A DNA stretch of 59,331 bases from Candidatus Kapaibacterium sp. (GTDB lineage Bacteria > Bacteroidota > Ignavibacteria > Kapaibacteriales > UBA961). Positions 1 to 59,331 of this stretch are shown here, one piece after another. Under the pieces are notes generated by a model that was not told the DNA's origin, did not search any database, and saw nothing but the letters and a program-made list of their open reading frames with translations. The stretch covers positions 1-59,331 of the forward strand of contig JAFLBY010000002.1 in NCBI GenBank assembly GCA_017302855.1, given 5' to 3'. Within the stretch, counting starts at the first letter, position 1. Each line of letters starts with the position of its first letter. The translations under genes were made by a program, and so were the position numbers.

Positions 1-55
1 AATGTAGTCCTGCACATAAACACAATAGCAGAACTGCGTAGCGTACTGTCTTCAT
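1..55 (-). CDS. 5' end of a secreted or lipoprotein-like CDS running off the left edge (MKTVRYAVLLLCLCAGLH...)
   Basis: ATG at 55..53 is preceded by AAGGAGA (69..63) about 8 nt upstream. Eighteen signal-peptide-like codons stay open to position 1. It is too short to appear in the ORF track. Confidence 0.35.
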   Translation of the reverse strand, partial: MKTVRYAVLLLCLCAGLH

Positions 56-488
56 AAAACAGTCTCCTTAATATAAGTGAAACAGAAATAACATTCTCAC
101 ATACAAACTACCACTCATTCACAACAAAATAAATCAGGTATTCACTTTGAGGAAGCGGTAAATATTCTTTTATACATGTCGAAAAAAACTTTATGCAAAC
201 TTACACTTTTTACAATAAACACAAACTTAATTTATGTTCATAATTTCTTCACGCTTGTCTTTTTAGCATGATAGAGAAAATTCTTACTTTTCATTCATAT
301 TTTTTTAATCACTTTACATACTACGAAACACAAATAATCAATTATAATTCCTTTACAAGAATTTATGAGATAAGTAGGTATTTTTTCATGAGTGCATAGC
401 TCATATTGGTTCCAAGAACAAAAAAAGTACAGAATTGTAACTTTTACCAGAATGACTGACTCATTAGTCAACAACAATGGAGGATATT

Positions 489-1235
489 ATGACTACGCTT
501 CTGCATCTCTCGGCACATCATAGTGGCACCTATGAACTTTCGGACAGTATGAACCGAACAACCCTCTACAGTTTTTTGTCCACACTCTGCCTTATTTCGG
601 CAATAATGTTATGCTTTTCTTTTTGTTACACTACCCTTGTTTTTCCTGATATAAGTCCGCCGGTAATCATTATTGATGTTGGAAAGCCTAAAATACCGGA
701 TAGTAAAACTACACCGAAAGCCGAAGCTCCCTTAACAAAAAACACAAAAGGATTGATTGGTAAAACAAACCAAACAACTCAAGACACCGTAACGGAAGCA
801 ACAACCGACACACACACTTCCGGATTCTCGGAAATCAATGGCGATGGCAAAGTCGCTGCATCTATATTCGGAGATGGCAATAAAACCCAATCGTCCTTAG
901 TATCTTCACCAATTCCACCAAATTTGGACGAGGATGAAAATGAGTTTGAATTTATTCCGGAAATTGAACCCAACGTTGATATTGCATCAATACAAAAAAA
1001 CGTGGTCTATCCAAGTATGGCAATTCGTTTGGAAAAAGAAGGAGACGTAGTCTTAAAAGTACTTATCAATGAAAAAGGTAAAGCTGAAAACATAGAAATT
1101 GTGTCTTCAACATCGGCTCTATTCGATCAAGCAGCCATAGACGCCTTGAAGCACTATAAAACAAATCCGGCAATGAACAATGGTAAAGCAGTTGCTTATA
1201 CTGTCTATATTCCCATTAAATTCAGATTACGTTAA
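489..1235 (+). CDS. TonB-like energy transducer (C-terminal TonB domain)
   Basis: The C-terminal ~80 aa (VVYPSMAIRLEKEGDVVLKVLINEKGKAENIEIV...AVAYTVYIPIKFRL) fit the TonB C-terminal domain pattern. There is an N-terminal TM helix and a Pro/Thr/Lys-rich linker. GGAGG at 479..483 favours ATG 489 over ATG 477. Confidence 0.75.
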   Translation: MTTLLHLSAHHSGTYELSDSMNRTTLYSFLSTLCLISAIMLCFSFCYTTLVFPDISPPVIIIDVGKPKIPDSKTTPKAEAPLTKNTKGLIGKTNQTTQDTVTEATTDTHTSGFSEINGDGKVAASIFGDGNKTQSSLVSSPIPPNLDEDENEFEFIPEIEPNVDIASIQKNVVYPSMAIRLEKEGDVVLKVLINEKGKAENIEIVSSTSALFDQAAIDALKHYKTNPAMNNGKAVAYTVYIPIKFRLR

Positions 1236-1384
1236 TATGCGGCTGCTCCTATAGAGCCAGAGTTCTATGGTTTTGGAATTTTCACTATTTCAAATCTGTT
1301 CACATCAAGAAAATCAATCATGACAATCGCTGTAATGACTTTAATCTTGGTATAGCTTTGTGCAGAAAAGAATCGTAAATTTGT

Positions 1385-1417
1385 GGGTTGTACTTTGAAA
1401 GTACAACCCTTTTTTTT
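1385..1417 (+). terminator. Rho-independent terminator downstream of the TonB-like gene
   Basis: GGGTTGTACTT-TGA-AAGTACAACCC forms a perfect 11-bp stem with a 3-nt loop (1385..1409), followed by T8 (1410..1417). Confidence 0.75.
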
Positions 1418-1424
1418 GAATAGA

Positions 1425-3020
1425 ATGCACAATATGAGATTTTCATCTTTTCCGGCTTATGCCCTTTTTATTGCTGTCATCGTTATATGTGCATGGTTTT
1501 GGCACAAAGCAACGTATGGGGTGTTTACCTATGCTTTGGACGATGCCTACATTCATTTGGCTATAGGAAAGAATCTTGCAGAACATGGTGTGTGGGGAAT
1601 CACAATGTATGAATTTTCTTCAGCTTCTTCATCGCCATTGTGGACACTTTTGCTGGCTACACTTTATCACATCACAGGTTCATGGTATATATATACACCT
1701 TTGATACTCACTATTTTCAGTGCTTTCGGTATTATATTTATGTTTCAAAAAATACTGCGGCATGAAAGTGTGACGCAGCGTCGGGCAGCAACAGCTTTAG
1801 GAATACTTATTTTTTGCGTTCCATTGTTTCCACTTATTGCCGGAGGCATGGAAAATATTCTTTTTGCATTTTTTGTTATATGTACTATCTATGTAGTCCT
1901 TATAAAAAAAGAATATATGCCATACGCCATCTTTATATTTGCATTTTGTATGACAGCAACACGTTATGAAGGTGCCTTTGTCACAGCTGCATTATCTATA
2001 CCGTTACTATACAAAAAAAAATGGAAAACTCTCTCACTTATTCTTCTTGCTACTTGTATTCCCATTCTCGCATTCGGGCTTTATTTTTACAGTCAAGGCG
2101 GATATTTTTTCCCTAATTCTGTTTTAATTAAAGGTAATATTAATGGTGGAATTATCGGCATTGCACGTGGTATTGGCTATTCGATGAAAGTCATGATTCA
2201 AAATTATTCACCATTCCCTGCATTATTACTTTTTTTATGTGGTCTGCTGTACACACAATTTACACATAAAAATCCCCGATTTTCTCTTACATGTACAACA
2301 GTAATCACTTTTGTTCTTCATCTCGGTTTTGCACAGTTTGGGTGGGTTTATCGCTATGAAGCGTATCTTGTTCTTATGTCAATCACGACAATCACACTAT
2401 CACGCGACACAGTTTCTATAGTACTATCCTCAAATAAATACTCACGTTATGTCTATTTTCTCTTGATTGCCTGTATTATTGGTGGAACCATTATACGCAG
2501 CATAGACGGCTATCTGTTACCTCTTCGTTCTGCTCGCGATATTTATTTACAACAGATACAGATGGCTCAGTTTATTAAGCAGTATTTTCCACAGAGCCAT
2601 GTGGTAATGAATGATATTGGCGCAGCTTGTTATTATACGGATATTCATTGTGTAGATGCGTATGGTTTGGCAACAGTTGATATTGCGCGAGCAAAAAAAG
2701 CACGTATTTATACACCATTTTTTTTAGAGGAGTACTGTAAAAAAAATAATGTGGAAATTGCTTTAGTATATGATGATTGGCTTCGTTCCGGTTATATGTA
2801 TGGTAAAAAAGTTCCCGGAGGTATTCCACATTCTTGGAAGCATATAGGTACTTTTGTCTTAGGGCATAATGATTGTGCTATCGGCGGTGATAAAGTATCG
2901 TGCTATGCAATCAAACCTGAATATGCCGATACATTACGTCATAGCTTGCAAACTTTTGCAAAAACTATGAAATTCGGCACACAATCGTATATATCTATCA
3001 ATTCAATGTCTTCTCAATAA
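1425..3020 (+). CDS. Polytopic integral membrane protein, possibly a GT-C-type glycosyltransferase
   Basis: The ORF-track start at 1383 lies inside the terminator hairpin, so ATG 1425 (or 1434) is preferred. The protein has many hydrophobic helices. A DDAYIH motif after the first helix resembles GT-C-fold transferases (weak recognition only). Confidence 0.55.
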   Translation: MHNMRFSSFPAYALFIAVIVICAWFWHKATYGVFTYALDDAYIHLAIGKNLAEHGVWGITMYEFSSASSSPLWTLLLATLYHITGSWYIYTPLILTIFSAFGIIFMFQKILRHESVTQRRAATALGILIFCVPLFPLIAGGMENILFAFFVICTIYVVLIKKEYMPYAIFIFAFCMTATRYEGAFVTAALSIPLLYKKKWKTLSLILLATCIPILAFGLYFYSQGGYFFPNSVLIKGNINGGIIGIARGIGYSMKVMIQNYSPFPALLLFLCGLLYTQFTHKNPRFSLTCTTVITFVLHLGFAQFGWVYRYEAYLVLMSITTITLSRDTVSIVLSSNKYSRYVYFLLIACIIGGTIIRSIDGYLLPLRSARDIYLQQIQMAQFIKQYFPQSHVVMNDIGAACYYTDIHCVDAYGLATVDIARAKKARIYTPFFLEEYCKKNNVEIALVYDDWLRSGYMYGKKVPGGIPHSWKHIGTFVLGHNDCAIGGDKVSCYAIKPEYADTLRHSLQTFAKTMKFGTQSYISINSMSSQ

Positions 3021-3198
3021 TCACGATTATAAATAGTGTATCTATCCTTAATTTTCCGATTCAGTTATTGTGTATTATTTGACAACAATTTTCTGAAAAT
3101 GTTTTGTTAATACAACCGTGTAATGTTTGAATCCGTGTAAAGTTCATATAATACCATAAGCGACAGATACGTCTTCGGGCTATATTATCAACAAGTTT

Positions 3199-4980
3199 AT
3201 GGCAAAAAAATCTACTCTTCCTTCCGAACGACTTTCAGGTGTGGAATCGCGTCGTCAATTATCATTTTTACTTTCTCTTTATAAGCCCTTCGCTTTTCGA
3301 GCAGTTGTCTCATTGGTATTTATGACACTTACCGCATCAGTGGGTTTACTCTTCCCGCGACTCACCGGCGGTTTGCTTGATGCCGTGCTCCATCCCGACA
3401 CTGTACGTTTTTCCGCAGGGGAAATAGCTCTCGGACTTCTTTCGCTTATTGCTTTACAAAGTATCATTCGTTATATTTTCTCCGTGCAACTTACGACCAT
3501 TACAGAAAAAGTTGTTGCACAATTACGCACTCATGTTTTTGAACATTTGGTGCGTTTACCGATGAGCTTTTTTGCAGAAAGAAGGGTAGGGGAGCTTGGG
3601 TCGCGCTTAACTGCTGATTTAACACAAATACAAGAAACGCTTGGTTTTACCTCACTTGAAATATTACGCCAAACGGTATTTCTTTTTGGTGGAATTATTT
3701 TTATTATGACTCAAAGTTTGCAACTTGCCGTGCCCATCCTTACAGCTTTGCCCGTGTTAATTGCCGCAGCAGTTCTTTTTGGCAGACGCATTCGTAAACA
3801 CAGCACAAAAACACAAGACGCTCTTGCCCATGCTTCTACGGTTGTTGAGGAATCTTTACAAGCAATCGCCAGCGTTAAGTCCTATAGAAATGAACAGTAT
3901 GAATCCTCGCGCTACGGCACGGCTTTGCATACTTCCGTACATTTGGCAATACTCACCGCCAAGATGCGTTCGGCTTTTGTGTCATTTATTCTTTTTGCTT
4001 TTTTTGGCAGTATTTCGGGTGTATTATGGTATGGTGCATCCCTGATTGATCAACAAAAAATAACCTTTGGTGATTTTGCTACATTTCTTATGTATGCTAT
4101 GTTCGTCGGTGGCGCAATGGGCAGCTTTGCCGAATTACTCAGCCAAGTACAAAGGGCATTGGGGGCAGCAGTAAGGGTGCAAGAAATACTCAATGAAACA
4201 GCAGAACATGATGATTTTCCCCATGACACTTTGCATAGCGCAGAATTGCGTTCCCTTCGTTTTGACCATGTGACATTTGCCTATCCTTCACGTCCGGATA
4301 TCAATGTCTTGAATGATATTTCTTTATCTGTTGAGGCAGGACAAAGAGTGGCATTTGTCGGAGAAAGCGGCGCAGGCAAATCAACTATGGCAGCTCTTAT
4401 ACAACGGTTATATGCTCCGCAAAAGGGCACTATTACTTTCAATTCTTTACCGTCAGACAGTTTGCCTCTTGGTGCAATACGTCAAGCCATTGGCATTGTC
4501 CCGCAAGACATTACTCTCTTTGGCGGCACTATTCGCGATAATATTCTCTATGGCAATCTCCATGCAAACGATGAACAATTATGGCAAGCGGCAACTCTGG
4601 CAAATGCTGCGGACTTTATTCGCAATTTTCCCGAAGGTATGGAAACGATAGTCGGTGAACGCGGTGTTAAATTATCAGGTGGTCAAAGACAAAGAATTGC
4701 TATTGCACGTGCTATACTTAAAAATCCACCTATTCTTATTTTGGATGAAGCAACTAGTTCACTCGATTCGGAAAGTGAACAGCTTATACAACAAGCATTG
4801 GAACGACTTATGAGCGGACGCACAACCATCATCATTGCCCATCGTTTATCTACTATTCGTCAATGCGACAATATTCTTGTTTTTGCCAAAGGTTCCATTA
4901 TCGAATCGGGTACACATGAAGAACTAATCGCTCTCGGTGGTAAATATGCATCCTTATGTGCTTTGCAATTTGTGGAATAA
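3199..4980 (+). CDS. ABC exporter, fused permease and ATPase (MsbA-like)
   Basis: Six-helix N-terminal TMD. Walker A GESGAGKST, ABC signature LSGGQRQRIAIARA, Walker B ILILDEATS and an H-loop IIIAHRLST are all present. Confidence 0.9.
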   Translation: MAKKSTLPSERLSGVESRRQLSFLLSLYKPFAFRAVVSLVFMTLTASVGLLFPRLTGGLLDAVLHPDTVRFSAGEIALGLLSLIALQSIIRYIFSVQLTTITEKVVAQLRTHVFEHLVRLPMSFFAERRVGELGSRLTADLTQIQETLGFTSLEILRQTVFLFGGIIFIMTQSLQLAVPILTALPVLIAAAVLFGRRIRKHSTKTQDALAHASTVVEESLQAIASVKSYRNEQYESSRYGTALHTSVHLAILTAKMRSAFVSFILFAFFGSISGVLWYGASLIDQQKITFGDFATFLMYAMFVGGAMGSFAELLSQVQRALGAAVRVQEILNETAEHDDFPHDTLHSAELRSLRFDHVTFAYPSRPDINVLNDISLSVEAGQRVAFVGESGAGKSTMAALIQRLYAPQKGTITFNSLPSDSLPLGAIRQAIGIVPQDITLFGGTIRDNILYGNLHANDEQLWQAATLANAADFIRNFPEGMETIVGERGVKLSGGQRQRIAIARAILKNPPILILDEATSSLDSESEQLIQQALERLMSGRTTIIIAHRLSTIRQCDNILVFAKGSIIESGTHEELIALGGKYASLCALQFVE

Positions 4981-5001
4981 TTGCGCACTATGACAATATA
5001 A

Positions 5002-5304
5002 TTATTTTTCCAAGTGTTTTTTCACAACAGAAGCAACCGTGTTTTTATTAATATTTTTTCGTTGACAGTATGGACTCTGCAACCAATCCTTGAGCACTTT
5101 ATTATTTTTACTTGCATTGCATGACCTGCAACACAGGGCTATATTATCTGCACCATTCAATGCTGTATCATTAATAATATGCTCCCATGTTTTTTTTGAT
5201 GTTGTACTCATATTGTCAAATGGAATACTGCAATAGACGCATGATTGATCACGTGCTATAACAGCAGTTTCTACATCTTGTGGAATGCCCCAACGATTTG
5301 CCAT
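5002..5304 (-). CDS. Small stand-alone HNH endonuclease-family protein
   Basis: CVYC...WEHIIND...N...CCRSCNASKNNK matches the CxxC / H / N / CxxC-N layout typical of an HNH zinc finger. Confidence 0.7.
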   Translation of the reverse strand: MANRWGIPQDVETAVIARDQSCVYCSIPFDNMSTTSKKTWEHIINDTALNGADNIALCCRSCNASKNNKVLKDWLQSPYCQRKNINKNTVASVVKKHLEK

Positions 5305-5357
5305 ATAATTCTTTACTAGTCTATGAACAAATGAGTATGTTTCGACTTATATACGTA

Positions 5358-6179
5358 TTACTCTTTCAATGCTCCGGCTGTTAATCCTTGAATAATTTGC
5401 TTGTGGAACACAATAAATAACACAAGGACAGGAATAGCGGAAATTCCCGCGCCTGCCATTAAATGCCCCCAATCTATGGATTGTTTTCCTATATAGAATG
5501 CTAATCCAACCGGGAGTGTTCTCATACTTTCTTCATTCGTAAATAAAAACGGAAATAAAAAAGAATTCCAATTTCCGAGAAAAATATAAATACCCAAGAC
5601 TGTCAATACAGGTTTGCACAAAGGCATCACTATTCTGAATAAGATATACCATTCACCTGCGCCGTCAATACGTGCTGCATCTTCAATATCCGTAGGTAAT
5701 CCTTGAATATATTGCCTCAATAAAAAAATACCGAACGGTGTCACCATCCATGGCACAATTAATGCCCAATAGGTATTTATCCACCCGAATTGCACCATTA
5801 AACGATATAATGGTATCATGATTACTTGCGGCGGGATAATCAATACGCCCAGAATTGTCATAAATAATAGGGGTTTTCCTATAAAATCCCGACGGGCAAA
5901 AGCATAACCGCACATCAAACAAAAAAGCATATTGCCCACAGTGACAACTAAGCCCACAATAACAGAGTTTAGAAAGTACATACCGAATGTATCTGACCCG
6001 AGTGCATCAGCATAATTTTTCAGTACCGTCGGGGCACTTAATAAAGAAAAAAATGTCTCATAGCTTTCGGGATGTTCACGCAATGACAGTAAAATCATCC
6101 AAAACATCGGGAAAATCATGCCCGCAGCTATAAGCAAAAGTATGCCGTGGAGTAAAACACTTTGTATCTTCTGCTTCAT
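5358..6179 (-). CDS. Carbohydrate-type ABC transporter permease (MalG/BPD_transp_1-like)
   Basis: Six TM helices and an EAA loop (DIEDAARIDGAGEWYILFRIVMPLCKP). No partner permease, binding protein or ATPase gene is adjacent. Confidence 0.85.
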   Translation of the reverse strand: MKQKIQSVLLHGILLLIAAGMIFPMFWMILLSLREHPESYETFFSLLSAPTVLKNYADALGSDTFGMYFLNSVIVGLVVTVGNMLFCLMCGYAFARRDFIGKPLLFMTILGVLIIPPQVIMIPLYRLMVQFGWINTYWALIVPWMVTPFGIFLLRQYIQGLPTDIEDAARIDGAGEWYILFRIVMPLCKPVLTVLGIYIFLGNWNSFLFPFLFTNEESMRTLPVGLAFYIGKQSIDWGHLMAGAGISAIPVLVLFIVFHKQIIQGLTAGALKE

Positions 6180-7714
6180 CGTTTAATCTCCGCCATTCCC
6201 GCAGCATCCAATACAGCCCCCTGAGCAACTAAAGTGCGTACAGCAGCAATGTCTTTATACAGCACTCTGTCCGTCTCTGCAAAAGGTACTTTAGCACGCA
6301 CGGTTGCCATGACGCGCTCTAAACGTTCACTTGTTTTTAAGGGACGATGGAACTCTATTGCTTGTGCAGCACACAATAATTCTATAGAAATCACAGAGAT
6401 ACTATTTTGCACCACCTTCCATGCTTTTTGAGCTGCAATACTTCCCATTGAATTATGATCTTCTTGATTGCCGCTTGTCGGTATGGAATCCACACTCGCC
6501 GGATGGCACAAAACTTTATTTTCCGACACAATAGAAGCCGAATTATATTGCGCTATCATCATACCCGATTGTACGCCGCCTTTGGTTGTTAAAAATCGAG
6601 GTAAACCGCAACTTAATGCACCATTGACCATCCGTTCGGTGCGACGCTCGGAAATATTCGCTAATTCAGCACAAGCGATTGCCAAAAAATCTAAAGCAAG
6701 TGCCAATGGTTGTCCATGAAAATTACCTCCTTCGATAGGTTCACCTGTTTCCGGAAAAATCAATGGATTATCATTCACTGAATTAAGCTCCGTGGCAATC
6801 ACTTTATAGACATAATCAATGGCATCGCGCGAAGCTCCATGCACTTGGGGCATACATCGCAAAGAATAGGCATCTTGCACACGATCATCATTTTCAAGAT
6901 GGGAAACACGGATTTCACTACCCTCAAGCAATGCACGAAGATTATATGCCGAACTCATTTGCCCCGCAAAACCGCGCAAAGCATGGATTCGTTCATCAAA
7001 GGCTTTATCCGTGCCGCGCAGAGCATCGGTGGTGAGCGCCCCGACAATATCCGCATTATCTGCCAATTGTTGTGCCGTAAATACTGCAAAAGCACCGTAC
7101 GCGCACATCATCTGCGTACCGTTAATCAATGCCAAACCTTCTTTTGCTTTTAATCGTACCGGCTCTATGCCATGACGTTTTAAAACCTCTGCCGACTCTT
7201 CTGTGCCGCCGTCCGCACTCAATATTTCGCCTCTTCCAATTAATGATAAAGCTATATGGGACAACTGCGCTAAATCACCGCTGCTGCCCACAGAACCTTG
7301 CGAGGGAATTGCAGGTACTATGCCCGCATTGAACATGGCTATCAATGCTTCTACTGTGGACAATCGAATACCCGAATGACCTTTTGCCAAAGCATTAATA
7401 CGCAAGATAATCATTGCACGCACAATATAATCGGGCAAAAAATCTCCCGTGCCAACACTATGCGAGATAATAAGATTTTCTTGTAAATCCTCGATTTCAT
7501 GAGGGTTAATCACAACATTCGCAAATTCCCCAAACCCTGTGGTTATACCGTACACAACACGATGTTCCGCCACCCAGTCATCCACAACAGCACGCGCACG
7601 CTCTATTGCCGAACGTGATGCATCCGTAAGACTAAGAACTGAAGAATAATCACGGGCAGCATGAACAAGCTGCTCAATTGTCAAAGAGTTACCATCAAGA
7701 AAAAGTGTTGCCAT
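6176..7714 (-). CDS. hutH: Histidine ammonia-lyase family (MIO-dependent aromatic amino acid lyase)
   Basis: Full-length lyase_aromatic pattern: GITTGFG, NLIISHSVG (Ser-His selectivity pair as in HAL), the MIO region GSVGSSGDLAQLSH (SSG rather than ASG), NGTQ, QDAYSLRC and NFHGQP. Its stop overlaps the permease start by 4 nt. Confidence 0.85.
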   Translation of the reverse strand: MATLFLDGNSLTIEQLVHAARDYSSVLSLTDASRSAIERARAVVDDWVAEHRVVYGITTGFGEFANVVINPHEIEDLQENLIISHSVGTGDFLPDYIVRAMIILRINALAKGHSGIRLSTVEALIAMFNAGIVPAIPSQGSVGSSGDLAQLSHIALSLIGRGEILSADGGTEESAEVLKRHGIEPVRLKAKEGLALINGTQMMCAYGAFAVFTAQQLADNADIVGALTTDALRGTDKAFDERIHALRGFAGQMSSAYNLRALLEGSEIRVSHLENDDRVQDAYSLRCMPQVHGASRDAIDYVYKVIATELNSVNDNPLIFPETGEPIEGGNFHGQPLALALDFLAIACAELANISERRTERMVNGALSCGLPRFLTTKGGVQSGMMIAQYNSASIVSENKVLCHPASVDSIPTSGNQEDHNSMGSIAAQKAWKVVQNSISVISIELLCAAQAIEFHRPLKTSERLERVMATVRAKVPFAETDRVLYKDIAAVRTLVAQGAVLDAAGMAEIKR

Positions 7715-7998
7715 AGTCTGTCAATCGGATATGTAAATGAAGATTTCAAAAGCAAAATTAGCGGATTTATACCAAGATTAAAGTGATTGTAGAGATTTCA
7801 TGATTGACTTTCTTGATTTGCAGGGATTTGAAACACTGAAAACTCCAAAACCACTTTGTTACCTCAATAACTCTTTCCTCAATGGATGAATAACAGAAGA
7901 AAATATGCTTTTTATTTTGACTGTTCATAAATAACCCTAAATTTGCATTAGTGATATACAATACCCAATCATTTTTCAACAACTATACCATTTACAGT

Positions 7999-9195
7999 AT
8001 GTACAGAACAGGTTTTTATTTCCCGGAGATTTTTCGCGAGCGCTATGACGCTGTACGCGAGAAGTACGGCTCGCAAGTTGACTCATATCTCGCCTATACT
8101 TTGGTAGGTGACCCGCTTGCCGATGCTGTCGTCGAAGAATTTCATGCCTTAGGTCGTCATGACTTGATGCATGTTTTGGCACAAGCATTGGATGAAGGCA
8201 TTGAAACTATACCGGATGCACCGGAGTCACTTCAACGGCTTTTTGAAGAGAACATAGATCGTGTTCCGTATTGGGTAAATCGTGAGATGATGAAAACCGG
8301 CACAGAGGTTTTTTTAGATCATAGTGAAGTCTTTTTAGCATCGTTTACAGCGCGTGTACTGCCTTTGGGATTTATGACATCCATCAATAAGCCATTTGCA
8401 GCAACACATCGTTTGGAAGAAAGCGGTGTATCGCGTTTGCGTGCAAATAATCGTCACTTTGTTGAATCGTTTTTACCCGGTGGCATGGAACGTTTCGGCG
8501 ATGGCTTCAAACTGAGCGTTCGCATACGTATGATACATGCGCATCTGCGACAGTTATTTATCAAAAGAGGGGAATGGGACTCAAACCGTCTTGGTCATCC
8601 TTTACATTCAGCTCATACCACATTTGCTTATGTTGCATTTTCAGCTATGCTGTGGGAAACAGGTAAAATGTTAGGTATGATAGAAAGTGAAAAGCGCTCA
8701 GCCGGATTTATGAATGTATGGAAATATATGGGCTACTTGATGGGTATTCCTGCCGATTTGCTCGTTGATACCGTAGAAGAAGGCGTAAAGATTTTTAATA
8801 TGGGATGGGATCTTGATCACAATGTGGATGATGATGCTCGTCGCATTGTCCATACCCTTATTCATGCCGCTCCGGTAGTTGCTAATGTGACAGACCCCAA
8901 AGAGCGTGAAGATTTAACAGAGAAAATTTATAGTGTCTCGCGCGGATTACTTGGCGATGAGTTGGCAGACGCACTCCATTATCCACAACATTCAGGACAG
9001 TTGACAACCGCATTGCTACGAGCACAAGTAAAATGGATGCATTGGAAAGATATACTCATACCCGGAGCTAAAGAAAAACATCGGCTTGCAAGTATGGAAA
9101 AGCTTTTTGATGTTTCCTACTTCCAAAATATTAAAATTGATTATACTCCACCAAAAGATGTACGCTTTCACAAAGGCGATCATGAAGCAAATTAA
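7999..9195 (+). CDS. Hypothetical protein, possibly MpaB/DUF2236-family oxygenase-like
   Basis: Long clean ORF. Recognition is weak and rests on general similarity to DUF2236 proteins (RIRMIHAHLR segment). ATG 7999 is chosen over GTG 7951. Confidence 0.45.
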   Translation: MYRTGFYFPEIFRERYDAVREKYGSQVDSYLAYTLVGDPLADAVVEEFHALGRHDLMHVLAQALDEGIETIPDAPESLQRLFEENIDRVPYWVNREMMKTGTEVFLDHSEVFLASFTARVLPLGFMTSINKPFAATHRLEESGVSRLRANNRHFVESFLPGGMERFGDGFKLSVRIRMIHAHLRQLFIKRGEWDSNRLGHPLHSAHTTFAYVAFSAMLWETGKMLGMIESEKRSAGFMNVWKYMGYLMGIPADLLVDTVEEGVKIFNMGWDLDHNVDDDARRIVHTLIHAAPVVANVTDPKEREDLTEKIYSVSRGLLGDELADALHYPQHSGQLTTALLRAQVKWMHWKDILIPGAKEKHRLASMEKLFDVSYFQNIKIDYTPPKDVRFHKGDHEAN

Positions 9196-9212
9196 AAGAA
9201 AGGATAACAATA

Positions 9213-9536
9213 ATGCTTACAATTTCCCATACTGAATCCGATAAAGACACGATTATTACGGCTAATGGCTCGATAGACAGTACATCAGCTGATGATCTTG
9301 ACTCATATTTTCAGCAATTTTTTACAAATGAAAAACGACGTATTCTTTTCGACATGACTGAAATTCGCTATATCAGCAGTGCTGGTTTACGCGTATTATT
9401 AACTGCACAAAAATCATTAAAACCCAAAGGCGGAGAAATTGTGCTATGCGGCATCAATGATAATGTGAAGCAAGTAATCGAATTATCCGGTTTTCATGCA
9501 TTATTTCATTTTGCATCTTCGGTTGTGACAGCTTAA
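9213..9536 (+). CDS. STAS-domain protein (anti-sigma-factor antagonist, SpoIIAA-like)
   Basis: 107 aa with the conserved phosphorylatable-serine context YISSAGLRVLL and a C-terminal GFHALF segment. Confidence 0.8.
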   Translation: MLTISHTESDKDTIITANGSIDSTSADDLDSYFQQFFTNEKRRILFDMTEIRYISSAGLRVLLTAQKSLKPKGGEIVLCGINDNVKQVIELSGFHALFHFASSVVTA

Positions 9537-9581
9537 TGTTTTCACAACGAACTCGTTCCCTCAATCATTGCTTTTACCATA

Positions 9582-9615
9582 CGAATGTCCGCTTTTTTTC
9601 AAAAGCGGACATTCG
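9582..9615. terminator. Strong hairpin terminator after the STAS gene
   Basis: CGAATGTCCGCTTTT-TTTC-AAAAGCGGACATTCG forms a 15-bp stem. The T/A tracts are embedded in the stem, so it could act in both directions. Confidence 0.7.
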
Positions 9616-9858
9616 TGTTCATACACAACATTGTTTAGAAATCCCCCTATACTTTACCCGATGATTACAGCACTTGTACATACGTTCTAGATGTGTCAGG
9701 ATATAAAAACAAAAACAACGAAAACCACTTTATTTCCTGTATAGTATAAGAAATTCACATTTGTTTGTGTAGATAAACTTTTGTAGTTTGGGGGAAAGAC
9801 GGTTAAAAAGTATGCTTCTTAACAAAGAAACTTTTATTTTTGCAACAACCTTTATGAT

Positions 9859-10176
9859 ATGATAAAACAACTAATGTAAAGTTGAGTTTTTAGAAGAAGA
9901 TTCAGAGTTTCTTGAGAGTCTTGAAGAAAGAGTAAGAGATAATAGCATTTACAGCATTACAAAAGCAAGGTTTTCAAACAATAAAGAACTTTTCAAAAAA
10001 TTGACAGATGAAATTTGGGAGTTTAGAATACTGATTAATAAGACCTAGTTCGGAATTTTTGCTTTTTAATCAATCAGCGAAGATGAACACGGTTGTCATA
10101 TCTGATAAAGAAAACGGATAAAACTCCACTAAGTGACTTGGATAAAGTAAGGCGTTTGGAAAAAAAACTATTTTGA
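9859..10176 (+). pseudogene. Degraded HigB/Gp49-like (RelE superfamily) toxin gene
   Basis: Manual translation gives MIKQLM*, then in another frame VEFLEEDSEFLESLEERVRD...LTDEIWEFRILINKT*, then ..FGIFAF.., then LIKKTDKTPLSDLDKVRRLEKKLF*. All pieces fit the Gp49/HigB pattern (iwElR, yRifaF, KKt.ktP) but are split by stops and frameshifts. Confidence 0.6.
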
Positions 10177-10194
10177 ACGTATAGACAAGAAAAA

Positions 10195-10520
10195 ATGAGG
10201 AAGCAAGGATTAACAACTTATAGCATAGATGACATTGCCGACAAACACATCGGTAAACCTGGGACAGTAAAACGTGAATCTTTTGAGAATGAATTACGGC
10301 TTGGCTTACTTAGGGGGCAATCAGACAAGTACATTTAAAGCGTAACTTGACCTAAGAAGAGATTGGACGACTTGTAGGTGTTCAGAAAGTCCAAATTTCA
10401 AAACTTGAGAATAGCTTGACAGACGCAAGATTTGATACAATAATTAAGGTGTTTAAGGCACTGAATGCAAAGATACATTTCAATGTGGAGTTGCTTAATC
10501 AGTCAGTAAAACTCTCTTAA
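10195..10520 (+). pseudogene. Degraded XRE-family HTH antitoxin (HigA-like)
   Basis: MRKQGLTTYSIDDIADKHIGKPGTVKRESFENELRLGLL.. is interrupted. It resumes in another frame as ..EEIGRLVGVQKVQISKLENSLTDARFDTIIKVFKALNAKIHFNVELL, a typical HTH_XRE core. Confidence 0.6.
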
Positions 10521-10722
10521 AAGAAAAACTCTTTTCGTTAGGAACATATGCAATGCTTATAATGTAAGTATGTTAATAAAATGTCTTTTGAGCTTATAAC
10601 TAAGCAAATACAGCTTTCGTTACGCCTTACACTAAAATTGACAAGTGTGAGAAAATAAACTAGAAAAAAAATGAGTCAACAGAAGAGAGCATTAATACAC
10701 GTATTTTCTAACTTTGTAATTT

Positions 10723-12291
10723 ATGACAAACTATATAAATATCGAACCTTTCAACCAAGAACTGCCAAGCGAGTTTGCAGACAGATTAGGTATTTATTAC
10801 ACTCAACAAGTAACAACTAAACATAAAAAGGATAACGGACAGTTCTTTACACCAATAAAAATTGCCAGATTAATGGCTTCGTATTGCGACTTAAGAAAGA
10901 ATACAATCCGAGTTTTAGACCCAGGCTGTGGGACCGCTATTCTAACTTGTGCTTTAATAGAATATTTAATTGAGAAACAACGTGACATATACTTTGTTGA
11001 TTTAGTCGCCTATGAAACTGATCCAAACTTAATTTCATCGTCACAAAAGACGCTAGCATATTTAAAAGCATGGCTTTTAGAAAAGGGAATTAGATTTCAA
11101 TATTTAATTCACGTTCACGATTTTATTTTAGATAATTCAAATGCACTAAGAGAAGAGTACCAAGAAGAAAAGTTTGACTTAATAATTTCAAACCCACCCT
11201 ATTTTAAACTTGCAAAAGATGATAAAAAAACTATTGCAGCTAAAGAGTTAGTAAACGGACAACCCAATATCTACTCAATTTTTATGGGAATTTCTGCAAA
11301 ACTACTTTCCCAAAATGGTGAGTTAATTTTTATTACACCAAGAAGCTTTGCTTCAGGTAGCTATTTTAAAGTATTCAGAGAACTGTTTTTCAACACCGTT
11401 CAAATTGACAAAATACATTTGTTCAACTCACGTAAAGACACATTCAACCGTGACAACATTTTACAAGAAACTGTTGTAATTAAAGCAATCAGAGAAGAAA
11501 TCAATCCAAAAAAAAATGTGCGTGTTTCTTCAAGTGTAGGAATTAAAGACATTTTTGAACCTACGATAAAATATTTCATTTCTGCTGATCTCATTGACCT
11601 AAATTCAAAAGAGAAAATTTTGCATTTGCCGACAAACGATAAAGAAGAAACCATTTTAAATTTAGTTTCTACTTGGGAAAATGTGTTGAGAGATTTCAAT
11701 ATAAAAATTTCAACAGGTCCTGTGGTTGCATTTCGAGCTTTGGATTATATCCAAAAACATTACGAAAATGGTACGGTCTTTTTAGCTCCTTTGTTTTGGC
11801 TTCACAACGTAAGAAAAATGATTCTGGAGTGGCCAAATGAATTCAAAGAAAAAGGTCAATTCATTAGAATAGAAAGCGGTTCAAAATCTTTGGTGATTCC
11901 GAACAAGAACTACATTCTTTTAAGGCGATTTAGTAGCAAAGACGATAAGTGTAGACTAATTGCAGCTCCATACTTCTGCAACTATGTAAAAGCAGACTTT
12001 ATCGGTATTGAAAACAAAGTAAACTATATATACAGGAAAGACGGACATTTAGACCGAAACGAAGTAGTTGGGCTTTGTGCATTACTCAACAGCGAATTGT
12101 TTGACGCTTACTTTCAAATTTTCAACGGCAACGTAAATGTAAGTGCAACGGAACTCAGGGAAATGAGATTTCCAAGATTAGAATACATAAAAGAAATTGG
12201 AAATAAAATCATATTATCTAATAACTACGCAATGGATAATGTGAACAATATTGTAAATAATTTAATAGGGGTCAAACAAATTGTAAAGTAA
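10723..12291 (+). CDS. Gamma-class N6-adenine DNA methyltransferase (Eco57I/PstI-M-like)
   Basis: Motif order is FFTP (X), VLDPGCGTAIL (I), then IISNPPYF (IV), followed by a ~300-aa C-terminal target-recognition region. Confidence 0.85.
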   Translation: MTNYINIEPFNQELPSEFADRLGIYYTQQVTTKHKKDNGQFFTPIKIARLMASYCDLRKNTIRVLDPGCGTAILTCALIEYLIEKQRDIYFVDLVAYETDPNLISSSQKTLAYLKAWLLEKGIRFQYLIHVHDFILDNSNALREEYQEEKFDLIISNPPYFKLAKDDKKTIAAKELVNGQPNIYSIFMGISAKLLSQNGELIFITPRSFASGSYFKVFRELFFNTVQIDKIHLFNSRKDTFNRDNILQETVVIKAIREEINPKKNVRVSSSVGIKDIFEPTIKYFISADLIDLNSKEKILHLPTNDKEETILNLVSTWENVLRDFNIKISTGPVVAFRALDYIQKHYENGTVFLAPLFWLHNVRKMILEWPNEFKEKGQFIRIESGSKSLVIPNKNYILLRRFSSKDDKCRLIAAPYFCNYVKADFIGIENKVNYIYRKDGHLDRNEVVGLCALLNSELFDAYFQIFNGNVNVSATELREMRFPRLEYIKEIGNKIILSNNYAMDNVNNIVNNLIGVKQIVK

Positions 12292-12294
12292 ATT

Positions 12295-13428
12295 ATGAAT
12301 TTAGAAGAAAAAAATAAAGAGCTACAGATAGAAATTGAGAATGTCAGAAAAGAGATTAAAACTGATAACTTTAGCATGGCAATCCGTGAACTTGTTCAAG
12401 TTTACAGAGATGGTGACTTAGAACTTTCCCCAGCCTATCAAAGACTTTTTAGATGGTCTGATGAAACAAAAACAAAATTTATCGAGTCTATTTTAATGGG
12501 GATTCCGACACCACCTATATTTATTGCTCAGAAAAAGGGATCAAAATGGACTATTGTTGATGGATTACAAAGGGTATCAACAATATTGCAATTGATGAAA
12601 TTAATTGAAGTTAGAGACACCGAGGGAAACCTAAAGCCTCCGTTTAGATTTAAATCGGCTGAAAAGCTCCCTTCAATTGAGGACTTAGATTGGCTATCTC
12701 TTAACGAAGATGCTCAAAGAATAATTAAAATGACAAAAATTGACTTGAAAATAATCCTTATTGAAGACAACATTGAAGCTCAATATGAATTATTCACAAG
12801 ATTAAATACAGGTTCGGTTTCATTACAAGCACAAGAGATTAGAAATTGTTTAATAATAATGCTTGATGAGAATTTTTACAACAAAATCAATGACTTAAAA
12901 ACTATGCCTGAGTATAGAAACTGTATTGATTTAACAGAGAATAAAAATGAAATAGAATTTCCAATGGAACTAATACTTCGTTATTTTATTTTAAAACACA
13001 ATAAAATAAATTTTAGTAATTACAACTTATCAAGTGATTTACTTAGCTTATTTATAGATAAAGAAACTGCTAAAATAATTAAAGATAAAACTTTTGTGAT
13101 TGAAGATGAGATAAATGTTTTTAAACGAGTTTTTGTGTTGTTAGATGAAGTGTTGAACAAAAATACTTTTAGAAAATTCAATGCCGTTAAAGATGAATTC
13201 GAAGGTCCATTTTTACAAACAGCTTTTGAAGCAATTCTTCCCGGGTTAGCAAAAAACATTGATTACTATGAAGGTCAAGGTAAAGAAATTTTGAAACCAA
13301 AAATTATTCAAATGTATTTAGAAGAAGACTATATCAATGCTGCAAAAAGAGGAAACAAAGCATTGCCTAGAATACAAAGTATGATTTCATTTTCCAACCT
13401 ATATTTTAGCGTCAATGGAGATAGCTAA
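12295..13428 (+). CDS. DUF262 (ParB/GmrSD N-terminal-like) protein without a DUF1524 nuclease domain
   Basis: SPAYQRLFRWSDETKTKFIESILMGIPTPPIFI...WTIVDGLQRVST carries the DGQQR-type motif. The C-terminal half is helical with no His-Me/HNH motif. Confidence 0.8.
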   Translation: MNLEEKNKELQIEIENVRKEIKTDNFSMAIRELVQVYRDGDLELSPAYQRLFRWSDETKTKFIESILMGIPTPPIFIAQKKGSKWTIVDGLQRVSTILQLMKLIEVRDTEGNLKPPFRFKSAEKLPSIEDLDWLSLNEDAQRIIKMTKIDLKIILIEDNIEAQYELFTRLNTGSVSLQAQEIRNCLIIMLDENFYNKINDLKTMPEYRNCIDLTENKNEIEFPMELILRYFILKHNKINFSNYNLSSDLLSLFIDKETAKIIKDKTFVIEDEINVFKRVFVLLDEVLNKNTFRKFNAVKDEFEGPFLQTAFEAILPGLAKNIDYYEGQGKEILKPKIIQMYLEEDYINAAKRGNKALPRIQSMISFSNLYFSVNGDS

Positions 13429-14188
13429 ACTTGAAGATCTTCTATATGAGGATTGGACTTGGCGAAAGACTGAAATTTCAGAACTAATCATTTTAGCGGA
13501 GACAGAAAAAACAAATGTTCTATTAAAATCAGTCATTTTGCTTTTATATGCTCATTGGGAAGGTTACATAAAAAAATCAAGTAAAACTTATTTAAAATTT
13601 ATCTCCGACAACCAAATTGAAGCTTCTAAACTGACAGATAACTTTAAGTATATTGCTTTAAAAGGGTTGTCCAAGGAAGTATTTAATTCTAGAGATACTT
13701 TGACTACAAATAACGAGCTAAAATTTATTAATAAGTTTAATCAAATAAATGAGACGACGATTGACAGATTTATTAGAATCGATTTAGAGAACGAAAGAGA
13801 TAAATCGATTATTGACACACAAGACAACCTTACTCCTGCTGTTTTTAGGAAAATTCTTGATATAATTGGTTTGAAATATTTAAATGGATATGAGTCAAAA
13901 AAAACACATATTGAACATAATCTAGTAGATCACAGAAATTCTATAGGTCACGGTAACAAGCGACTATCAAGTAATGAAGATTTTCTTTTAGAAATAGCTT
14001 CATTAAAAGAACTTAGAGATATAATTTTTTTGATAATCGAAAATTTCAGAGACGATATCATTCAGTTTGCAAAAGAAGGTTATTACCTAAGAGATAATTT
14101 AGGGTTGATAGAGAATTATTGTACAAGTAAAGAAGATATAATTTCTAGAGAGTTAAACGCTATACAATCAAGATACAACAATGAATAA
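13415..14188 (+). CDS. HEPN-like nuclease (MAE_28990/RiboL-PSP-like family)
   Basis: LLYAHWEGYIKK lies near the N-terminus and HRNSIGHG supplies an Rx4H HEPN catalytic motif. It overlaps the DUF262 gene by 14 nt and the REase gene by 8 nt. Confidence 0.7.
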   Translation: MEIAKLEDLLYEDWTWRKTEISELIILAETEKTNVLLKSVILLLYAHWEGYIKKSSKTYLKFISDNQIEASKLTDNFKYIALKGLSKEVFNSRDTLTTNNELKFINKFNQINETTIDRFIRIDLENERDKSIIDTQDNLTPAVFRKILDIIGLKYLNGYESKKTHIEHNLVDHRNSIGHGNKRLSSNEDFLLEIASLKELRDIIFLIIENFRDDIIQFAKEGYYLRDNLGLIENYCTSKEDIISRELNAIQSRYNNE

Positions 14189-15116
14189 ACTAGAAGAAGC
14201 ACGAGAGATACTTAAAGCATTAGGACTTCCGCCAGCACAATACAATGAAATGGCGGCATTGACACTTTTAGCGGTCTGCAACATTAAGGAAAATGATAGT
14301 TGGTCAAATGCAACTCGTCAGAGTTTAGGAGTTACAAAAGGAATCATGACTTTTGTAAACGACAACTACGGAAAATTTTATGCACCAAATACTAGAGAAA
14401 CATTCAGAAGGCAAGTGCTTCACCAATTTGTTCAAGCACGAGTTGTTGACTACAACCCCGACAAACCTGATTTGCCAGTAAACAGCCCTAATGCTCATTA
14501 CGCTTTAACAAAGGAAGTTTTGGAAGTTGTAAAAACATACAAAACCAAAAATTGGAATAAGGCTTTGAAAAATTTCATTGACACAGTTGGCAAACTTTCA
14601 GAAGTATATTTGAAAGAAAGAGAACTAAATCAAATTCCAGTTACGCTTCAAAACGGAGAAACAATCAAACTCTCCGCAGGAAAACATAATGAAGTTCAAG
14701 CAGCAATAGTTGAACAGTTTGCCCCACGTTTTGCAAATGGTGGAACACTTCTATACTTAGGCGACACAGCAAAAAAAGACTTATTCGTTGACGGAAAGGG
14801 GCTACAAGATTTAGGGATTCCAATTGACCAACACAGCAAACTACCTGATGTTGTAATCTATGATAACAAACGAAAATGGTTGTTTTTAATTGAAGCCGTA
14901 ACTTCTCATGGGCCGGTTTCTCCGAAACGACTGTTAGAACTGGAAGACTTTTTGAAAAACTGTAAAGTCGGAAAAATATATGTGACGGCTTTCCCTGATA
15001 TGACAGAATTTAAAAAACATTCAAACAATATAGCTTGGGAGACAGAAGTTTGGTTGATGGAAGTTCCCGACCATATGATACATTTTAACGGAGACAGATT
15101 TATTGGACCAAGATAG
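14181..15116 (+). CDS. BsuBI/PstI-family type II restriction endonuclease
   Basis: The N-terminus EAREILKALGLPPAQYNEMAALTLLAV and the C-terminus PDVVIYDNKRKWLFLIEAVTSHGPVSPKR...VTAFPD...IAWETEVWLMEVPDHMIHFNGDRFIGP match my recollection of the BsuBI_PstI_RE family consensus. Confidence 0.75.
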   Translation: MNKLEEAREILKALGLPPAQYNEMAALTLLAVCNIKENDSWSNATRQSLGVTKGIMTFVNDNYGKFYAPNTRETFRRQVLHQFVQARVVDYNPDKPDLPVNSPNAHYALTKEVLEVVKTYKTKNWNKALKNFIDTVGKLSEVYLKERELNQIPVTLQNGETIKLSAGKHNEVQAAIVEQFAPRFANGGTLLYLGDTAKKDLFVDGKGLQDLGIPIDQHSKLPDVVIYDNKRKWLFLIEAVTSHGPVSPKRLLELEDFLKNCKVGKIYVTAFPDMTEFKKHSNNIAWETEVWLMEVPDHMIHFNGDRFIGPR

Positions 15117-15124
15117 CGCAATCT

Positions 15125-15742
15125 TTGGGTGGGCAAAAACGGAAATGTCTATTTGGGAAAATTGTCGAAACAGACCTACGTGTCTGCCCTGAAATGATTT
15201 TGAACGATGCCGGTAAAATGGTTGAAAAATGGTATTATGTATTGGAACAAAAATTCCCTGATATTAAAATAATGCCCAATCATTTCCATTGTATCATAGA
15301 GAATGTCGGGGCAATAGGGGCTGACCTGCGTGTCCGCCCCATTACCAATGATCCTGATAAACACATCAACAATCATCCTGATATATACATCAACAATCAT
15401 CCTGATATATACATCAACAATCATCCTGATAAACACATCAACAATCATCCTGATATATACATCAACAATGATTCTAATAAATACATCAACAATGATTCTA
15501 ATAAAACAGAGGGCGAACACATCGGTTCGCCCCTATATCGTGTCGTGCAATGGTTTAAAACAATGACAACCAATGAATATATACGTGGGGTGAAAAATTT
15601 GGGTTGGCAACCATTTGATGGCAAATTGTGGCAACGCAATTATTATGAACACATTATCCGCAATGAAAAATCCTATCATAACATTACAAATTACATAATC
15701 AATAACCCTGCTAAATGGGCAGAAGATACATTTTATGGCTAA
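15125..15742 (+). mobile_element. IS200/RAYT-like Y1 (HUH) transposase, apparently 5'-truncated
   Basis: HUH motif MPNHFHCII. The C-terminal segment SPLYRVVQWFKTMTTNEYIR...KLWQRNYYEHIIRNEKSY carries the catalytic Tyr. The usual N-terminal ~30 aa (..YDYS..YF.T.CT) are missing, and the ORF only opens at a TTG right after the REase stop. Confidence 0.65.
15341..15508 (+). repeat. In-frame 24-bp minisatellite, 7 units, inside the transposase gene
   Basis: ATCAACAATCATCCTGATATATAC and variants encode ITNDPDKH / INNHPDIY x2 / INNHPDKH / INNHPDIY / INNDSNKY / INNDSNKT. Confidence 0.95.
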
Positions 15743-15882
15743 TGAACCCAGACAAATATGAGAAGAACAATTTATTGTCCAATTGCAAAAATTGGCTTGT
15801 AGATATATTGTAATCAATAGTGAAAAAAATTTATTGCTCTACCATAAATGATAATGAGAAAAACATAATCAAACTATAAAAA

Positions 15883-16524
15883 ATGGACAGATATAAAGAA
15901 ACATTCGAAACGTGGAATACCATTGCTTCATTGTATCAAGACAAATTCATGGACTTGGATATTTATAATGAAACATATTCTATTGTTTGTCATTCCATTG
16001 CCAAGAACAATGCTGCACTGTTAGACATTGGGTGCGGACCGGGTAATATCACAAAGTATCTTCTATCAACTCGACCCGACTTTGATATTGTTGGAATTGA
16101 TATTGCACCCAATATGATTGAACTTGCAAAAAAGAATAATCCAACAGCAAATTTTGCGATTATGGATATAAGACATATTGATAAAATTACAATAAAATAT
16201 GACGGAATCATTTGTGGGTTTTGCTTACCGTACTTATCACATACCGACAGTCATAAATTTATCAGCGACTGTTACAATTTACTGAATGATGATGGACTTC
16301 TTTATATTAGTTTTGTCGAAGGCGACCCAAGCACATCCGGTTTCCAAGTAGGAAGCAATGGGCACCGAAGTTATTTTTATTTTTACAATCTCAATGACAT
16401 CACATCACAATTGGCTAAAAATAATTTTGACGACTTGAGAATAATGAACGTGGAATATAAAAGAAATGCCACAGATATTGAAATTCATACTATAATAATA
16501 GCAAAGAAAAAAGCGACAGATTAA
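15883..16524 (+). CDS. Class I SAM-dependent methyltransferase
   Basis: Motif I LLDIGCGPGNIT, with later DGIICGF and DGLLYISF segments. Confidence 0.8.
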   Translation: MDRYKETFETWNTIASLYQDKFMDLDIYNETYSIVCHSIAKNNAALLDIGCGPGNITKYLLSTRPDFDIVGIDIAPNMIELAKKNNPTANFAIMDIRHIDKITIKYDGIICGFCLPYLSHTDSHKFISDCYNLLNDDGLLYISFVEGDPSTSGFQVGSNGHRSYFYFYNLNDITSQLAKNNFDDLRIMNVEYKRNATDIEIHTIIIAKKKATD

Positions 16525-16656
16525 TTGCTACCACATCAGTATAATTCATGATCACATAGTACTATTATTATTTCTTTCTTGTACGATTAAATATTTTAGA
16601 ATCAAAGATATAAAAAACTTGAGAAAAAAAACAATGAGCATAACCTAATATTAGTA

Positions 16657-17238
16657 TTAAAGTCCTGTTTCCTCAACCCATTGCCGAAGTCGCGGAGGGG
16701 AGTATGAAGCCATCAAAGCAAGTAATTGCTCATAGTTATCGTGAACTATATATAATGGAATATGTTCTTCGCGAACAAATCCTTTTTCCGCCATTGTCTT
16801 TATCATCGTTACTAATGGATTATAAAATCCTTCAATATTCCATAGTCCTATGGGTTTAGTATGCAATCCTAATTGTGCCCATGTCAGTATTTCAAAAAAT
16901 TCGTCCATTGTTCCATAACCGCCGGGAAGAATAATAATACCATCACAGAGTTTATACATACTCATTTTTCTTTCATGCATGGACTCTACGATAATACATT
17001 CTGTCAAATGCTGATGCATAATTTCTTTATTGGTAAAAAAAGAAGGGATAATACCCGTGACTTTACCACCATTATCCAGAACACCATCTGCTACAGCCCC
17101 CATTAAACCAATGGATGCTCCGCCATAGACCAAAGAATATTGATTGAGAGCAAGGTATGTGCCTAATGTGTATGCCTGTTCGGCATACAGTTCTTCATTA
17201 CCGGAACTTGAACCACAAAATACAGCGATTGTTTTCAT
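16657..17238 (-). CDS. LOG-family protein (TIGR00730-type, cytokinin riboside 5'-monophosphate phosphoribohydrolase-like)
   Basis: MKTIAVFCGSS start, GGASIGLMG and the PGGYGTMDEFFE motif. The internal ATG at 17238 is chosen because the upstream extension is non-homologous. Confidence 0.85.
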   Translation of the reverse strand: MKTIAVFCGSSSGNEELYAEQAYTLGTYLALNQYSLVYGGASIGLMGAVADGVLDNGGKVTGIIPSFFTNKEIMHQHLTECIIVESMHERKMSMYKLCDGIIILPGGYGTMDEFFEILTWAQLGLHTKPIGLWNIEGFYNPLVTMIKTMAEKGFVREEHIPLYIVHDNYEQLLALMASYSPPRLRQWVEETGL

Positions 17239-17353
17239 TGTCATCAACAAAATTGATAAAAATATTTTCAAAAATGGTGAATTTCTTGTTTTCACAACAT
17301 AAAAAAAGCCCACTCCATCAGATGGAATGAGCTTTCTGTAATAAAAATAAATT

Positions 17354-20300
17354 TTATCGAACAATTGTCAATGGTATATTCACGGTTTCTTCAGCAGTTT
17401 TTACCGATACACGATACATACCCGCAGCCAAGCGATTTGTTTCAAAAGTACGGGTTGTATATTCGCCGCTCAGATACAATTTTTGCACTTCCACACCCTC
17501 CATTGTTGTAATGGTGATTTGTCGTATCGCCGCACCATTGCTGAAAAGTGTAATAAGGTCATTTGCCGGATTTGGCATTAATTCTACCGATGGCAATGGT
17601 TGATTGGCTATATTTTCCTCTTCACTTTCTTTGAGCAAAGGATTGCCCGGAGCGCCGATATTATATTTAAGATTTAACTCATCAAACACCGCTGTTCTTT
17701 CGTCCACATCGGCTGTGTTAAGCATAATAACCTCAGCTATTTGACCCAAAAATGGATCACCAAATGGTAAAAACGAATAAGCATTATGATAGCGGGTTTG
17801 TTCCACAACGGCACCGATGCCATTCAATTGATTACCGCCTTGTATGTTGGGGTCACGGAAATTAACTGCCAATGAAGCAGCTTCAATGAGATAACTTGTA
17901 GAGTTAAGCGATAAACGATTACGACTGCCATCATAGACATATTGCACCAAATACACGCGATTAGGCAATACTTGACGATTCAAATGCCATGCACGTAATT
18001 GATCCCATACTCCAGCATGTAAACGGAAGCCGTCTATATACATATTAAAACCACCGGGGATACCGCCAAATTCCATAAGCATCTGGCGTGAAGTCACATT
18101 AGCACCTGTGCGAATAACTGCAAACATGGTTTTACTTGAACCGCCCGATAATTCCGAACGTGTATTGATTTGCATACCGCGTCCGACACCAAATTGCACC
18201 ACAGGATGGCTATTGATAAGAAAAGCCGCACTATTACGTAATGCCGGACGACGAGCCATGACCGATTGCTCACCATTATCATCATTACCGGCAAGATCAT
18301 CCCAAAAACCTGTTAATGTGCCATCAGGACCGGAGTGAGTGCCTGCATTCAAATGAAGTATTCTATTACCTGTTGCAATTGCACCTTTAATAGCAAATGC
18401 TGTACTTAGCCCCGGTTGATAACCCGGTGATGCAGCGGTTAATTGTTCAAACGGCGATGAAGTACCAAATGTCAATGTGCCATAACGCGCGATGCCATCT
18501 TCATTCATCAATGCTCCTTCGGGAGAATTATTAAGTCTGCGATTGGTGATAAAGACTTCACGTCCTTCCACATCGCGGTCACGATTATTGAATTCATCAA
18601 TAGCTTCGACCGTTACATCAGGTTGCATCATCGCATCAACATCCACATCAGATGGCTGACCCAGAAAACGCAAACGATCGGCAATGACTTCCAAACGATT
18701 ATCGTCGCCATTCATCGAACTTGTTGCTCCACCGCCGTCAAGATCACGAAACTCTGTGCCGCCCGGTATCGAAACAGCTTCCACAACGCGGAACAGCAAT
18801 TGAGTATTATCATTAACCGACTCAGTAAATGTAGCTCGTAACTCAAGTGTACGCGTACCATTATCCGGCACCACAATATTCAATCCTGTGAATTGCGCCA
18901 CCGATGTTGTGCAACAAGGAATAGACACTTCTGCTATTTCATTAATGCCATCATAAAGAGCAAGGCGGCGAATCATAGCAGGATGGCTGACATCAATGGT
19001 TAAGGAAGTCATCGTCGTAGTGAAACCGTCATTATCGGGCGCGGTTGCACCGCCATCACGCACGGTTAATCCCATCACCGCAACGGAATTTGTTGTAGTG
19101 ATATCATTTGCTCGATAATCAATGTAAGGTATATTCTGCATATAACTAAATTCCGGTGTGACAACAATATCGCTTCCCCGCAATGCCGTTGCTGCCGTGC
19201 CGGCAAGATAGCCATAAGAGTCAAAACTTCCATAACCGTATATCATTGCTGATAATTTATCGCCACCCGCATCTAATGTATGGGTTCCGCCAACAACAGT
19301 TGTAGTTGTAGCAGACATTGTCGGGTCATTGGGAATAGTCGTAAAGCCGGTGACAGGAGCACCGTCCAATGTCACATTGGCTGTATTGGATGTTGCTGTG
19401 ACAATATTGACAAAATATGTCGGAATATTGGGCGTAACAAAAGCATTAAAAACAATACGATCTATCATCTGATCTATGGGTGGTACATAGACAACAAAAG
19501 GATCTGAAGTCACACCGTCACAAGATGATCCCGGGCTATATTGCATAAGTGCAACAGGTGCAGAACTTGTGATAACCTCACGTTGTGTAGTCGAAAAACT
19601 AAATGTTTGGCGCGCATTGAGTGTAGCAACCACAACGCCATTACGTCGAATTGTTGTACCGTTTTCTGTTGCAACAACATCGTAGAATATAGGCGCAGTA
19701 CGCAAAGCAAGAGGAATAGTAATAAAGTTTTGTCCTAAACGATTTGTGGGCATATTTTGCTCAAAAATATGGTCACATGCTGTACAGCCACCTATGCGCA
19801 CACAGGTAGCACCTGCAAAAACAGCAACCGGAAGAGTTGATGTCACAGTACTTCCATTAAGACTTTGGCTTGATGACGATTGCACTTGATAGGTCTGTCC
19901 TCTTTGTAATGTAATATCAAATGGTGTATTGGCTGCTCGAAAATTCCGCGTTGTTGAAGAAGGATTAATTGTAACAACGGTATTGTTCTCTGTTGCGACA
20001 ATTAAAAATTGAGAGTTAAACTCATCTGTTCTTGCCCCGGCAATAGTATAGAAAGTTCCCAAAGCGGGAGTGGGCAACACACCGGTTGCATCACTGGAAG
20101 CGGATCCTGCATTAAGCCCATAAACAGAAACAGGATTATTAGCAATAACACGTATCCCCATATTTCTAATTGTTTCGGAACCGGTGTTATATCCTTGATT
20201 TAAGGGAATAACAACTGATGTAGAAGAGTTGGCAGCAATTGTAAAGTTTTGTGAGAATGTTCCCATTGGTATAGAAACAGTACCCGTCGTAGCAACATCA

Positions 20301-20446
20301 GAAGTAATAAAAACAGTAATCGTAGGACTAACGAGATTTTCACTAAATCCTAACCAAAAGTCTGTACCTTTGGTAGAAAGTTGAGCCGATGCAGTCATGC
20401 TGCATAATATAAATAGACTTATCAAAAAAGAATATAATGTTTTCAT
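17354..20446 (-). CDS. Large secreted T9SS cargo protein (IgGFc-binding-like N-domain, LamG-like region, T9SS C-terminal sorting domain)
   Basis: Signal peptide MKTLYSFLISLFILCSMTASAQ, then GTDFWLGFSEN. The C-terminal LMPNPANDLITLFS...GMYRVSVKT...IPLTIVR is a typical Por/T9SS CTD. Confidence 0.8.
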   Translation of the reverse strand: MKTLYSFLISLFILCSMTASAQLSTKGTDFWLGFSENLVSPTITVFITSDVATTGTVSIPMGTFSQNFTIAANSSTSVVIPLNQGYNTGSETIRNMGIRVIANNPVSVYGLNAGSASSDATGVLPTPALGTFYTIAGARTDEFNSQFLIVATENNTVVTINPSSTTRNFRAANTPFDITLQRGQTYQVQSSSSQSLNGSTVTSTLPVAVFAGATCVRIGGCTACDHIFEQNMPTNRLGQNFITIPLALRTAPIFYDVVATENGTTIRRNGVVVATLNARQTFSFSTTQREVITSSAPVALMQYSPGSSCDGVTSDPFVVYVPPIDQMIDRIVFNAFVTPNIPTYFVNIVTATSNTANVTLDGAPVTGFTTIPNDPTMSATTTTVVGGTHTLDAGGDKLSAMIYGYGSFDSYGYLAGTAATALRGSDIVVTPEFSYMQNIPYIDYRANDITTTNSVAVMGLTVRDGGATAPDNDGFTTTMTSLTIDVSHPAMIRRLALYDGINEIAEVSIPCCTTSVAQFTGLNIVVPDNGTRTLELRATFTESVNDNTQLLFRVVEAVSIPGGTEFRDLDGGGATSSMNGDDNRLEVIADRLRFLGQPSDVDVDAMMQPDVTVEAIDEFNNRDRDVEGREVFITNRRLNNSPEGALMNEDGIARYGTLTFGTSSPFEQLTAASPGYQPGLSTAFAIKGAIATGNRILHLNAGTHSGPDGTLTGFWDDLAGNDDNGEQSVMARRPALRNSAAFLINSHPVVQFGVGRGMQINTRSELSGGSSKTMFAVIRTGANVTSRQMLMEFGGIPGGFNMYIDGFRLHAGVWDQLRAWHLNRQVLPNRVYLVQYVYDGSRNRLSLNSTSYLIEAASLAVNFRDPNIQGGNQLNGIGAVVEQTRYHNAYSFLPFGDPFLGQIAEVIMLNTADVDERTAVFDELNLKYNIGAPGNPLLKESEEENIANQPLPSVELMPNPANDLITLFSNGAAIRQITITTMEGVEVQKLYLSGEYTTRTFETNRLAAGMYRVSVKTAEETVNIPLTIVR

Positions 20447-20477
20447 GATTATTCAGAAATATTGTGGGAAAATATAA

Positions 20478-21185
20478 TTATTGTTTAACACCATTATCAA
20501 AAATAAAATCCGCCATCGGCATATTGATTTTGGCTGTATCGAACACATACACAGCAATGATATCATTACCTATTTTCTTTTCGATACGATGAGGTAATGC
20601 CACGCCATTGACACGGCGATAATCACTATATTCTACCACAACATCAAGCGAACCTTGATTGATTTCTTTCCGCACTTCACGCACAAGGTACATGGTTTCC
20701 GCATCATAATAGAGAACTCTATCATCATTGTCGGCAATATGAGCAAGCACGCGAATCAATGTTTTACCATTTTCTGTTAGGCGATTTCCTATGGTAAACG
20801 ACGCAGCTTTTTCCAAGCGAGTCATCAATCCCATCATCGTTGCTGCCTCACGAGTAGTAATCAAATCCATAGAACGAAGAGGCATTTTATTGCCTCCACC
20901 AGCCATTTCGCTTGTTATCCAACCATCATTGCCTTTATAGGACATTTGGTCAAGACCTGTCTCGGGCGTACGCATCGTGATAAGTGCATGATTATCATTT
21001 CTGCATAAATACGACACAATCGTCGTTTTGTCGAATTGAGTCATAACACCGTTAAGTGTTATGGATTGAACATGTTCCAAGCCATGAGCATTTTTGACAT
21101 CTGCCACAAATTGGGCGGATTGCTGTGCATACATCGTGTGTGCTGCAATCATCACACATACTGCAAAGAGACACCGTAGTTTCAT
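20478..21185 (-). CDS. Secreted hypothetical protein, LolA/outer-membrane lipoprotein-sorting-like fold suspected
   Basis: The internal start MKLRCLFAVCVMIAAHTMYAQ gives a signal peptide. The longer ORF-track form would overlap the upstream LuxR gene. Family assignment is weak. Confidence 0.45.
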   Translation of the reverse strand: MKLRCLFAVCVMIAAHTMYAQQSAQFVADVKNAHGLEHVQSITLNGVMTQFDKTTIVSYLCRNDNHALITMRTPETGLDQMSYKGNDGWITSEMAGGGNKMPLRSMDLITTREAATMMGLMTRLEKAASFTIGNRLTENGKTLIRVLAHIADNDDRVLYYDAETMYLVREVRKEINQGSLDVVVEYSDYRRVNGVALPHRIEKKIGNDIIAVYVFDTAKINMPMADFIFDNGVKQ

Positions 21186-21280
21186 TGAACTACCTCCTGT
21201 AAAATTGTAAAAAGAAAAAAGGGAAAATACTACACTCATATTATTAAGTACAAAAGTACCATTCATTTCTATACAGCGGG

Positions 21281-21299
21281 GTACGTAAAACCTACGTAG
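21281..21299. promoter_or_regulatory. Candidate operator: two TACGTA hexamers 11 bp apart
   Basis: GTACGTAAAACCTACGTAG lies in the intergenic region between the TPR-LuxR gene and the downstream secreted-protein gene. It is related to the palindrome at 27046..27064. Confidence 0.3.
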
Positions 21300-21315
21300 T
21301 GGCAAAACTAACTTC

Positions 21316-23388
21316 TCAGTCCACAGCATACCGTTGAAGAAACGCGGTCAGGCTTTGTTCTTGTAAGCCGATTTTTTTACGAATATGCTCACGGTGCTTT
21401 TCTATGGTTCTTTGCGACAAACCAAAGGTTATGGCAATTTTTGATGATGACAAACCCATGGACAATAAAGTACACACCTTCAGTTCAGTCTCCGAAAGGG
21501 AAGGATAATCCGCTTCTAATTTTTGAATAAAATTACTGTAGGCAGTTTTAATTTGGGCTTGAAGACGGCTGCGCTCGGTCTCTGCTAAGTGCGGTGCTTC
21601 CAAAGAATCCAATAAATCGTACAATGTTTGGCGACTGTGTTGAGGCGAGAGATGGACAGCATCGGTTATTGTGTCATTAATTTTTTTGATTAAAGAGTTT
21701 TTTTGAACAATGATTTCAATCGTTGCTTCTAATTCTTTTTGAACAAGCGCGTTTTTTTGCAAAAGTTCAACACTCCGCAAACGATATATTTCTGCTTCAT
21801 GTTCAGCTATTTTTTTTTCTTGTTCCGCAAGAATAACTTTCTGTTTTAAATCGAACAAAGTAAGGTCTTTTTGACTTTTTTCAGAAAAAACCGTGCGCTG
21901 CAATTCCAAGCATTGTTCAAAAAGTTCTCCGGCTTCTTTCCATCGTCCTTGCTCTTTGTAAAGAGTTGCCAGACCACAACTCACTTCGTATTGCTCTTTT
22001 TTGGAATATGTTGTAGCAAATAAAACAAGAGCTTCATTAAATAATTGTTCAGCAATTTCAGTATTGGCATTATCATATTCTTTTTTTGCCAATAACTGCG
22101 CTTTAATATATAGGAACATTGCTCGAGAATAAACCGACCCGGCTTCATGGATAATTGGTTCAGCCAATTGCAATGTCTCAAATGCTTGCTCATACATTTC
22201 CTGCAATCTGTAGATATTGCTTATATTCAAAAAAACATTTGATATACCTATTTTTTTGCCCGAATTGATATGTGATTCTAATGCTTGATGCAAATAATCC
22301 AATGCCATATCATATTGTCCGGTCAAACTATACAAAGCACCGATATTGGCAAGCGCATCACCGACCGAACTTTTACGCTTAAATTTTCTATAATCGTCCA
22401 AAGCAAGATGATAATAATAGAATGCCGTATCATAATCATCTAAAGCTTGATGCAAATTCCCCAGATGCAAATACAATGACCCTCTTTGCTCGGTGCCGAT
22501 AACATTACGTATTTCTAATGCTTTCTGATAACATTCCAAAGCAAGAGAATATTCGGCAAGTCCATAATGTGCATTGCCTAAATTTTCTAAATTCTGCGCA
22601 ATTACTTCTTGACTGGCAAGTTTTGTACTCACTTCTATTGATTTTTTATAATAATATTTTGCCATTTCAAAGTCACCTCTTACGCGATGTACATTACCAA
22701 TATTATTATAATTTTGTGCAGTATTTGACCAATAGTTATTCTCGGTATTTATTGTAAGTGCACGCCCATAATATTCCAAAGCTTCGTTATAAAGAGATTG
22801 GTTTTTAAAAATATTTCCCATATTGTTTAAAGTTCGAGCTATGGCAAATAAATCTTTCAACTCCTCATAAATTCTGAGTGAGGGCTGATAATATTCCATT
22901 GCTCTAGCAAATTCTCCCAACTTCACATAAATATTGGCAATATTACCAATAGTGCGAGCTTCACGTTTTCTATCCCCATTTTTAACAAATATATTCAGCG
23001 CTTTATGGTTTAATGCCAATGCATCATCATATTCACCACGTTGTTTATGAACAACAGCTTTGTGAGAAAGTATATCGCCATGGAAAGTTGAAGAAGGAAA
23101 ATGGCGCAACACTATTGTTTCCGCTTGCGCAAGATAGTCAAGTGCTTCCTCGAATATTGACAAGACAAGAGATGCCTTACCCAATCCGGTCAATGCGCGG
23201 ACAATTCCTTCATGAAAATCAATATCCGTAGATTTTTTCAAGACAAAAAGCAATGATTCTTTTGACTTTATGGCATAACCCTGCTCAATACTCTTCTCTG
23301 CTTTGTCCAGTAAAGACACAAGCGTTGTTCTATCGAACTTCCCATCAATTCCTGTCACGACACACTCTATGTCTGATTCATCTATCAT
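21316..23388 (-). CDS. TPR-repeat LuxR/GerE-family transcriptional regulator
   Basis: About 10 TPR-like units (NIGNI..Y..A.EYY..AL), a coiled-coil linker, and the C-terminal LSETELKVCTLLSMGLSSSKIAITFGLSQRTIEKHREHIRKKIG. Confidence 0.85.
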   Translation of the reverse strand: MIDESDIECVVTGIDGKFDRTTLVSLLDKAEKSIEQGYAIKSKESLLFVLKKSTDIDFHEGIVRALTGLGKASLVLSIFEEALDYLAQAETIVLRHFPSSTFHGDILSHKAVVHKQRGEYDDALALNHKALNIFVKNGDRKREARTIGNIANIYVKLGEFARAMEYYQPSLRIYEELKDLFAIARTLNNMGNIFKNQSLYNEALEYYGRALTINTENNYWSNTAQNYNNIGNVHRVRGDFEMAKYYYKKSIEVSTKLASQEVIAQNLENLGNAHYGLAEYSLALECYQKALEIRNVIGTEQRGSLYLHLGNLHQALDDYDTAFYYYHLALDDYRKFKRKSSVGDALANIGALYSLTGQYDMALDYLHQALESHINSGKKIGISNVFLNISNIYRLQEMYEQAFETLQLAEPIIHEAGSVYSRAMFLYIKAQLLAKKEYDNANTEIAEQLFNEALVLFATTYSKKEQYEVSCGLATLYKEQGRWKEAGELFEQCLELQRTVFSEKSQKDLTLFDLKQKVILAEQEKKIAEHEAEIYRLRSVELLQKNALVQKELEATIEIIVQKNSLIKKINDTITDAVHLSPQHSRQTLYDLLDSLEAPHLAETERSRLQAQIKTAYSNFIQKLEADYPSLSETELKVCTLLSMGLSSSKIAITFGLSQRTIEKHREHIRKKIGLQEQSLTAFLQRYAVD

Positions 23389-23526
23389 ATTATGTATTTG
23401 CTATCATATACTTTTGTGCGCTTCACTTCATTACAATACCTGCAATGTACTGAAAATAAGAGTATCTGCAACAAATTTCCGTATTTTGTATTACTGAATA
23501 TGAATGTCTCATCATCTATAAATTCT

Positions 23527-24540
23527 ATGAACAATACAAGAAGAAACTTCATGAAGGCGACGGGTCTGCTGGGTGCAGCGTCGTTTATGCCATTACCATC
23601 CTTAGCTATGGATGGTACGATAACAAAAACAATTGCGGCTGATTGCACTCTCATCCCGAGTGAAACCGCAGGTCCTTTTCCATTGGATCTCACTGCAAAT
23701 ACTTTTTACTTGCGTCAGGACATACGAGAATCACAACAAGGTGTCCCTTTGAACCTCAGACTCAAAGTCTTAGGTGTGACAAATTGCCAACCAATGTCCA
23801 ATGTGCGTGTTAATATATGGCATTGCAACAAAGATGGCGTCTATTCGGGCTACAATACAAACAATAATCCCGGAGATGCAAGTTCAACATTCCTCAGAGG
23901 CTATCAAATTACTGATGCACAAGGTGAAGTTACCTTCAAAACCATCTTCCCGGGATGGTATAATGGACGCATAACTCATATACACTTTCAAGTCTATGTA
24001 AGTTCATCATATTCTGCTGTATCACAATTAACATTTGATATAGAACAAAAAAATACGCTGTTTACTGCTCATAAAGATATCTACACCAAAGGTAATGACC
24101 CACTAACATTCAGCAGTGATAATATTTTCTCTGACGGATACACAGTACAATTAGCTACCCTGACACGCAATGAAACAACAGGCGAGTATGAGTCATATAT
24201 GGAAATTGCTGTGCAAGGAGAAGGTACTCTCGGCGTGGGGCATATAGAAAAAGAAAATGCAAAATATTTTTCCTTAGGTCAGAACTACCCAAATCCCTAT
24301 CATAAAGATATTTCTATTCCTTTGACATTGCATCAATCGGGCAGAGTAGTTATTGAGCTTTTTGATCTCAATGGGAAAAAACTCTTGGTTCTGCATGACA
24401 ATCAATTATCGGAAGGCGACCATACCGTCTCATTCACAATGGACAATCTTGGATTACCGGTTGCTCCTTATCTGTACCAAATAACATTCACCAATATACA
24501 TGGAACATTTACGGATATAAAAATGATGACCCCACAGTAA
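23527..24540 (+). CDS. Secreted intradiol-dioxygenase-like protein with a T9SS C-terminal domain
   Basis: Tat-like signal MNNTRRNFMKATGLLGAASF, then ETAGPFPLD and GRITHIHFQV as in protocatechuate-dioxygenase-like domains. The C-terminal FSLGQNYPNPYHKDISIPL...YLYQITF is a T9SS CTD. Confidence 0.7.
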   Translation: MNNTRRNFMKATGLLGAASFMPLPSLAMDGTITKTIAADCTLIPSETAGPFPLDLTANTFYLRQDIRESQQGVPLNLRLKVLGVTNCQPMSNVRVNIWHCNKDGVYSGYNTNNNPGDASSTFLRGYQITDAQGEVTFKTIFPGWYNGRITHIHFQVYVSSSYSAVSQLTFDIEQKNTLFTAHKDIYTKGNDPLTFSSDNIFSDGYTVQLATLTRNETTGEYESYMEIAVQGEGTLGVGHIEKENAKYFSLGQNYPNPYHKDISIPLTLHQSGRVVIELFDLNGKKLLVLHDNQLSEGDHTVSFTMDNLGLPVAPYLYQITFTNIHGTFTDIKMMTPQ

Positions 24541-24594
24541 TCTATATAAAGTCTGAACGACTATTTTTTCTTAATCCATTTTTTTTCTATTATA

Positions 24595-25656
24595 ATGCGA
24601 TACATATTTATTCTGTATATACTTTGGAATTGTTTTTCATTGTCTCCCATTGTATATGCGCATAATTATGAAGAAATTATACAGAAATACTATAAAAACA
24701 ATAATTTTAACGGGGCAGTATTAATCGCGCAAAACGGATCAGTTCTGTATAAATCAGGTGTCGGTTTATCAAACAGAGAAGAGGGAACGAGCATCAATTC
24801 TCAATCCCTCTTCAAGGTAGCATCTGTGACAAAAGTATTTACCTCACTCATCATCTTACATCTTTATGAAAAAGGTGTGCTTGATCTTCATCAAACTATT
24901 GGGAAATATTATCCGGAATATTCGGGTGAGGGAAAAGAGCGTGTCACACTTCACCATTTATTGACTCATAGCTCCGGTATTACGCATTGCGAGGGATCAA
25001 ACGGAATAGCCGTATATCAATCACCTTACTCTGTTGATGAATTTATTCGTCGTTATTGTAGCGGTACATTAGACTATGAACCGGGTAGCCAATTTCGGTA
25101 CAATAATGCGGATTATATTATCCTTGGAAGAATCATCGAAAAAGTAACAGGAAAATCTTTTTCAGAAAATCTACACTCTATCATCGTGCAACCTCTTCAG
25201 TTGCAACATACCGCCATGCTATATCACAAAGATATTATCAATGGTTTAGCATCAACATATTATATTGATGACAGTACGAAGATTTTTTATCGAGATGCCC
25301 CCATGTATATTGAAAATTATTTTTCCGCGGGAGCAATGTATTCAACTGTTGATGATATTTTCCGCTTAGATAAAGCCCTTTTTTCCTCAAGAATTCTACA
25401 AAAAAGTACTGTTGATCTTATGATGACTCCCTATCCTGCACTTTATAATGTTGCTTATGGTTTATGGGTAAGTCAGCAAAAATTCGGTAAAAAGACTTAT
25501 AAAGTCGCTAATAGACAAGGGTCAATTTGGGGTGCAAATGCCTATTGGATTCATATCATGGATAATAATATCACAATCATTATTTTAAGTAATACCAATG
25601 CAACAAATTTACACACTTTAGCAGAAGAATTTGCCTTAGAAACAATGAAAAACTAA
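24595..25656 (+). CDS. Serine hydrolase, beta-lactamase/PBP4 family (class C-like)
   Basis: Signal peptide, SxxK motif in FKVASVTKVFTS, and a YNNADY segment (YxN). Confidence 0.8.
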   Translation: MRYIFILYILWNCFSLSPIVYAHNYEEIIQKYYKNNNFNGAVLIAQNGSVLYKSGVGLSNREEGTSINSQSLFKVASVTKVFTSLIILHLYEKGVLDLHQTIGKYYPEYSGEGKERVTLHHLLTHSSGITHCEGSNGIAVYQSPYSVDEFIRRYCSGTLDYEPGSQFRYNNADYIILGRIIEKVTGKSFSENLHSIIVQPLQLQHTAMLYHKDIINGLASTYYIDDSTKIFYRDAPMYIENYFSAGAMYSTVDDIFRLDKALFSSRILQKSTVDLMMTPYPALYNVAYGLWVSQQKFGKKTYKVANRQGSIWGANAYWIHIMDNNITIIILSNTNATNLHTLAEEFALETMKN

Positions 25657-25763
25657 GCTGCAATTATTGGTGTCTGCTTTATGATTTACACGGTGTGTAG
25701 GTTTCCACGATTCTTTACCTTTTGGAAATTTTTCCCACGCTATTTCGCTTTGCAGTACAGCTA

Positions 25764-26951
25764 TCACAATCGCCTTGCCGCACAGAAGGTTTTTGTGTAT
25801 TTTGATGTAGTGGAATAATTGAGTAGCGAAGCACCTTTATAGTCGCCCATGGTCGGTCCGTTGATGGATGTGCGGCTTGAAATAAATCGGGCATAGGATG
25901 TGGCTGTACCCGGTTGAGTCCATTGCCCAATATACATACCGACGTGGTTTATCTTCGATGCAGACGTACCAATATTATCATCGAAAAATACAAGATCGCC
26001 GATATTGAGCTTACTCACCTGATTCATAGCTGTTGCTCCCGTGTGCGCAATAATCACTTCGCCGGGGGAATTGGCATACATGGCGTATGATGTGCGCGTC
26101 ATGGTATTATTAGAATTATCCCATGAACCGTTTTTATCAATCGAAAGTGGAATCTGCCCATCAGTGTATGAACCGGACGAATTGCTCCGCGCCCCCCAAA
26201 TCATGCGCATATAGCCTGAACAATCCAGCGATAATGCTTCATTGGCTTCGGGAGCGTCTGTTTTTGTCCAGGGATTGGTATAATTGATAGTTACTTGAAA
26301 ATAATCATTGTAATCACCGCCCGATGAATATGTCGCATCTCCATACATTTGAACTGACTTATTGTTGAATATTCCGGTTTGAGCCGACGCACCCGCGATA
26401 TATTGCATTGCAGTTTCCAGCACATCCGGTACCCCGTTTTGATTGGCTATTATAGCATCGTATAGCCATTGTTTCAATACTTCTTTTTGCGCCATCGTGT
26501 TGCTGTTATAGACTGCGATGCTAAATGGTGCAGTTAGTTTGCGCACCCAAGTGCCATGTGTCACGGAATATGTCGTCATATTGGTGCTGCCCGACACGCT
26601 ATTGACTTCTGTGAATGTTCTCGACGGTCCGGCCATTGATACAGTATAACACTTATCGGTAAAGGTTGCGACTTTTGCGTTGCCGCTCAATACTTCCACA
26701 CGAGCAGGCGATGATTGTACCGAAAATGAATACCCATTAATTGTTGTAATCAGAGCGGTGTTAGTTCCGTTGATTTGAATAGTCCGGCTTTTTCTATCGG
26801 CTTTTTCCTCGTTCATATCTCCAAGTTTCGGAGATGCTGACTCGGAACTCAAGGAATCAGAACAACCCGAAAACAAAGCAATTGCAAGACTAAGTGCCGC
26901 ACCTGCAACTATGGTGCCGTAGTACATTTTGTTTGAACCGTACTTTGACAT
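25764..26951 (-). CDS. Lipoprotein with a C-terminal NlpC/P60 (C40) peptidase domain
   Basis: Lipobox LFSGC. Catalytic Cys context LDCSGYMRMIWG and His context INHVGMYIG. Confidence 0.75.
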   Translation of the reverse strand: MSKYGSNKMYYGTIVAGAALSLAIALFSGCSDSLSSESASPKLGDMNEEKADRKSRTIQINGTNTALITTINGYSFSVQSSPARVEVLSGNAKVATFTDKCYTVSMAGPSRTFTEVNSVSGSTNMTTYSVTHGTWVRKLTAPFSIAVYNSNTMAQKEVLKQWLYDAIIANQNGVPDVLETAMQYIAGASAQTGIFNNKSVQMYGDATYSSGGDYNDYFQVTINYTNPWTKTDAPEANEALSLDCSGYMRMIWGARSNSSGSYTDGQIPLSIDKNGSWDNSNNTMTRTSYAMYANSPGEVIIAHTGATAMNQVSKLNIGDLVFFDDNIGTSASKINHVGMYIGQWTQPGTATSYARFISSRTSINGPTMGDYKGASLLNYSTTSKYTKTFCAARRL

Positions 26952-27045
26952 AAATTTTTTCCTTTGATAAATATCTGTACATTAGATATCTGCTTGATAC
27001 CTGTTGAATAATCGCAAAATTACAAAGCGTATGTAGCAATGGTGA

Positions 27046-27064
27046 CTACGTAATAATTACGTAG
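27046..27064. promoter_or_regulatory. Candidate operator palindrome CTACGTAAT-A-ATTACGTAG
   Basis: Perfect 9-bp inverted repeat about 95 bp upstream of the NlpC/P60 start, in the intergenic region downstream of a TPR-LuxR gene. Confidence 0.3.
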
Positions 27065-27404
27065 CAAGGCGGATATATCATTGATATGTTCTTGATATGT
27101 ATATAGTTTTGATTATTTCAATGCCGAACTGTCCCGTGACATCATCTGCTCATTTGACAATGACAATCAGTGAATGTATGAATTTTTATTCTGAAATATT
27201 TGAAGACAGAACGGTAGTATCAACGATATTGCTGAACAACATGGAGACAGAATCAAGTGTAACAACAATGATTTTTCTTCGGGGCGTAATTTTTTCATGA
27301 TTTGCCGAGAGGTTCATGTTTGGCTTGTCATTATCAAGCTTCATTGTCTTGTGTTTACGGCATTTATCATTATTCAGATTCAATCATACTCTAAAAGGGA
27401 GTAT

Positions 27405-29435
27405 TTAATATTCTTCCAGAAATTGTTGAAGGAATGATACTATATTGCCATGAGCAGCTATGCCGAGTTTCTTACGAATTGTCGAACGGTATTTCTCTAT
27501 CGTCCGCTCCGAGACACCCAACGTAATCGCTATCTTCGATGTACTCAATTGCATCATCATCAATGCACATGTCTTTATTTCTCCGTCATTTAATTCTTTA
27601 TACATAGACTCCAGTCGCGACATAAACTCTCCATACACCGCACGCAATTGAAGCAATACAACTATGCGATCTTCTTCATCGCCTACACGCTCATCCAATA
27701 ATTCTATCACACTATATACCGCGCGACGACTCTCGCCATTAGTCAAACTCATAGCATATTCTAATTTACCCGATATGCTCCGAATAAATTGACTCTTTCG
27801 TACCAAACGTTCTATCAATTCTTCAAGCTCTTTTTTCATCAATGCTATATTGCGTGCTAATTCCTCAGCCTTCAAACGCTGTATCTCTCCGTCGCGTTCC
27901 GCTATCGCACGGGCTTTCTCTTTCTCCATAATTTGACGAAGTAAATCAAAACGATCCGCTTGCTTCTTTACCTCAAGACTTTGGACTTCTTTTTCTAAAG
28001 AATGATATTGTTCTATATATTCTGCATATTCCTCCCAACGACATTCCTGTTTACAGAGAACAGATAGAGCTTTATAAAACTGGTAAAGGTATTGTTTTGT
28101 CCCCGATTCATTTATTTCTGCAATAGCTTCCAACAAATATGTTTGTGCCATAACCGGATTATATTTTACAAAATCTATTTTTGTATATATGATACCAATA
28201 TTACCTATATTAATCGCAGCATTATTCTTTATGCCAAGTTCCTTATTTAAAGCAAGGGCTTGTTGAAAATAATTATAGGCGCCGGTATAGTCTGATAGAT
28301 TAAAATAGACAATGCCCATATTATCAAGATTCACCGCTACACTGCTTCGTATGCCAAGTTCTTCATTCAAAGCAAGGGCTCGGCGATAATAGTTAAGAGC
28401 TTGGCGATAATCTGATAATTCGCGATACACATTACCAATATTGCCAAGATTAATCGCTATTGTACTTTTCCTATCAAGTTTTTCATTCAAGTCAAGGGCT
28501 TGACGATAATAACTCAAAGCTCGCTCATAGTCCGATAAATCATCATATACATTACCAATATTGCCAAGATTATTAGCTATCCCGCTTTTCCTATCAAGTT
28601 TTTCATTCAAGTCAAGGGCTTGACGATAATACTCTAAGGCTTGAATATACTCTGATAAATTTCTATAGATTCCTCCAATACTATCAAGTGCTACAGCTAC
28701 ATTACTGTGCATTCCAAGCTCTTGATTTAATACAAGACCTTGGCGATAATAATTCAAAGCATTCCTATAGTCCGATAAAGCACTATAGGCATCACCAATG
28801 TTAACAACTAAAAAAGCTAAATGAATTTTTTGACCAAATTTTTCATGTATAACAAGGGCTTGACGATAATAATTCAAAGCACTCTCATAGTCCGATAGAG
28901 CACTATATACAAGACCAATATTAATAAGATTACCAAGTATTTTGCCTTTATCATCCAGTTGCTCATTTAAAATCAGCGCTTCGCGATGATAGTTCAAAGC
29001 TCGATGAAAGTCAGATAAATGCCAGCATAGATTACCAAGGCTGCCAAGATTACTTGCAACTCCTTTTTTATCATTCAATTCTTCATCTAAAATAAGAGCT
29101 TGACGGTGATACTCTAAGGCTTTGGAGTAATCAGAGAAAAGCCGATACACATTCCCGATATTGCTGAGTGACTTGGCTTGTAGTTCTTTGCTTTTTATTT
29201 GTAAGGCAAGGGTAAGAACTTCTTCGGCATACGGCAATGAATCTTTTGCCATGCCACGCCACCACAGGGATTGAGAGAGAGCAAGCAGAGTGCGACAGTG
29301 AAGATCTGATTCATTTGCAAGAGTGTCATCAAGAAGTAGCTCACGTGCTTTTTTTTCTACTTCTTCAAAATCTTTACCCGAATTGAGTAATGCTTCAAGT
29401 TCTTCTATGTTAATTCTAAGCTGTTCTATCGTCAT
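27405..29435 (-). CDS. TPR-repeat LuxR/GerE-family transcriptional regulator
   Basis: 40-aa TPR units (NIGNVY..LSDY..AL.YYRQAL.L.E.L), the coiled coil YHSLEKEVQSLEVKKQ, and the C-terminal GEIKTCALMMMQLSTSKIAITLGVSERTIEKYRSTIRKKLG. Confidence 0.85.
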   Translation of the reverse strand: MTIEQLRINIEELEALLNSGKDFEEVEKKARELLLDDTLANESDLHCRTLLALSQSLWWRGMAKDSLPYAEEVLTLALQIKSKELQAKSLSNIGNVYRLFSDYSKALEYHRQALILDEELNDKKGVASNLGSLGNLCWHLSDFHRALNYHREALILNEQLDDKGKILGNLINIGLVYSALSDYESALNYYRQALVIHEKFGQKIHLAFLVVNIGDAYSALSDYRNALNYYRQGLVLNQELGMHSNVAVALDSIGGIYRNLSEYIQALEYYRQALDLNEKLDRKSGIANNLGNIGNVYDDLSDYERALSYYRQALDLNEKLDRKSTIAINLGNIGNVYRELSDYRQALNYYRRALALNEELGIRSSVAVNLDNMGIVYFNLSDYTGAYNYFQQALALNKELGIKNNAAINIGNIGIIYTKIDFVKYNPVMAQTYLLEAIAEINESGTKQYLYQFYKALSVLCKQECRWEEYAEYIEQYHSLEKEVQSLEVKKQADRFDLLRQIMEKEKARAIAERDGEIQRLKAEELARNIALMKKELEELIERLVRKSQFIRSISGKLEYAMSLTNGESRRAVYSVIELLDERVGDEEDRIVVLLQLRAVYGEFMSRLESMYKELNDGEIKTCALMMMQLSTSKIAITLGVSERTIEKYRSTIRKKLGIAAHGNIVSFLQQFLEEY
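27410..28016. repeat. 607-bp near-identical duplicated 3' module (copy 1)
   Basis: Matches 29625..30231 with about six substitutions found by eye. It covers the coiled-coil and LuxR HTH coding part. Confidence 0.9.
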
Positions 29436-29622
29436 AGTGTGTTTATTTATTTATTTTCGCTTTTTATTATCCCTACTACATATTTAATGATTGTAGGGTA
29501 TCAGGTTTAGTTATGTATTATTTACACATTTTCTCAACTCTTCTTTTTATACTATCGTTCTTACAAATTGTTGTACACTAAAGTTCTGCCATATATTTTT
29601 TATCAAACGACATAACATTAAA

Positions 29623-31287
29623 TCATTCTTCCAGAAATTGTTGAAGGAATGATACTATATTGCCATGAGCAGCTATGCCGAGTTTCTTACGAATTGTCGA
29701 ACGGTATTTTTCAACCGTCCGCTCCGAGACACCCAACGTAATCGCTATCTTCGATGTACTCAATTGCATCATCATCAATGCACATGTCTTTATTTCTCCG
29801 TCATTTAATTCTTTATACATAGACTCCAATCGCGACATAAATTCTCCATACACCGCACGCAATTGAAGCAATACAACTATGCGGTCTTCTTCATCGCCTA
29901 CACGCTCATCCAATAATTCTATCACACTATATACCGCGCGACGACTCTCGCCATTAGTCAAACTCATAGCATATTCTAATTTACCCGATATGCTCCGAAT
30001 AAATTGACTCTTTCGTACCAAACGTTCTATCAATTCTTCAAGCTCTTTTTTCATCAATGCTATATTGCGTGCTAATTCCTCAGCCTTCAAACGCTGTATC
30101 TCTCCGTCGCGTTCCGCTATCGCACGGGCTTTCTCTTTCTCCATAATTTGACGAAGTAAATCAAAACGATCCGCTTGCTTCTTTACCTCAAGACTTTGGA
30201 CTTCTTTTTCTAAAGAATGATATTGTTCTATGTGATATGAATATTTCTCCCACTCTTTTTCATGTTTATAGAACTCTGCAATAGAATTATGAAGAAAACA
30301 AAGATGATCTTGGAGTTTAAGTTCATTGCTAAGAGCAAGTGCTTTTTCATAATAATATTCCGCCTTTTCTTTACTGTACCCCTCATAATCAACATTTGTC
30401 ATTAATCGCGCGATATTTCCAAAAGATGCCGCAATAGCAACGTGATCACCTAGTTCTTCATTAATGGCTAACGATTTTTCAAAATAGGAAAGAGCTTGTG
30501 AATATTGACTTTGATCTGCGTAAATCATACCCATGCTATCGAATATAATTGAGAGACCTTCTTTATTATCAATTTGTTCACATAATATTAATGCTTTATT
30601 GAGACACTCCAAAGCCTGCGAAAAATATGTCATATTTTTATACACATTTCCCATATTGGTCAATAAAATAGCAACACCCATTGTATTACCTACCATTTCA
30701 TTAAGCACAATGCCACGATCATAATACTCTAATGCTTTGGGGTAATCATTGAGCCGAGCATATAGACTTCCAATATTCACCAATGCACTCATAATTCCTT
30801 GGTTATTATGAAGTTTTTCATTTATGTCGAGTGCTTTGTGAAAATATTCCAATGATTTTATATAATTACCAAGTGTATAATGAACAATTCCAATATTAAG
30901 GTAATTTTTTGCTGTACTTCTCTTATCATCTATTTCTTGAGAAAGTTCAAGAGCTTTTTCATAATATTCCATACATTGTGCAAAATCGGCAAGCGTTTCA
31001 TAGACAATACCTAAAGATCCAAAGACTTTCAATTGTAGAGACTTTATTGCGTTATTTTCTGCAATTCTTGCTGTTTTCTCGAAATAAGGCAATGCATCTT
31101 TCGATAATCCACGGCGGAGTAAAGAATCACCAATAATAAATAAAAGCTGAGCTTGCAATTCAGAATTTTCTTCTATCATTGCCTCATTCAATAAACTTTG
31201 GGCTTGCACCTCTGCTTCAGCATAATTATGAGCATGTAGATTTTGTTCTACTTCATTAATATTCTGTTGTATTTGTTCTATTGTCAT
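29623..31287 (-). CDS. TPR-repeat LuxR/GerE-family transcriptional regulator
   Basis: The N-terminal TPR part is distinct, while the C-terminal ~200 aa are virtually identical to the 27405..29435 product. Its start overlaps the stop of the upstream cyclase gene (ATGA at 31284..31287). Confidence 0.85.
   Translation of the reverse strand: MTIEQIQQNINEVEQNLHAHNYAEAEVQAQSLLNEAMIEENSELQAQLLFIIGDSLLRRGLSKDALPYFEKTARIAENNAIKSLQLKVFGSLGIVYETLADFAQCMEYYEKALELSQEIDDKRSTAKNYLNIGIVHYTLGNYIKSLEYFHKALDINEKLHNNQGIMSALVNIGSLYARLNDYPKALEYYDRGIVLNEMVGNTMGVAILLTNMGNVYKNMTYFSQALECLNKALILCEQIDNKEGLSIIFDSMGMIYADQSQYSQALSYFEKSLAINEELGDHVAIAASFGNIARLMTNVDYEGYSKEKAEYYYEKALALSNELKLQDHLCFLHNSIAEFYKHEKEWEKYSYHIEQYHSLEKEVQSLEVKKQADRFDLLRQIMEKEKARAIAERDGEIQRLKAEELARNIALMKKELEELIERLVRKSQFIRSISGKLEYAMSLTNGESRRAVYSVIELLDERVGDEEDRIVVLLQLRAVYGEFMSRLESMYKELNDGEIKTCALMMMQLSTSKIAITLGVSERTVEKYRSTIRKKLGIAAHGNIVSFLQQFLEE
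29625..30231. repeat. 607-bp near-identical duplicated 3' module (copy 2)
   Basis: See 27410..28016. Confidence 0.9.
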
Positions 31288-33167
31288 GCTTTCTCCAAAA
31301 AATATGTTCTCATTGTTCCTTTGCCTTTTATTTCCATTTCACCACGCGGAACGAATATGAATTGAGAATTAATAATTACGAATTGAGAATTGTCGCCTGT
31401 TAATTCTTTGTCCTTCATTCCTAATTCTTCATTCCTCATTCCTAATTCTCTTACAAATTCTTCCGACACATGGATTTTACCTGCTTCGCCGTGGCTTTCC
31501 ATTCTGCTTGCCGTGTTCACGGCATCGCCCCATAAATCATAAGCAAATTTCTGTTCACCGATTACTCCTGCCACTACTTCGCCGCAGTGTAAGCCGATGC
31601 GTACATTGACTGTCTGTCCGGCTATTGTGATTCTATTTTTAAATAAATCTTGAATTTCCAATGCAAATGCAGCCGTTCTCTCGGCATGATTTTCCATGAA
31701 TAACGGCACGCCACAGACTGCCATGTAGGCATCACCTATAGTCTTGATTTTTTCGAGTCCGTGCTTTTTGGCGAGGATATCATATTGAATGAATAATTCA
31801 TTCAACCCAGACACTAATTCCTTTGCCGACATCTTCTGCGAAAGCGTCGTAAATCCCACTATATCAGAGAAAAAGACCGAAACATTTTCTACTTTGTCGG
31901 CAATGGGTTGTTCGCCTTTGATCAAGCGTTCGGTGATTTGGGAGGGCAAGATATTATCGAGGATTTTCTCCTGCTCCTGAAATCGGGCGAGTTTGATTTG
32001 GCGGTCCCGCTCTGCTTCTTCTATCTTACGACGATGTTCCATAAGCTGCGCTTCTTTGACTGCTTCCTCGCTTTGAACTTCAAGATAAAGCTCATGGAAT
32101 TTTTTGTAATGAACAGCAAAGTCTTCCCAGCGTTCCTGTTGTTCATAAAGGTCAGCAAGGTATTTATGACATGCATACAGTTCTTTCTTTATGCTGAGTT
32201 CTTTGAAAATTGACAATGCATTCAATAGAAACTCTTCTGCTTTCTCCGGGTCATAGCCCTCATACTGTTCAGAAGCATACACTTTCCCGATAGTACTCAT
32301 CCAACCCGCTACACCTGCATTATAGCCAAGTTCCTCACATAGTGCAAGCGCACGGCTATAATACTCCTTTGCGTTTGTATAGTCCAAAAGATCCATATAC
32401 ACATTCCCGATGTTGCCGATATTTATTGCCACGCCGTGCTTATTATCGAGTTCTTCATCAAGTGCAAGCGCCTTGTAATAATATTCCAAAGCTCGCGGAT
32501 AATCAGAAAGATTCGCATACACATTTGCCATATTGCCGTTAACATTTGCTATACCTTGTTTATTACCGAGCTCTTCATGGAGCACAAGTGATTTAGCATA
32601 ATACTCCAAAGCTCGTGGATAATCAGAAAGATTCGCATACACAATCCCAACGTTACAAGTATTGTTTGCCACACCATTTTTGTTACCATGTTCTTCATGG
32701 AGAGCAAGTGCCTTTGCCAAATACTCCAAACCATCGATATATTTCGCAAGATGCATATACACAATCCCAATATTGCTTATAATGTTTGCCATAGCATATT
32801 TATTATCAAGTTCTTCACGGAGTGTAAGTGCTTGCTTATAATATTCCAATGCACTCGAATAATCAGATAGTCTTTTATATATAAAACCGAGATTGGCAAG
32901 TACATTCGCTTGTAAGCCTTTTTCCTGTCCTTGTTCGGCAAGAGAAAGAGCTGTAAGTGCATATGACAAAGCATTCTTTGCCATATTACGCCGCCATAGC
33001 GATTCTGAGAGAGCAAACAGGGTACGGCAGTGAAGTTCTGATTCATTCGCAAGAGTATCATCAAGAAGTAGCTCTCTTGATTTTTTTTCTACTTCTTCAA
33101 AATCTTTACCCGAATTGAGTAATGCTTCAAGTTCTTCTATTTTAATTCTAAGCTGTTCTATCGTCAT
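31284..33167 (-). CDS. TPR-repeat class III adenylate cyclase
   Basis: TPR units and a coiled coil, then the CYCc domain: [59 protein letters not shown]. It carries an AT-rich insertion (RELGMRNEELGMKDKELTGDNSQFVIINSQF) in the last loop. Confidence 0.9.
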   Translation of the reverse strand: MTIEQLRIKIEELEALLNSGKDFEEVEKKSRELLLDDTLANESELHCRTLFALSESLWRRNMAKNALSYALTALSLAEQGQEKGLQANVLANLGFIYKRLSDYSSALEYYKQALTLREELDNKYAMANIISNIGIVYMHLAKYIDGLEYLAKALALHEEHGNKNGVANNTCNVGIVYANLSDYPRALEYYAKSLVLHEELGNKQGIANVNGNMANVYANLSDYPRALEYYYKALALDEELDNKHGVAINIGNIGNVYMDLLDYTNAKEYYSRALALCEELGYNAGVAGWMSTIGKVYASEQYEGYDPEKAEEFLLNALSIFKELSIKKELYACHKYLADLYEQQERWEDFAVHYKKFHELYLEVQSEEAVKEAQLMEHRRKIEEAERDRQIKLARFQEQEKILDNILPSQITERLIKGEQPIADKVENVSVFFSDIVGFTTLSQKMSAKELVSGLNELFIQYDILAKKHGLEKIKTIGDAYMAVCGVPLFMENHAERTAAFALEIQDLFKNRITIAGQTVNVRIGLHCGEVVAGVIGEQKFAYDLWGDAVNTASRMESHGEAGKIHVSEEFVRELGMRNEELGMKDKELTGDNSQFVIINSQFIFVPRGEMEIKGKGTMRTYFLEKA

Positions 33168-33236
33168 AGTGTGTTTATCTGTTTCTTTGATTTTATATTT
33201 ATTTTGTCAATCCTGAAAATCCTTTAATCCTAAAAA

Positions 33237-35180
33237 TCATGGTGCAGACACTTTCTCCAAAAAATATGTTTTCATCTTCCCTTTGCCTTTGATTTCCATT
33301 TCACCACGCGGAATAAACCGTAGCGACAGGTCGTGACCTGTCGCTACGGCACGCATAAAATCTGCGCTACAATGGATTTTTCCTACTTCGCCATGTGATT
33401 CCATTCTGCTTGCGGTGTTCACTGCATCGCCCCATAAATCAAAACTAAATTTCTTGTCACCGATAACTCCACCTATCGCTTCTCCGCTGTGAATACCTAT
33501 CCGCACACCTATTTCGCCTATCGCTTCTATCCAGGATATATCGCCAAGATCAGAAGGTATGCTTATGTGTAAAGTATTCATTCGATCTAATAATGCTATG
33601 CTCGCAGCAGCAGCGCGGAGTGCATGATCGTCTTGAACAATGGGGGCTCCCGACACTGCCATATAGGCATCGCCTATCGTTTTTATCTTCTCTAAACCAT
33701 ACTGCTCCATTATATTATCTGCGGTACTAAATATCGTGTTGAGCACATAAATTAAATGTTTTGGTGGCACTATACTTGCTATACGTGTAAAATTTACTAA
33801 ATCCATAAATAACACACTTACCGAAGGATAACTGTCTGCTATAAATGTTTCTTTTTTCAATAAACGCTCAGCGATTGTCGGGGGCAAAACATTATGCAGT
33901 AATTTCTCTTGTTCTTCAATACGAGCTTGACTGGCAGCTCGCTCAATTGCTAATCTTTTTTCTTGTTCGGCTATTTTCCGTTCATTTTCTCTTTGTTCGG
34001 CTTTTCGTTGGGCACCTTCTATATTGATTTGCTCTTTTATTGTGTCGAAGAATTTGCGTGCCTCATATGCTTTTTGCCAATCTTCAATTTGTGAATATAA
34101 TGTTTCAAGGGACTCATAGGCAGTTAGGGTAATATTTTTAATACCATGAAGGATGCTTATTTCCACTGCTTGTAAAAGATATTCTTCGGCTTTTTTCGGT
34201 GAATATCCATGATATGCTTTATCAGACAATAAATCACCCAAACCATTGAGCCAATGTAATTGTGGATAGATAGCACTAATCTCCACAGAATCATGATATG
34301 CTTGTATTAAATACTCATATGCCTTATCATATTCGCCTATATTTTTATAAACATGTCCGATATTTCCGCGAGCGACAAGAGCATCGCGTTTTTCACCAAG
34401 TTCTAATTGTAATGCTAATGCCCGTTGATATAACTCTAAAGCATGCTCAAATTCTTTAAGACGAAAATACACTCCACCTATACTGCTGAGAGCAAAAGCA
34501 ATGGAAACCTTATCTTGGATCATTTCAAAAATGGATAAAGCACGAAGAAAACATTCGAGAGCACGCTCATGCTCACCAAATACCTGATGCACTACTCCTA
34601 TATTCATTGTATTACCGGCAACTCCACTCTTGTTATCCAATTCTTCATGTAATATCAGAGCCCGATGAAAATATTCTAATGCTGTCGTATAGTCCGTTAA
34701 TTCTTTATAGGCAATTCCCATTTGACCTGTTATTTTTGCCAATAATTCTTTATTATGAATAATTTCGTTTTTTTCTAATGCTATGCGATAATTATCAAGA
34801 GCAAGATTGTACTCAGATTTGTGTAGATAGGCATCACCCATATTAATATATAAATGAACTAACCGCAAAGTATTACCTATACGCTCGGATATTTCGATTC
34901 CTGCTTGGGCATAGACAAGGGATTGATGAAAATTATGGCGGGAAAGTTCCAGTGAATTAAGTCGGTTATAGGCATGAGCAATTGCACCAAACACTTTATA
35001 AAGTACGGAATTATTATCCTTTTCATGCCCTAAATCATTTCTATGAGTGTACGGCTCTAACATTTGTATCACGTTAAGGGCTTCTTTTTCTGCATCTTCA
35101 TACCGTACATTATCATGATTGTCTCTTGCATTATTTAATGCTATTTCTGAAAGGACAAGAAGTTCCCGGATATCATTCAT
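33237..35180 (-). CDS. TPR-repeat class III adenylate cyclase
   Basis: Same architecture, with [40 protein letters not shown]. It has the long-arm subtype insertion (IPSDLGDISWIEAIGEIGV). Confidence 0.9.
   Translation of the reverse strand: MNDIRELLVLSEIALNNARDNHDNVRYEDAEKEALNVIQMLEPYTHRNDLGHEKDNNSVLYKVFGAIAHAYNRLNSLELSRHNFHQSLVYAQAGIEISERIGNTLRLVHLYINMGDAYLHKSEYNLALDNYRIALEKNEIIHNKELLAKITGQMGIAYKELTDYTTALEYFHRALILHEELDNKSGVAGNTMNIGVVHQVFGEHERALECFLRALSIFEMIQDKVSIAFALSSIGGVYFRLKEFEHALELYQRALALQLELGEKRDALVARGNIGHVYKNIGEYDKAYEYLIQAYHDSVEISAIYPQLHWLNGLGDLLSDKAYHGYSPKKAEEYLLQAVEISILHGIKNITLTAYESLETLYSQIEDWQKAYEARKFFDTIKEQINIEGAQRKAEQRENERKIAEQEKRLAIERAASQARIEEQEKLLHNVLPPTIAERLLKKETFIADSYPSVSVLFMDLVNFTRIASIVPPKHLIYVLNTIFSTADNIMEQYGLEKIKTIGDAYMAVSGAPIVQDDHALRAAAASIALLDRMNTLHISIPSDLGDISWIEAIGEIGVRIGIHSGEAIGGVIGDKKFSFDLWGDAVNTASRMESHGEVGKIHCSADFMRAVATGHDLSLRFIPRGEMEIKGKGKMKTYFLEKVSAP
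33317..33348. repeat. CDS-embedded 32-nt palindrome, variant B (perfect 15-bp arms)
   Basis: CCGTAGCGACAGGTC-GT-GACCTGTCGCTACGG encodes AVATGHDLSLR. Four base pairs differ from variant A, and all four are compensated. Confidence 0.95.
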
Positions 35181-35590
35181 TATTGTACTTTCTCCAAAAA
35201 ATAGGTTTTCATTTTTCCTTTGCCTTTTATTTCCATTTCACCACGCGGAATAAACCGTAGAGACGGTGCGTGCACCGTCTCTACGGCATGTTTAAATTCT
35301 TCCGACACATGGATTTTTCCTGCTGCGCCATGACTTTCCATCCGGCTTGCTGTGTTCACAGCATCGCCCCATAAATCATAGAGGAACTTGTTCTCGCCGA
35401 CACACCTGCTGCTGCCGGACCACAATGCAGACCAATGCGCACTTCTATTTCGGGAATATTCTCTATCCATGATTTGTCACCCAATGAATCGGGAGTGGAA
35501 CTTACTGTTAAGTTTTTCATCATGTCAAGAAGTTTGAATGTGGCTTGTGTGTCAGTATCGTGGTTTTGTTCGCCACTTCTTGCCCAACCA
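35180..35590 (-). pseudogene. 5'-truncated, frameshifted cyclase remnant (long-arm subtype)
   Basis: Two overlapping ORF pieces (..[44 protein letters not shown] / ..[62 protein letters not shown]) match the last ~135 aa of the 38425 and 53950 genes. There is a 1-nt deletion near 35400, and homology stops near 35590. Confidence 0.85.
35255..35286. repeat. CDS-embedded 32-nt palindrome, variant A (perfect 15-bp arms)
   Basis: CCGTAGAGACGGTGC-GT-GCACCGTCTCTACGG. Confidence 0.95.
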
Positions 35591-35737
35591 TACAGTAAGT
35601 TATTGAAATTCATAAAAATGTATGAAATGATAACAATATTTTTATGCACAAAAATACAATTTCTATGCTCTATACAGGAAAAAAACCGTAAGTTGCAGCT
35701 AACTGTGTTTATGTATTCAATTTCGGGAGAAAAAACC

Positions 35738-35998
35738 ATGGTAGAAGTTCCAGGTGGTACACCCATGCAAATCGTTATTACAATCACTGTGCAGGATTCC
35801 GAGGGGCATCCGCTCATCGGTGCCGCTGTTGATGTCACCCCTGTAGTAGATGGTAGCATCAGCATAACTAAAGCTCCTGACGGGAAGGCGAGAAAGACCG
35901 TTTCTTTCACAGCAAGTGCTGCGATGTCCGGTTATAAATCAAAGTCGGGTGAGCCCGTGGTAAACAACTCGGCAACAATCACCTTAGAAGCCGAGTAA
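35738..35998 (+). CDS. Small hypothetical protein (86 aa), beta-sandwich/CarboxypepD_reg-like flavour
   Basis: ATG 35738 is preceded by GGGAGA. The sequence is MVEVPGGTPMQIVITITVQDSEGHPLIGAAVDVTP.... It sits in the non-homologous segment that replaces the 5' part of the cyclase pseudogene. Speculative. Confidence 0.3.
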   Translation: MVEVPGGTPMQIVITITVQDSEGHPLIGAAVDVTPVVDGSISITKAPDGKARKTVSFTASAAMSGYKSKSGEPVVNNSATITLEAE

Positions 35999-36408
35999 TA
36001 TTCTTCCGGCGGCATGGCTTTTTCGCTTCCGGATTTTTATGAAGACCATTAAGCGGTGGCACAGTATCCAATCTGTGTCACCGCTTTGCATTTCATCGCC
36101 TCTCCCCGCCGAGTGTTTATACGGAAATGAAACACAACTATCAGGCATTTTAGCGAGCTTATGCCAAAAAACCCGGGTGTTAGCACTTTCGATATTACCA
36201 CAATTATACATACCCCGAATATGTTCCCAATCAGTGGTAGTATTTTTTAACCTTTCGTGTTGTATGTACTTCATTGATATGTAACTATATACTCACACAA
36301 TATTAGTTCTGAAGTCTAATCTTATGTCCCGAATACATACACATCAAAAAAAATCAATCACTAAAATCTATACAATCGCTATAATCATGGTATAAATCTC
36401 TTTTTTTA

Positions 36409-38385
36409 TTAATCCGCCTTCTCCAAAAAATAGGTCTTCATCGTTCCTTTTCCTTTGATTTCGATTTCACCACGCGGAACGAATATGAATTGAGAATTGT
36501 CGCCAGTTAATTCTTTGTCCTTCATTCTTAATTCTTCATTCCTCATTCTTAATTCTCTTACAAAATCTTCCGTACAATGAATTTTCCCTGCTTCGCTGTG
36601 AGATTCCATTCTACTTGCAGTGTTTACGGCATCGCCCCAAAGGTCATATGTGTATTTATTCTTACCGATTACACCCGCCACGACCTCGCCGCTATGTATG
36701 CCTATACGCAAGCGAAGCGGCTTGCCGGTCAGGAAGGGGTTAAAGCGGCTGACGGCTTCCATCATGTCGAATGCCATAATAGCCAAAGCCTGTGCATGGT
36801 CAGAGCGTGGTATGGGTGCTCCGCTTACCACCATATAGGCGTCGCCCATTGTTTTAATTTTTTCTAAGCCATACTTTTCGGCTAATTCGTCGAAAATCGT
36901 GAAAATTGCGTTAAGCCCCTTCACGAGTTCCTCGGGAGAAATGTCTTGTGATAATGAGGTAAATTCGACAATATCGGCGAAAAGTACCGAAACGGTATCG
37001 AGTTTATCGGCGATGAGCTTTGTACCCCCCAGTATCCTGCCGGCAATTTCCGGCGGCAGCACATTGTGAAGCAATTGTTCGGTCGCTTCGAGCCGTGTGC
37101 GCTCAATAGCCGCCTGTTTTTCACGTTCTGCCGTTTTGCGTTCGTAGTTCAGTCGCTCGGCTTGTTTTTTTGTTTCTTCGTTTAATACCTCTTTTTCAAG
37201 AGCATAAAAGAGTTGATGATGGGTGAATGCTTTTTCCCAGTTGCGGGTTAGCTGAAAGAGGACTGCCAGACAATAGTGCGTTTCGTAAAGTTCTTTTTTG
37301 GCACCAAGCTCTTCGAAGAGTTCCTTTGCTCGCAGAAAATATCGTTCGGCAAGGACAGGATCATATTCGGCATTGTCGTCGTCCGAATACAATCCGGCTA
37401 TATTCTGTGTGCAGTTGGCTATTCCAGCGATATTGTTGACCTCGGTATAGAGTTCTAATGCCTTGTTGCAATAATCCATTGCACCCGCATGGTCGCCCAT
37501 CATTTTGCAGTTGCTCCCGATATTGACATACACATCGGCGACTCCTGCCTTGTTCCCAAGCTCATTGTGAATGCCGAGAGCACGCTTATAATATTGCAAT
37601 GACATTGTATAGTCATGAAGATAAAAATGCACGGCAGCTATATTACCGGTTAAGGATGCTGCTCCCACTTTGTCGCCGAGTTGCTCTTTTGTCATAAGTG
37701 CCTTGTGGTAGTAGTCGAGGGCGATGTTATACTCCTTCATGGCAAGATAGATATTCCCGATGTTACCTAATTGCGTAGCGGTGTCTGACATATTATTGGA
37801 CGCTTCCGCAAGGGCGAGGGATTTATGGAACAAAGACAAAGCATTTGGGTAATCTGCAAACAGTAGGAAGATATTGCCGAGATTGCCTGTGTGAATAGCG
37901 ATAGCAGCGGCATTGCCGGTTTGTTCAGCCAATGAGAGGGCTTTTTGGTAATATACCAGCGCGTTCGGATAGTCGGACATGAGGAGAAAAAGGTTGCCAA
38001 GATTGCCCGTGTGATCAGCCACACCACGCCAATTTCCGAGTTCTTCGTCCAATGCGAGTGCCTTGCGGTAATATTCTGCCGCAGTTGTATAGTCCGAGAG
38101 GTTGCGGTAAGCGCGTCCGATATTGCCGAGGGTAATGGCAATTCTACCGGAGTCGCCTATGACTTCAAATGATTCGTGCGCCAATTGATACTGCTCGAGA
38201 GCTTTCAAATATTCTCCGTGTCGTTGGGCGATATTGCCTATAAACACAGCAGCCCTTCCGGCTTGCAATGAGTTTCCTGATAGCCGGGCGACATTTAGGG
38301 CGGCGACGGCAGCAGATTCGGCTTCTTCGTAGCACCCATGTTGGAAATGTTCGTCGGCTGTTTTATTGAGTTCTTCGGCTGTCAT
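36409..38385 (-). CDS. TPR-repeat class III adenylate cyclase
   Basis: [40 protein letters not shown]. It carries the AT-rich insertion subtype (RELRMRNEELRMKDKELTGDNSQF). Confidence 0.9.
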   Translation of the reverse strand: MTAEELNKTADEHFQHGCYEEAESAAVAALNVARLSGNSLQAGRAAVFIGNIAQRHGEYLKALEQYQLAHESFEVIGDSGRIAITLGNIGRAYRNLSDYTTAAEYYRKALALDEELGNWRGVADHTGNLGNLFLLMSDYPNALVYYQKALSLAEQTGNAAAIAIHTGNLGNIFLLFADYPNALSLFHKSLALAEASNNMSDTATQLGNIGNIYLAMKEYNIALDYYHKALMTKEQLGDKVGAASLTGNIAAVHFYLHDYTMSLQYYKRALGIHNELGNKAGVADVYVNIGSNCKMMGDHAGAMDYCNKALELYTEVNNIAGIANCTQNIAGLYSDDDNAEYDPVLAERYFLRAKELFEELGAKKELYETHYCLAVLFQLTRNWEKAFTHHQLFYALEKEVLNEETKKQAERLNYERKTAEREKQAAIERTRLEATEQLLHNVLPPEIAGRILGGTKLIADKLDTVSVLFADIVEFTSLSQDISPEELVKGLNAIFTIFDELAEKYGLEKIKTMGDAYMVVSGAPIPRSDHAQALAIMAFDMMEAVSRFNPFLTGKPLRLRIGIHSGEVVAGVIGKNKYTYDLWGDAVNTASRMESHSEAGKIHCTEDFVRELRMRNEELRMKDKELTGDNSQFIFVPRGEIEIKGKGTMKTYFLEKAD

Positions 38386-38424
38386 TGGATTATACCTTAA
38401 TGTACATTGTCAAATTTATAGAAA

Positions 38425-40524
38425 TTATTCTTTCTCCAAGAAATAGGTCTTCATTATGCCTTTGCCTTTGATGTCAATTTCACCACGCGGGATAAACCGT
38501 AGAGACGGGGCATGCACCGTCTCTACGGCATGTTTAAATTCTTCCGACACATGGATTTTCCCCGCTTCACCGTGACTTTCCATTCTGCTTGCGGTGTTCA
38601 CGGCATCGCCCCATAAATCATAAAGAAACTTGTTCTCGCCAACAACACCCGCCGCAACCGGACCGCAATGCAGACCAATGCGCACTTCTATTTCGGGAAT
38701 ACTCTCTATCCAACTTCTATCACCATATTCAGGAGGAAAACTTACCACTAAGTTTTGCATGACATCAAGCAGTTTGAGTGCGGCGTTTGCGGCTCTTTGG
38801 GCATGGTCTTCTTGCACAATCGGTGCGCCGGCAACTGCCATGTAGGCATCACCGATGGTTTTGATTTTCTCCAAGCCGAACTCGCGCATCACAGCATCTG
38901 CAGAAGAGAAGATGGCATTGAGTAAATATACAAGTTGCTGCGCGGAAATAGTTGTCGAGAGTTTTGTAAAATCAACAATATCCATGAAGAGAACTGAAAC
39001 ACAATCGTAGGTATCCGCTATGGGATTTTCACCTTTTATCAGGCGTTGAGTTATTTCTTCGGGAAGGATATTGTTCAGGATGCGCTTCTCTGCGATGGCG
39101 CGTGTGCGCTCTATTTCAATTTCTTTTTCGCGCTCGGCGGCTTGCCTACGTTGCTCCATGAGTCCGGCTTGCTTATGTGCTTCCTCGCTTTGGACTTCTT
39201 TTTCTAATTCATGGTATTTCTCGAAATGGTACTGACAATCTTTCCAACGTTCTAATTGTTTGTATAACTCTGCTATGGTTTTATGAAATTCATATAAGTA
39301 ATTTTTCGTTCCGAGTTCCTCATTCATGCTAATAGCCCGCAGGAGGTATTCCTCTGCTTTTACAGGATCATAACCGTCGAATTCCTGCTTTGCATAGGTT
39401 TCTCCGATGGTGCCGAGATGTCTTGCCACTCCTGCTTTGTTCCCGAGTTCTTCATCGAGCGCTAATGCCTTGCCATAGTACTCCAAAGCACGGGCATAGT
39501 CCGAGAGATTCTGATGCACAATCCCGATATTGCCCAGCCAACTTGCCACGCCTGCTTTATAACCGAGTTCTTCATGGAGCGCTAATGCCTTGCCGTAATA
39601 GTCCAAGGCATGGGGATAGTCCGAGAGATTCGCAAGCACACCCCCGATGTTGCCGAGATTTCTTGCCATGCCTCCTTTGTTGCCGAGTTCTTCATTGAGT
39701 GATAATGCCTTGCCATAGTACTCCAAGGCACGAGCATAGTCCGAGATACTCTGATGCACAATCCCGATATTGCCAAGATTAGCTGCCACCCCTACTTTGT
39801 TGCCGAGTTCTTCATGGAGTGATAATGCCTTGCCCAAGTACTCCAAGGCACGGGAATAGTCCGAGAGATTCTGATAGACATTCCCGATATTGCCCAGCCA
39901 ACTTGCCACGCCTGCTTTATTGCCGAGTGCTTCATTGAGTGATAATGCCTTGCCCAAGTACTCCAAGGCAAGCGCATAGTCCGAGAGATTCGCTTGCACA
40001 ATCCCGATGGTGCCGAGATGTCTTGCCACGCCTGCTTTATTGCCGAGTGCTTCATCGAGTGCCAATGCCTTACCATAGTACTCCAAGGCAAGGGAATAGT
40101 CCGAGAGATTCCGATGCACATTCCCGATATTACCGAGAGATGTTGCCACCGCTGCTTTGTTGCCGAGTTCTTCATGGAGTGCTAATGCCTTACCATAGTA
40201 CTCCAAGGCAAGCGCATAGTCCGAGAGATTCCGATGCACAAGCCCGATATTGCCGAGTGCTTTGGCTTGCAGTTCTTTGCTTTCTATTCGTTCTGCAAGT
40301 GTAAGGGCTTGTTCGGCATACGGCAATGCATCTTGCGCCATGCCACGCCGACGCAGAGATTCTGAGAGAGCAAGCAGGATGCGACAGTGGAGTTCCGGTT
40401 CATTGATAAGAGCATTTTCTGCAAGCAGTTCGCGTGCTTGGGTTTCGGCTTGATCATAGTCAGAACCGCTCTGAATCATTGCTTCGAGTTCTTCTACTTT
40501 GGTTTTGAGTTCGTCGGCTGTCAT
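38425..40524 (-). CDS. TPR-repeat class III adenylate cyclase
   Basis: Seven near-uniform 40-aa TPR units, then [40 protein letters not shown]. Confidence 0.9.
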   Translation of the reverse strand: MTADELKTKVEELEAMIQSGSDYDQAETQARELLAENALINEPELHCRILLALSESLRRRGMAQDALPYAEQALTLAERIESKELQAKALGNIGLVHRNLSDYALALEYYGKALALHEELGNKAAVATSLGNIGNVHRNLSDYSLALEYYGKALALDEALGNKAGVARHLGTIGIVQANLSDYALALEYLGKALSLNEALGNKAGVASWLGNIGNVYQNLSDYSRALEYLGKALSLHEELGNKVGVAANLGNIGIVHQSISDYARALEYYGKALSLNEELGNKGGMARNLGNIGGVLANLSDYPHALDYYGKALALHEELGYKAGVASWLGNIGIVHQNLSDYARALEYYGKALALDEELGNKAGVARHLGTIGETYAKQEFDGYDPVKAEEYLLRAISMNEELGTKNYLYEFHKTIAELYKQLERWKDCQYHFEKYHELEKEVQSEEAHKQAGLMEQRRQAAEREKEIEIERTRAIAEKRILNNILPEEITQRLIKGENPIADTYDCVSVLFMDIVDFTKLSTTISAQQLVYLLNAIFSSADAVMREFGLEKIKTIGDAYMAVAGAPIVQEDHAQRAANAALKLLDVMQNLVVSFPPEYGDRSWIESIPEIEVRIGLHCGPVAAGVVGENKFLYDLWGDAVNTASRMESHGEAGKIHVSEEFKHAVETVHAPSLRFIPRGEIDIKGKGIMKTYFLEKE
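38497..38528. repeat. CDS-embedded 32-nt palindrome (variant A, one inner mismatch)
   Basis: CCGTAGAGACGGGGCATGCACCGTCTCTACGG has 12-bp perfect outer arms. Confidence 0.9.
39405..40250. repeat. Tandem 120-bp in-frame repeats (7 TPR units of 40 aa)
   Basis: An exact 120-bp period is visible, e.g. cttgccac at 39422 and 39542. Long identical stretches such as ccttgccatagtactccaaggca and tagtccgagagattc recur. Confidence 0.85.
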
Positions 40525-40593
40525 GGTCTAAACTGTGATTTGTGTGATTGTTTTGATTACTGTGATTGTTTTTGTATTTGATATTTTTTCATT

Positions 40594-40619
40594 TAGGACA
40601 GCCACATAGGGCTGTCCTA
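40594..40619. repeat. Intergenic REP-like palindrome
   Basis: TAGGACAGCC-ACATAG-GGCTGTCCTA forms a 10-bp stem. Confidence 0.85.
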
Positions 40620-40628
40620 CAAATCCTA

Positions 40629-40697
40629 TCAATCCTGTTCAGACAATTTCTCCAAGAAATATGTCTTCATCATGCCTTTACCCTTTATTTCCATTTC
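40629..40697 (-). pseudogene. 3'-terminal remnant (~22 codons) of a cyclase gene
   Basis: The reverse translation reads ..[23 protein letters not shown], identical in tail to the 44405 and 46648 genes. Nothing cyclase-like lies upstream, and the BNR gene stop is at 40729. Confidence 0.8.
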
Positions 40698-40728
40698 TCT
40701 ACGGTTCGTTGTCATTATTTTTTTTCAA

Positions 40729-43700
40729 TCAATTTTTTTCTTTTTTCTTGATGCGGACGGCGGGCAATGCGTAGCCCGATGCAGCGGTATTGAATGCAGG
40801 CAGGTCGCGTTCTTTCACACGTGCATAGCGATCTAACTCGCGCTGAATAAGCGCTTCGATACGTGCAACGGCGGCATAGGTTTGCTCGGTGGGGCGCGTA
40901 TCCGCCGAGGCAACAGTGCTTGCTAAAGCAGCGAGTTTGTTGCCAAGTTTCATGGGATAGTTCAGCAGGTCTTGACCCGCCTTCGCTTTGGTCTGCACCA
41001 ATGCTTCCTCAACCGATGTCAGCGTATCGTCCATGCGTTTTGCAAGTGCGCGGATGTCCTTTGTTTTTGTTGTGTCGCCCACGGCATCGGCAATACGACC
41101 AAGTACTGTATTAAACTGTGTTTTCATATCGCGCAGCGCAATCACGGCATCGTGTGTTTCACTTACTTTTTTGTTGATGCGGGTGTGCAACTCGAACTGT
41201 GCGCGGAAGTCATCCGGCGGAATGTTCACGCTTGGGATAATGCGGAACGGCTGCTTTGCAATAACCGAATCGCCGAGTTTCAGCCGAACAGAATATGTAC
41301 CCGGTACTGCACGCGGACCCGCAGTGCTTGCACCCCACATTACCACCGGCGATTCTGTTGCATTCGGGTAGCGCATATTCCACACAAAACGGTTGAAGCC
41401 GCTGTCGGCGGGTACTGCACCTGTGCTTCGCATCCGCTCTTGTTTGGGGTAGAATTTATTCTCCGATTTTACGGGTTCGCCTTTTGCGTCCTTATTGGAA
41501 CTGTATGCAATGATGAGTGAATCGCGTGCATCCAAAAACTCAAGAGTAATTGCTTTGTCGGGACGTGTTCGCAAACTATAATGTACCATCACGCCATTGG
41601 GTGCATTCTCGCCGGTTTGCATTTGTGGCGATGACCATGAGCCACCTTCGATACGATAACTTGGTCGCGGCGTGTACAGAATTATGTCGGCATCTGCTTT
41701 GACCTCTGCCATTTGCCGTAATGGTGAGATATCGTCGAGTATCCAGAACGAGCGTCCATGTGTGGCAAGGATAAGGTCGTCGTCACGCTCATGAAGAACC
41801 ATGTCGTGAATTGGTGTGTGCGGCAGGTTCAGTTGCAGTGGTTGCCAAATGCCGCCGTCGTTGAAGGAAACAAATACCCCTGTTTCTGTGCCGCAATAAA
41901 GCAGTCCTTTGCGCTTCGTGTCTTCGCGAATAACGCGCGTGTAGCTTGGAGCACTGATACCATTTGTTATCATCACCCACGTTTTACCAAAGTCGGTAGT
42001 GCGGAGCAGATATGGCTGTTGGTCGTCGGCTGATTTATAGCGAGTAGCCGCGATATATGCTGTCCCGGTATTGAAGCGACTTGCCTCGATAATACTGATA
42101 AGTGCGGGCTTGCCGCTATTCGGCAGATTCTTCGGCGTAACATCTGTCCATGAGCCGCCGCCATTGGTCGAGAGATGCACCAAACCATCGTCACTTCCCG
42201 CCCAGAGAATGTTCTTATCAAGCGGCGATTCGGCAAAGGCAAAGATGGTGCAATGTGTTTCCACCCCTGTATTGTCTTTGGTAATCATCCCGCCCGATGG
42301 TTGCTGTTTCGTAGAATCATTCGTCGTCAAGTCGGGCGAGATTTTCTCCCATGCATAACCGGCATTTGTTGTGCGGAATACATGATTGCCGCAAGCGTAG
42401 AGTGTTGATGAATCATGCTTCGAGAACACAATGGGAAATGTCCACTGAAAGCGATAGACGTGATTGGTTGCGCCGCTGCCCACAACATTGTCAGGATAGA
42501 CACTTACATCTTGGTCTTGTGTGGTAGTGCGGTTCAACTTCGAGAGGAAACCACCATAGTTTCCACCGTAGATGATGTTCTCATCCTTGGGATCAATGGC
42601 TATATAACCCGACTCACCACCCGCAGCGACAAACCAGTCGCGTTCGTCAATAGACCAGCCCGTGGTGCGCGAAGCAATACCAACGGAAGAGTTATCCTGT
42701 TGGCAACCATACACTCGGTACGGAATGTGATTATCAGTCGTGACATGGTAAAACTGTGCTGTGGGGATGTCGAGTTGGGTGAAGCTGTCGCCGCCGGTAT
42801 TGGTAACGGTTGCGCCACCATCATCGGCAAGAATAAAGCGTTCGGGGTCGGCGGGGTCAATCCACATATCATGGTGGTCGCCGTGCATTGTTCCGATTCC
42901 TTTAAAGCTTCGCCCGCCATCGGTGGATTTGTGGAAGCCCACATTGAGCGCATAGATAACATCGGGATTTTTGGGGTCGGCGGTGATATGCGAGAAATAC
43001 CACGGGCGTTGGCGAATGGATTTTTCGTCGCAAGTTCGCTGCCACGTTTTGCCTGCATCGTCGCTACGGAAGAGTCCGCCGTTTTCGTTTTCAATCATTG
43101 CCCACAGGCGGTTGCGCTGTGCGGGTGAGCAAGCGATACGTATTTTACCGAGCATACCCTTAGGCAATCCTGTATTGGTACTTATCTCTGTCCATGTATC
43201 GCCGCCATCGGTGGATTTGAACAAGCCGCATCCTTTACCTCCGCTTGACATTGAATACGCATTGCGGTATGCCTGCCAGAGTGCGGCATAGAGAATGCGC
43301 GGATTGTGCGGGTCGCGTTGAATATCAATCGCTCCGGTGCTGTCGCCTAATGTGCCGCTGCGCTTCAGAACATTTTTCCATGTTGTGCCACCGTCGGTGG
43401 TTTTGTAAATGCCTCGCTCGCCACCCGTACCGAAGATGCGCCCCATGCACGCAGCAAGAACCTCATCGGGATTAGCAGGGTGAATACTGATTTTGCCGAT
43501 AGCGAACGATTCTTGCAAGCCCGCCCGCTTCCATGTTGCACCGGCATCGGTGGTTTTATACATCCCATCGCCGAAGGAGATATTGCCGCGAATATCACAT
43601 TCACCTGTGCCGGCATAAAGGACATTTGCATCGCTTGGTGCAATGGCAATCGCACCAATGGACGACGCAACAAATGTGTTATCGCTTATGGGATTCCATG

Positions 43701-43935
43701 ATTCACCGGCATCGGTTGTACGCCAGATGCCTCCACCCGTTGCACCAAAGTAATAGGTCTTGCGGTCGCCCGCCACACCTGTGCAAGCAAGCGAACGTCC
43801 GCCACGAAAAGGACCGATACAACGGTACTTCATGCCGTCATATAAATGGGCGGGAACTTGGGCGGCAATGTGGATATGTGGGAAAAGCTGTGTATATAGT
43901 AGGATACTAAAAAAAACGAATCGGAGTGCTAACAT
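40729..43935 (-). CDS. BNR/sortilin-VPS10-like repeat protein (glycosyl-hydrolase-like, secreted)
   Basis: Signal peptide and nine or more S/T-x-D-x-G-x-T/S-W motifs (TTDAGESW, TTDAGATW, TTDGGTTW, STDGGDTW, SDDAGKTW, STDGGRSF, STNGGGSW, TTDFGKTW). It is visibly GC-richer than its neighbours. Confidence 0.8.
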   Translation of the reverse strand: MLALRFVFFSILLYTQLFPHIHIAAQVPAHLYDGMKYRCIGPFRGGRSLACTGVAGDRKTYYFGATGGGIWRTTDAGESWNPISDNTFVASSIGAIAIAPSDANVLYAGTGECDIRGNISFGDGMYKTTDAGATWKRAGLQESFAIGKISIHPANPDEVLAACMGRIFGTGGERGIYKTTDGGTTWKNVLKRSGTLGDSTGAIDIQRDPHNPRILYAALWQAYRNAYSMSSGGKGCGLFKSTDGGDTWTEISTNTGLPKGMLGKIRIACSPAQRNRLWAMIENENGGLFRSDDAGKTWQRTCDEKSIRQRPWYFSHITADPKNPDVIYALNVGFHKSTDGGRSFKGIGTMHGDHHDMWIDPADPERFILADDGGATVTNTGGDSFTQLDIPTAQFYHVTTDNHIPYRVYGCQQDNSSVGIASRTTGWSIDERDWFVAAGGESGYIAIDPKDENIIYGGNYGGFLSKLNRTTTQDQDVSVYPDNVVGSGATNHVYRFQWTFPIVFSKHDSSTLYACGNHVFRTTNAGYAWEKISPDLTTNDSTKQQPSGGMITKDNTGVETHCTIFAFAESPLDKNILWAGSDDGLVHLSTNGGGSWTDVTPKNLPNSGKPALISIIEASRFNTGTAYIAATRYKSADDQQPYLLRTTDFGKTWVMITNGISAPSYTRVIREDTKRKGLLYCGTETGVFVSFNDGGIWQPLQLNLPHTPIHDMVLHERDDDLILATHGRSFWILDDISPLRQMAEVKADADIILYTPRPSYRIEGGSWSSPQMQTGENAPNGVMVHYSLRTRPDKAITLEFLDARDSLIIAYSSNKDAKGEPVKSENKFYPKQERMRSTGAVPADSGFNRFVWNMRYPNATESPVVMWGASTAGPRAVPGTYSVRLKLGDSVIAKQPFRIIPSVNIPPDDFRAQFELHTRINKKVSETHDAVIALRDMKTQFNTVLGRIADAVGDTTKTKDIRALAKRMDDTLTSVEEALVQTKAKAGQDLLNYPMKLGNKLAALASTVASADTRPTEQTYAAVARIEALIQRELDRYARVKERDLPAFNTAASGYALPAVRIKKKEKN

Positions 43936-44174
43936 TGGTAGTGCCGGTTTGTATGAGTAAATACCGTGGCAAATGTACGACGAAGCGTATGTGTTTCGCT
44001 TTGGCCATCACTGCTATACGTAACTGATTTTTCATGTTCCTTGAACTCTCTTCCATAATATTCAAAATCGAAGACTTGTTCGGCAATGTGCTGCTCTTCA
44101 TGTGCTAAGCACCATTGATTACAGGGGTTTGATAATGAAACAAGTGCTCTGCTTTGTAGTTGTTCGGGTGTCAT
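43929..44174 (-). CDS. Small hypothetical ORF; its first codons resemble a cyclase N-terminus (possible chimeric remnant)
   Basis: MTPEQLQSRA.. starts right after a cyclase-type leader and resembles the MTQEELQ / MTAEEL starts of the paralogues. The rest has no recognisable family. It overlaps the BNR start by 7 nt. Confidence 0.3.
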   Translation of the reverse strand: MTPEQLQSRALVSLSNPCNQWCLAHEEQHIAEQVFDFEYYGREFKEHEKSVTYSSDGQSETHTLRRTFATVFTHTNRHYQC

Positions 44175-44236
44175 AAGTGTATTTGTTTGATTGTTTTGAT
44201 TACTGTGATTGTTTTTAGTGTTTGATATTTTTTCGT

Positions 44237-44396
44237 GTAGAACAGCCACATAGGGCTGTTCTACAAATCATGGTCCGGACATTGTTTCTTTTGTATTTCA
44301 TTTTATGTCAGCCACATAGGGCTGTTCTACAAATCATCGTCCGGACATTGTTTCTTTTGTATTTCATTTTATGTCAGCCACATAGGGCTGTCCTAC
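44237..44396. repeat. Three REP-like palindromes in 66-bp tandem units
   Basis: GTAGAACAGCC-ACATAG-GGCTGTTCTAC (44237..44264, perfect 11-bp stem), then weaker copies at 44307..44330 and 44373..44396. The CAGCC cores lie at 44243, 44309 and 44375, giving a 66-bp period. Confidence 0.9.
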
Positions 44397-44404
44397 AAAT
44401 CCTA

Positions 44405-46477
44405 TCAATCCTGTTCAGACAATTTCTCCAAAAAATAGGTCTTCATCATTCCCTTGCCTTTGATTTCCATTTCGCCACGGGGAATAAACCGTAGAGACGG
44501 TGCGTGCACCGTCTCTACGGCATGTTTAAATTCTTCCGACACATGGATTTTCCCTGCTTCGCCATGACTCTCCATCCGGCTTGCGGTGTTCACTGCGTCG
44601 CCCCACATATCATACGAAAATTTAACTTCGCCTATTATTCCTGCAACGACACTTCCTGTATGCAAGCCAATGCGTACTGAAATTTGTCCGACGGAATCAA
44701 CAATAAAATTATCCATCAATTCTGATACCTCGAGCGCAAAGAGTCCTGTACGTTCTGCATGATTATTGCATTGATTTGGTGCACCACATACCGCCATGTA
44801 GGCATCGCCGATTGTTTTAATTTTCTCCAAACCGTACTTACGCGATAGCTGGTCAAATTGTGAGAATAATCTATTCAACATCTGGACTAAGCTCTCTGCG
44901 GATATTTGCTGCGATAAGTGAGTAAAGCCAACAATATCCGAGAAAAAGACTGACACATTTTGGTGGACATCGGCTATGGTCCTTTCGCCCTGCAATATCC
45001 GTTCGGCTATCTGAGCAGGGAGAGTATTATAGAGGAGTTTCTCTTGCTCTTGAAACCGTGCGATTTTTACCTGACGGTCACGCTCGGCTTCTTCTACTTT
45101 GCGACGATACTCCATGAGTTGACTCTGTCTGGTTGCTTCTTCACTTTGAACCTGTTTTTCTACGGTATGATAGTGCTCAAAATAATCATAAGCTTCTGCT
45201 TTTCGATTTGTATTTTTATAGAGTTCGGCAACTGCTTTGTCATATTTGTACAAATGCTGCTTTGCTCCTACTTCTTTACTAAGAGCAATTGCTTTCAACA
45301 GAAACTCTTCGGCTTTACCAGCATCATAGCCAACAAACTGATCGTCAGCATACAGTGAGCCAATATTCCCTGAAACATTGGCAATACCTGATTTTTCACC
45401 AAGTTCTTCATGAGCCATAAGTGCGCGGGTATAGTAATCCAACGCTTTATCATAACTACCAATGAGTGTATATACATTCCCGATATTGCCCAATACTAAA
45501 GCAGCTGAGGACTTACGACCAAGTTCTTGATGTGTGGCAAGAGCTTTCATAAAATATTCGAGCGCTTGTTCATAACTTCTAAGTTCAGCATACACGATAC
45601 CTATATTACCTCCAAGCGTTGCTACATCGGTCTTATTATCTTGTTCTTCTTGCTCAGCAAGTGCTTTGAGGTAGTATTCAAGTGCTTTATCATGTTGACC
45701 GAGGGAATTATACACACTGCCTATATTGGCTGTAAATCGCGCTGCCCTCGCCTTTTCTCCGCGCAGACTACTATCGGCAACAGCTTTGTATAAGTATTCG
45801 AGTGCTTTATCATAACTTCCAAGAGCATAATAGAGACCACCAATATTACCGTTAAGCTGACAAATTGATGGTATGTCTTCGAGTTCTTCGGATATACTAA
45901 GTGCTTCAATATAATGCGCCATTGATACATCATAGTTACCCATACTTCTATAGACAATACCAAGATTGGTATTATTCCTTGCAATACCATCTTTAGCTCC
46001 GATTTCTCTATTAATAGCGAGAGCTTGTTTTTGATATTCTGCGGCAAGAGGGTAATCTGCCAGATTTTGATAAATAACACCAAGATTCCCACGATCGCGT
46101 GCCATCCCGACATTATGACCTAACTCTTCATCAAGAGCAAGAGCTTTAGTACAATAGTTAAGTGCTTGTTGATAGTCACCAAGAAGCGTATATACTACCC
46201 CAAGTGTACTCATTGCTTTCGCTTCTTGATATAGGTCTTTCGCTTGTATGGATAAAGACAGTGCCAGTTCAGCTTTTTCGAGCGATTGTTTAAGCATCCC
46301 GCGCATCCGCAGAGAATCAGATAGTACAAGTAAGGCACTACTGTGAACACAAGATGTGTCATCAACAGGAACTGCTTTTATAAGCTCTGAGGCATAGTAT
46401 TCTGCATCGGCATATTCTCCCATTTTCTGTGATTCCTGCGCCCTGTCAAGCATTGCTTGTAGTTCTTCTTGTGTCAT
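44405..46477 (-). CDS. TPR-repeat class III adenylate cyclase
   Basis: Start set at MTQEELQ (46477), because the ORF-track extension reads through the conserved leader. [40 protein letters not shown]. Confidence 0.9.
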   Translation of the reverse strand: MTQEELQAMLDRAQESQKMGEYADAEYYASELIKAVPVDDTSCVHSSALLVLSDSLRMRGMLKQSLEKAELALSLSIQAKDLYQEAKAMSTLGVVYTLLGDYQQALNYCTKALALDEELGHNVGMARDRGNLGVIYQNLADYPLAAEYQKQALAINREIGAKDGIARNNTNLGIVYRSMGNYDVSMAHYIEALSISEELEDIPSICQLNGNIGGLYYALGSYDKALEYLYKAVADSSLRGEKARAARFTANIGSVYNSLGQHDKALEYYLKALAEQEEQDNKTDVATLGGNIGIVYAELRSYEQALEYFMKALATHQELGRKSSAALVLGNIGNVYTLIGSYDKALDYYTRALMAHEELGEKSGIANVSGNIGSLYADDQFVGYDAGKAEEFLLKAIALSKEVGAKQHLYKYDKAVAELYKNTNRKAEAYDYFEHYHTVEKQVQSEEATRQSQLMEYRRKVEEAERDRQVKIARFQEQEKLLYNTLPAQIAERILQGERTIADVHQNVSVFFSDIVGFTHLSQQISAESLVQMLNRLFSQFDQLSRKYGLEKIKTIGDAYMAVCGAPNQCNNHAERTGLFALEVSELMDNFIVDSVGQISVRIGLHTGSVVAGIIGEVKFSYDMWGDAVNTASRMESHGEAGKIHVSEEFKHAVETVHAPSLRFIPRGEMEIKGKGMMKTYFLEKLSEQD
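44489..44520. repeat. CDS-embedded 32-nt palindrome, variant A (perfect)
   Basis: CCGTAGAGACGGTGC-GT-GCACCGTCTCTACGG. Confidence 0.95.
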
Positions 46478-46545
46478 TGTCTCAACTGTGATTTGTTTGA
46501 TTATTTTGATTGCTGTGATTGTTTTTTGTGTTGATATTTTTTCGT

Positions 46546-46639
46546 GTAGGACAGCCACATAAGGCTGTTCTACAAATCATGGTCCGGACATTGTTTCTTT
46601 TGTATTTCATTTTATGTCAGCCACATAGGGCTGTCCTAC
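46546..46639. repeat. Two REP-like palindromes, one 66-bp unit
   Basis: GTAGGACAGCCACATAAGGCTGTTCTAC (46546..46573) and GTCAGCCACATAGGGCTGTCCTAC (46616..46639). Confidence 0.9.
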
Positions 46640-46647
46640 AAATCCTA

Positions 46648-48390
46648 TCAATCCTGTTCAGACAATTTTTCCAAAAAATAGGTCTTCATCATGCCTTTGC
46701 CTTTGATTTCCATTTCACCACGCGGGCTAAACCGTAGGGACGGTTCATGCACCGTCTCTACGGCATGTTTAAATTCTTCCGAAATATGGATTTTCCCCGC
46801 TTCGCCATGACTTTCCATTCTTGCTGCTGTGTTCACGGCATCGCCCCATAAATCATAAGCAAATTTCTTCTTTCCAATTACTCCTGCCACAACCTCTCCG
46901 CTATGAATGCCAATACGGATTTGAATTTCCTCGCCTGTGGAAATTGAACGAAATTCCTTCATTGCTTCCATCATTTCTATTGCCATAAGTGCCATTGCTT
47001 GGGCGTGGTCTTCACAGGGTTCGGGTGCGCCACTTACGACCATGTACGCATCGCCAATAGTCTTGATTTTTTCGAGTCTGTGTTTTTCGGCGAGCGTGTC
47101 GAAAGCGGAGAAGATTCTATCTAATCCGGCAACAAGTTCTTCCGCTGAAATGCGCGAAGAGAGTTTTGTAAATCCAACGATATCCGCAAAAAGCACGGAG
47201 ACATTTTCTAATTTCTCGGCTATCAAGCTTTCGCCGGCAATCATTCTATGAGCAATACTTGGCGGTAGAACATTGTGTAAGAGTTGCTCAGTGGCTTCGT
47301 GTTTGGCACGCTCTACGGCAAGGTTTTTATCGCGTTCTGTTTGCTTGCGTTCAAAGTCCCATCGCTCTGCTTGCTTCTTGGTTTCCGCGCTTTGCACTTC
47401 TTTTTCCAACTCGTGGTATTTCTTATAATTGTGGTATGCTTCCGTATTCCGTTCCAGTTTCTCATAGAAATCTGCAAGGGACTTATAAATCTCAGACTGC
47501 TCATTCTTTGCACCGATTTCTTCAAACAAAGAAAGTGATTTGAGCAGATATTCTTCTGCTTTAGCTGCATCATATTCCCCAAACTCCTGTTTTGCATACA
47601 CGGTCCCAATATTTCCAGTAACTACGGCAAGGCTGGATTTCCTTCCGAGTTGATTATTGAGCTCAAGAGTTTGCTTATAGTATTCCAATGCCTTGTCGTA
47701 GGAGCCAAGATTCTTATACACACTCCCTATGTTTCCTGTAACTCTGGCAATGGCAGATTTCTCCCCGAGTTCATTGTGGAGGTCAAGGGCATGCATATAG
47801 TATTCTAATGCAATGTCGTAAGAGCCAAGAGAATTATGCACATTCCCGATATTCCCCGTAACGATGGCAATGCCTGATTTATCTCCGCGTTCATTATTGA
47901 GAGCGAGAGCTTGTACATAGTATTCCAATGCCTTGTCATAGGAGCCAAGATTAGAATACACATTTCCGATATTCCCCGTAACTGCCGCAATACCGTTTTT
48001 TTCCCCGAGTTCATTGTGGAGAGCAAGAGCTTGAACGAAGTATTCCAATGCCTTCTCGTACGAGCCAACATTCTTATACACAATCCCGATATTCGCTGTA
48101 ACGTTGGCAATGCCTAATTTATCGGGAATAGATTGAAAACGTACAAGAGCATCGTTGAGAAGTACGAGCGCAGAGTTGTAATCGCCCTGCCTCCAAGCGG
48201 CTTCACCAAGTATGCGCATAGATTTAGCACAAAGCATGAGCCGATCGGTGGCCTGTTGAGCCTCGCCTGGTGGTAGCTCATTACAGTATTGCAATACCTC
48301 TCTGGAAAGGAGTTCAGATTCTGCATAGTTGCCTTTTTTCATCTCGGTATCGGCGAGCATGAGTTTTTCTTGTAATTGTTCGAGTCTCAT
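46648..48390 (-). CDS. TPR-repeat class III adenylate cyclase
   Basis: Four 40-aa TPR units, then [40 protein letters not shown]. Confidence 0.9.
   Translation of the reverse strand: MRLEQLQEKLMLADTEMKKGNYAESELLSREVLQYCNELPPGEAQQATDRLMLCAKSMRILGEAAWRQGDYNSALVLLNDALVRFQSIPDKLGIANVTANIGIVYKNVGSYEKALEYFVQALALHNELGEKNGIAAVTGNIGNVYSNLGSYDKALEYYVQALALNNERGDKSGIAIVTGNIGNVHNSLGSYDIALEYYMHALDLHNELGEKSAIARVTGNIGSVYKNLGSYDKALEYYKQTLELNNQLGRKSSLAVVTGNIGTVYAKQEFGEYDAAKAEEYLLKSLSLFEEIGAKNEQSEIYKSLADFYEKLERNTEAYHNYKKYHELEKEVQSAETKKQAERWDFERKQTERDKNLAVERAKHEATEQLLHNVLPPSIAHRMIAGESLIAEKLENVSVLFADIVGFTKLSSRISAEELVAGLDRIFSAFDTLAEKHRLEKIKTIGDAYMVVSGAPEPCEDHAQAMALMAIEMMEAMKEFRSISTGEEIQIRIGIHSGEVVAGVIGKKKFAYDLWGDAVNTAARMESHGEAGKIHISEEFKHAVETVHEPSLRFSPRGEMEIKGKGMMKTYFLEKLSEQD
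46732..46763. repeat. CDS-embedded 32-nt palindrome (variant A', two imperfections)
   Basis: CCGTAGGGACGGTTCATGCACCGTCTCTACGG. Confidence 0.9.
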
Positions 48391-48509
48391 GTGTTATTCC
48401 TCATACCTGCACTATGATTGATTTGATTATTGTCATTGCGTTGATTATTGTCTGAAGCGCTGATCAATGTGATTTGTGTGATTATTTTCTTGTATTTTCC
48501 TTTAGTTAT

Positions 48510-48533
48510 GTCAGCTACATAGGGCTGTCATAC
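48510..48533. repeat. Degenerate REP-like palindrome
   Basis: GTCAGCTACATAGGGCTGTCATAC. Confidence 0.7.
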
Positions 48534-48545
48534 AAATCCTGAAAA

Positions 48546-50786
48546 TCATGGTTCAGACACTTTCTCCAAAAAATATGTTTTCATCATTCCTTTGCCTTTG
48601 ATTTCCATGTCACCACGCGGAATAAACCGTAGAGACGGGGCGTGCACCGTCTCTACTGCATGTTTAAATTCTTCCGAAATATGGATTTTGCCCGCTTCGC
48701 CGTGACTCTCCATCCGGCTTGCCGTATTCACTGCATCGCCCCATAAATCAAAACTAAATTTCTTGTCACCGATAACTCCACCTATCGCTTCACCGCTGTG
48801 AATACCTATCCGCACACCTATTTCGCCTATCGATTCTATCCAGGATATATCACCAAGTTCAGAAGGTATGTTTATGTGTAAAGTATTCATTCGATCTAAT
48901 AATGCTATGCTCGCTGAGGCGGCGCGAATTGCATGGTCTTCTTGTGATTCAGGCGCACCCGCTACTGCCATATAGGCATCGCCTATCGTTTTTATCTTCT
49001 CTAAACCATACTGCTCCATTATATTATCTGCGGCACTGAATATAGAGTTCAGAAGATATATCAAATGCTTCGGCGGTACTATACTCGCTATGCGTGTGAA
49101 ACCAACTAAATCCATAAATAACACACTTACCGAAGGATAACTGTCTGCTATAAATGTTTCTTTTTTCAATAAACGCTCAGCGATTGTAGGAGGCAAAACA
49201 TTGTGCAGTAATTTCTCTTGTTCTTCTATGCGGGCTTGGCTTTCAGCGCGCTCAACAGCTATACGTTTTTCCCGCTCTGCTGTTTTACGTTCATAATCCA
49301 ATCGCTCGGCTTGTTTTTTTGATTCTTCACTCTGGACTTCTTTCTCTAATTCATGATAGCGTTTATAGTGAACTGCAAAGTCCTTCCAACGTTCTTGTTT
49401 CTCATATAGCTCGGCAAGGGATTTGAGAAACTCATATTCTTCTTTTTTTGCACCTATTTCTTCCAACATGGAAATTGCTTGCAGCAAATACTCTGTTGCT
49501 TTTTCTGCATCGTAACTCTCATATTTCTCATTCGCATACACAAGTCCTATATTACCTGTATTTATTGCTATACTGATTTTAACTCCTAATTCTTCTTCAA
49601 TTGCAAGGGCGCGTTTATAATACTCTAATGCCTTAGGATAGTCGGACAGACAATAGTAAACAGTCCCTATGTCACCAATATTTTTTGCTACGCCCCCTCT
49701 TGTACCGAGTTCTTCATTGAGTACAAGTGCCTTGATATAGTATTCCAACGCTTTAGAATAGTCTAAAAGATTCTGATATATAAGACCAATGTTTGCAAGA
49801 TCTATGGCAATGCCTTTTTTATTACCAAGTTCTTTATCAAACTCAAGGGCTTTCGTATAGTATTCCAACGCTTTGGAATAATCAAAAAGATTCTGATATA
49901 TAAGTCCGATATTGCCTGTATGTCGTGCAATACCCGATTTATTATCAAGACTTTCACACAGCACAAGAGCCTTTGTATAAAATTCTAAAGCCTTGGGATA
50001 ATCCGAAAGTTTATTATATACCATTCCTAAGTTACCCGCACAGGTTTCTACCCCTCTTTTGTTACCGAGTTCTTCCATGAGCATAAGCGATTTTGCGTAA
50101 TACTCCAATGCCTTAGTGTAGTCCGAGAGAAAAAAATATACATTGCCAATATTACCGTTAACTTCTGCCATCCCTTTTTTATTCCCGAGTTCTTCATAAA
50201 GAGCTTGGGCGCAAGTAAAACACTGTAATGCCTTAGGAAGATCCGAAATAACTCCGTAAAGAATTCCTATATTGCTATGGTTAATTGCTTGCCATGATTT
50301 ATTTCCAGTCTCTTCGTTAATCTTAAGTGCTTGGGTGTAATACTCCAAGGCTTTTGGATAGTCCGAAATATAATCATACACAATTCCAATATTAGAGAGA
50401 ACACCTGCAGCACTCTGCTTATTACCAAGTTCTTCATAGCATCTAAGTGCTTGATTATAACACTCCAAGGCTTTGGCATAATCTGAGAGAAGCCGATACA
50501 CATTCCCGATATTGCCTAATGCTTGAGCTTGCAGTTCTTTGCTTTCTATTTGTTCGGTAATGGTAAGCGCTTGTTCGGCATAAGGCAATGCGTCCTTTGC
50601 CAAACCGCGTTGCCACAACGATTGCGAGAGAGCAAGCAGGATGCGGCAATGGAGCTCCGATTCATTCGCAATAGTGTCATCAACAAGCAGCTCCTGCGCT
50701 TGGGTTTCGGCTTGAGCATAGTCCTTGCCGGATTTAATTAAAACTTCAAGTTCTTCTACTTTGGTTTTGAGTTCTTCGTGGGTCAT
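48546..50786 (-). CDS. TPR-repeat class III adenylate cyclase
   Basis: Start set at ATG 50786 (MTHEELK), which is preceded by AGGAGAG. Eight 40-aa TPR units, then [40 protein letters not shown]. Long-arm subtype. Confidence 0.9.
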   Translation of the reverse strand: MTHEELKTKVEELEVLIKSGKDYAQAETQAQELLVDDTIANESELHCRILLALSQSLWQRGLAKDALPYAEQALTITEQIESKELQAQALGNIGNVYRLLSDYAKALECYNQALRCYEELGNKQSAAGVLSNIGIVYDYISDYPKALEYYTQALKINEETGNKSWQAINHSNIGILYGVISDLPKALQCFTCAQALYEELGNKKGMAEVNGNIGNVYFFLSDYTKALEYYAKSLMLMEELGNKRGVETCAGNLGMVYNKLSDYPKALEFYTKALVLCESLDNKSGIARHTGNIGLIYQNLFDYSKALEYYTKALEFDKELGNKKGIAIDLANIGLIYQNLLDYSKALEYYIKALVLNEELGTRGGVAKNIGDIGTVYYCLSDYPKALEYYKRALAIEEELGVKISIAINTGNIGLVYANEKYESYDAEKATEYLLQAISMLEEIGAKKEEYEFLKSLAELYEKQERWKDFAVHYKRYHELEKEVQSEESKKQAERLDYERKTAEREKRIAVERAESQARIEEQEKLLHNVLPPTIAERLLKKETFIADSYPSVSVLFMDLVGFTRIASIVPPKHLIYLLNSIFSAADNIMEQYGLEKIKTIGDAYMAVAGAPESQEDHAIRAASASIALLDRMNTLHINIPSELGDISWIESIGEIGVRIGIHSGEAIGGVIGDKKFSFDLWGDAVNTASRMESHGEAGKIHISEEFKHAVETVHAPSLRFIPRGDMEIKGKGMMKTYFLEKVSEP
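48627..48658. repeat. CDS-embedded 32-nt palindrome (variant A, two mismatches)
   Basis: CCGTAGAGACGGGGCGTGCACCGTCTCTACTG. Confidence 0.85.
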
Positions 50787-50972
50787 GCTCTCTCCTATTA
50801 TACTCAACTCAGTGTAAAGAATATGTATCCTATTTTAATACAAATGTTTAGCCATATACAGTGCACATACCTATCGCACTCTCTTGCAGCGAATATCACA
50901 ATAGAATTCAATATTGATAAGACATAAAGTATCATCAATGCTCATCAGAGAAGCACTGACTATACACACCTA

Positions 50973-52193
50973 TTAATGCAATTGGGGAATCTCAATGATA
51001 AATTTTGTGCCCTTGGTTTGATTCTCGAACCACACCTTACCTCGCAATGCACGAACAAGATTGGCAACTAATGCCAGTCCTAAACCTACGGATGATTCGC
51101 CTCCGGTCGGCTTTGCCGAGAGTTTCGAATATGCTTGGAAAACAAGGTCTTTCTCCGAGTCGGGAATGCCCGGACCTTCATCAATTATCTCACAACGCAA
51201 CAGGTCTCCATTCTGCATACATGATGTTGTGATGGTAGAGTGTTCAGGAGAGAATTTTACCGCATTGGAGACTAACTGTGTCAGTATTGTTTCTATATGC
51301 TGAGGGTCGGTACGAACCATATTGAGATTGCTCGCACGCTTGAATTCTATCTGTATATTTTTTGCTTTTGCTTGTTGTCTATAAGTCAAATCTATCGTTT
51401 GTAAAATCATTCCAATATCGAATCTGACAGGATTGACATTAACACTAATTTCAGACTGATTTAACTCTATAAGATTAGCGATGATTTCACGTATTCGTCT
51501 TGCCGTTTGCGAGATGCTTACCAAACTGTCTTGAGCTTTGGCTGGCGAGGTAGTGCTTATGTTTTTTACGAGTTGCACAGCCGTATGGTTAATGGAGTCT
51601 ATGGGTTTTTTGATGTCGTCGGCAGCAAGAGCAAGAAAATGAGATTTTTCTTTATTCAATTTTATTAAACCCGTATTCATGTTCAATACCTCATGATTCA
51701 AACGCTCCAACTCATCGGTTTTCTTTTGCAACTGTTCAGTTCTTTGAGCGACTTGCGCTTCCAATGTTTTGTTATATTGAGCAAGGTGTTCGAGCAGTGC
51801 TCTGTTTTCACGAACAAGACGCAAATTCTCTATACCACTCTCCATTGTCATCTTCAAGTCATTCTCTTCCCATGGCTTACCAATATATCGGTACACCTGC
51901 GCCTTATTAATGGAAGAAACAACGGACTCAATATCGCTGTATCCTGTGAGTATAATTCTGATTGCTTCTGGCGCAATATCACGCGAATGGACTAAAAACT
52001 CAACACCTGTCATCTCAGGCATCCTTTGGTCAGAGATAATAACATCTACGCTATTCTCGCGCAATATCTGAAGTGCTTCATGCCCTGATAAAGCTGTGAG
52101 GACACGGTAATCAAAACGGAATGTCGCCTTAAATGACACCAAATTGTGTTCTTCGTCATCGACATAGAGTACAGTTGATTTTTCTTTGTTCAT
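50973..52193 (-). CDS. Hybrid REC - HisKA-like - HATPase_c protein whose H-box lacks the phospho-acceptor His
   Basis: REC domain: VLYVDDEEHNL...VIISDQRMPEMTGVEFL...GKPW. A coiled coil follows. The H-box position reads FLALAADDIKKPIDSI where FLA..SHELRTPL..I is expected. The N box NAVKFSP, G1 IDEGPGIP and G2 GLGLALV are intact. Confidence 0.8.
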   Translation of the reverse strand: MNKEKSTVLYVDDEEHNLVSFKATFRFDYRVLTALSGHEALQILRENSVDVIISDQRMPEMTGVEFLVHSRDIAPEAIRIILTGYSDIESVVSSINKAQVYRYIGKPWEENDLKMTMESGIENLRLVRENRALLEHLAQYNKTLEAQVAQRTEQLQKKTDELERLNHEVLNMNTGLIKLNKEKSHFLALAADDIKKPIDSINHTAVQLVKNISTTSPAKAQDSLVSISQTARRIREIIANLIELNQSEISVNVNPVRFDIGMILQTIDLTYRQQAKAKNIQIEFKRASNLNMVRTDPQHIETILTQLVSNAVKFSPEHSTITTSCMQNGDLLRCEIIDEGPGIPDSEKDLVFQAYSKLSAKPTGGESSVGLGLALVANLVRALRGKVWFENQTKGTKFIIEIPQLH

Positions 52194-52222
52194 TGATAAA
52201 TTTCCTAAAAAAATATATATGA

Positions 52223-53953
52223 CTATTGTTGCAATGGAAGCGTAATTATAAACTCTGTGCCAACTCCAATTTTGCTCTGAACAGTTATGTCTCCATTATT
52301 TTTTTTGATGATATCATAACAAATTGAAAGCCCAAGTCCTGTACCAACCCCAATCGGTTTGGTAGTAAAAAACGGCTCAAAGATACGGTTAATTAGCTCA
52401 TCACTTATTCCTCCACCGGTATCACGAATACTGACCAGAACATTGTCTGCTTGTTGCGATGTGGTTATAGTGATTGTTCCCGAACCTTGTATAGCTTGAA
52501 TTGCATTAACCAAGATATTCATAAATACCTGATTGAGCGGTCCCGGTAAGCACATAATTTGAGGAATGGGTCCATAGTTTTTATGAATGGTTATAGCATC
52601 GCCTATTTTACTGCGCAAGAGTATCAAGGTGGCATCAATACCTTCGTGAATGTCGGTGAGCTTCAGCTCATGTTCATCTAAACGGGAGAATGTGCGTAAT
52701 CCTTTGACTATATCACTCGTCCTTTTTGCTCCGTCTTCGATTGCTCGTAATAAACTCTCTATTTCTTCTTTCAGCTCAACAACAACATCATCTTGGTTTT
52801 CAGGAAGGTAAGTGTTTATCAGATAGCTTATATCGCGTTTTAATGGTAACAAAGACGCACCGATAAAGCCAATAGGATTATTAAGTTCATGAGCAATACC
52901 CGCGGTCAGCTGACCGAGTGATGCCATCTTTTCGGCTTGAACGAGTTGTTGTTCATTTTCTCGAAGGTCTCTCAATGCACGTTCCAATTGCTCATTGGCA
53001 TTGCGAAGTTCGCCATTGCGAAGCTCGGAAAGTTCGGCATTTTTCTTTGCCAAATCAAGGGATAATTCCGCCTCGATTACCGCTGTTTTTTTCGCAACAT
53101 CAATGGACTGTAGCTCATTCTGCAATAAGCTGAACTGCTTTTGGTGTTCGTATGACTTCCGCCAATCCTCCACTGACTCATAGGCGGCGGCAAGAGTTGA
53201 ATGGATGTCGGAAAGATACTTTTTAGCACCAACTTCTTCCAACATACTTTGCCCACGAAGCAAATCGTGGAGAATATTTGGGGGAATTTGCCGTACTTTT
53301 TGGTCAGCCAGATTTGAAAATGCCAAATGTCCGCGCCAACCAAGAGATTGCCCCAACCCGAGTTTATCTTCGACCTTATTAAAACACTCAATTGCACTAT
53401 CAACCGCTGCGAGAGCTTCGGGTGTGTTTCTAAGTCTTGCAAAAACTTTGGAGAAATTCAAGTGGGCATATCCCAGAGAACGAATATTGTTATTTCTTTG
53501 TAAAATCTCGACAGCTTTAGCACACAGACTACTCGCCTCTTCCGCATTATTGGTGTTCAATTCGACAATCGAAAGATTAAGAAGAACCACTCCCAGAAGC
53601 GGATCTGATTTCTCCAATAATTTTCGAGATATTTCAAGGTTTTGCTCCGCTTTTTCAAACTCACTAATCGTTAAATAGAGATAACCGAGAGCATTATGCG
53701 CTGTTGCCAACAATGCCGGATTATCAAGTGGCGTGGCAAGCTCAATTGCGGTGCGCAAACACTCAAGTCCCGCAACGTACTCAGTTTGAAATGTACGAGC
53801 ATTTCCAAGCATAACAAGTACGCGAACTGTTTCAGCATTGGCGACACGCTCCTGTTTTGCATATAGATATGATTCCGCCAATTCGACTACTTGAATAAAT
53901 TGTCCTCGTGAATAGAATTGTTCAATTAATGCGAGAGTTTCTGTTGATATCAT
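52223..53953 (-). CDS. Cytoplasmic TPR-repeat sensor histidine kinase
   Basis: TPR region and coiled coil, H-box LTAGIAHELNNPIGFI, N box NAIQAI, DTGGGI and GTGLGLSI. Its start overlaps the stop of the upstream cyclase gene (ATGA at 53950..53953). Confidence 0.85.
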   Translation of the reverse strand: MISTETLALIEQFYSRGQFIQVVELAESYLYAKQERVANAETVRVLVMLGNARTFQTEYVAGLECLRTAIELATPLDNPALLATAHNALGYLYLTISEFEKAEQNLEISRKLLEKSDPLLGVVLLNLSIVELNTNNAEEASSLCAKAVEILQRNNNIRSLGYAHLNFSKVFARLRNTPEALAAVDSAIECFNKVEDKLGLGQSLGWRGHLAFSNLADQKVRQIPPNILHDLLRGQSMLEEVGAKKYLSDIHSTLAAAYESVEDWRKSYEHQKQFSLLQNELQSIDVAKKTAVIEAELSLDLAKKNAELSELRNGELRNANEQLERALRDLRENEQQLVQAEKMASLGQLTAGIAHELNNPIGFIGASLLPLKRDISYLINTYLPENQDDVVVELKEEIESLLRAIEDGAKRTSDIVKGLRTFSRLDEHELKLTDIHEGIDATLILLRSKIGDAITIHKNYGPIPQIMCLPGPLNQVFMNILVNAIQAIQGSGTITITTSQQADNVLVSIRDTGGGISDELINRIFEPFFTTKPIGVGTGLGLSICYDIIKKNNGDITVQSKIGVGTEFIITLPLQQ

Positions 53954-55932
53954 AGATATTTCTCCAAGAAATAGGTTTTCATTTTTCCTTTGCCTTTAAT
54001 TTCTATTTCGCCACGGGGGATAAACCGTAGGGACGGTTCATGCACCGTCTCTACGGCATGTTTAAATTCTTCCGAAACATGGATTTTTCCTGCTTCGCCG
54101 TGGGATTCCATCCTGCTTGCCGTGTTCACGGCATCGCCCCATAAATCATACAGAAACTTGTTCTCGCCGACAACACCCGCCGCCGCAGGACCACAATGCA
54201 GACCAATGCGAACTTCTATTTCGGGAATACTCTCTATCCAACTTCTATCACCATATTCAGGAGGAAAACTTACCACTAAGTTTTGCATGACATCAAGGAG
54301 TTTGAGTGCTGCGTTTGCGGCGCGATGGGCATGGTCTTCTTGCATAATCGGTGCACCGGCAACCGCCATGTATGCATCGCCTATGGTCTTGATTTTCTCC
54401 AAACCGAACTCGCGCATTACGCCATCGGCAGCAGTAAAAATAGCATTGAGCAAATGCACAAGTTGCTGCGCGGAAATAGTTGTCGAGAGTTTTGTAAAAT
54501 CAACAATGTCCATGAAGAGAACAGAAACTCCATCGTAGTGGTCCGCTATGGGATTCTCCCCTTTTATCAGGCGTTGCGTAATTCCTTCAGGAAGGATATT
54601 GTTCAGGATGTTCTCGCGCTCTTGGAAGCGTGTACGGTCTATCTCCATTTCTTTTTCGCGCTCGGCGACTTGCTTCTGTTGCTCCATGAGCATTGCTTTT
54701 TTCTTCGCTTCTTCGCTTTGGACTTCTTCTTTTAGTTCGTGATATTTTGTCTTGTGCTTATATGCCTCTTCCCAGCGTTTTTGTTGCTCGTACAGTTCAG
54801 CAAGACCTTTATGTGTTTCATACTGAAAATTCTTTGCACCGATATCTTCAAACCCGCTTAGTACTTTGATCAGATATTCTTCTGCTTTTGCAGGGTCGTA
54901 GCCATCGAAGTCCTGCTGTGCGTAGGTTGCTCCGATGTTGCCGAGATTAATTGCCACACCTGCTTTGTTGCCGAGTTCTTCATCGAGTGCTAGTGCCTTG
55001 CCGTAGTACTCCAAGGCACGGGCATAGTCCGAGAGATTCCTATGCACAGTCCCGATATTGCCGAGATTGTTTGCCACGCCTGCTTTGTTGCCGAGTTCTT
55101 CTTCGAGTGTTAATGCCTTGCCGTAGTACTCCAAGGCACGGGCATAGTCCGAGAGAGAATGATGCACAGTCCCGATGTTGCCGAGATGTCTTGACACGCC
55201 TGCTTTGTTACCAAGTTCTTCATCAAGCGCTAATGCCTTGCCATAGTACTCCAAAGCACGGGAATAGTCCGAGAGAGAATGATAGACAATACCGATGTTA
55301 CCGAGATTAGTTGCCATGCCTGTTTTTTTGCCGAGTTCTTCATCGAGTGATAATGCCTTGCCATAGTACTCCAAGGCAAGCGCATAGTCCGAGAGATTCT
55401 GATGGACAAGACCGATATTGCCAAGACAACTTGCCACACCTGCTTTGTTGCCGAGTTCTTCATGGAGTGATAATGCCTTACTATAGTACTCCAAAGCACG
55501 GGCATAGTCCGAGAGATTCTGATGCACAATCCCGATATTACCGAGGTATATTGCCACGCCTGCTTTGTTACCGAGTTCTTCATTGAGCGCTAATGCCTTG
55601 CCATAGTACTCCAAAGCACGGGAATAGTCCGAGAGATTCGCATGCACAGTCCCGATATTGCCGAGTGTTTTGGCTTGCAGTTTTTTACTATCTATGAGTT
55701 CGGCAAGGGCAAGTGCTTGTTCGGCGTATGGCAATGCATCTTTTGCCATACCACGCCGCCACAACGATTGCGAGAGAGCAAGCAGGATGCGGCAGTGGAG
55801 CTCCGATTCATTCATAAGAGCATTTTCTGCAAGCAGTTCCCGCGCTTGGGTTTCAACAAGAGCATAGTCAGAACCGCTCTGAATCATTGCTTCGATTTCT
55901 TCTACTTTGATTTTGAGTTCGTCGTGGGTCAT
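53950..55932 (-). CDS. TPR-repeat class III adenylate cyclase
   Basis: Start set at MTHDELK (55932). Six near-uniform 40-aa TPR units, then [40 protein letters not shown]. Confidence 0.9.
   Translation of the reverse strand: MTHDELKIKVEEIEAMIQSGSDYALVETQARELLAENALMNESELHCRILLALSQSLWRRGMAKDALPYAEQALALAELIDSKKLQAKTLGNIGTVHANLSDYSRALEYYGKALALNEELGNKAGVAIYLGNIGIVHQNLSDYARALEYYSKALSLHEELGNKAGVASCLGNIGLVHQNLSDYALALEYYGKALSLDEELGKKTGMATNLGNIGIVYHSLSDYSRALEYYGKALALDEELGNKAGVSRHLGNIGTVHHSLSDYARALEYYGKALTLEEELGNKAGVANNLGNIGTVHRNLSDYARALEYYGKALALDEELGNKAGVAINLGNIGATYAQQDFDGYDPAKAEEYLIKVLSGFEDIGAKNFQYETHKGLAELYEQQKRWEEAYKHKTKYHELKEEVQSEEAKKKAMLMEQQKQVAEREKEMEIDRTRFQERENILNNILPEGITQRLIKGENPIADHYDGVSVLFMDIVDFTKLSTTISAQQLVHLLNAIFTAADGVMREFGLEKIKTIGDAYMAVAGAPIMQEDHAHRAANAALKLLDVMQNLVVSFPPEYGDRSWIESIPEIEVRIGLHCGPAAAGVVGENKFLYDLWGDAVNTASRMESHGEAGKIHVSEEFKHAVETVHEPSLRFIPRGEIEIKGKGKMKTYFLEKYL
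54025..54056. repeat. CDS-embedded 32-nt palindrome (variant A')
   Basis: CCGTAGGGACGGTTCATGCACCGTCTCTACGG. Confidence 0.9.
54940..55665. repeat. Tandem 120-bp in-frame repeats (6 TPR units)
   Basis: Same unit family as 39405..40250, with long identical strings between units and between the two genes. Confidence 0.85.
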
Positions 55933-56001
55933 TGTCTCAACTATGATTTGTTTGATTGTTTTGATTACTGTGATTGTTTTTGTGTTTGATATTTTTTTCG
56001 T

Positions 56002-56095
56002 GTAGAACAGCCACATAGGGCTGTCATACAAATCATGGTCCGGACATTGTTTCTTTTGTATTTCATTTTATGTCAGCCACATAGGGCTGTTCTAC
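56002..56095. repeat. Two REP-like palindromes, one 66-bp unit
   Basis: GTAGAACAGCCACATAGGGCTGTCATAC (56002..56029) and GTCAGCCACATAGGGCTGTTCTAC (56072..56095). Confidence 0.9.
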
Positions 56096-56108
56096 AAATC
56101 CAAAAAAA

Positions 56109-58016
56109 TCATGGTTCAGACACTTTCTCCAAAAAATAGGTTCGCATTGTACCCTTACCTTTAATGTCGATTTCTCCGCGTGGGATAAACCGTAGGGACG
56201 GTTCATGCACCGTCTCTACGGCATGTTTAAATTCTTCCGAAACATGGATTTTACCTGCTTCGCCATGACTTTCCATCCTGCTTGCCGTGTTCACGGCATC
56301 GCCCCATAAATCATAACTCAAACGTTTAGTACCAATAATCCCGGCTATTGCTTCACCGCAAGCAATACCTATGCGCAAACTTAAAGGTATTCCTTCTACA
56401 GGAGAATGTATATTTGGAGCAAGTGAAAGAATTGCACACGCAAAATTTGCTGCGCGTTGAGCATGATCCGGTGTCCATTTCGGTATGCCTGCTACAGCCA
56501 TATATGCGTCCCCTATGGTTTTTATTTTTTCGACTCCATATCGAGCAGCACATTCATCAAATGCAGAAAAAGCTGTATTTAAAAATTCCAATAAAAGTTC
56601 AGGTTCTATACTTTGCGATAATGATGTAAAATTGACAATATCAATAAATATAATGGAAACGGAAGAGAAGTAATCCGCAATTTTTTCTCGATTCATCATA
56701 CGATTCACAATTGATTCCGGTGCTATATTAGTAAGAAGTTGTGTCTCAATTTCCTTTTTTCTGATATTTTTTTCCGACTTCATTTTTTCGGCAAGTTCCT
56801 TTTCTTTGTCGGTAATTTTTGACTCTGTCATAGTAATATATCGTTTTAATAGCATCAAGGATTCTATGACATTTCCTTCACGATCATATACCTCGGCAAG
56901 TAATTTATATGGGGTTAAATCTTGCTTATCATGTTTTTCATCCGATTCTGTTATTGACTTATTCAAATAATGAATAGCTTTTTGAGAGTCGTACAAAGAA
57001 GAATTTTCCGCACTATATATTGTTCCAAGCATTGAGTGAATATAACTTGTTTTATGAGGGAATTTACCTGCTTGTGTAATAATGTTCAACAGAATATTCT
57101 CTGCCTCTGCATAACGATGTAATCGGATAAGCGTGCGAGCAATATTACATCGAACATCGGCAAGTTGTTCAGGTTCGCCCAGTGCCACTGTCTTTGTTTC
57201 GATTTCTTTTTCTATCTCAAGTGCCTTTTCAAAATTTCCTCGAACAACCTCAATATTTGCCAATGATGTTTTATTCCGTAAAAGCCATGAAATATTATTC
57301 AGTTCTTCATTAATAGTTGCTGCTTGCATCAAGTAATTTTCTGCTGCAAGATAATCACCCATGTTAATATAAAGCACACCAAAGGTATGAAGTATTGAAC
57401 TTTGAGCCATTTTATTGCCAAGCTCTTGAGCTAAATGTAAAGCACGTGAGCTATGTTCAAGCCCATCTGCATAATATCCAAGTTTTGCATACGATTGTCC
57501 AAGATTTATTTGTGCACCAAGCTCAACACGTGTATCACCATAATATTGTGCAATTGCTATGCACTCAATATAACGCTCTATAGACTCTGACATCTTGCCC
57601 ATAGTAGATTCCAGATTAGCAATATTGGTGAGTATCGATGCATACTGAAGTCGGTCTTCATTGTTTTTTACAATTGCTAATGCTTTGTTATAATTGAGAT
57701 AAGCGTCATCATAACGATTTGTGTAATAATAAATCACACCTAATGAGTTATATGCTTTTTGTAATATATTTTCATCGCTGTTTTGTTGCGCAAGCTCAAT
57801 TAATTGTAAGGCGATTTCTTCTGCTTCCGTATATCGAGCACTCCGAGTACATATTGTTACCAGAACACCAAGCAATTGCATCACCATATTTGGATTTTGT
57901 TCCTTTTCATAAATCTGTAATAATTCATTACAACGATTTTCAGCACCATTTATATCGCCGCGGTCATACATTGCCTTTATACGATCCACTTCATTACTGT
58001 TATGTTCTTTTTTCAT
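56109..58016 (-). CDS. TPR-repeat class III adenylate cyclase (divergent TPR part)
   Basis: [40 protein letters not shown]. The TPR region is AT-richer and less regular than in the neighbouring paralogues. Confidence 0.9.
   Translation of the reverse strand: MKKEHNSNEVDRIKAMYDRGDINGAENRCNELLQIYEKEQNPNMVMQLLGVLVTICTRSARYTEAEEIALQLIELAQQNSDENILQKAYNSLGVIYYYTNRYDDAYLNYNKALAIVKNNEDRLQYASILTNIANLESTMGKMSESIERYIECIAIAQYYGDTRVELGAQINLGQSYAKLGYYADGLEHSSRALHLAQELGNKMAQSSILHTFGVLYINMGDYLAAENYLMQAATINEELNNISWLLRNKTSLANIEVVRGNFEKALEIEKEIETKTVALGEPEQLADVRCNIARTLIRLHRYAEAENILLNIITQAGKFPHKTSYIHSMLGTIYSAENSSLYDSQKAIHYLNKSITESDEKHDKQDLTPYKLLAEVYDREGNVIESLMLLKRYITMTESKITDKEKELAEKMKSEKNIRKKEIETQLLTNIAPESIVNRMMNREKIADYFSSVSIIFIDIVNFTSLSQSIEPELLLEFLNTAFSAFDECAARYGVEKIKTIGDAYMAVAGIPKWTPDHAQRAANFACAILSLAPNIHSPVEGIPLSLRIGIACGEAIAGIIGTKRLSYDLWGDAVNTASRMESHGEAGKIHVSEEFKHAVETVHEPSLRFIPRGEIDIKGKGTMRTYFLEKVSEP
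56190..56221. repeat. CDS-embedded 32-nt palindrome (variant A')
   Basis: CCGTAGGGACGGTTCATGCACCGTCTCTACGG. Confidence 0.9.
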
Positions 58017-58057
58017 AGTTTTATTTATTGATGTTTTTGACTAATTATTATAATAAT

Positions 58058-59331
58058 TCACTGATATTGTTCCAAAAAATATGTCTTCATTTTTCCTTTG
58101 CCTTTGATGTCCATTTCACCGCGGGGGATAAACCGTAGGGACGGTACCTGCACCGTCTCTACGGCACGCATAAAAGCTGCGCTACAATGAATTTTACCTG
58201 CTTCGCCGTGGGATTCCATTCTGCTTGCCGTGTTCACCGCATCGCCCCATAAATCATAGGCGAATTTCTTTTTGCCAATCACGCCGGCTACCACTTCTCC
58301 GCTGTGAATTCCGATGCGGATTTGCACTTCTTCACCGGTAGAAATTGACCGAAATTCTTTCATTTTTGCTACCATTTCAAGCGCAAAATTTGCCATCGTT
58401 TCTGCGTGGTCGGCACGTACTTCAGGCGCACCCGCAACCACCATATACGCATCACCAATCGTTTTGATTTTCTCCAAACCATACTTCTCGACCAGAGCGT
58501 CAAATTCACTGAAAATTCTATCGAGTCCTTCGACAAGTTCTTCAGGAGTAATGCTTTGCGAAAGTTTCGTAAAATTCACGATGTCGGCAAAAAGCACCGA
58601 CACGCTTGGGATTTTCTCAGCGATGAGCTGTGTGCCGTCGAGCATTCTTGCTGCTATGGTTGGGGGGAGTACATTGTGAAGTAATTGTTCCGTGGCTTGG
58701 TGTTTAGCATCAGCGGCTGCTTTGGCAAGTTCTATTGCTTTGCGTTGTTCGCGTATTGCCTCTTGCTTCTTTACTTCTTCGACATTTACTTCTTCTTTTA
58801 TCGCAATATGTTTTTTGTAGTGCGTGAAAGCATCTCCCAATCGTTGTTCTTGTTCATAAAGATCAGATAAGGTTTTGTGAAATTCAATCAATACTGCTTT
58901 ATATCCTATTCCTGTGCTTAGGTCAATAGCTCGCAGCAGGTATTCTTCCGCTTTATCGGGGTCGTAGCCATCGAAGTCCTGCTTAGCATACGTTGCTCCG
59001 ATATTGCCGAGCCAAGTTGCCATACCTGCTTTGTTATCAAGTTCTTCATCAAGTGCTAATGCCTTGCCCATGTACTCCAAGGCACGGGCATAGTCCGAGA
59101 GCTTTTGATGTACATTCCCGATATTGCCGAGAATAGATGCCACGCCTCGTTTGTTGTCCAGTTCTTCATTCAGTGATAATGCCCTGCCCATGTACTCTAA
59201 TGCACGGGAATAGTCCGAGAGATAATAATACACATTTGCGATGTTGCCGAGATCTATAGCCACGCCTGTTTTATTGCCGAGTTCTTCATCCAATGCTAAT
59301 GCCTTACCTATGTACTCCAAGGCACGGGGAT
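58058..59331 (-). CDS. TPR-repeat class III adenylate cyclase, 5' end beyond the window
   Basis: The frame stays open to the right edge. [40 protein letters not shown]. Confidence 0.85.
   Translation of the reverse strand, partial: PRALEYIGKALALDEELGNKTGVAIDLGNIANVYYYLSDYSRALEYMGRALSLNEELDNKRGVASILGNIGNVHQKLSDYARALEYMGKALALDEELDNKAGMATWLGNIGATYAKQDFDGYDPDKAEEYLLRAIDLSTGIGYKAVLIEFHKTLSDLYEQEQRLGDAFTHYKKHIAIKEEVNVEEVKKQEAIREQRKAIELAKAAADAKHQATEQLLHNVLPPTIAARMLDGTQLIAEKIPSVSVLFADIVNFTKLSQSITPEELVEGLDRIFSEFDALVEKYGLEKIKTIGDAYMVVAGAPEVRADHAETMANFALEMVAKMKEFRSISTGEEVQIRIGIHSGEVVAGVIGKKKFAYDLWGDAVNTASRMESHGEAGKIHCSAAFMRAVETVQVPSLRFIPRGEMDIKGKGKMKTYFLEQYQ
58133..58164. repeat. CDS-embedded 32-nt palindrome (variant A'')
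   Basis: CCGTAGGGACGGTACCTGCACCGTCTCTACGG. Confidence 0.9.

Follow-up and report, generated by a model that had tools for sequence, protein, structure and literature searches.

A type II pair parted by two genes

The window, that is, the whole stretch of 59,331 nucleotides analysed here, carries at positions 10723-15116 four co-directional genes, all on the + strand, in the order M-D-H-R. Gene 1 (M; 10723..12291, 522 aa) encodes a gamma-class N6-adenine DNA methyltransferase of the Eco57I/N6_Mtase type, cognate to a BsuBI/PstI-family endonuclease. Gene 2 (D; 12295..13428, 377 aa) encodes a DUF262/ParB-superfamily NTPase-like protein, a putative DNA sensor, with a helical C-terminal domain and without a DUF1524/HNH nuclease. 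The product of gene 3 (H; 13415..14188, 257 aa) is a HEPN protein of the MAE_28990/RiboL-PSP clade and a putative RNase effector. Gene 4 (R; 14181..15116, 311 aa) encodes a BsuBI/PstI/SdaI-family type II restriction endonuclease with an N-terminal HTH and a C-terminal catalytic domain. On the + strand, a 3-nt gap (12292-12294) separates M from D, D and H overlap by 14 nt (13415..13428), and H and R overlap by 8 nt (14181-14188). This spacing indicates a single tightly packed transcription unit; no terminator-like sites were found on the + strand within it. A preliminary description of the locus had its coordinates, gap and overlaps exactly right, and every motif that it quoted is found in the four translations. 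The H/R overlap (aATGAaTAA) is built like the M/R overlap (cATGAgTAA) of the plain M-R relatives L027-L029. The cassette lies in a low-GC islet, beside a decayed toxin-antitoxin pair and the remnant of a transposase.

Pfam profile searches bore out the family proposed for each of the four proteins. M matches Eco57I (2e-18) and N6_Mtase (7e-12), as well as the PADLOC model MTase_II PDLC03227 (2e-114), and its translation has the motif order FFTP (FxxP), DPGCGTA, NPPY. R matches BsuBI_PstI_RE_N (1e-53) and BsuBI_PstI_RE (4e-62), both end to end, the PADLOC model REase_II (8e-114), and, over its full length, the SdaI structure 2IXS (1e-58, or 3e-86 with a profile). Its translation holds LFLIEAVTSHGPVSPKR and AWETEVW...PDHMIHFNGDRFIGP. 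The residues invariant across ten aligned R sequences, including the window's R, include P222-D223, E238, K249 and R250, for which a catalytic role is putative. M and R are thus a classical BsuBI/PstI/SdaI-family type II pair, R being of the PD-(D/E)XK type.

D matches GmrSD_N/DUF262 (8e-23) over residues 31-187 only, and the Pfam search of D gave no match to DUF1524. D carries DGLQRVST, and the DUF262 NTPase motifs QRxxRW and DGxQR are invariant in 17 homologues. The best PDB neighbours of its AF2 model (pLDDT 82.5) are the ParB N-domain 5K5D, BrxU 7P9K and SspE 6JIV, with weak E-values. H matches HEPN_MAE_28990 (2e-31) and HEPN_RiboL-PSP (1e-23), and its AF2 model (pLDDT 88) is all-helical. 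It carries YAHWEGY and HRNSIGHG; within these, H47-W-E-G50 and R174-x4-H179 (RNSIGHG) are invariant in 15 homologues, down to 36% identity.

Gene neighbourhoods of the two modules

Two surveys define who neighbours whom. The forward survey, selected through HEPN, comprises 31 informative loci at >=37% identity. An Eco57I/N6_Mtase-type M lies beside D-H in all 31, and a BsuBI-type R accompanies the pair in 25. The loci show at least six gene orders: M-D-H-R (10 loci, the window included), M-R-D-H (10), fused M.R-D-H (4), M-D-H without R (4), and one locus each for D-H then M-R, M-(BsuBI_N+ATPase)-X-D-H, and D-H-M within a type III-like Snf2/DUF4391/Mod/Res system. In the nine further M-D-H-R loci the DUF262-HEPN pair again stands between M and R, a recurrence that the preliminary description had left to a neighbourhood survey. 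Flanking genes are unrelated wherever flanks were examined, which indicates that the arrangement is more than chance. DUF262 lies directly upstream of H in every examined locus having that flank. The effector slot is swappable, as two loci (L043 and L083) have the order M-R-DUF262-RelA/SpoT-like.

The reverse survey comprises 80 loci selected through R alone. The same M family abuts R in 68 of these and is fused to it in 6 (74/80), in agreement with descriptions of classical BsuBI/PstI-type units as M + R (PMC9035990, PMC5341023). The window's R shares both domains of that family, and its M is the gamma-class adenine methylase that usually partners R there; the classical unit consists of M and R alone, whereas the window has two extra genes parting them. 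Of the 48 loci whose downstream flank reaches 2 kb or more, just 2 carry D-H. The relatives closest to the window's R belong to plain M-R loci (L026, 92%; L027, 90%; L028, 88%), and a D-H-bearing locus often has a plain M-R locus as its nearest neighbour. The prevalence of abutting or fused M-R and the plain closest relatives argue that D-H is an insertion or add-on. The reading of the locus as a type II R-M system with an embedded DUF262-HEPN pair stands.

These counts also bear on the proposal that D-H has no defence role, being either a DndB-like ParB-family tuner of methylation or R expression or a toxin-like pair that stabilises a transferred cassette. DndB, a ParB/DUF262 relative, does regulate Dnd modification (PMC12065111, PMC12839542), and a low-GC islet beside toxin-antitoxin and transposase remains would suit a cassette of this kind. 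Nevertheless, D-H is missing from nearly all relatives of the R-M family, and no other controller gene lies next to M and R or between them. The catalytic Rx4H motif of the HEPN protein is invariant, and PD-T4-2, the equivalent of D-H in architecture, has been shown to act against phage. We regard a regulatory or addiction role as very improbable.

Covariation likewise divides the locus in two. Pairwise identities correlate at 0.86 for M and R and at 0.83 for D and H, against 0.32-0.59 across modules; the pattern is the same at the domain level. The C-terminal domain of D correlates with the target-recognition half of the methyltransferase at 0.57 and the N-terminal domain at 0.54. As the C-terminal domain does no better than the N-terminal one, nothing here indicates that D and M recognise the same sequence. 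The locus is shown to consist of two co-evolving modules, M-R and D-H, in one operon, with D-H inserted between M and R.

The dependency between the modules is one-sided. M-R does without D-H in most relatives, whereas D-H of this subfamily is almost never found without a neighbouring adenine methyltransferase. R is missing in several loci and M is constant; what D-H keeps as its partner is the adenine methyltransferase rather than the R-M system as a whole. The linkage reaches other phyla at HEPN identities under 31%: B. cereus pBCK802 carries a fused M.R-D-H, and on a Psychrobacter plasmid D-H and R-M are convergent. In all 37 distant IMG/VR loci D lies immediately upstream of H. A DNA methyltransferase follows directly downstream in 21 of 34 (13 N6_Mtase, 8 N6_N4_Mtase) and is absent there in 13; orphan methylases are frequent in prophages and could make adjacency in this distant set look commoner than it is. 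On Corynebacterium pCC2, D-H is present with no annotated methyltransferase nearby.

Relation to PD-T4-2 and other DUF262 systems

The preliminary description held that the locus has no experimentally defined function. For the four-gene operon this stands: our literature search found no experimental characterisation of it or of any M-linked D-H pair. The claim does not extend to DUF262+HEPN pairs as a kind, which is known from PD-T4-2. This E. coli ECOR65 system is listed as 'DUF262, HEPN' (PMC9519451; Vassallo et al. 2022), and HHpred assigns its B protein to RiboL-PSP (97.8%) and MAE_28990 (96.9%) (PMC9519451 Tables S1-S3). It protects against T4 both in the native strain and as a 1.8-kb cloned fragment; the clone, which has no methyltransferase, works in E. 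coli K-12, and toxicity was not reported (PMC9519451).

PD-T4-2 has the same layout as D-H, with a small HEPN gene downstream of a DUF262 gene that lacks DUF1524, and D-H is accordingly of no unknown kind. The two differ in size and setting. The HHpred matches of the PD-T4-2 HEPN protein span residues 7-163, hence roughly 165 aa, against 257 aa for H; PD-T4-2 totals about 1.54 kb and needs no methyltransferase, whereas the window's pair lies between a type II M and R. D matches the PADLOC models NsnA (5e-51) and PD-T4-2_A (5e-30), both over nearly its full length, with NsnA its best PADLOC match; this comparison with PD-T4-2 is by profile models and published descriptions. The PADLOC model PD-T4-2_B matched neither H nor seven relatives, so the kinship is one of architecture and Pfam family, not of close homology.

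The NsnA match points to Menshen (NsnABC), with which D shares a ParB-DUF262 plus helical C-terminal ('ParBDB') layout (PMC12065111). Menshen and the DUF262-effector pairs both have polymorphic RNase-type effectors. Menshen, however, has an NsnB ABC ATPase and an NsnC inPIN effector; the window has neither, its HEPN protein being encoded directly downstream of D.

That PD-T4-2 works without a methyltransferase indicates that a DUF262-HEPN pair can be autonomous. It is thus possible that the locus holds two independent systems, a type II R-M system and a PD-T4-2-like Abi pair, co-located only for the co-transfer and co-expression that nesting brings, with no crosstalk and with methylation irrelevant to D-H. 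The modules are shuffled relative to each other, their cross-module correlations are low (see above), D-H has come and gone among close M-R relatives, and pCC2 carries a lone pair. Independent defences are commonly nested in modification-based systems, and 96.7% of the embedded genes run in the same direction as the host system (bioRxiv 10.1101/2024.01.29.577857). Independence would, however, predict varied neighbours, yet the Eco57I-type adenine methyltransferase adjoins D-H in 31/31 close-subfamily loci, including the four R-less loci and the D-H-M trio of the type III-like system. Distant D-H pairs recruit other methyltransferase families, and the BsuBI-type R-M linkage holds in other phyla even where HEPN identity is under 31%. 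We give this explanation a lesser, though real, weight.

A HEPN/ParB/methylase association, the same triad of families, was catalogued in 2013 (Biol Direct 8:15). The catalogue gives it one table line, which names no R-M family or gene orders and reports neither asymmetry nor module shuffling nor any experiment; the window is one instance. New here are the linkage counts of D-H with a methyltransferase and BsuBI-type R, the several gene orders, the one-sided dependency, the module covariation and the swappable effector slot.

A proposal for the inserted arm

PrrC, an NTPase-controlled HEPN-type RNase encoded in the EcoprrI type I hsd operon and presumed to act as a backup, offers a precedent for the genetic logic. 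The window likewise has the gene of a putative HEPN-type RNase, next to that of an NTPase-like protein, inside a restriction-modification operon. By analogy, D-H could be held latent on M, or on M and R, until a phage anti-restriction factor (a DNA mimic, SAM lyase or Stp-like peptide) frees it and H cleaves tRNA. The tight packing with overlapping reading frames and the retention of M as neighbour even without R would fit, and HEPN nucleases under protein-protein regulation are known (bioRxiv 10.64898/2026.02.22.705581). Against this, the partner methyltransferases belong to at least three unrelated families or size classes (Eco57I-type, ~500 aa; N6_Mtase, ~420 aa; N6_N4_Mtase, ~245 aa), a diversity that a conserved protein-protein interface could hardly accommodate, and the Ms of D-H-bearing loci form no clade apart from those of plain loci. 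The comparison with PrrC drawn in the preliminary description holds as an analogy of logic and stops there: Pfam searches of the four proteins found neither an ABC ATPase of the PrrC type nor an anticodon-nuclease domain. In PrrC a single polypeptide carries an ABC-type ATPase head, and the host is a type I system, whereas the window has a separate ParB/DUF262 polypeptide, another HEPN family and a type II host. PrrC is almost exclusively embedded in type I R-M systems (bioRxiv 10.1101/2024.01.29.577857). A guard of this type seems unlikely.

SspE, GmrSD and BrxU offer another precedent, as their DUF262 domain, which D shares, is an established modification reader that licenses a nuclease (reviews PMC10952713, PMC12065111), sensing the modification state of DNA and acting via NTP. 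SspE serves the modification system SspABCD as its restriction arm, and BrxU is embedded in BREX. These proteins have a fused DUF1524 HNH DNase, whereas the window has no DUF1524 and a separate HEPN effector; the modification they sense is phosphorothioate or modified cytosine, as against adenine methylation in the window.

We suggest that the locus is probably a type II R-M system with an inserted, methyltransferase-linked, PD-T4-2-like backup or abortive-infection arm, the mechanism being reasoned from these likenesses. M would methylate host target sites, and R, as the first line, would cut incoming unmethylated DNA. D would bind DNA, read its state and, through NTP binding or hydrolysis, license its partner in the manner of the SspE, GmrSD and BrxU DUF262 domains. 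The partner here would be the HEPN RNase H, not a DNase, and would cleave cellular RNA (tRNA, mRNA or rRNA), stopping translation; the RNase activity of H, its RNA target and its trigger are all predicted. The H arm would thus be a second, abortive-infection-type line against phages that escape R. The lasting linkage of D-H to methyltransferases of three families suggests that what the pair needs, for self-tolerance or triggering, is host methylation, not one particular M protein.

Composition and setting of the operon

The operon consists of four plus-strand genes, as follows. M (window 10723–12291; 522 aa) is an Eco57I/N6_Mtase-type adenine methyltransferase (Pfam Eco57I, 2e-18; N6_Mtase, 7e-12). 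D (12295–13428; 377 aa) is a DUF262 protein with a match to Pfam GmrSD_N (8e-23), and H (13415–14188; 257 aa) is a HEPN protein (HEPN_MAE_28990, 2e-31; HEPN_RiboL-PSP, 1e-23). R (14181–15116; 311 aa) is an endonuclease that covers the whole of two models, BsuBI_PstI_RE_N (1e-53), the HTH domain, and BsuBI_PstI_RE (4e-62), the catalytic domain. M and D are separated by a 3-nt gap, D and H overlap by 14 nt, and H and R overlap by 8 nt. The ORFs, strand, gap and overlaps of the preliminary description were reproduced exactly, the peptide motifs that it quoted are all found in the four translations, and the Pfam profile search bears out its family calls for M, D, H and R. D indeed lacks DUF1524, the GmrSD_N match being confined to residues 31–187.

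H scores above the curated Pfam cut-offs, 110 bits versus 26.8 and 85 bits versus 28.4. Its Rx4H motif, R174-N-S-I-G-H179, is invariant in 15 homologues with identities down to 36%, as is its HWEG motif; in general, H homologues are solo proteins of ~255 aa. The ParB/DUF262 motifs of D, QRxxRW and DGxQR, do not vary among 17 homologues. The whole of R can be aligned with SdaI (2IXS), an endonuclease of solved structure. The window locus is a genuine BsuBI/PstI/SdaI-family R-M system, and H is a genuine HEPN protein of the MAE_28990 family. The PADLOC model PDLC03359, labelled 'MTase_II', has 840 positions, of which M matches 14–515 and R matches 531–838. The model represents the fused M.R form found in four of our homologous loci (L013, L018, L024 and L112) and in plasmid pBCK802.

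The AF2 model of H, a confident one (pLDDT 88), is all-helical. A Foldseek search of the PDB with this model returned nothing with E < 0.9, a HEPN toxin appearing only at rank 45, and sequence searches of the PDB with D and H gave no significant match. In the AF2 model of D (pLDDT 82.5), the N-domain is alpha/beta and the C-domain is helical; this C-terminal half has no Pfam match. The closest PDB neighbours of the D model, with weak E-values, are the ParB N-domain 5K5D, BrxU 7P9K and SspE 6JIV. The predicted layout agrees with the 'ParB-DUF262 plus ParBDB' arrangement of NsnA (PMC12065111).

The cassette sits in a low-GC stretch at ~9–17 kb of the window (28–36%, versus 39–46% on either side). 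Just upstream, at 9865–10520, is a decayed toxin-antitoxin pair made up of a weak Gp49/HigB-like toxin remnant (E=0.0075) and an XRE-type HTH antitoxin (HTH_3, 5e-6) broken by stops or a frameshift; the segment 9537–10722 contains no ORF of at least 60 aa. Just downstream, at 15125–15742, is what is left of a REP-associated tyrosine transposase (RAYT/IS200-like): only the C-terminal ~60 residues match, and a coding tandem repeat of NNHPDIYI/NNHPDKHI units (about 15330–15480) interrupts it. The low-GC islet and these neighbours are consistent with horizontal acquisition of the cassette.

Scans of the window for sigma-70 promoters and for terminators stayed at background and are uninformative, the more so because the close relatives are mostly Bacteroidota, whose promoters differ from the consensus used; Rfam and tRNA scans gave no match. 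Avoidance of CTGCAG was considered as a clue to PstI specificity and set aside as uninformative: the window has 2 sites versus 10.7 expected, yet palindromes are generally depleted, CTGCAG ranks only 19th of 64 palindromes, and other host loci show no depletion.

Distribution and autonomy of the two modules

Homologous loci, given L numbers, were gathered in two surveys. The forward survey, in which loci were picked through H, drew on Pfam-annotated contigs and a scan of species-representative genomes, annotated with the four window proteins and Pfam. It yielded 31 loci that were distinct and informative and in which H has an identity of at least 37%; two of them, L085 and L091, were taken from the reverse survey. 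The placement of D-H between M and R recurs, 10 loci being M-D-H-R in the order of the window. Another 10 are M-R-D-H; an IS separates R from D in one of these, and R is split in another. A fused M.R protein (~830 aa) followed by D-H is found at four loci, and D-H lies upstream of M-R at one. Four loci are M-D-H lacking a BsuBI-type R, and tblastn revealed no R remnant in the R-less loci. Of the last two, one has M, a fusion of a BsuBI N-domain with an AAA_15 ATPase, and X-D-H; the other has D-H-M within a Snf2/DUF4391/Mod/Res type III-like system. An Eco57I/N6_Mtase-type methyltransferase is thus in the cluster at 31/31 loci, and an intact BsuBI-type R at 25/31. The BsuBI/PstI R-M system is the preferred host of the window's D-H subfamily. 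The M-D-H-R assemblies are labelled Kaistella, Kapaibacteriota, Aureispira, Pedobacter, Sediminibacterium and Agrobacterium, and the flanking genes are unrelated among the loci whose flanks were examined. The association extends to other phyla at H identities below 31%: Bacillus cereus pBCK802 carries fused M.R-D-H, a Psychrobacter plasmid carries D-H convergent with R-M, and Corynebacterium pCC2 carries D-H alone.

Several loci depart from these layouts. In L015 (3–5503; the same as L016), from Flavobacterium johnsoniae CI04, one Eco57I-type methyltransferase lies between two DUF262-HEPN pairs, one divergent (HEPN_RiboL-PSP type, 223 aa) and one co-directional, with no restriction endonuclease. 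In L023 (3029–15723), a Synergistaceae MAG, a DUF262-HEPN-Eco57I MTase trio is inside a system of Snf2 helicase, DUF4391, N6_N4 Mod and Res; L025 has a similar, decayed arrangement. In L153 (1554–3880), from Sphingobacterium sp. SGL-16, the place of R is taken by a fusion of the BsuBI/PstI N-terminal HTH with an AAA_15/SMC-type ATPase, which looks like a domain swap of the catalytic half of R; an unannotated 224-aa protein lies between this fusion and D-H. Just upstream of M-D-H-R, L003 (2279–4201, minus strand) and L110 (1–3202) carry a second GmrSD_N-only protein of 640–758 aa. In L110 the next gene encodes a PIN_8 protein; the island may hold a further DUF262+RNase pairing. Disrupted copies include R split into two ORFs (L017, 3985–4941), DUF262 split into two ORFs (L151, 3885–5011) and an IS1595 transposase between R and D (L154, 3281–3952).

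The reverse survey comprised 80 metagenome loci chosen solely by similarity to R (50–92% identity). M abuts R in 68 of the 80, and M.R is fused in 6. In 48 loci the sequence continues for 2 kb or more past R; only two of these have D-H, and two more encode a distant DUF262 protein and, after it, a RelA/SpoT-like protein (~325 aa). The closest relatives of the window's R are plain M-R loci (L026, 92%; L027, 90%; L028, 88%), and nearest-neighbour analysis shows D-H-bearing and plain loci to be interspersed, both for R and for M. Given so few D-H carriers, plain closest relatives and this interspersion, the R-M pair is autonomous; D-H, an accessory, has been gained or lost repeatedly. Of the earlier proposal of a type II R-M system with an embedded DUF262-HEPN module, the insertion, or add-on, status is thus borne out; a second-line or abortive role would follow by analogy with known systems.

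The effector paired with DUF262 is swappable. A RelA/SpoT-like (toxSAS-type) protein, overlapping DUF262, replaces HEPN after M-R in L043 (6502–8522), L083 (3368–5415) and, cut, L103 (1776–2942).

The junctions were compared with those of plain relatives. The H/R junction of the window, an 8-nt overlap (aATGAaTAA), is built like their M/R junction. M of the window has NNLIGVKQIVK at its C-terminus (window 12262–12291), a local change: relatives with and without D-H have a tail of the (E/Q)LFELExI type. This odd tail was considered as an insertion scar, but other M-D-H-R loci retain the plain-type tail, and no scar common to the loci was found.

Pairwise identities were correlated over 15, then 21, complete loci; as the pairs are not phylogenetically independent, the p-values are only indicative. 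Within modules, r is 0.86 for M~R and 0.83 for D~H, versus 0.32–0.59 across modules; r for the TRD of M and the N-domain of R is 0.86. Therefore, the two modules stay together although they have been reshuffled against one another. A site-specific coupling between D and M found no support: the C-domain of D, presumed to bind DNA, correlates with the M TRD at r=0.57, versus 0.54 for the N-domain, and these 15–21 loci give no sign that D and M read the same sequence. The absence of D/M-TRD co-variation is in line with a less likely alternative in which D-H and M-R share an operon without depending on each other. Together with the solo D-H pair on pCC2 and the autonomy of PD-T4-2, a validated two-gene system (see next section), it keeps this alternative alive.

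An exhaustive profile search placed the HEPN family of H in ~2,000 clusters at 50% identity, only 72 of which reach 1e-30. A distant set of 37 IMG/VR loci (L113–L149; H at 26–41% identity) was analyzed. D is directly upstream of H in 37/37, and a DNA methyltransferase is directly downstream of H in 21/34 (13 N6_Mtase, 8 N6_N4_Mtase). Therefore, D-to-H is the invariant core, and D-H plus some DNA adenine methyltransferase is a recurrent triad. A HEPN/ParB/methylase triad was catalogued in 2013 (Biol Direct 8:15). A CI/LexA-type S24 repressor is beside the pair in 16 IMG/VR loci, an integrase in 8 and a P4-type Psu gene in one; the S24 repressor/integrase setting is the usual position of prophage or satellite defence genes. 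The phage GenBank collection contained no HEPN relative of H.

Relation to known DUF262 and HEPN systems

The closest architectural likeness of D-H is PD-T4-2, which came from a functional selection in E. coli ECOR65 and is listed as 'DUF262, HEPN' (PMC9519451, Tables S1–S3), as it is also tabulated elsewhere (PMC10952713). A 1.8-kb clone protects against T4, and deletion sensitises the native strain (PMC9519451). DUF262+HEPN is thus an architecture with a name and a validated anti-phage function; we found no report of a trigger or mechanism for PD-T4-2-type pairs. By HHpred, the PD-T4-2 B protein matches HEPN_RiboL-PSP (97.8%) and HEPN_MAE_28990 (96.9%) (PMC9519451), the same Pfam families as H.

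Against the PADLOC models, D matches PD-T4-2_A, a DUF262 protein lacking DUF1524, at 5e-30, with residues 31–360 aligned to positions 41–350 of 363, although NsnA scores higher (5e-51); both matches are near full length. In contrast, H matches none of the PADLOC models, PD-T4-2_B included, at E up to 0.1. An attempt to bridge to PD-T4-2_B through distant HEPN relatives failed, the PADLOC model matching none of seven relatives of H at E up to 0.01. H, at 257 aa, is also longer than PD-T4-2B, for which HHpred matches spanning residues 7–163 suggest roughly 165 aa. Because of this size difference and the failure of the PD-T4-2_B model to find H or its relatives, D-H is, as judged from sequence models, one of which matches and one of which does not, PD-T4-2-like rather than a close member. 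Complete E. coli genomes searched for the pair with Cedecea and IMG/VR DNA queries gave no match.

Other known systems differ from the window locus in composition. D is an NsnA-like ParB-DUF262 protein, but the locus does not belong to Menshen (NsnABC), because the ABC ATPase NsnB and the effector NsnC are absent; H and R lie downstream of D, and the unit has no ATPase. Likewise, membership among GmrSD, BrxU and SspE fails because in these DUF262 is fused to a DUF1524 His-Me/HNH nuclease, which is absent from D. In PrrC, an ABC-type ATPase head is joined to a PrrC-type nuclease domain, whereas D and H have neither an ATPase nor a PrrC family match. PrrC is encoded inside an R-M operon, as are D-H between M and R; the likeness of the window locus to PrrC/EcoprrI and BrxU/BREX is one of logic only.

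A proposed role for the methylation mark

The family assignments, intact catalytic motifs, operon packing, add-on status, methylase linkage and swappable effector slot are directly supported. A scheme for their joint action is as follows. M would mark self, and R would cleave unmethylated DNA. D would bind DNA, read its state and license H through NTP, as suggested by the DUF262 domains of SspE, GmrSD and BrxU, which couple DNA-state reading to an NTP-licensed nuclease (PMC10952713, PMC12065111). Once R is evaded, H would cleave RNA, resulting in growth arrest or abortive infection.

How D-H might be held in check can be pictured in two ways. In a PrrC-like guard, D-H would be kept latent through binding to the R-M proteins. 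This is less favored: D-H partners with at least three MTase families, and R is dispensable. For these reasons, we favor a dependence of D-H on the methylation mark. A specific form of this dependence, put forward as a tentative and rather unlikely one, is that a single adenine methyltransferase serves as the self-marker for two arms, R acting on unmethylated DNA and D reading m6A to control the HEPN RNase. By analogy with the response of the SspE DUF262 to phosphorothioate DNA, unmethylated or aberrant DNA might then, in what we regard as a doubtful scenario, provoke RNA cleavage and abortive infection. If m6A reading holds, the R-less M-D-H triads would be stand-alone 'RNA-cutting restriction-modification' systems, and the DUF262 slot would take further effectors aimed at translation, the RelA/SpoT-like partner being an example.

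Surveys of embedded defences have covered Hma, BREX, DISARM and type I R-M but not type II (bioRxiv 10.1101/2024.01.29.577857). What is new here is a four-gene type II composite with multiple gene orders, a one-sided dependency and module shuffling, which adds a minimal type II system, of two genes, to the known cases of 'defence embedded in defence'. D-H is tied to adenine methyltransferases (31/31 subfamily loci, with other MTase families in distant relatives) and mostly to one type II R-M family, which itself needs no D-H. This one-sided dependency offers a testable handle on self/non-self discrimination by the sensor. The main value of the locus is as an entry point to the trigger of DUF262-HEPN systems. 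If methylation gates the HEPN arm, the operon would be an R-M system with a second effector that cuts RNA, not DNA.

Follow-up and report, generated by a model that had tools for sequence, protein, structure and literature searches.

Gene content of the locus

The window analysed here (59,331 nucleotides of contig JAFLBY010000002.1 from Candidatus Kapaibacterium sp., assembly GCA_017302855.1) carries four closely packed genes on its forward strand. The first, M (10723..12291), encodes a 522-aa N6-adenine DNA methyltransferase of the Eco57I/N6_Mtase type with an NPPY motif (Pfam PF07669, 1.9e-18, and PF02384, 7e-12; PADLOC MTase_II, 2.2e-114). It is followed by the genes for a 377-aa DUF262 protein (12295..13428; PF03235, 7.7e-23) and a 257-aa HEPN protein of the MAE_28990/RiboL-PSP family (13415..14188; PF18737, 2.2e-31, and PF18735, 9.8e-24). 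The last gene, R (14181..15116), encodes a 311-aa type II restriction endonuclease of the BsuBI/PstI family (PF06616, 4.1e-62, and PF17728, 1.3e-53; PADLOC REase_II, 7.8e-114). The stop codon of M and the start of the DUF262 gene are separated by a 3-nt gap, the DUF262 and HEPN genes overlap by 14 nt, and the HEPN gene overlaps R by 8 nt.

The DUF262-HEPN pair is inserted between M and R of a PstI/BsuBI-like type II restriction-modification (R-M) system, with M as the first gene of the cassette. The features of a BsuBI/PstI R-M system are present; R contains both the BsuBI_PstI_RE_N and BsuBI_PstI_RE domains, and the linked methylase is of the N6-adenine kind. A first-pass annotation had described the two inner genes, leaving the flanking M (upstream) and R (downstream) unmentioned. 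As a sign of PstI specificity and long residence, avoidance of CTGCAG says little. The site occurs twice in the window against an expectation of 10.7, which makes it only the 15th of the 64 palindromic hexamers by avoidance, many others being as depleted.

Together, M, DUF262, HEPN and R make up a compact cassette of 4.4 kb (10735..15116, forward strand) that is low in GC and moves horizontally. In blastn searches it is 77-82% homologous to a second Kapaibacteriota contig (L002) and to an Aureispira contig (L003). The homology starts at position 10735 in both and ends at 15116 in the Aureispira contig, while the other contig stops inside R; nucleotide homology to other phyla is limited to the four-gene block at both ends. 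The GC content of the cassette is 28-36%, compared with about 40-50% across much of the window. No terminator-like sites were found on the forward strand inside the block. A sigma-70 promoter scan, using a model unsuited to Bacteroidota, returned sites no more often than in shuffled sequence, and scans of the window for tRNAs and Rfam families, in search of an integration site or an RNA partner, gave no matches.

The DUF262 protein

The DUF262 protein consists of a ParB-like NTPase domain (about aa 31-187, the extent of the GmrSD_N/DUF262 match in Pfam) and a helical, ParBDB-type C-terminal domain (about aa 190-370). The NTPase site includes a DGLQR motif (12559..12573, forward strand), the counterpart of DGQQR in GmrSD, BrxU and HEC-06; in HEC-06, a relative, mutations in the DGQQR motif abolish defence. 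Its residues D89, G90, Q92 and R93 are invariant in all 74 partner proteins aligned, as are the QR..W (YQR..W in the window protein), DGxQR, FxRxN and QExR motifs. Among the PADLOC profiles, NsnA matches aa 10-356 (E = 5.2e-51; profile positions 32-364 of 385) and PD-T4-2_A (PDLC04027) matches aa 31-360 (E = 5.2e-30; profile positions 41-350 of 363). Searching PDB sequences with the DUF262 family profile produced no meaningful match.

The first-pass annotation had seen no H-N-H or His-Me motif in the C-terminal half, and this holds up. GmrSD_C/DUF1524 (PF07510) gives no Pfam match at E<=0.01, while the L131 proteins, used as a positive control, do match it. The half contains a single, non-conserved histidine (H236), and no conserved histidine column was found across aa 190-377 in either 28 or 74 homologues. 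An AF2 model of the full-length protein (pLDDT 84) is helical with one hairpin. Its best Foldseek matches in the PDB are ParB-N, BrxU and SspE, along with Noc; no nuclease fold was matched, the C-terminal domain being searched as part of the full-length model. A cryptic nuclease in this half was considered and judged unlikely, given the lack of a Pfam nuclease match, a conserved histidine or a nuclease fold in the full-length Foldseek search. In NsnA-like proteins the C-terminal domain is a DNA-binding ParBDB, homologous to SspE-M (PMC12065111), and judging from homology the helical half of the window protein is most probably the same kind of domain rather than a nuclease.

The HEPN protein

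The HEPN protein scores well above the Pfam cut-offs for both of its families (110.2 bits against 26.8 for PF18737; 84.7 bits against 28.4 for PF18735). Its Rx4H catalytic motif, R174-N-S-I-G-H179, is intact (13934..13951, forward strand) and agrees with the Rx4-6H pattern of the HEPN superfamily, including a polar residue (N175) directly after the arginine. Across 78 homologues, which were chosen by a different motif, R174, H179 and G180 are invariant and N175 is kept in 77; none of them has lost the Rx4H motif. Further upstream, the segment HWEGYIK (13553..13573, forward strand) contains a second motif, Ex3K, whose E49 and K53 do not vary in alignment A1; an Ex3[KR] motif has been described for HEPN proteins (PMC3710099). 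At NCBI its homologues go under the name 'MAE_28990/MAE_18760 family HEPN-like nuclease', and the window protein is predicted to be a metal-independent RNase effector.

The AF2 model is all-helical (pLDDT 89), and its Foldseek matches to helical bundles and to the HEPN toxins 8yuf, 8xdj and 4nqf (E about 2.6-3.4 for the toxins) are weak and non-significant; the family profile has no meaningful match among PDB sequences. The family itself is large, with 2039 clusters at 50% identity from both bacteria and archaea. Among its top 150 representatives there were no fused DUF262-HEPN 'Rosetta stone' proteins; all were stand-alone proteins of 89-303 aa.

Pairing and co-evolution of the two proteins

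To describe the partnership beyond the window, we used a HEPN motif to retrieve 80 genomes at species level, spanning Bacteroidota, Cyanobacteria, Actinobacteria, Proteobacteria and Archaea. In 79 of them, the gene directly before the HEPN homologue encodes a DUF262 protein. In each of these, the upstream gene is on the same strand, encodes about 365-380 aa and ends within a few nucleotides of the HEPN start, most commonly with a 4-nt overlap. This pairing is far above chance expectation. Pairwise identities of the two proteins are strongly correlated (rho 0.82), supporting the view that DUF262 and HEPN evolve as one unit. The overlapping HEPN gene and the partnership read from the window by the first-pass annotation are both borne out. 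The DUF262 protein is the better conserved of the two (for example 70% against 54% identity in locus L004), as would be expected if a conserved sensor works with an effector that evolves fast.

The pair also appears to be autonomous. At the 60 more distant loci, neighbours are not conserved and no R-M genes adjoin the pair, and it is found on a 3.9-kb E. coli plasmid with little else aboard, as well as on a 5.7-kb Enterobacter plasmid. The ten plasmids with a HEPN match are also the top ten DUF262 matches (query coverage of at least 80% in nine), and the HEPN gene adjoins in all ten. Just nine loci were found on IMG/VR viral contigs, indicating that the pair is not typically phage-borne.

Association with restriction-modification genes

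Within the clade closest to the window (HEPN of 250-263 aa), the pair adjoins an Eco57I-type methylase in 19 of 20 loci, 15 of which also contain the BsuBI/PstI endonuclease. With M for the methylase, D for DUF262, H for HEPN and R for the endonuclease, four arrangements occur: M-D-H-R, M-R-D-H, fused MR-D-H and M-D-H, the last without an R gene (L009-L011 and L029). In Flavobacterium johnsoniae, a single methylase is flanked by two divergent DUF262-HEPN pairs. Such a consistent association with one R-M family hints at more than passive hitch-hiking. Identities of DUF262 and R are only loosely correlated (rho 0.46; in L014, for example, R is 75% and DUF262 55% identical), and this incongruence suggests that the linkage between M/R and the pair has been re-created or maintained through recombination.

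Viewed from the R-M side, M is adjacent or fused to R in 69 of 80 R homologues, and relatives whose R genes are 88-92% identical have a plain M-R arrangement with an 8-nt overlap and no pair. A DUF262 gene lies downstream of R in only 6 of the 55 homologues with enough downstream sequence, and is absent in about 89%. The majority of DUF262-HEPN pairs, in turn, have no linked methylase. From this comparison of relatives, the pair appears to be a passenger on the R-M system.

The genes that do follow R in this R-M family are not always DUF262 and HEPN; relatives carry DUF262 with HEPN, DUF262 with RelA_SpoT, or a fused DUF262-DUF1524 protein (GmrSD). By their domain content, these appear to form a natural effector-swap series. 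The swap from a DNase to an RNase effector proposed by the first-pass annotation stands in so far as effectors seem interchangeable on a DUF262 platform; what does not stand is that the arrangement is out of the ordinary.

Comparison with known systems

The closest known system is PD-T4-2, a validated anti-T4 system from E. coli ECOR65 whose components are listed as 'DUF262, HEPN' (Vassallo 2022, PMC9519451); both protection from a plasmid clone and deletion in ECOR65 were used in its validation (PMC9519451). Fusions of COG1479/DUF262 to HEPN had also been noted in 2013. The arrangement, which the first-pass annotation took for a departure from the usual fused form, is therefore not new, and the locus brings no new principle. 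Like PD-T4-2, the window has a two-gene operon in which a DUF262 protein lacking DUF1524, some 350-375 aa long, precedes a small stand-alone RiboL-PSP/MAE_28990 HEPN protein; the A and B genes adjoin on the same strand, and the window DUF262 matches the PD-T4-2_A model almost end to end. NsnA outscores PD-T4-2_A for the window protein, but the same is true of a genuine PD-T4-2-like E. coli protein.

The effector halves are less alike. HHpred places PD-T4-2B in PF18735/PF18737 (PMC9519451), so at the Pfam level it and the window HEPN fall in the same families. However, the window protein has 257 aa against the 168 positions of the PD-T4-2_B model, and at its N-terminus it has a helix of the LYAHWEGY type, for which a PD-T4-2_B-like E. 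coli protein shows no evident counterpart. The PADLOC PD-T4-2_B model did not match the window HEPN or five of its homologues even at E<=10, whereas a control HEPN from an E. coli plasmid matched at 4.4e-4. Given this null result, we took pairs from E. coli plasmids as intermediates. In this comparison the homology of the DUF262 halves is clear (hhalign 99.6%), while the HEPN halves are weakly related; an HMM of the window HEPN family scores the PD-T4-2_B-like E. coli protein at 15.9 bits, with the match confined to the region of the catalytic motif. Together with the PD-T4-2_B miss, this suggests that the window effector and the validated one belong to different subfamilies. The genomic setting differs as well, since the window pair lies inside an R-M operon and PD-T4-2 was cloned and active as two genes.

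Other systems share parts of this design. The window HEPN belongs to the MAE_28990 family (PF18737) of Anantharaman et al. (2013, PMC3710099); their description is purely comparative-genomic, while the findings that the pair is embedded as M-[DUF262-HEPN]-R in a BsuBI/PstI system, and that this is restricted to a clade, come from the present analysis. Menshen (NsnABC) shares the sensor, the window DUF262 being a full-length homologue of NsnA (ParB-DUF262 plus ParBDB), and its effector is likewise predicted mostly to be an RNase. Unlike Menshen, the window has neither an NsnB ABC-ATPase nor an NsnC inPIN-effector. The HEPN gene follows DUF262 with no transducer, and no ATPase gene was found in the operon, where the downstream genes are HEPN and then the BsuBI/PstI endonuclease. 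The type IV enzymes GmrSD, BrxU and SspE have a DUF262 NTPase domain with QR..W and DG(x)QR motifs, and BrxU and SspE are among the closest solved folds. They differ in having a DUF1524 His-Me nuclease, which the window lacks; its effector is a separate HEPN protein, and hence the predicted target is RNA rather than DNA. Finally, PrrC of the EcoprrI type Ic R-M operon, a model for second-line defence (PMC3710099), is also a HEPN RNase under NTPase control encoded within an R-M operon. In PrrC, however, the NTPase is fused and of the ABC type and the R-M system is type I, whereas the window has a stand-alone ParB-like NTPase and a type II R-M system.

Proposed function and alternatives

We consider it probable that the two genes are an anti-phage module of the PD-T4-2 type, which travels as a passenger within a type II R-M operon of the PstI/BsuBI kind and works from sensor to RNase. 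The DUF262 protein, with its ParB-like NTP-binding and -hydrolysing domain and its ParBDB DNA-binding domain, would serve as a DNA-sensing switch. Contact with phage DNA, or with a DNA state brought about by the phage, would lead to an NTP-dependent conformational change that releases or activates the HEPN protein. This, as a metal-independent endoRNase acting through R174 and H179, could cut tRNA, rRNA or mRNA, so that translation would stop and phage growth be blocked. The R-M enzymes would provide first-line restriction of DNA and the pair a second, RNA-directed layer, with the four genes presumably co-transcribed and travelling jointly as the 4.4-kb cassette. The sensor role of DUF262, the RNase activity of HEPN, the way in which it is activated and the result, be it growth arrest or abortive infection, are what we infer; in the literature searched, we found no published experiment on the mechanism of any DUF262-HEPN pair, PD-T4-2 included.

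The pair could instead be a guard in the manner of PrrC, held inactive by the PstI-like M and/or R and firing its RNase only once the R-M system has been put out of action by an anti-restriction factor of the phage. The four genes would then be a single integrated system and not two systems stacked together. The persistence of the pair beside the methylase in 19 of 20 closest-clade loci (15 with R) through four arrangements, the incongruent identities that suggest a linkage re-created or maintained, the translational coupling of the genes and the precedent of PrrC-EcoprrI all favour this, and guarding has been proposed for R-M-embedded HEPN genes in general (PMC3710099). Nevertheless, PD-T4-2 is protective when cloned alone, the 60 more distant pairs and the small plasmids have no R-M system to guard, about 89% of the related R-M systems whose downstream sequence is long enough do without a DUF262 gene after R, and the M-D-H loci have no R. 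We therefore regard a guard as unlikely.

Two further readings dispense with guarding. If DUF262 merely neutralised a HEPN toxin, the pair would mainly stabilise the mobile R-M cassette or plasmids by addiction rather than sense phages. The layout, with a partner gene upstream, overlap between the genes and an RNase domain of the toxin type, does resemble that of a toxin-antitoxin system, the pair occurs on plasmids (including those of 3.9 kb in E. coli and 5.7 kb in Enterobacter), and such a reading has been proposed for the related MAE_18760 HEPN with ParA/Soj (PMC3710099). Yet a protein of 377 aa whose NTPase motifs are invariant and which also has a DNA-binding domain exceeds the needs of a simple antitoxin, DUF262 is more conserved than HEPN, and the homologous architecture of PD-T4-2 was isolated and validated as phage defence, making addiction quite improbable. 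Alternatively, DUF262 could read the mark left by the neighbouring methylase, or else a foreign modification in the manner of GmrSD, and act on DNA itself as a ParB-type nuclease, leaving HEPN auxiliary. Loci with a methylase and the pair but no endonuclease, the F. johnsoniae methylase between two divergent pairs and the selection of PD-T4-2 on T4, a phage with modified DNA, are compatible with this; Aravind-school annotation calls these proteins 'ParB nuclease', and the same idea has been raised for methylase-linked Menshen (PMC12065111). It seems highly improbable to us, as most pairs have no linked methylase, the DUF262 protein shows neither a nuclease fold nor a conserved His/acidic nuclease motif, and the invariant catalytic residues of HEPN argue that HEPN is the effector.

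A broader form of these ideas is that the pair of the closest clade is functionally wired to the PstI-like R-M system, as a PrrC-style guard or a second reader of the methyl mark, with DUF262/ParBDB as a general plug-in sensor taking interchangeable effectors. We judge this unlikely. A wired pair would make the locus a four-component type II R-M system with a built-in RNA-directed fail-safe, and one DUF262/ParBDB sensor at one R-M locus would drive a HEPN RNase, a RelA/SpoT-like nucleotide pyrophosphokinase or a fused His-Me DNase. The same R-M backbone with the pair, without it, or with HEPN, RelA/SpoT or DUF1524 effectors offers a natural comparison set, bearing on the ParB-like protein as a generic DNA-sensing switch, on the target of HEPN and on R-M-embedded RNases as PrrC-like fail-safes.

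DUF262-HEPN pairs are widespread, the HEPN family comprising about 2,000 clusters at 50% identity with one validated anti-T4 member, and current PADLOC models overlook the HEPN subfamily of the window. For annotation, such pairs are better called PD-T4-2-like than 'GmrSD-like restriction enzyme'.

A DUF262-HEPN pair within a type II restriction-modification operon

The two open reading frames lie on the + strand, encode a 377-aa DUF262 protein (12295-13428) and a 257-aa HEPN protein (13415-14188), and have 14 nt in common, as the first-pass annotation had described. The first protein matches Pfam PF03235 (GmrSD/DUF262; E 7.7e-23, aa 31-187) at its N-terminus only, with no GmrSD_C/DUF1524 match at E<=0.01, confirming that the usual DUF1524 nuclease is missing. 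The second matches HEPN_MAE_28990 (PF18737; 2.2e-31) and HEPN_RiboL-PSP (PF18735; 9.8e-24); it carries the Rx4H motif that had been reported (R174-N-S-I-G-H179, nt 13934-13951) and an Ex3K motif (E49...K53). The neighbours had not featured in that account: a 522-aa Eco57I/N6_Mtase-type adenine methylase upstream (M; 10723-12291) and a 311-aa BsuBI/PstI restriction endonuclease downstream (R; 14181-15116), both recognised by Pfam/PADLOC. Only 3 nt separate the methylase stop from the DUF262 start, the endonuclease starts 8 nt ahead of the HEPN stop, and no + strand terminator-like site was found within the four-gene block. This places the pair inside a type II R-M operon, with M on one side and R on the other.

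The start of the DUF262 gene (12295-12312, ATGAATTTAGAAGAA, MNLEE) is similar to that of the R gene (14181-14201, ATGAATAAACTAGAAGAA, MNKLEE), and also to the M/R junction of relatives that have no pair (L099/L100, around 5001). This could be an insertion scar at the M/R junction, or coincidence.

The evidence speaks against a hidden nuclease in the DUF262 protein's C-terminal half, in line with the first-pass annotation. This half contains a single, non-conserved His, and alignments of homologues have no conserved His column in it. In the AlphaFold2 model (pLDDT 84) the chain beyond about residue 179 is helical apart from one small hairpin; the best PDB folds (pNOB8 ParB N-domain, BrxU, SspE, PadC, ParB and Noc) include no nuclease fold in a search made with the whole model, not the isolated C-terminal domain. 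In PADLOC, the protein aligns nearly end to end with NsnA of Menshen (5.2e-51, aa 10-356) and with PD-T4-2_A (5.2e-30, aa 31-360). A 2025 analysis of Menshen gives this region the name ParBDB and defines it as a DNA-binding domain with homology to the middle domain of SspE (PMC12065111). Given these alignments, the fold matches and this definition, the helical half is predicted to be this known DNA-binding domain.

Relationship to known defence systems

The first-pass annotation read the locus as an effector swap from DNase to RNase. The architectural reading stands, but its novelty does not, since earlier papers already describe DUF262/ParB-HEPN pairings, for which the swap is the accepted, though still hypothetical, reading. 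RiboL-PSP-HEPN was entered as an 'operon with ParB' by Anantharaman et al. (PMC3710099), and HNH, PD-(D/E)xK or HEPN domains are common fusion partners of COG1479/DUF262, for which a DNA-modification-linked programmed-cell-death system was suggested (Makarova et al. 2013). PD-T4-2 from E. coli ECOR65, described as 'DUF262, HEPN', was validated from a plasmid as well as by deleting it from its native strain; HHpred assigns PD-T4-2A to PF03235, and PD-T4-2B to PF18735 (97.8%) and PF18737 (96.9%) (Vassallo et al. 2022, PMC9519451). Menshen and Dazbog appear in reviews alongside PD-T4-2 as systems that have DUF262 but no DUF1524, and the literature searched contained no published mechanism for PD-T4-2.

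While the window's DUF262 protein fits the PD-T4-2_A model, its HEPN protein and five homologues were unmatched by the PADLOC PD-T4-2_B model even at E<=10. As controls we used two E. coli plasmid DUF262 + HEPN pairs, L081 (IncF) and L082 (3.9 kb), whose HEPNs both belong to PF18737 and/or PF18735. The L082 proteins match PD-T4-2_B (4.4e-4) and PD-T4-2_A (4.3e-50; NsnA scores higher there too), and its DUF262 protein matches the window's DUF262 family with 99.6% probability over aa 29-317. An HMM of the window's HEPN family scores 26.7 bits against the C-terminal 140 aa of the L081 HEPN, and 15.9 bits against the L082 HEPN, around RNxxaHG only. By sequence, the window pair appears to share the architecture and Pfam families of PD-T4-2 with a distinct HEPN subfamily, one that current PADLOC models miss. 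We would class the locus as PD-T4-2-like, equivalently a MAE_28990 neighbourhood, and not as PD-T4-2 sensu stricto. Menshen was rejected because NsnB and NsnC are absent from the locus, and GmrSD because DUF1524 is.

Conservation of the pairing

Scanning one genome per species with a HEPN alignment (A1) gave 80 loci from Bacteroidota, Cyanobacteria, Actinobacteria, Proteobacteria, other bacteria and Archaea. At 79 of them a same-strand DUF262 ORF (~365-380 aa) runs up to the HEPN start, a 4-nt overlap being the commonest arrangement. In a plasmid collection, the 10 records with a HEPN match were also the top 10 DUF262 matches (9/10 with query coverage of 80% or more), with the HEPN gene directly downstream of DUF262 in all 10. 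Pairwise identities of the two proteins correlate (rho 0.82, 14 loci). All 78 HEPN homologues retain R174, H179 and G180, and 77 of the 78 retain N175; loss of Rx4H was not observed. As the homologues were picked by another motif (LYAHWEGY), this is an independent check. The DUF262 protein is invariant in 74/74 at Q49-R50..W54, D89-G90-x-Q92-R93, F167-x-R169-x-N171 and Q180-E181-x-R183. At 50% identity the HEPN family comprises 2,039 clusters (E<=1e-3) or 1,248 (E<=1e-10), and every one of the best 150 is a stand-alone protein.

A mobile cassette and its R-M family

Nucleotide homology (77-82%) to a Kapaibacteriota and an Aureispira contig begins at position 10735 and, for Aureispira, stops at 15116; the Kapaibacteriota contig ends inside the R gene. 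Since these limits coincide with those of the four genes, and GC content within them is 28-36% (vs ~40-50% in much of the window), the four genes behave as one mobile cassette.

An Eco57I-type methylase adjoins the pair in 19 of the 20 closest HEPN loci, 15 of which also have a BsuBI/PstI endonuclease. With D and H for DUF262 and HEPN, four layouts occur: M-D-H-R (window, L001-L005), M-R-D-H (L006, L007, L012, L014, L015, L017, L018), fused MR-D-H (L008, L013, L016, L020) and M-D-H without R (L009, L010/L011, L029). The remaining 60 of the 80 loci showed no conserved neighbour. The window-type HEPN clade is thus unusually faithful to one R-M family, which leaves room for a functional link. The modules are only partly congruent (DUF262 vs R identities, rho 0.46): at L014, R is 75% identical and DUF262 55%, and in Sediminibacterium salmoneum (L004) the values are 91% for R, 78% for M, 70% for DUF262 and 54% for HEPN. 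Cassette homology in S. salmoneum breaks solely inside the HEPN gene (window 13598-14177), which hints that the effector gene has evolved fast or been replaced.

In Flavobacterium johnsoniae CI04 (L010:1-5503 and L011), one Eco57I-type methylase lies between two DUF262-HEPN pairs, and an endonuclease gene is absent. Of the two pairs, one is divergent, on the opposite strand, with a RiboL-PSP-type HEPN, and the other, downstream of the methylase, is window-type. L029 has a split methylase and DUF262-HEPN, with no intact R gene, and is bracketed by two 89-nt stretches left over from the 3' end of R (264-352 and 8498-8586); each adjoins a 295-aa minus-strand ORF, and these ORFs may be IS copies.

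Viewed from the R gene, M is adjoining or fused in 69 of the best 80 metagenomic R homologues, and in none of the 80 does a pair separate the two genes; the closest three (L098-L100, 88-92% identity) have M-R alone, overlapping by 8 nt. Of the 55 whose downstream sequence extends for 1.3 kb or more, six have a DUF262 gene after R. It is followed by HEPN in L144, and by a complete 323-326-aa RelA_SpoT-domain protein (PF04607, 1e-7 to 4e-9) in L111, L142 and L168; in L161 a contig-truncated ORF starts like these, and L131 has two canonical DUF262-DUF1524 proteins. Together with the HEPN-centred survey and the partly congruent identities, this argues that an otherwise ordinary M-R operon has acquired the pair as an accessory, and that DUF262-based modules with different effectors occupy the same niche. 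The same R-M backbone can be compared with and without the pair, and the loci also form a natural HEPN / RelA-SpoT / DUF1524 effector series.

The RelA_SpoT loci (L111:5949-7969, L142:3368-5415, L168:5953-8010) pair a 347-360-aa DUF262 protein lacking DUF1524 with a nucleotidyltransferase, a toxSAS-like pairing behind PstI/BsuBI-type M-R of which we found no discussion in the literature searched.

Possible function

In GmrSD, BrxU and SspE, DUF262 NTPase activity gates a fused nuclease when DNA is recognised; a sensor model was proposed for NsnA (PMC12065111), and RNase L, PrrC and RloC require the Arg and His of their Rx4-6H motifs (PMC3710099). By these analogies, the DUF262/ParBDB protein would most likely be an NTP-dependent DNA-sensing switch and HEPN a latent endoRNase that, once activated, would stop translation during infection, with the R-M system as first-line DNA restriction.

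Alternatively, the pair could be a PrrC-like guard dependent on R-M, as proposed generically for R-M-embedded HEPNs by Anantharaman et al. (PMC3710099); however, distant pairs and PD-T4-2 are autonomous, which argues against obligatory dependence. In a toxin-antitoxin-like addiction module DUF262 might be a mere antitoxin, a role at odds with its invariant NTPase and DNA-binding features. The pair might also be a methylation-reading, DNA-targeting arm, although the invariant HEPN active site argues against DUF262 as sole effector.

Surroundings of the cassette

Right behind the cassette, an ORF (15125-15742) resembles IS200/Y1 transposases at its C-terminus only (PF01797, 5.5e-5, aa 137-194) and contains an in-frame 24-nt tandem repeat (6.7 copies, 15346-15505; NNHPDIYI-like units); this ORF may represent a RAYT/IS200-like gene that has degenerated or undergone repeat expansion. 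Ahead of the cassette, the ~1.2 kb from a STAS gene to the methylase (9537-10722) has no ORF of at least 50 aa; short ORF fragments there (10093-10520) look like putative remains of a small HTH-type gene broken up by frameshifts, and the same interval holds a perfect 16-nt inverted repeat (9581-9616). The window as a whole shows strong avoidance of many palindromic hexamers, seven of which (including AGGCCT, GTATAC and GACGTC) occur 0 times vs 4-9 expected; CTGCAG, with 2 observed vs 10.7 expected, ranks only 15th of 64.

Follow-up and report, generated by a model that had tools for sequence, protein, structure and literature searches.

Class III cyclases have multiplied in some bacterial lineages, and the ligands sensed by most of them are a long-standing gap. 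In rhizobia, mycobacteria and Leptospira, the cyclase genes are dispersed and heterogeneous in architecture, and to our knowledge no clustering of the kind described below is known for the cyclase genes counted in the 2005 census. In that census, the adenylate cyclase genes per genome amount to 37 in rhizobia and 28 in mycobacteria, the two highest totals, and to 16–18 in Leptospira (PMC1183210). The present locus shares with these repertoires the lineage-specific multiplication of class III cyclases with sensor domains, but its cyclases have a single architecture and stand in same-strand arrays that undergo ongoing gene conversion.

At the level of the single protein, mycobacterial Cya/Rv1625c and the mammalian membrane adenylate cyclases have the same catalytic fold, the six catalytic residues, the Lys/Asp pair, and a linker helix followed by a short helix. 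The proteins of the array are, however, predicted to be soluble, their input is a cytosolic LGN-type TPR solenoid instead of a 6TM anchor, and their genes are tens of tandem paralogues. RRNPP receptors (Rap, NprR, PlcR, PrgX) are cytosolic TPR receptors of short peptides and are likewise coupled to HTH or enzymatic outputs, but differ from the array proteins in TPR type and phylum. Finally, class III cyclase, TPR and LuxR modules co-occur in the mycobacterial Rv0386-type/Leptospira LA_4008-type family (PMC3789758). The order there is cyclase, STAND ATPase, TPR, whereas in the array proteins the TPR part comes first, no ATPase is present, and LuxR and cyclase are alternative outputs. A literature search for such TPR-cyclase arrays returned no description, in line with the original prediction that the role of so dense an array is undescribed, and rows of up to 34 TPR-sensor cyclase genes seem not to have been described before.

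Layout of the array and the catalytic domain

The window, that is, the whole stretch of 59,331 nucleotides of Candidatus Kapaibacterium sp. DNA that was analysed, contains ten cyclase genes between 31284 and 59331, all on the minus strand, as had been predicted. PF00211 (Guanylate_cyc) is matched in all ten with 171–225 bits (Pfam cut-off 21.9), and so are multiple TPR Pfam families. The TPR-sensor family extends further than was first noted, with LuxR HTH fusions at 21–31 kb and a histidine kinase within the array. A restriction/GmrSD/HEPN island is found at 10.7–15.1 kb. The features are as follows.

21316..23388 (-), LX1, TPR and LuxR/GerE HTH, 690 aa, a more distant member
27405..29435 (-), LX2, TPR (8 units) and LuxR/GerE HTH, 676 aa; 97.8% identity to LX3 over the 3' 636 bp
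29623..31287 (-), LX3, same TPR chassis, coiled coil and LuxR/GerE HTH, 554 aa; its start overlaps the AC1 stop (ATGA)
31284..33167 (-), AC1, TPR (5 units and cap) and class III cyclase, 627 aa; N-cap 77% identical to that of its LuxR-output paralogue LX2
33237..35180 (-), AC2, degenerate TPR and cyclase, 647 aa; core of AC7 type (86–97% nt)
about 35182..35600 (-), remnant 1, 3' part of a cyclase gene (last ~140 codons), interrupted by one frameshift
36409..38385 (-), AC3, TPR and cyclase, 658 aa; insert-bearing tail (MRNEEL.MKDKEL) in common with AC1
38425..40524 (-), AC4, 7 near-identical TPR units, cap and cyclase, 699 aa
40599..40697 (-), remnant 2, last ~23 cyclase codons with an in-frame stop (40629–40697), then the usual junction module; one hairpin element (40599–40625)
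40729..43935 (-), BNR/Sortilin-Vps10-like protein, 1068 aa, not a cyclase, a conserved syntenic anchor within the array
44243..44401 (-), 66-bp tandem hairpin element, 2.4 copies (TRF), directly 3' of AC5; 27-nt core motif matched three times
44405..46477 (-), AC5, TPR and cyclase, likely ATG at 46477 (mechanical ORF to 46558)
46552..46644 (-), hairpin element, 2 copies, 3' of AC6, then a CA-rich leader reaching the AC5 ATG
46648..48390 (-), AC6, 4 TPR units, cap and cyclase, 580 aa, the copy modelled with AlphaFold2
48546..50786 (-), AC7, 8 TPR units, cap and cyclase
50973..52193 (-), hybrid of receiver and HATPase, 406 aa, a conserved anchor located downstream of HK1, the TPR-histidine kinase
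52223..53953 (-), HK1, TPR, HisKA and HATPase, 576 aa, a conserved anchor; its start overlaps the AC8 stop (ATGA)
53950..55932 (-), AC8, 6 near-identical TPR units, cap and cyclase, likely ATG at 55932; nearest paralogue of AC4
56008..56100 (-), hairpin element, 2 copies, 3' of AC9
56109..58016 (-), AC9, degenerate MalT-like TPR and cyclase, 635 aa
58058..59331 (-), AC10, truncated by the window edge

In AC5, AC7 and AC8, the mechanical ORF starts with a GTG or TTG within a conserved leader; the likely ATG starts are at 46477, 50786 and 55932, respectively. Both remnants were found to be genuine decayed copies, as suggested earlier. Remnant 1 matches the 3' end of AC4 with 85% identity, its stop overlaps the ATG of AC2, and in the relative L070 its counterpart is the 3' part of a gene that is intact and encodes 664 aa.

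The architecture also proved to be as originally described, namely a helical cap, 4–8 TPR units of 40 aa, a helix of about 60 residues that carries the linker motif (Y.K.HELEKEVQSEE..KQ), and a class III cyclase. All ten cyclases are predicted to be cytosolic: no TM helix or signal peptide is present, the Kyte-Doolittle(19) maximum being at most 1.64, with the maxima in cyclase β-strands.

The catalytic domains can be assigned to the class III nucleotidyl cyclases (PF00211), subclass IIIa-like. The nearest sequences and structures are class IIIa members, i.e. mammalian AC9/AC5/AC8 and mycobacterial Cya/Rv1625c, the soluble domain of Cya (5o5k/5o5l) giving a TM of 0.91–0.92 at 43–45% identity. 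Both metal-binding Asp, the Lys/Asp pair and the Asn/Arg are kept in 10/10 copies, in the motifs F.D(I/L)V.FT, GDAYM, VNTA(S/A)RMES, EKIKT(I/M)GD and YD(L/M)WGD, with minor variants in AC6 (NTAARMES), AC5 (YDMWGD) and AC3 (KTMGD). The Lys/Asp pair was aligned to the C2 residues of mammalian AC9/AC5. In class III cyclases this pair specifies ATP rather than GTP, although such a two-residue prediction is not infallible. Since every canonical residue is retained in all ten, none looks like a pseudo-enzyme, and the view that these are active adenylate cyclases holds in the sense that all copies look like competent class IIIa-type enzymes with a full catalytic hexad, a competence predicted from the residues.

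In the AlphaFold2 model of AC6 (pLDDT 90.7), a 60-residue helix (315–374) and a short helix (377–384) precede the catalytic fold, which begins with the strand at 391. A linker helix and a short helix ahead of the core have been described as the cyclase transducer element, CTE (PMC5995499), and the modelled pre-catalytic helices match this layout. The LL.N.LP..I motif is kept in 9/10 copies, AC9 having LLTNIAPESI. The protein plan is an LGN/Pins-like TPR solenoid with two capping helices, a ~60-residue helix and a short helix in CTE layout, and a class IIIa-type domain.

The TPR domain and its predicted variable groove

The TPR units are strictly 40 aa long, 4–8 per protein plus a capping unit, and are degenerate in AC2 and AC9. 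The divergence had been thought to be concentrated in the TPR part. This is correct for five groove positions, which are nearly random (0.12 identity), but not for the TPR framework, which is as conserved as the core (0.52). The most divergent parts of the proteins are the cap and the linker (40–44%).

Within the unit, entropy peaks at positions 4, 5, 11, 14 and 15, around a conserved Asn (N8) kept in 53/62 units of the window and 586/727 units from relatives. Canonical TPR numbering is the unit position minus 2, so that positions 4, 11, 14 and 15 correspond to canonical 2, 9, 12 and 13, which belong to the concave ligand-contact positions (PMC1261162); position 5 is canonical 3 and N8 is canonical 6.

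Along the TPR positions, pN/pS is around 2 at a few groove sites. Among the AC4/AC8 units (73–77% aa identity), pN/pooled pS is 1.8–2.4 at positions 4, 5, 11 and 14, near 1 at helix-B positions and near 0 in the framework; the repeats behind these values are few, are not independent of each other and lie in sequences that recombine, and the apparent positive selection is therefore inflated. Comparing AC4 with its orthologue, the ratio of nonsynonymous to synonymous changes is 9:1 at the variable sites and 12:14 in the rest of the TPR part (Fisher p=0.019; small counts).

In structure, the sensor matches the TPR domain of LGN (Foldseek 4wnd, TM 0.82 over 339 columns with the AC6 model), which is also matched in sequence (phmmer E 1e-29). 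The 40-residue period, the superhelix and the G-N-x-G-N-type helix A are common to the array proteins and LGN/GPSM2/Pins, a likeness of fold and sequence that leaves descent aside. Peptide ligands of LGN are extended along the inner groove and held by Asn side chains (PMC3438535). The analogy is imperfect, because the Asn of the LGN Leu-Gly-Asn triplet aligns with the variable position 11 (Asn in 19/62 units) and not with N8; in addition, LGN is eukaryotic and has no enzymatic output.

Recombination and turnover

The catalytic part was originally described as almost invariant, together with the 3' tail. This does not hold for the core, where the copies form four or five subtypes and the average identity is about 54–61% in aa and 57–64% in nt. 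Homogenisation among copies is confined to the last ~80 codons and the hairpin/leader junction. Nucleotide identity in this tail is 78% on average, and 83–90% among AC4–AC9, versus 57% in the first part of the core, and the same codon is used at identical residues with a frequency of 0.71 versus 0.42. AC9, the most divergent copy, has the homogenised tail as well.

The proposed duplication and gene conversion are backed by several lines of evidence. Separate trees conflict, with (AC4,AC8) and (AC2,AC7) grouped in the core and (AC1,AC3) in the tail, all at a bootstrap of 1.0. A PHI-like statistic is 0.464 compared to 0.536±0.008, with 0/2000 permutations as extreme. The AC10 orthologue in the relative L002 is 94% identical, but its tail has been swapped for one of AC1 type, and AC7 is a mosaic with an AC4/8-type N-cap, an AC2-type core and an AC5-type tail. 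In the comparison of AC4 with its orthologue, pS is 0.36 in the cyclase part versus 0.00–0.08 elsewhere. Genes of the locus are duplicated in tandem and deleted, and they recombine by unequal crossing-over and gene conversion, with the exchange concentrated in the last ~80 codons, in the hairpin repeat headed by GTAG and in the 5' leader of the gene that follows. The TPR units have themselves been duplicated and homogenised (those of AC4 are 73% identical in aa and ~84% in nt), the groove positions staying diverse.

Syntenic arrays are found across Kapaibacterium-like MAGs, in independent assemblies that include one 4.0-Mb contig, and the mixed cyclase, LuxR and histidine kinase outputs are conserved in these relatives. 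At least 34 cyclase ORFs lie in a single 76-kb array, and related MAGs carry 34–41 each, as lower bounds. Some of the comparison contigs are metagenome assemblies of repetitive DNA, in which chimeras are possible; four independent contigs are concordant. AC5 is 96.5–96.7% identical to its orthologues in L024 and L070. Gene content and copy number differ between close (~97%-identical) relatives, and AC4 has 699 aa compared to 743 aa in its orthologue, a difference in repeat number. The array is best described as a lineage-wide, syntenic and fast-turning-over locus.

Function of the array

We consider it probable that the genes make up a birth-and-death array whose products are soluble adenylate cyclases acting as receptors, in which the TPR groove senses a ligand and the output is cAMP. 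The concave groove would bind an extended peptide or protein segment, the conserved Asn at canonical position 6 would anchor the ligand backbone, and the hypervariable canonical positions 2, 3, 9, 12 and 13 would set the specificity, such that each copy would have a different ligand. The occupancy would be relayed via a dimeric linker helix and the transducer element to a homodimeric catalytic core, whose six canonical residues would turn ATP into cAMP. All of these steps, from ligand binding and dimerisation to control by the TPR domain and the synthesis of cAMP, are inferred. For sensing, this follows from the fact that neither a ligand nor a partner gene nor a cAMP receptor is visible. As originally stated, a cNMP-binding effector gene is absent from all window ORFs of at least 150 aa, a phmmer search with CRP was likewise negative, and none with a cyclic-nucleotide-binding domain was found in the Kapaibacterium-like loci. 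No conserved propeptide gene of the RRNPP kind was found adjoining the receptors; the sole candidate, a 19-codon ORF in the 66-bp repeat, is missing from those junctions of L002 that have a single copy.

The claim that the repertoire converges on one second messenger, on the other hand, has to be given up, since the same TPR chassis is fused to a LuxR HTH in LX1–LX3 and to HisKA/HATPase in HK1. LuxR-type DNA binding and the histidine kinase are alternative outputs of one sensor chassis.

The TPR part could instead be a scaffold, an oligomerisation or an autoinhibitory module, with copies that differ mainly in expression or are partly redundant, and with groove variation that reflects relaxed constraint on exposed residues. 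The exposed helix-B positions 20, 21, 27 and 33 are indeed also highly variable, the pN/pS near 2 is based on small counts, and ligand candidates were not found. However, the AC4/AC8 variation is concentrated at helix-A positions 4, 5, 11 and 14 and not in helix B or the framework, and the variable positions coincide with known ligand contacts of TPRs. The 10/10 intact reading frames and the arrays kept across MAGs argue, furthermore, for selection on each copy. We regard this scenario as rather unlikely.

An immune-like function, in which the grooves would detect proteins of phages or of other foreign origin and the cyclic nucleotide would serve as the alarm, as in Pycsar or in STAND/NLR proteins with TPR sensors, is also unlikely in our judgement. 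The diverse groove positions, the rapid turnover of gene content between ~97%-identical relatives and the restriction/GmrSD/HEPN island would be in keeping with it, and so would the homogenised units with their difference in repeat number, which resemble the TPRs of fungal NLRs. In the latter, TPR/ANK/WD repeats have high internal conservation, with a criterion of 85% identity (PMC4986451). Repeat-number differences and swapping of output domains are seen in both families, and the homogenised units and the pN/pS of about 2 at a few sites may parallel the internal conservation and the nonsynonymous excess at binding-surface positions of the fungal repeats. The unit identity of 73–77% aa is, however, below that criterion, and the array proteins are bacterial, have a predicted cAMP output and lack the NTPase domain, a NACHT/NB-ARC/AAA Pfam match being present in 0/14 TPR proteins. 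As for Pycsar, the PADLOC PycC models reach only 49–59 bits compared to 171–225 for the generic PF00211, the Lys/Asp pair indicates ATP and not a pyrimidine substrate, and no effector or cNMP-binding gene adjoins the cyclases in the window or the Kapaibacterium-like loci. LuxR and histidine-kinase outputs in a conserved syntenic chromosomal locus look, moreover, like ordinary signal transduction.

A different enzymatic output, that is, a nucleotide other than cAMP, or many silent copies acting only as heterodimers with a few active ones, is very unlikely given the complete canonical residues and the ATP signature in 10/10 copies; heterodimers are conceivable because class III cyclases are dimeric and the C-terminal part of the catalytic fold is almost the same in the paralogues, and the substrate prediction from two residues is fallible. 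That the array is a mis-assembly of a few repeated genes can practically be dismissed: paralogous repeats are hard to assemble and the comparison sequences are MAGs, but the copies are only 50–85% identical over most of their length, without long identical stretches, and syntenic arrays occur in the independent assemblies.

Returning to the receptor cyclases, the expansion is very dense, with at least 34 cyclase ORFs in one same-strand array and at least 34–41 per related MAG. The chassis is uniform, predicted to be soluble and, according to the model, well-folding. About five positions in each 40-residue unit seem to encode the specificity, which makes ligand discovery tractable, and the proteins are attractive as engineerable peptide-to-cAMP biosensors. 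As a natural experiment in repeat evolution, the locus also shows selection for diversity at work together with gene conversion and unequal crossing-over in one bacterial receptor family, with one sensor plugged into three output types. It raises the question of how a cell gains information when tens of sensors share one diffusible messenger.

As a tentative and rather improbable extension, Kapaibacterium-like bacteria may keep a germline-encoded, rapidly diversifying repertoire of cytosolic peptide or protein receptors made of LGN-type TPR solenoids, with a groove kept diverse, a framework homogenised by recombination, and cAMP, LuxR and histidine-kinase outputs in parallel. Its targets could be foreign proteins (of phage, prey or competitors) or many peptide signals. 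The evolution of such a repertoire would resemble that of fungal NLR repeats or lamprey VLRs. If true, this would give bacteria a recognition system of a new kind, with a second-messenger cyclase as its basis.

The cyclase genes and their predicted proteins

The ORF listing contains ten long minus-strand frames, here called AC1 to AC10 by rising coordinate, at 31284, 33237, 36409, 38425, 44405, 46648, 48546, 53950, 56109 and 58058, as the original prediction had stated. Their C-termini match the Pfam Guanylate_cyc model with 171–225 bits (cut-off 21.9), and their N-termini match many TPR models. The mechanical frames of AC5, AC7 and AC8 begin at GTG or TTG within a conserved leader, and the likely starts are the ATG codons at 46477, 50786 and 55932, respectively. 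The two decayed copies of that prediction (remnants 1 and 2) were both confirmed to be cyclase 3′ ends. Between remnant 1 and AC3, ca 800 bp (35600–36400) hold no intact gene and are probably a deletion or insertion scar; a plus-strand ORF at 35435–35998, ending in an Ig-like-looking peptide, has no Pfam match.

Features of the window other than the intact cyclase genes
15125–15742, plus strand: IS200/Y1-transposase-like ORF (weak Pfam match, 23.7 bits)
21316–23388, 27405–29435 and 29623–31287, minus strand: TPR + coiled coil + LuxR/GerE HTH genes (LX1 to LX3), same TPR chassis as the cyclases
~35182–35600, minus strand: remnant 1, last ~140 cyclase codons with one frameshift, its stop overlapping the AC2 ATG
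40599–40625, 44243–44401, 46552–46644, 48512–48538 and 56008–56100, minus strand: 66-bp tandem intergenic element, nine copies
40629–40697, minus strand: remnant 2, last ~23 cyclase codons with an in-frame stop
50973–52193, minus strand: receiver-HATPase protein, next after HK1
52223–53953, minus strand: HK1, TPR + HisKA + HATPase, inside the cyclase array

In a MAFFT alignment, the class III catalytic set predicted for every copy is indeed kept in all ten cyclases: the Asp of F.D(I/L)V.FT, the Lys and Asp of EKIKT(I/M)GDAYM, the Asp of YD(L/M)WGD, and the Asn and Arg of VNTA(S/A)RMES (10/10 each). No 19-residue Kyte–Doolittle window in the ten proteins exceeds 1.64, with the maxima falling in strands of the cyclase domain, and each protein begins with a charged N-terminus; the proteins are therefore cytosolic, in agreement with the earlier view that they lack transmembrane helices and signal peptides.

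An AlphaFold2 model of AC6 (pLDDT 90.7, 50-sequence alignment) consists of helical hairpins (residues 3–311), a single helix (315–374), a short helix (377–384) and an alpha/beta domain. By sequence, the closest solved structures of the cyclase part are mammalian AC9, AC5 and AC8, mycobacterial Cya/Rv1625c and the natriuretic-peptide-receptor cyclase, and by Foldseek the catalytic part of AC6 corresponds to the soluble domain of mycobacterial Cya (5o5k/5o5l, TM 0.91–0.92, 43–45% identity). Sensors are coupled to class III cyclases by the cyclase transducer element (CTE), which has a long-helix/short-helix layout (PMC5995499), and the two helices of the AC6 model have this arrangement.

The TPR repeat is strictly 40 residues long, with the consensus GVAxxLGNIGxVYxNLSDYxxALEYYxKALxLxEELGNKx. 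The N-terminal part of AC6 matches the LGN/Pins TPR domain 4wnd (Foldseek, TM 0.82 over 339 columns), and LGN/GPSM2 is also the best natural sequence match of the TPR part (E 1e-29). In LGN, ligands lie extended within the inner groove, where Asn side chains hold them (PMC3438535).

Variable groove positions and recombination between copies

The paralogues differ from each other very unevenly along their length. The original prediction that the catalytic part is almost invariant holds for the tail, i.e. the last ~80 codons, and not for the cyclase core.

Mean amino acid identity between paralogues
TPR framework positions: 0.52
Five TPR groove positions: 0.12
Post-TPR cap and linker: 0.40–0.44
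Cyclase core: 0.54–0.61
Last ~80 residues (tail): 0.78

Among the 62 TPR units of the window, entropy peaks at helix A positions 4, 5, 11, 14 and 15 of the unit and at some helix-B/loop positions, while N8, G10, A22 and L30 are nearly fixed, and the same pattern was found in 727 units of related genomes. When the units are aligned to consensus TPR proteins, canonical numbering comes out as the unit position minus 2, so that positions 4, 11, 14 and 15 become canonical 2, 9, 12 and 13, and N8 becomes canonical 6. The most variable TPR positions of Magliery and Regan are 2, 5, 9, 12 and 13 (plus 33 and 34), all on the concave face, and ligand binding by HOP uses 2, 5, 6, 9, 12 and 13 (PMC1261162).

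In AC4 and AC8, whose 13 units were homogenised recently (~84% identical in nucleotides), pN at positions 4, 5, 11 and 14 is 1.8–2.4 times the pooled pS, with the framework near zero, and between AC4 and its orthologue in the related contig L070 (92.6% identical) the five variable positions show nine nonsynonymous changes to one synonymous, against 12:14 at other TPR sites (Fisher p=0.019). Both comparisons use few changes, and ratios of this kind can be raised by recombination. The excess change at these positions suggests that diversity of the predicted binding groove is selected for. The GC content is 0.47–0.52 over 38000–44000 and 54000–56000 (AC4, the BNR/Sortilin-Vps10-like gene and AC8) and 0.36–0.41 in the rest of the array, the rise in AC4 and AC8 coinciding with their homogenised 120-bp TPR repeats.

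Gene conversion, proposed earlier, is borne out by several lines of evidence. The core falls into the subtypes {AC2, AC7}, {AC4, AC8}, {AC3, AC6, AC10}, {AC1, AC5} and AC9, and the tail groups differently: neighbour-joining bootstrap support is 1.00 for (AC4,AC8) and (AC2,AC7) in the core, whereas in the tail both pairs are split apart and (AC1,AC3) has 1.00. A four-gamete PHI-like statistic is 0.464, compared to 0.536±0.008 after permutation (0/2000 as low). Identical residues have identical codons in 71% of cases in the tail and in 42–54% in other segments, which means that the tail is homogeneous at the DNA level, beyond the protein level. In the first part of the core, AC9 shares only 49–55% identity with the other copies; its tail, by contrast, is 84–87% identical to those of AC4–AC8. 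N-terminal caps are shuffled too, the first 84 residues of AC1 and LX2 being 77% identical, and LX2 and LX3 share 97.8% of their 3′ 636 bp.

A direct between-genome event is seen in the MAG UBA2373 (L002), where the AC10 orthologue, 94% identical overall and, by 60-nt window, 87–100% identical across the initial ~540 aligned nt, switches to an AC1-type tail after "GKIH". For the AC4 orthologue, pS is 0.36 in the cyclase part and 0.00–0.08 elsewhere. A longest-identical-run test is confounded by uneven conservation and was not counted as primary evidence.

The homogenised tract continues from the tail into intergenic DNA, where the 66-bp element (GATTTGTAGrACAGCCCTATGTGGCTG...) occurs nine times in the window, with none expected by chance. 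Of these copies, eight sit immediately 3′ of the stop of AC5, AC6, AC7 or AC9 or in the ensuing tandem run, and the ninth follows remnant 2. The element holds a GTAG-headed 11-bp palindrome (GTAGGACAGCC/GGCTGTCCTAC), and the AC6–AC5 junction RNA folds with −36.5 kcal/mol (z=−3.15). A CA-rich leader with AATCA repeats then extends to the next ATG, and by eye hairpin and leader are ~95% conserved at two UBA2373 junctions.

The element may serve as a recombination hotspot, processing site, translational leader or REP-like element. A peptide gene was rejected, as the 19-codon ORF MKYKRNNVRTMICRTALCG is absent from single-copy L002 junctions, and so was a canonical intrinsic terminator, as the hairpin lacks a U-tract downstream in the transcribed direction; Rfam at gathering thresholds gave no matches in the whole window. 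As a lead only, the repeat may be a REP element with the 15125–15742 ORF as its associated transposase. A tandem repeat of eight residues (NNHPDIYI...) interrupts this ORF. The leader common to AC4, AC5 and AC8 also precedes an 82-aa minus-strand ORF (43929–44177), which starts MTPEQLQ like TPR caps, is otherwise unrelated and has no Pfam or NCBIfam match; in L070, this ORF and the BNR gene downstream of it are jointly 97.6% conserved.

Related genomes and locus turnover

The best homologues are in MAGs named Candidatus Kapabacteria/Kapaibacterium (Kapaibacterium being a genus of Bacteroidota, FCB group) or "Ignavibacteria". Scanning one genome per species gave 69 loci, many of them with same-strand arrays by cyclase HMM, such as L038 with 12 cyclases within 21.7 kb and L019 with 11 within 22 kb, with TPR-LuxR and TPR-HK genes interspersed here too. 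Contig JADJXV010000024.1 has 34 cyclases between 3.7 and 80 kb, and individual MAGs have at least 41, 35, 34 and 16; a 2005 census had maxima of 37, 28, 18 and 16 per genome (PMC1183210). A search of 1.84 billion representatives with the family-specific module of cap, linker and CTE gave just 487 clusters (E<=1e-3), which makes the TPR-cyclase family a narrow one.

The 4.0-Mb contig L074 and five further contigs (L070–L073, L075) carry the same locus with conserved anchors, namely a TPR-HK of 575–576 aa, a receiver-HATPase of 406 aa and the BNR/sortilin-like protein, between which the cyclase number varies. From receiver-HATPase to BNR gene there are three cyclases in the window and one in L074. 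In L070, the AC4 orthologue lies upstream of AC5 and has one extra TPR unit, and an intact 664-aa gene is the counterpart of remnant 1; L075 shares the remnant–AC2 arrangement with the window. This turnover is recent, since flanking segments are 96–98% identical. A DUF1016/YhcG (PD-(D/E)XK-like nuclease) gene lies inside the array in L070 (8126–9142) and L074 (17720–18736) and is absent from the window.

Neighbouring genes and proposed function

Four-base ATGA overlaps of AC8 with HK1 (53950–53953) and of AC1 with LX3 (31284–31287) suggest translational coupling of cyclase genes with other output types. The LX1 start overlaps an upstream ORF (20478–21329), and type IX secretion C-terminal sorting domains are encoded on either side of LX1 (17354–20446, minus; 23392–24540, plus), one of the two proteins being IgGFc-binding-like and the other dioxygenase-like. 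A low-GC (0.30–0.33) defence-type island at 10723–15116 (plus) encodes an Eco57I-type N6 methylase, GmrSD_N/DUF262, HEPN (MAE_28990/RiboL-PSP) and a BsuBI/PstI-type restriction endonuclease. As noticed earlier, the window has no cNMP-binding gene: Pfam finds no cNMP_binding domain in its ORFs of >=150 aa, and E. coli CRP as a phmmer query, run on every ORF of the window and of the 69 loci, has matches in two non-Kapaibacterium loci only.

In general terms, both fusions of TPR with cyclase domains and genomes with many cyclases are already known. Our literature search yielded neither a publication on TPR-cyclase arrays nor one on cyclases of Kapabacteria/Ignavibacteria, in keeping with the statement that the role is undescribed. 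It likewise gave no account of densely packed same-strand arrays with a single TPR-cyclase architecture, of hypervariable groove positions in their LGN-type repeats, or of their recombination dynamics.

We have considered four other explanations. That the TPR domain is a non-sensory scaffold appears unlikely. Slightly less probable is a repertoire for immune-like sensing of non-self. The repeats strikingly resemble those of fungal NLRs (PMC4986451), but the proteins lack an NTPase domain, no effector was found, the Lys/Asp pair points to ATP as the substrate, and the outputs are housekeeping ones. A PADLOC scan gave generic TPR matches and weak PycC matches only, which does not support a known defence system, and NCBIfam has no equivalog above its cut-off. 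There is a slim chance that another nucleotide is produced or that the proteins function as heterodimers only. An assembly artefact is hardly credible, as four independent contigs are mutually concordant.

The observations of the original prediction are thus confirmed and its interpretation is supported in part. The best-supported model, which we regard as probable, is that AC1–AC10 are soluble receptor adenylate cyclases. The LGN-like groove would bind an extended peptide or protein segment, and a dimeric helix and the transducer element would relay the signal to a catalytic core that would be homodimeric and ATP-specific and would produce cAMP. The locus itself diversifies by a birth-and-death process, by unequal crossing-over and by gene conversion.

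Follow-up and report, generated by a model that had tools for sequence, protein, structure and literature searches.

Why should nine copies of a cyclase gene carry a near-perfect palindrome within their coding sequence, and why do its two arms change together? A sequence-only reading of the window (the whole stretch of DNA that was analysed, 59,331 nt) had offered a REP/MITE-like element, a selected mRNA structure or a recombination-promoting cruciform as answers. We conclude that the palindrome is very probably an intragenic 'double-foot' REP (repetitive extragenic palindrome) of the RAYT subclass 2.4 type, a small selfish hairpin tied to RAYT transposases, that sits in frame in a tolerant loop and was copied with the gene family.

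Palindromes in the cyclase array

The window contains CC-GTAG...CTAC-GG palindromes, 32-mers, in nine minus-strand copies of a TPR/class III cyclase, while the number expected by chance was 0.00 (100 shuffles). As had been stated before, eight genes and a pseudogene are concerned; the former are PF00211 cyclase ORFs, the latter is a 3' fragment. The palindromes are on the coding (minus) strand, with the 3' end about 85 nt ahead of the end of the stop codon. The host genes encode a PF00211 catalytic domain (E 1e-50 to 1e-62) preceded by N-terminal TPR repeats, which identifies them as class III adenylate/guanylate cyclases. All nine palindromes have the GTAG...CTAC bounds that define a double-foot element (5' GT[AG]G / 3' C[TC]AC).

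Three of the nine have perfect 15-bp arms. The copy at 33318..33349 (core 33320-33347), whose start had been given as 33317, is a GTAGCGACAGGTC-AC-GACCTGTCGCTAC variant and lies in the cyclase at 33237-35180. The other two are main variants (GTAGAGACGGTGCACGCACCGTCTCTAC) at 35255..35286 in the cyclase 3' pseudogene fragment (~35181-35600) and at 44489..44520 in the cyclase at 44405-46558. One stem mismatch each is present at 38497..38528 (main variant, uncompensated; cyclase 38425-40524) and at 48627..48658 (cyclase 48546-50807), where the outer CC/GG pair is broken as well. The other copies have two mismatches: 46732..46763 (uncompensated, in the sense-strand 3' arm; cyclase 46648-48390), 54025..54056 (cyclase 53950-56031), 56190..56221 (cyclase 56109-58016) and 58133..58164 (cyclase 58058-59320, a gene that probably runs past the window end). 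No GTAGAGACG-type REP was seen outside the cyclases within the 59-kb window.

Compared with the main type the 33318 copy is changed at arm positions 7, 11, 13 and 14, and the complements at 26, 22, 20 and 19 match. Both this fourfold compensation and the accompanying switch of the peptide to AVATGHDLSLR had been noticed before and were reproduced, the latter by translation. The hairpin is followed by GGTTTATT or GGTTTATC, in line with the UUUAUU or UUUAUC reported earlier, except in one copy, which has GGTTTAGC.

The flanks of the palindrome are identical in all nine window copies, and the last 216 nt of the paralogues are 85% identical compared to 50-62% upstream. Two paralogues of the array, at 31284-33167 and 36409-38385, are free of the REP; the sequences on either side of the insert are highly similar. 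The span from N.ASRME to KGKG comprises 43 aa in ordinary cyclases versus 47 aa in the REP-bearing family. As a control, 64 ordinary cyclases from other genomes were compared over the matching stretch, where their best perfect inverted repeats measured just 5-8 bp. In an AlphaFold2 model the peptide runs from the last part of a helix through a 5-residue loop into the beginning of a strand. The encoded peptide is very probably a passenger sequence in a tolerant loop, and the hairpin needs no cyclase-specific function to fit the data.

A dispersed palindrome family and RAYT-like genes

In a scan of metagenomes, the pattern GTAGRGACG-N10-CGTCYCTAC matched at least 132 sites on at least 120 contigs, and among the matches listed none of the 132 sites showed a cyclase or adjoining cyclase motifs. 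Among these matches the contig GC ranged from 0.29 to 0.66, the flanks were unconserved, and the element was 28 nt long at 138 sites and 29 nt at 5. At least 77 distinct inner 10-mers were found. Inner complementarity in the matches listed was 78-95% at all five positions, central pair included, and the R/Y position was A..T or G..C without exception. The outer-arm variants GTAGCGACG, GTAGGGGCG and GTAGAGACA occurred in those palindrome-bearing loci, again among the matches listed; thus the 33320 variant fits the family. The sites listed were found in both orientations, intergenic and coding. Many were in frame within unrelated genes, where they read VETxxxxSL or RDxxxxVST; in-frame hosts among the listed matches were T9SS-tail proteins, a histidine kinase, a beta-galactosidase-like protein and a Der-like GTPase. 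Identical variants were shared by 8 of 17 within-contig pairs but by only 2.4% between contigs in the same set.

Because the non-cyclase copies show matching arms and a varied interior, the compensated covariation belongs to the REP family as such and does not speak for selection of an mRNA structure in the cyclases. For genome scans this means that perfect compensated covariation in coding DNA does not by itself point to a selected RNA structure, as REP families produce it wholesale. The dispersed family and the identical flanks support the earlier suggestion of a REP/MITE-like element, present in two or more variants, that entered a tolerant loop and was propagated along with the gene family.

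The window also harbors a gene for a RAYT / TnpA_REP-like Y1 transposase at 15125..15742 (+) with the subclass 2.4 motifs NHFH, WQ and YIINNP. The ORF is 5'-truncated with about 30 N-terminal residues missing; it matches NF047646 (E 8e-12), scores 23.7 bits with Pfam and has TnpArep (4ER8) as its best PDB match. Its HuH-WQ interval contains an insertion region of about 80 aa with 8-aa tandem repeats and small hairpins at 15171-15186, 15317-15340 and 15511-15532. These hairpins do not have the sequence of the cyclase REP, and the ORF is no more than a candidate for an active cognate transposase. In 8 of the 120 metagenome loci listed the palindrome itself lay inside the gene of a HuH/Y protein of about 200 aa, just past the HuH motif. 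All three representatives compared with NCBIfam matched NF047646, 'REP-associated tyrosine transposase' (E 7e-15 to 3e-17), and two of four scanned with Pfam reached the Y1_Tnp cut-off.

The consulted sections of Quentin, Siguier, Chandler and Fichant (2018, BMC Genomics 19:475; PMC6006769) describe double-foot REPs, 5' GT[AG]G ... C[TC]AC 3', as belonging to subclass 2.4 of TnpA_REP (RAYT), which equals Bertels group 4 and has the motifs NH[IFV]H, WQ and YIxNNP; such REPs lie in frame within tnpA_REP and other genes. According to the same sections they occur in Bacteroidota-related, cyanobacterial and other phyla, and a subclass 2.4-type RAYT accompanies the REP in our window, too. In contrast to the cases in these sections, the REP described here occupies one fixed codon position across several genomes in a cyclase family with a nine-copy paralogue array, and the RAYT gene of the window is truncated. 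That the length is strictly 28 nt and that even the central bases are complementary, as seen here metagenome-wide, is not found in the consulted sections of PMC6006769.

Di Nocera, De Gregorio and Rocco (2013, BMC Genomics 14:522; PMC3733652) catalogued intragenic GTAG REPs, which are likewise short, palindromic, RAYT-linked repeats with a GTAG terminus. Their sub-families are distinguished by complementary stem changes, and some copies in known genes add amino acids, presumably as loops or linkers. Yet their tag is unpaired and present at one end only, whereas here GTAG pairs with CTAC and the element is symmetric. The GTAG families of PMC3733652 come from Proteobacteria, Cyanobacteria, Chloroflexi and the PVC superphylum, with only CGTC repeats in Chlorobi and Bacteroidetes. 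The claim that a coding palindrome of this kind was new does not hold, because PMC3733652 and the consulted sections of PMC6006769 already report in-frame intragenic REPs and double-foot REPs of subclass 2.4. The present data add a tandem TPR-cyclase array in an Ignavibacteria/Kapabacteria-like genome to the known hosts of in-frame double-foot REPs (RAYT subclass 2.4). They also characterize a REP family that, among the matches listed, is 28 nt long (few 29), symmetric to the center and widespread in metagenomes.

For Rickettsia, Ogata et al. (2000; cited in PMC3733652) reportedly described palindromic elements (RPE) that lie in frame inside protein-coding genes. RPE-1 elements have about 100-150 bp and are restricted to Rickettsia. 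The likeness lies in selfish palindromic DNA that is tolerated in frame and adds a peptide segment at surface positions. While this passenger behaviour is alike, membership in RPE-1 was ruled out by the 28-nt length and the Ignavibacteria/Kapabacteria-like host; the present family is also linked to a RAYT. Quasipalindrome template-switch mutagenesis, said to have been worked out by Ripley and by Lovett and co-workers, is a general replication error and not a family of elements; in an imperfect palindrome one arm templates the other, which gives seeming compensation without selection of a structure. It would account for the upkeep of symmetry, but not for the GTAG feet, the 28-nt length and the RAYT association.

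Selection on mRNA, recombination or peptide

If the palindrome served as a cyclase-specific mRNA structure, i.e. an attenuator or terminator, a 3' stabiliser or a ribosome pause, the arms should co-vary through selection on the RNA stem. Very stable hairpins (-23 to -33 kcal/mol, z-scores -2.8 to -5.5), the UUUAUU directly after them, one copy that looks terminator-like in a simple scan and the retention of the site in several genomes with compensated changes are in line with this. On the other hand, the palindrome family occupies at least 132 non-cyclase sites and more than 100 unrelated contexts, intergenic and coding, in either orientation, and its complementarity reaches the central bases, which are unable to pair in a hairpin. 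Six of the nine copies in the window contain uncompensated mismatches, A.C on the mRNA; the synonymous change TCT -> TCC creates A.C on the mRNA strand, whereas a G.U would arise on the antisense strand alone. No more than three U follow one another in the tail, which codes for the conserved Phe-Ile of the following beta-strand. Moreover, the palindrome is absent from two paralogues in the array and from most cyclases outside it. Thus, the proposed attenuator, stabiliser or pause remained unsupported, and we regard such a selected structure as highly improbable. An intrinsic (Rho-independent) terminator or attenuator in particular was rejected, with three consecutive U in the tail GGUUUAUU/C and one of nine copies passing a permissive consensus scan. 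The region contained 10 terminator-like sites, fewer than the 17.5 in shuffles, and no part of the window matched Rfam 15 at gathering score.

A DNA cruciform or hairpin retained because it drives recombination and gene conversion between the cyclase paralogues would be compatible with the homogenised 3' 216 nt. It would also suit the mosaic structure near the palindrome, where the cyclase at 33237 resembles that at 48546 upstream and that at 58058 just 5' of the palindrome, and the truncated cyclase 3' remnant at 40629-40704, which begins near the palindrome position. However, the REP-free paralogues at 31284-33167 and 36409-38385 carry the same homogenised, highly similar flanks on both sides; homogenisation is therefore independent of the palindrome, and the earlier proposal of a recombination cruciform found no support. 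The homogenised block doubles as the most conserved protein segment, and family REPs also reside in single-copy genes, where exchange between paralogues is impossible. Any effect on recombination would be a side effect of the REP and not the reason for its presence; we consider retention for recombination very unlikely. That the main-type peptide is a functional protein motif with incidental DNA symmetry might be suspected because seven of the copies in the window preserve it, apart from single A/E/V changes. Yet homologues encode five other peptides at this position, each from its own 28-nt near-perfect palindrome, the loop of ordinary cyclases is shorter and unrelated, and the same peptides appear in unrelated proteins. 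These data effectively refute a functional peptide, for which the probability is close to nil.

Insertion, spread and turnover

We propose that the double-foot REP lodged once, in frame, in the C-terminus-proximal helix-to-strand loop of a TPR-cyclase subfamily of Ignavibacteria/Kapabacteria-like bacteria. There it reads GTA GAG ACG ... as V-E-T..., one of its two stop-free frames. Because 28 cannot be divided by three and the cyclase loop exceeds that of the closest REP-free relatives by just 3-4 residues, the insertion must have come with a small deletion or replacement. Gene duplication, together with conversion among the paralogues over their 3' 200 nt, probably then led to nine copies; in the window the element is present in nine homogenised 3' ends. 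REP copies may be renewed or replaced from the variant pool of the genome, or re-symmetrised by hairpin-templated copying, and any change in one arm would therefore look compensated. Copies that escape renewal would accumulate ordinary substitutions without compensation, and six of the nine in the window show decay of this kind.

Homologues from other genomes carry the REP at exactly one shared cyclase codon position in at least five genomes, with differing variants that are typical of the pool. At this site L001 has ...TTGCATGCAA... and L202 ...CAAAATTTTG..., the commonest and the third commonest variant of the pool among the matches listed; L203 has GTAGGGGCAGAAAATTTTCTGCCTCTAC and L204 GTAGGGGCAGTTGATGACCTGCCCCTAC. 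The peptides encoded there are AVATGHDLSLR, AVETLHATSLQ, AVETQNFASLQ, AVGAENFLPLR and AVGAVDDLPLH, each from a different 28-nt near-perfect palindrome. In 14 cyclase-site copies double changes affected 7 of 14 pairs, with 17 cells compared to 4.6 ± 1.7 in shuffles.

The persistence of the REP at one codon position in at least five genomes could reflect some benefit of the hairpin there. It is unlikely, though conceivable, that the REP is no passive relic and its interior is repeatedly exchanged in register between the GTAG/CTAC feet, by RAYT or REP-to-REP conversion, for the variant then prevailing in the genome, or that the hairpin has been co-opted for 3'-end formation of the cyclase mRNA. 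In-register exchange, if true, would rewrite a surface loop of 9-10 residues in a family of signalling enzymes while the frame is kept. A fixed cyclase site with a differing REP variant in each genome could be a natural marker for REP turnover. The known working of these cyclases is unaltered by the finding.

Finally, the array contains a second, intergenic family of double-foot REP-like palindromes that, as previously noted, start with GTAG; they are GTAG...CTAC elements of 28 nt like the cyclase copies. The copy at 40593..40620 (-) has the form GTAG(G/A)ACAGCC-CTATGT-GGCTGT(C/T)CTAC. Further full or half copies are located at 44237-44264, 44303-44330, 44369-44396, 46546-46573, 46612-46639, 48506-48533, 56002-56029 and 56068-56095. 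Every copy lies downstream of a cyclase stop codon, several of them within 66-nt tandem units.

The palindrome in the cyclase genes of the window

A pattern search for CCGTAGAGACGGTGCGTGCACCGTCTCTACGG with up to three mismatches found eight places in the window, while none was expected by chance, and a ninth palindrome at 33318-33349 was perfect and divergent in sequence. Together these account for all nine coding palindromes that the sequence-only reading had placed in the cyclase copies; its start of 33317 for the divergent one was off by one nucleotide, the actual position being 33318. All nine sites are on the minus strand within ORFs that combine N-terminal TPR repeats with a C-terminal class III cyclase domain (PF00211, E 1e-50 to 1e-62), one copy being a 3' pseudogene fragment. 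The flanks ...GCC before and GGTTTA... after the GTAG...CTAC core are common to all nine. The main-type sense strand, GCC GTA GAG ACG GTG CAC GCA CCG TCT CTA CGG, encodes an 11-residue peptide. The stem is perfect at 33318, 35255 and 44489, the latter two as originally described, and has one mismatch at 38497 and 48627 and two at 46732, 54025, 56190 and 58133. Compared with the main type, the 33318 copy indeed has four changed arm positions, and the four positions complementary to them are changed as well; its peptide is AVATGHDLSLR. The predicted fold of the perfect copies reached -29 to -33 kcal/mol with z-scores of about -5. The site search, the stem counts and the folding z-scores show that the palindrome was correctly observed and is a statistically solid feature.

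AlphaFold2 modelled the catalytic domain with a mean pLDDT of 89; in this model the palindrome-encoded residues 147-157 form a helix end, a loop of five residues and the start of the following strand. This very loop holds a hypervariable insert in relatives from MAGs of Ignavibacteria, Kapabacteria and Chlorobi, and is of a short 'ALKEKFVFEERGE' type in more distant cyclases. The stretch from N.ASRME to KGKG measured 43 residues in 64 ordinary cyclases of other genomes versus 47 in the window family, and its best perfect inverted repeat 5-8 bp versus arms of 10-15 bp. The control cyclases came from a protein-based scan of genome contigs and, among the matches listed, were mostly cyanobacterial and other cyclases. 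Yet with an element of 28 nt the loop is just 3-4 codons longer than in the nearest relatives without it.

Two paralogues, 31284-33167 and 36409-38385, carry a different insert at the very same position (minus strand; 105 nt at 31350-31454 and 84 nt at 36478-36561), which is purine-rich, then pyrimidine-rich, and encodes ELGMRNEELGMKDKELTGDNSQF(VIINSQF)IF. A long hairpin predicted for it was no better than in shuffles (z about -1), and it was dropped as a structured element. Homologues showed other repeat-like inserts at this loop, such as LMVNGEWLM...SLTINHLPLTII, PMTNDK heptad-like repeats (loci L005 and L008) and SPMSPISP repeats (cyclase locus L001). Repeat insertions seem to accumulate at this loop in general.

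A palindrome family linked to a transposase

Public metagenome contigs were scanned for GTAGRGACG-N10-CGTCYCTAC, which yielded at least 132 sites on at least 120 contigs. Cyclase motifs were beside none of the 132 sites listed; the palindrome is not cyclase-specific. Among the matches listed the GC content of the contigs ranged from 0.29 to 0.66 with unrelated flanks, the length was 28 nt at 138 sites and 29 nt at 5, and the R/Y position was always A..T or G..C with zero mismatches. The free inner 10 nt comprised at least 77 different sequences in the at least 132 sites. Each of the five inner positions was self-complementary at 78-95% of the 132 sites listed, including the central two bases, which are complementary there though unable to pair in a hairpin. 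The same loci held the outer-arm variants GTAGCGACG..., GTAGGGGCG... and GTAGAGACA..., and the divergent window variant with its core from 33320 (GTAGCGACAGG...) falls inside the range of this family. Identical variants made up 8 of 17 within-contig pairs versus 2.4% between contigs among the matches listed, the pattern expected for genome-specific repeat families.

At 50 of the 132 sites listed the element was within an open frame of at least 150 aa. The 17 longest of these ORFs read it in one of two stop-free frames, VETxxxxSL or (G/R)RDxxxxVST, and encode unrelated proteins, i.e. T9SS-tail proteins, a histidine-kinase ATPase domain, a beta-galactosidase-like enzyme and a Der-like GTPase linker. 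A target-site duplication was considered and discarded, the count of flanking 2-nt direct repeats (15 versus 7.9 expected) being unconvincing. About 16 of 127 metagenome sites extended the palindrome outward by at least 3 bp (3-11 bp). At the sites listed (L082-L201) the base preceding GTAG was T in 54 of 132 and that following CTAC was A in 64 of 132. A weak target preference, or insertion where a palindrome already existed, could account for the base bias and the extensions. At L084, L124, L126, L137, L172, L192 and L194 tandem duplications of a half-arm plus spacer adjoin complete 28-nt elements, e.g. ...ttttgcgtctctac atccgta ttttgcgtctctac..., which suggests slippage or half-element copying and may bear on how such palindromes gain symmetry.

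All-against-all clustering of the ORFs from the loci listed returned one recurrent small protein, present in eight metagenome loci, with a HuH motif (MPNHVH) and a WQ...YDHIIR...YIxNN region. Three representatives matched a sole NCBIfam family, NF047646 'REP-associated tyrosine transposase' (RAYT), at E 7e-15 to 3e-17, under the equivalog cut-off; the Pfam Y1_Tnp cut-off was reached by two of four representatives scanned. In all eight loci the palindrome was located within the transposase-like gene, directly after the HuH motif. A tblastn search with this protein matched the ORF 15125-15742 (+) of the window (NF047646 E 8e-12; Pfam Y1_Tnp 23.7 bits). Its best match of solved structure was E. 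coli TnpArep (PDB 4ER8), in an alignment covering the HuH and WQ/Y regions, and it has the subclass 2.4 motifs NHFH, WQ and YIINNP. Between HuH and WQ there are about 80 extra residues derived from small hairpins (15171-15186, 15317-15340 and 15511-15532) and 24-nt tandem repeats encoding HPDIYINN / HPDKHINN. Because the first about 30 residues of its homologues are missing, the 5'-truncated ORF is probably a relic beside a restriction/HEPN island. This low-GC (0.30-0.35) defence-type island at 10723-15116 (+) encodes an Eco57I-like N6 methylase, GmrSD-N (DUF262), HEPN (MAE_28990 / RiboL-PSP) and a BsuBI/PstI-type restriction endonuclease. The island stops 8 nt short of the RAYT gene, which it may have truncated.

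Covariation, spread and identity of the element

In cyclases of other organisms the codon position of the palindrome is occupied by different 28-nt variants, namely GTAGAGACGTTGCATGCAACGTCTCTAC (L001, in MAG GCA_016720145.1), GTAGAGACGCAAAATTTTGCGTCTCTAC (L202), GTAGGGGCAGAAAATTTTCTGCCTCTAC (L203) and GTAGGGGCAGTTGATGACCTGCCCCTAC (L204). In the 14 cyclase-site copies 91% of cells pair, and both sides changed in 7 of 14 pairs, amounting to 17 cells versus 4.6 ± 1.7 in shuffles, a value equalled by none of 500 shuffles. Thus the arm covariation is real. Among the metagenome sites listed the L001 interior is the commonest non-cyclase variant (16 of 132) and the L202 interior the third commonest (11 of 132), as expected if the REPs of cyclase sites were drawn from, or converted by, a general REP pool, and very unlikely under independent drift in place. 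From the symmetry up to the central bases we infer a copying or symmetry-restoring mechanism rather than selection for stem stability. RAYT-mediated exchange, REP-to-REP conversion or hairpin-templated synthesis of the quasipalindrome template-switch type would be candidates.

Of the three explanations offered for the palindrome, a selected mRNA structure could draw on the stable fold. However, every mismatch of the six imperfect copies is in the sense-strand 3' arm and uncompensated, and a synonymous TCT to TCC change produces A.C on the mRNA strand, which speaks against the mRNA stem still being under selection. The tail after the hairpin contains three consecutive U and codes for Phe-Ile of the next strand. 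Rfam families gave no match, and an intrinsic terminator was rejected, a single copy passing a permissive consensus scan. A DNA hairpin that promotes conversion between paralogues would agree with the 3' ends of the array. In seven full-length copies the final 216 nt have a mean identity of 85% versus 50-62% farther upstream, and there are mosaic tracts (33237-58016), in which copy c33237, for example, matches c48546, switches to c58058 and returns to c48546; the pattern points to gene conversion and thereby to concerted evolution of these ends. Yet the REP-free paralogues 31284-33167 and 36409-38385, with their different 84-105-nt insert at the same place, have the same flanks, so that the 3' homogenisation is independent of the palindrome. 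The data are best explained by the remaining proposal, a REP-like palindrome in a tolerant loop carried by the gene family. It would have lodged in the cyclase loop and spread as the 3' block underwent duplication and gene conversion.

The palindrome fits the sequence definition of a double-foot REP by Quentin et al. 2018 (PMC6006769), and its RAYT association is that of its family. According to Quentin et al. TnpA_REP subclass 2.4 is defined by the motifs NH[IFV]H, WQ and YIxNNP and has two REP types, and REP insertions in unrelated genes are already known. Di Nocera et al. 2013 (PMC3733652) catalogued GTAG-tagged REPs, among them sub-families set apart by complementary changes in the stem, as well as REPs located within genes of several species. 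An intragenic double-foot REP of a RAYT subclass 2.4 system, a described kind of element, is therefore the best explanation. No account was found in PMC6006769 and PMC3733652 of cyclases as a host gene family, of one site persisting across genomes with different REP variants or of the strict 28-nt centre-symmetric form observed metagenome-wide; these points are minor. A literal search of the literature for GTAGAGACG and related strings returned primers and shRNAs alone. A type IIS BsmBI/Esp3I site, resembled by GAGACG/CGTCTC, was dropped because the GTAGGGACG and GTAGGGGCG variants lack it. Integron attC, dif/Xer sites, a DGR-associated hairpin and CRISPR repeats were rejected in view of the irregular spacing, the variable yet symmetric interior and the lack of partner genes, and also because the RAYT link explains the data.

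Other repeats and rearrangements of the window

A second family of 28-nt double-foot palindromes, TTTGTAG(G/A)ACAGCC-CTATGT-GGCTGT(C/T)CTAC, is present on the minus strand at 40593-40620, 44237-44396, 46546-46639, 48506-48533 and 56002-56095. Its nine full or half copies each lie shortly 3' of a cyclase stop codon, all gene-oriented, and several are in 66-nt tandem units with the common spacer GACATAAAATGAAATACAAAAGAAACAATGTCCGGAC, a BIME-like cluster. The array is split by a 1068-aa BNR/sortilin-like gene at 40729-43935 (-) with a GC content of 0.49-0.52 versus about 0.40 around it and double-foot REP-like elements on either side. Directly downstream of this gene, 76 nt of a cyclase 3' end are left at 40629-40704 (-), starting near the palindrome position.

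Three TPR + LuxR/GerE regulators are encoded at 21316-23388, 27405-29435 and 29623-31287 (-). In the latter two the C-terminal about 200 aa are nearly identical, and the N-terminal about 70 aa closely match the neighbouring TPR-cyclases (MTIEQLRI.IEELEALLNSGKDFEEVEKK...), which suggests domain shuffling between regulators and cyclases. Finally, the intergenic stretch 9581-9616 after gene 7951-9195 forms a perfect 16-bp stem with a 4-nt loop (ACGAATGTCCGCTTTT TTTC AAAAGCGGACATTCGT) and has T/A runs on either side, giving it the look of a bidirectional terminator.
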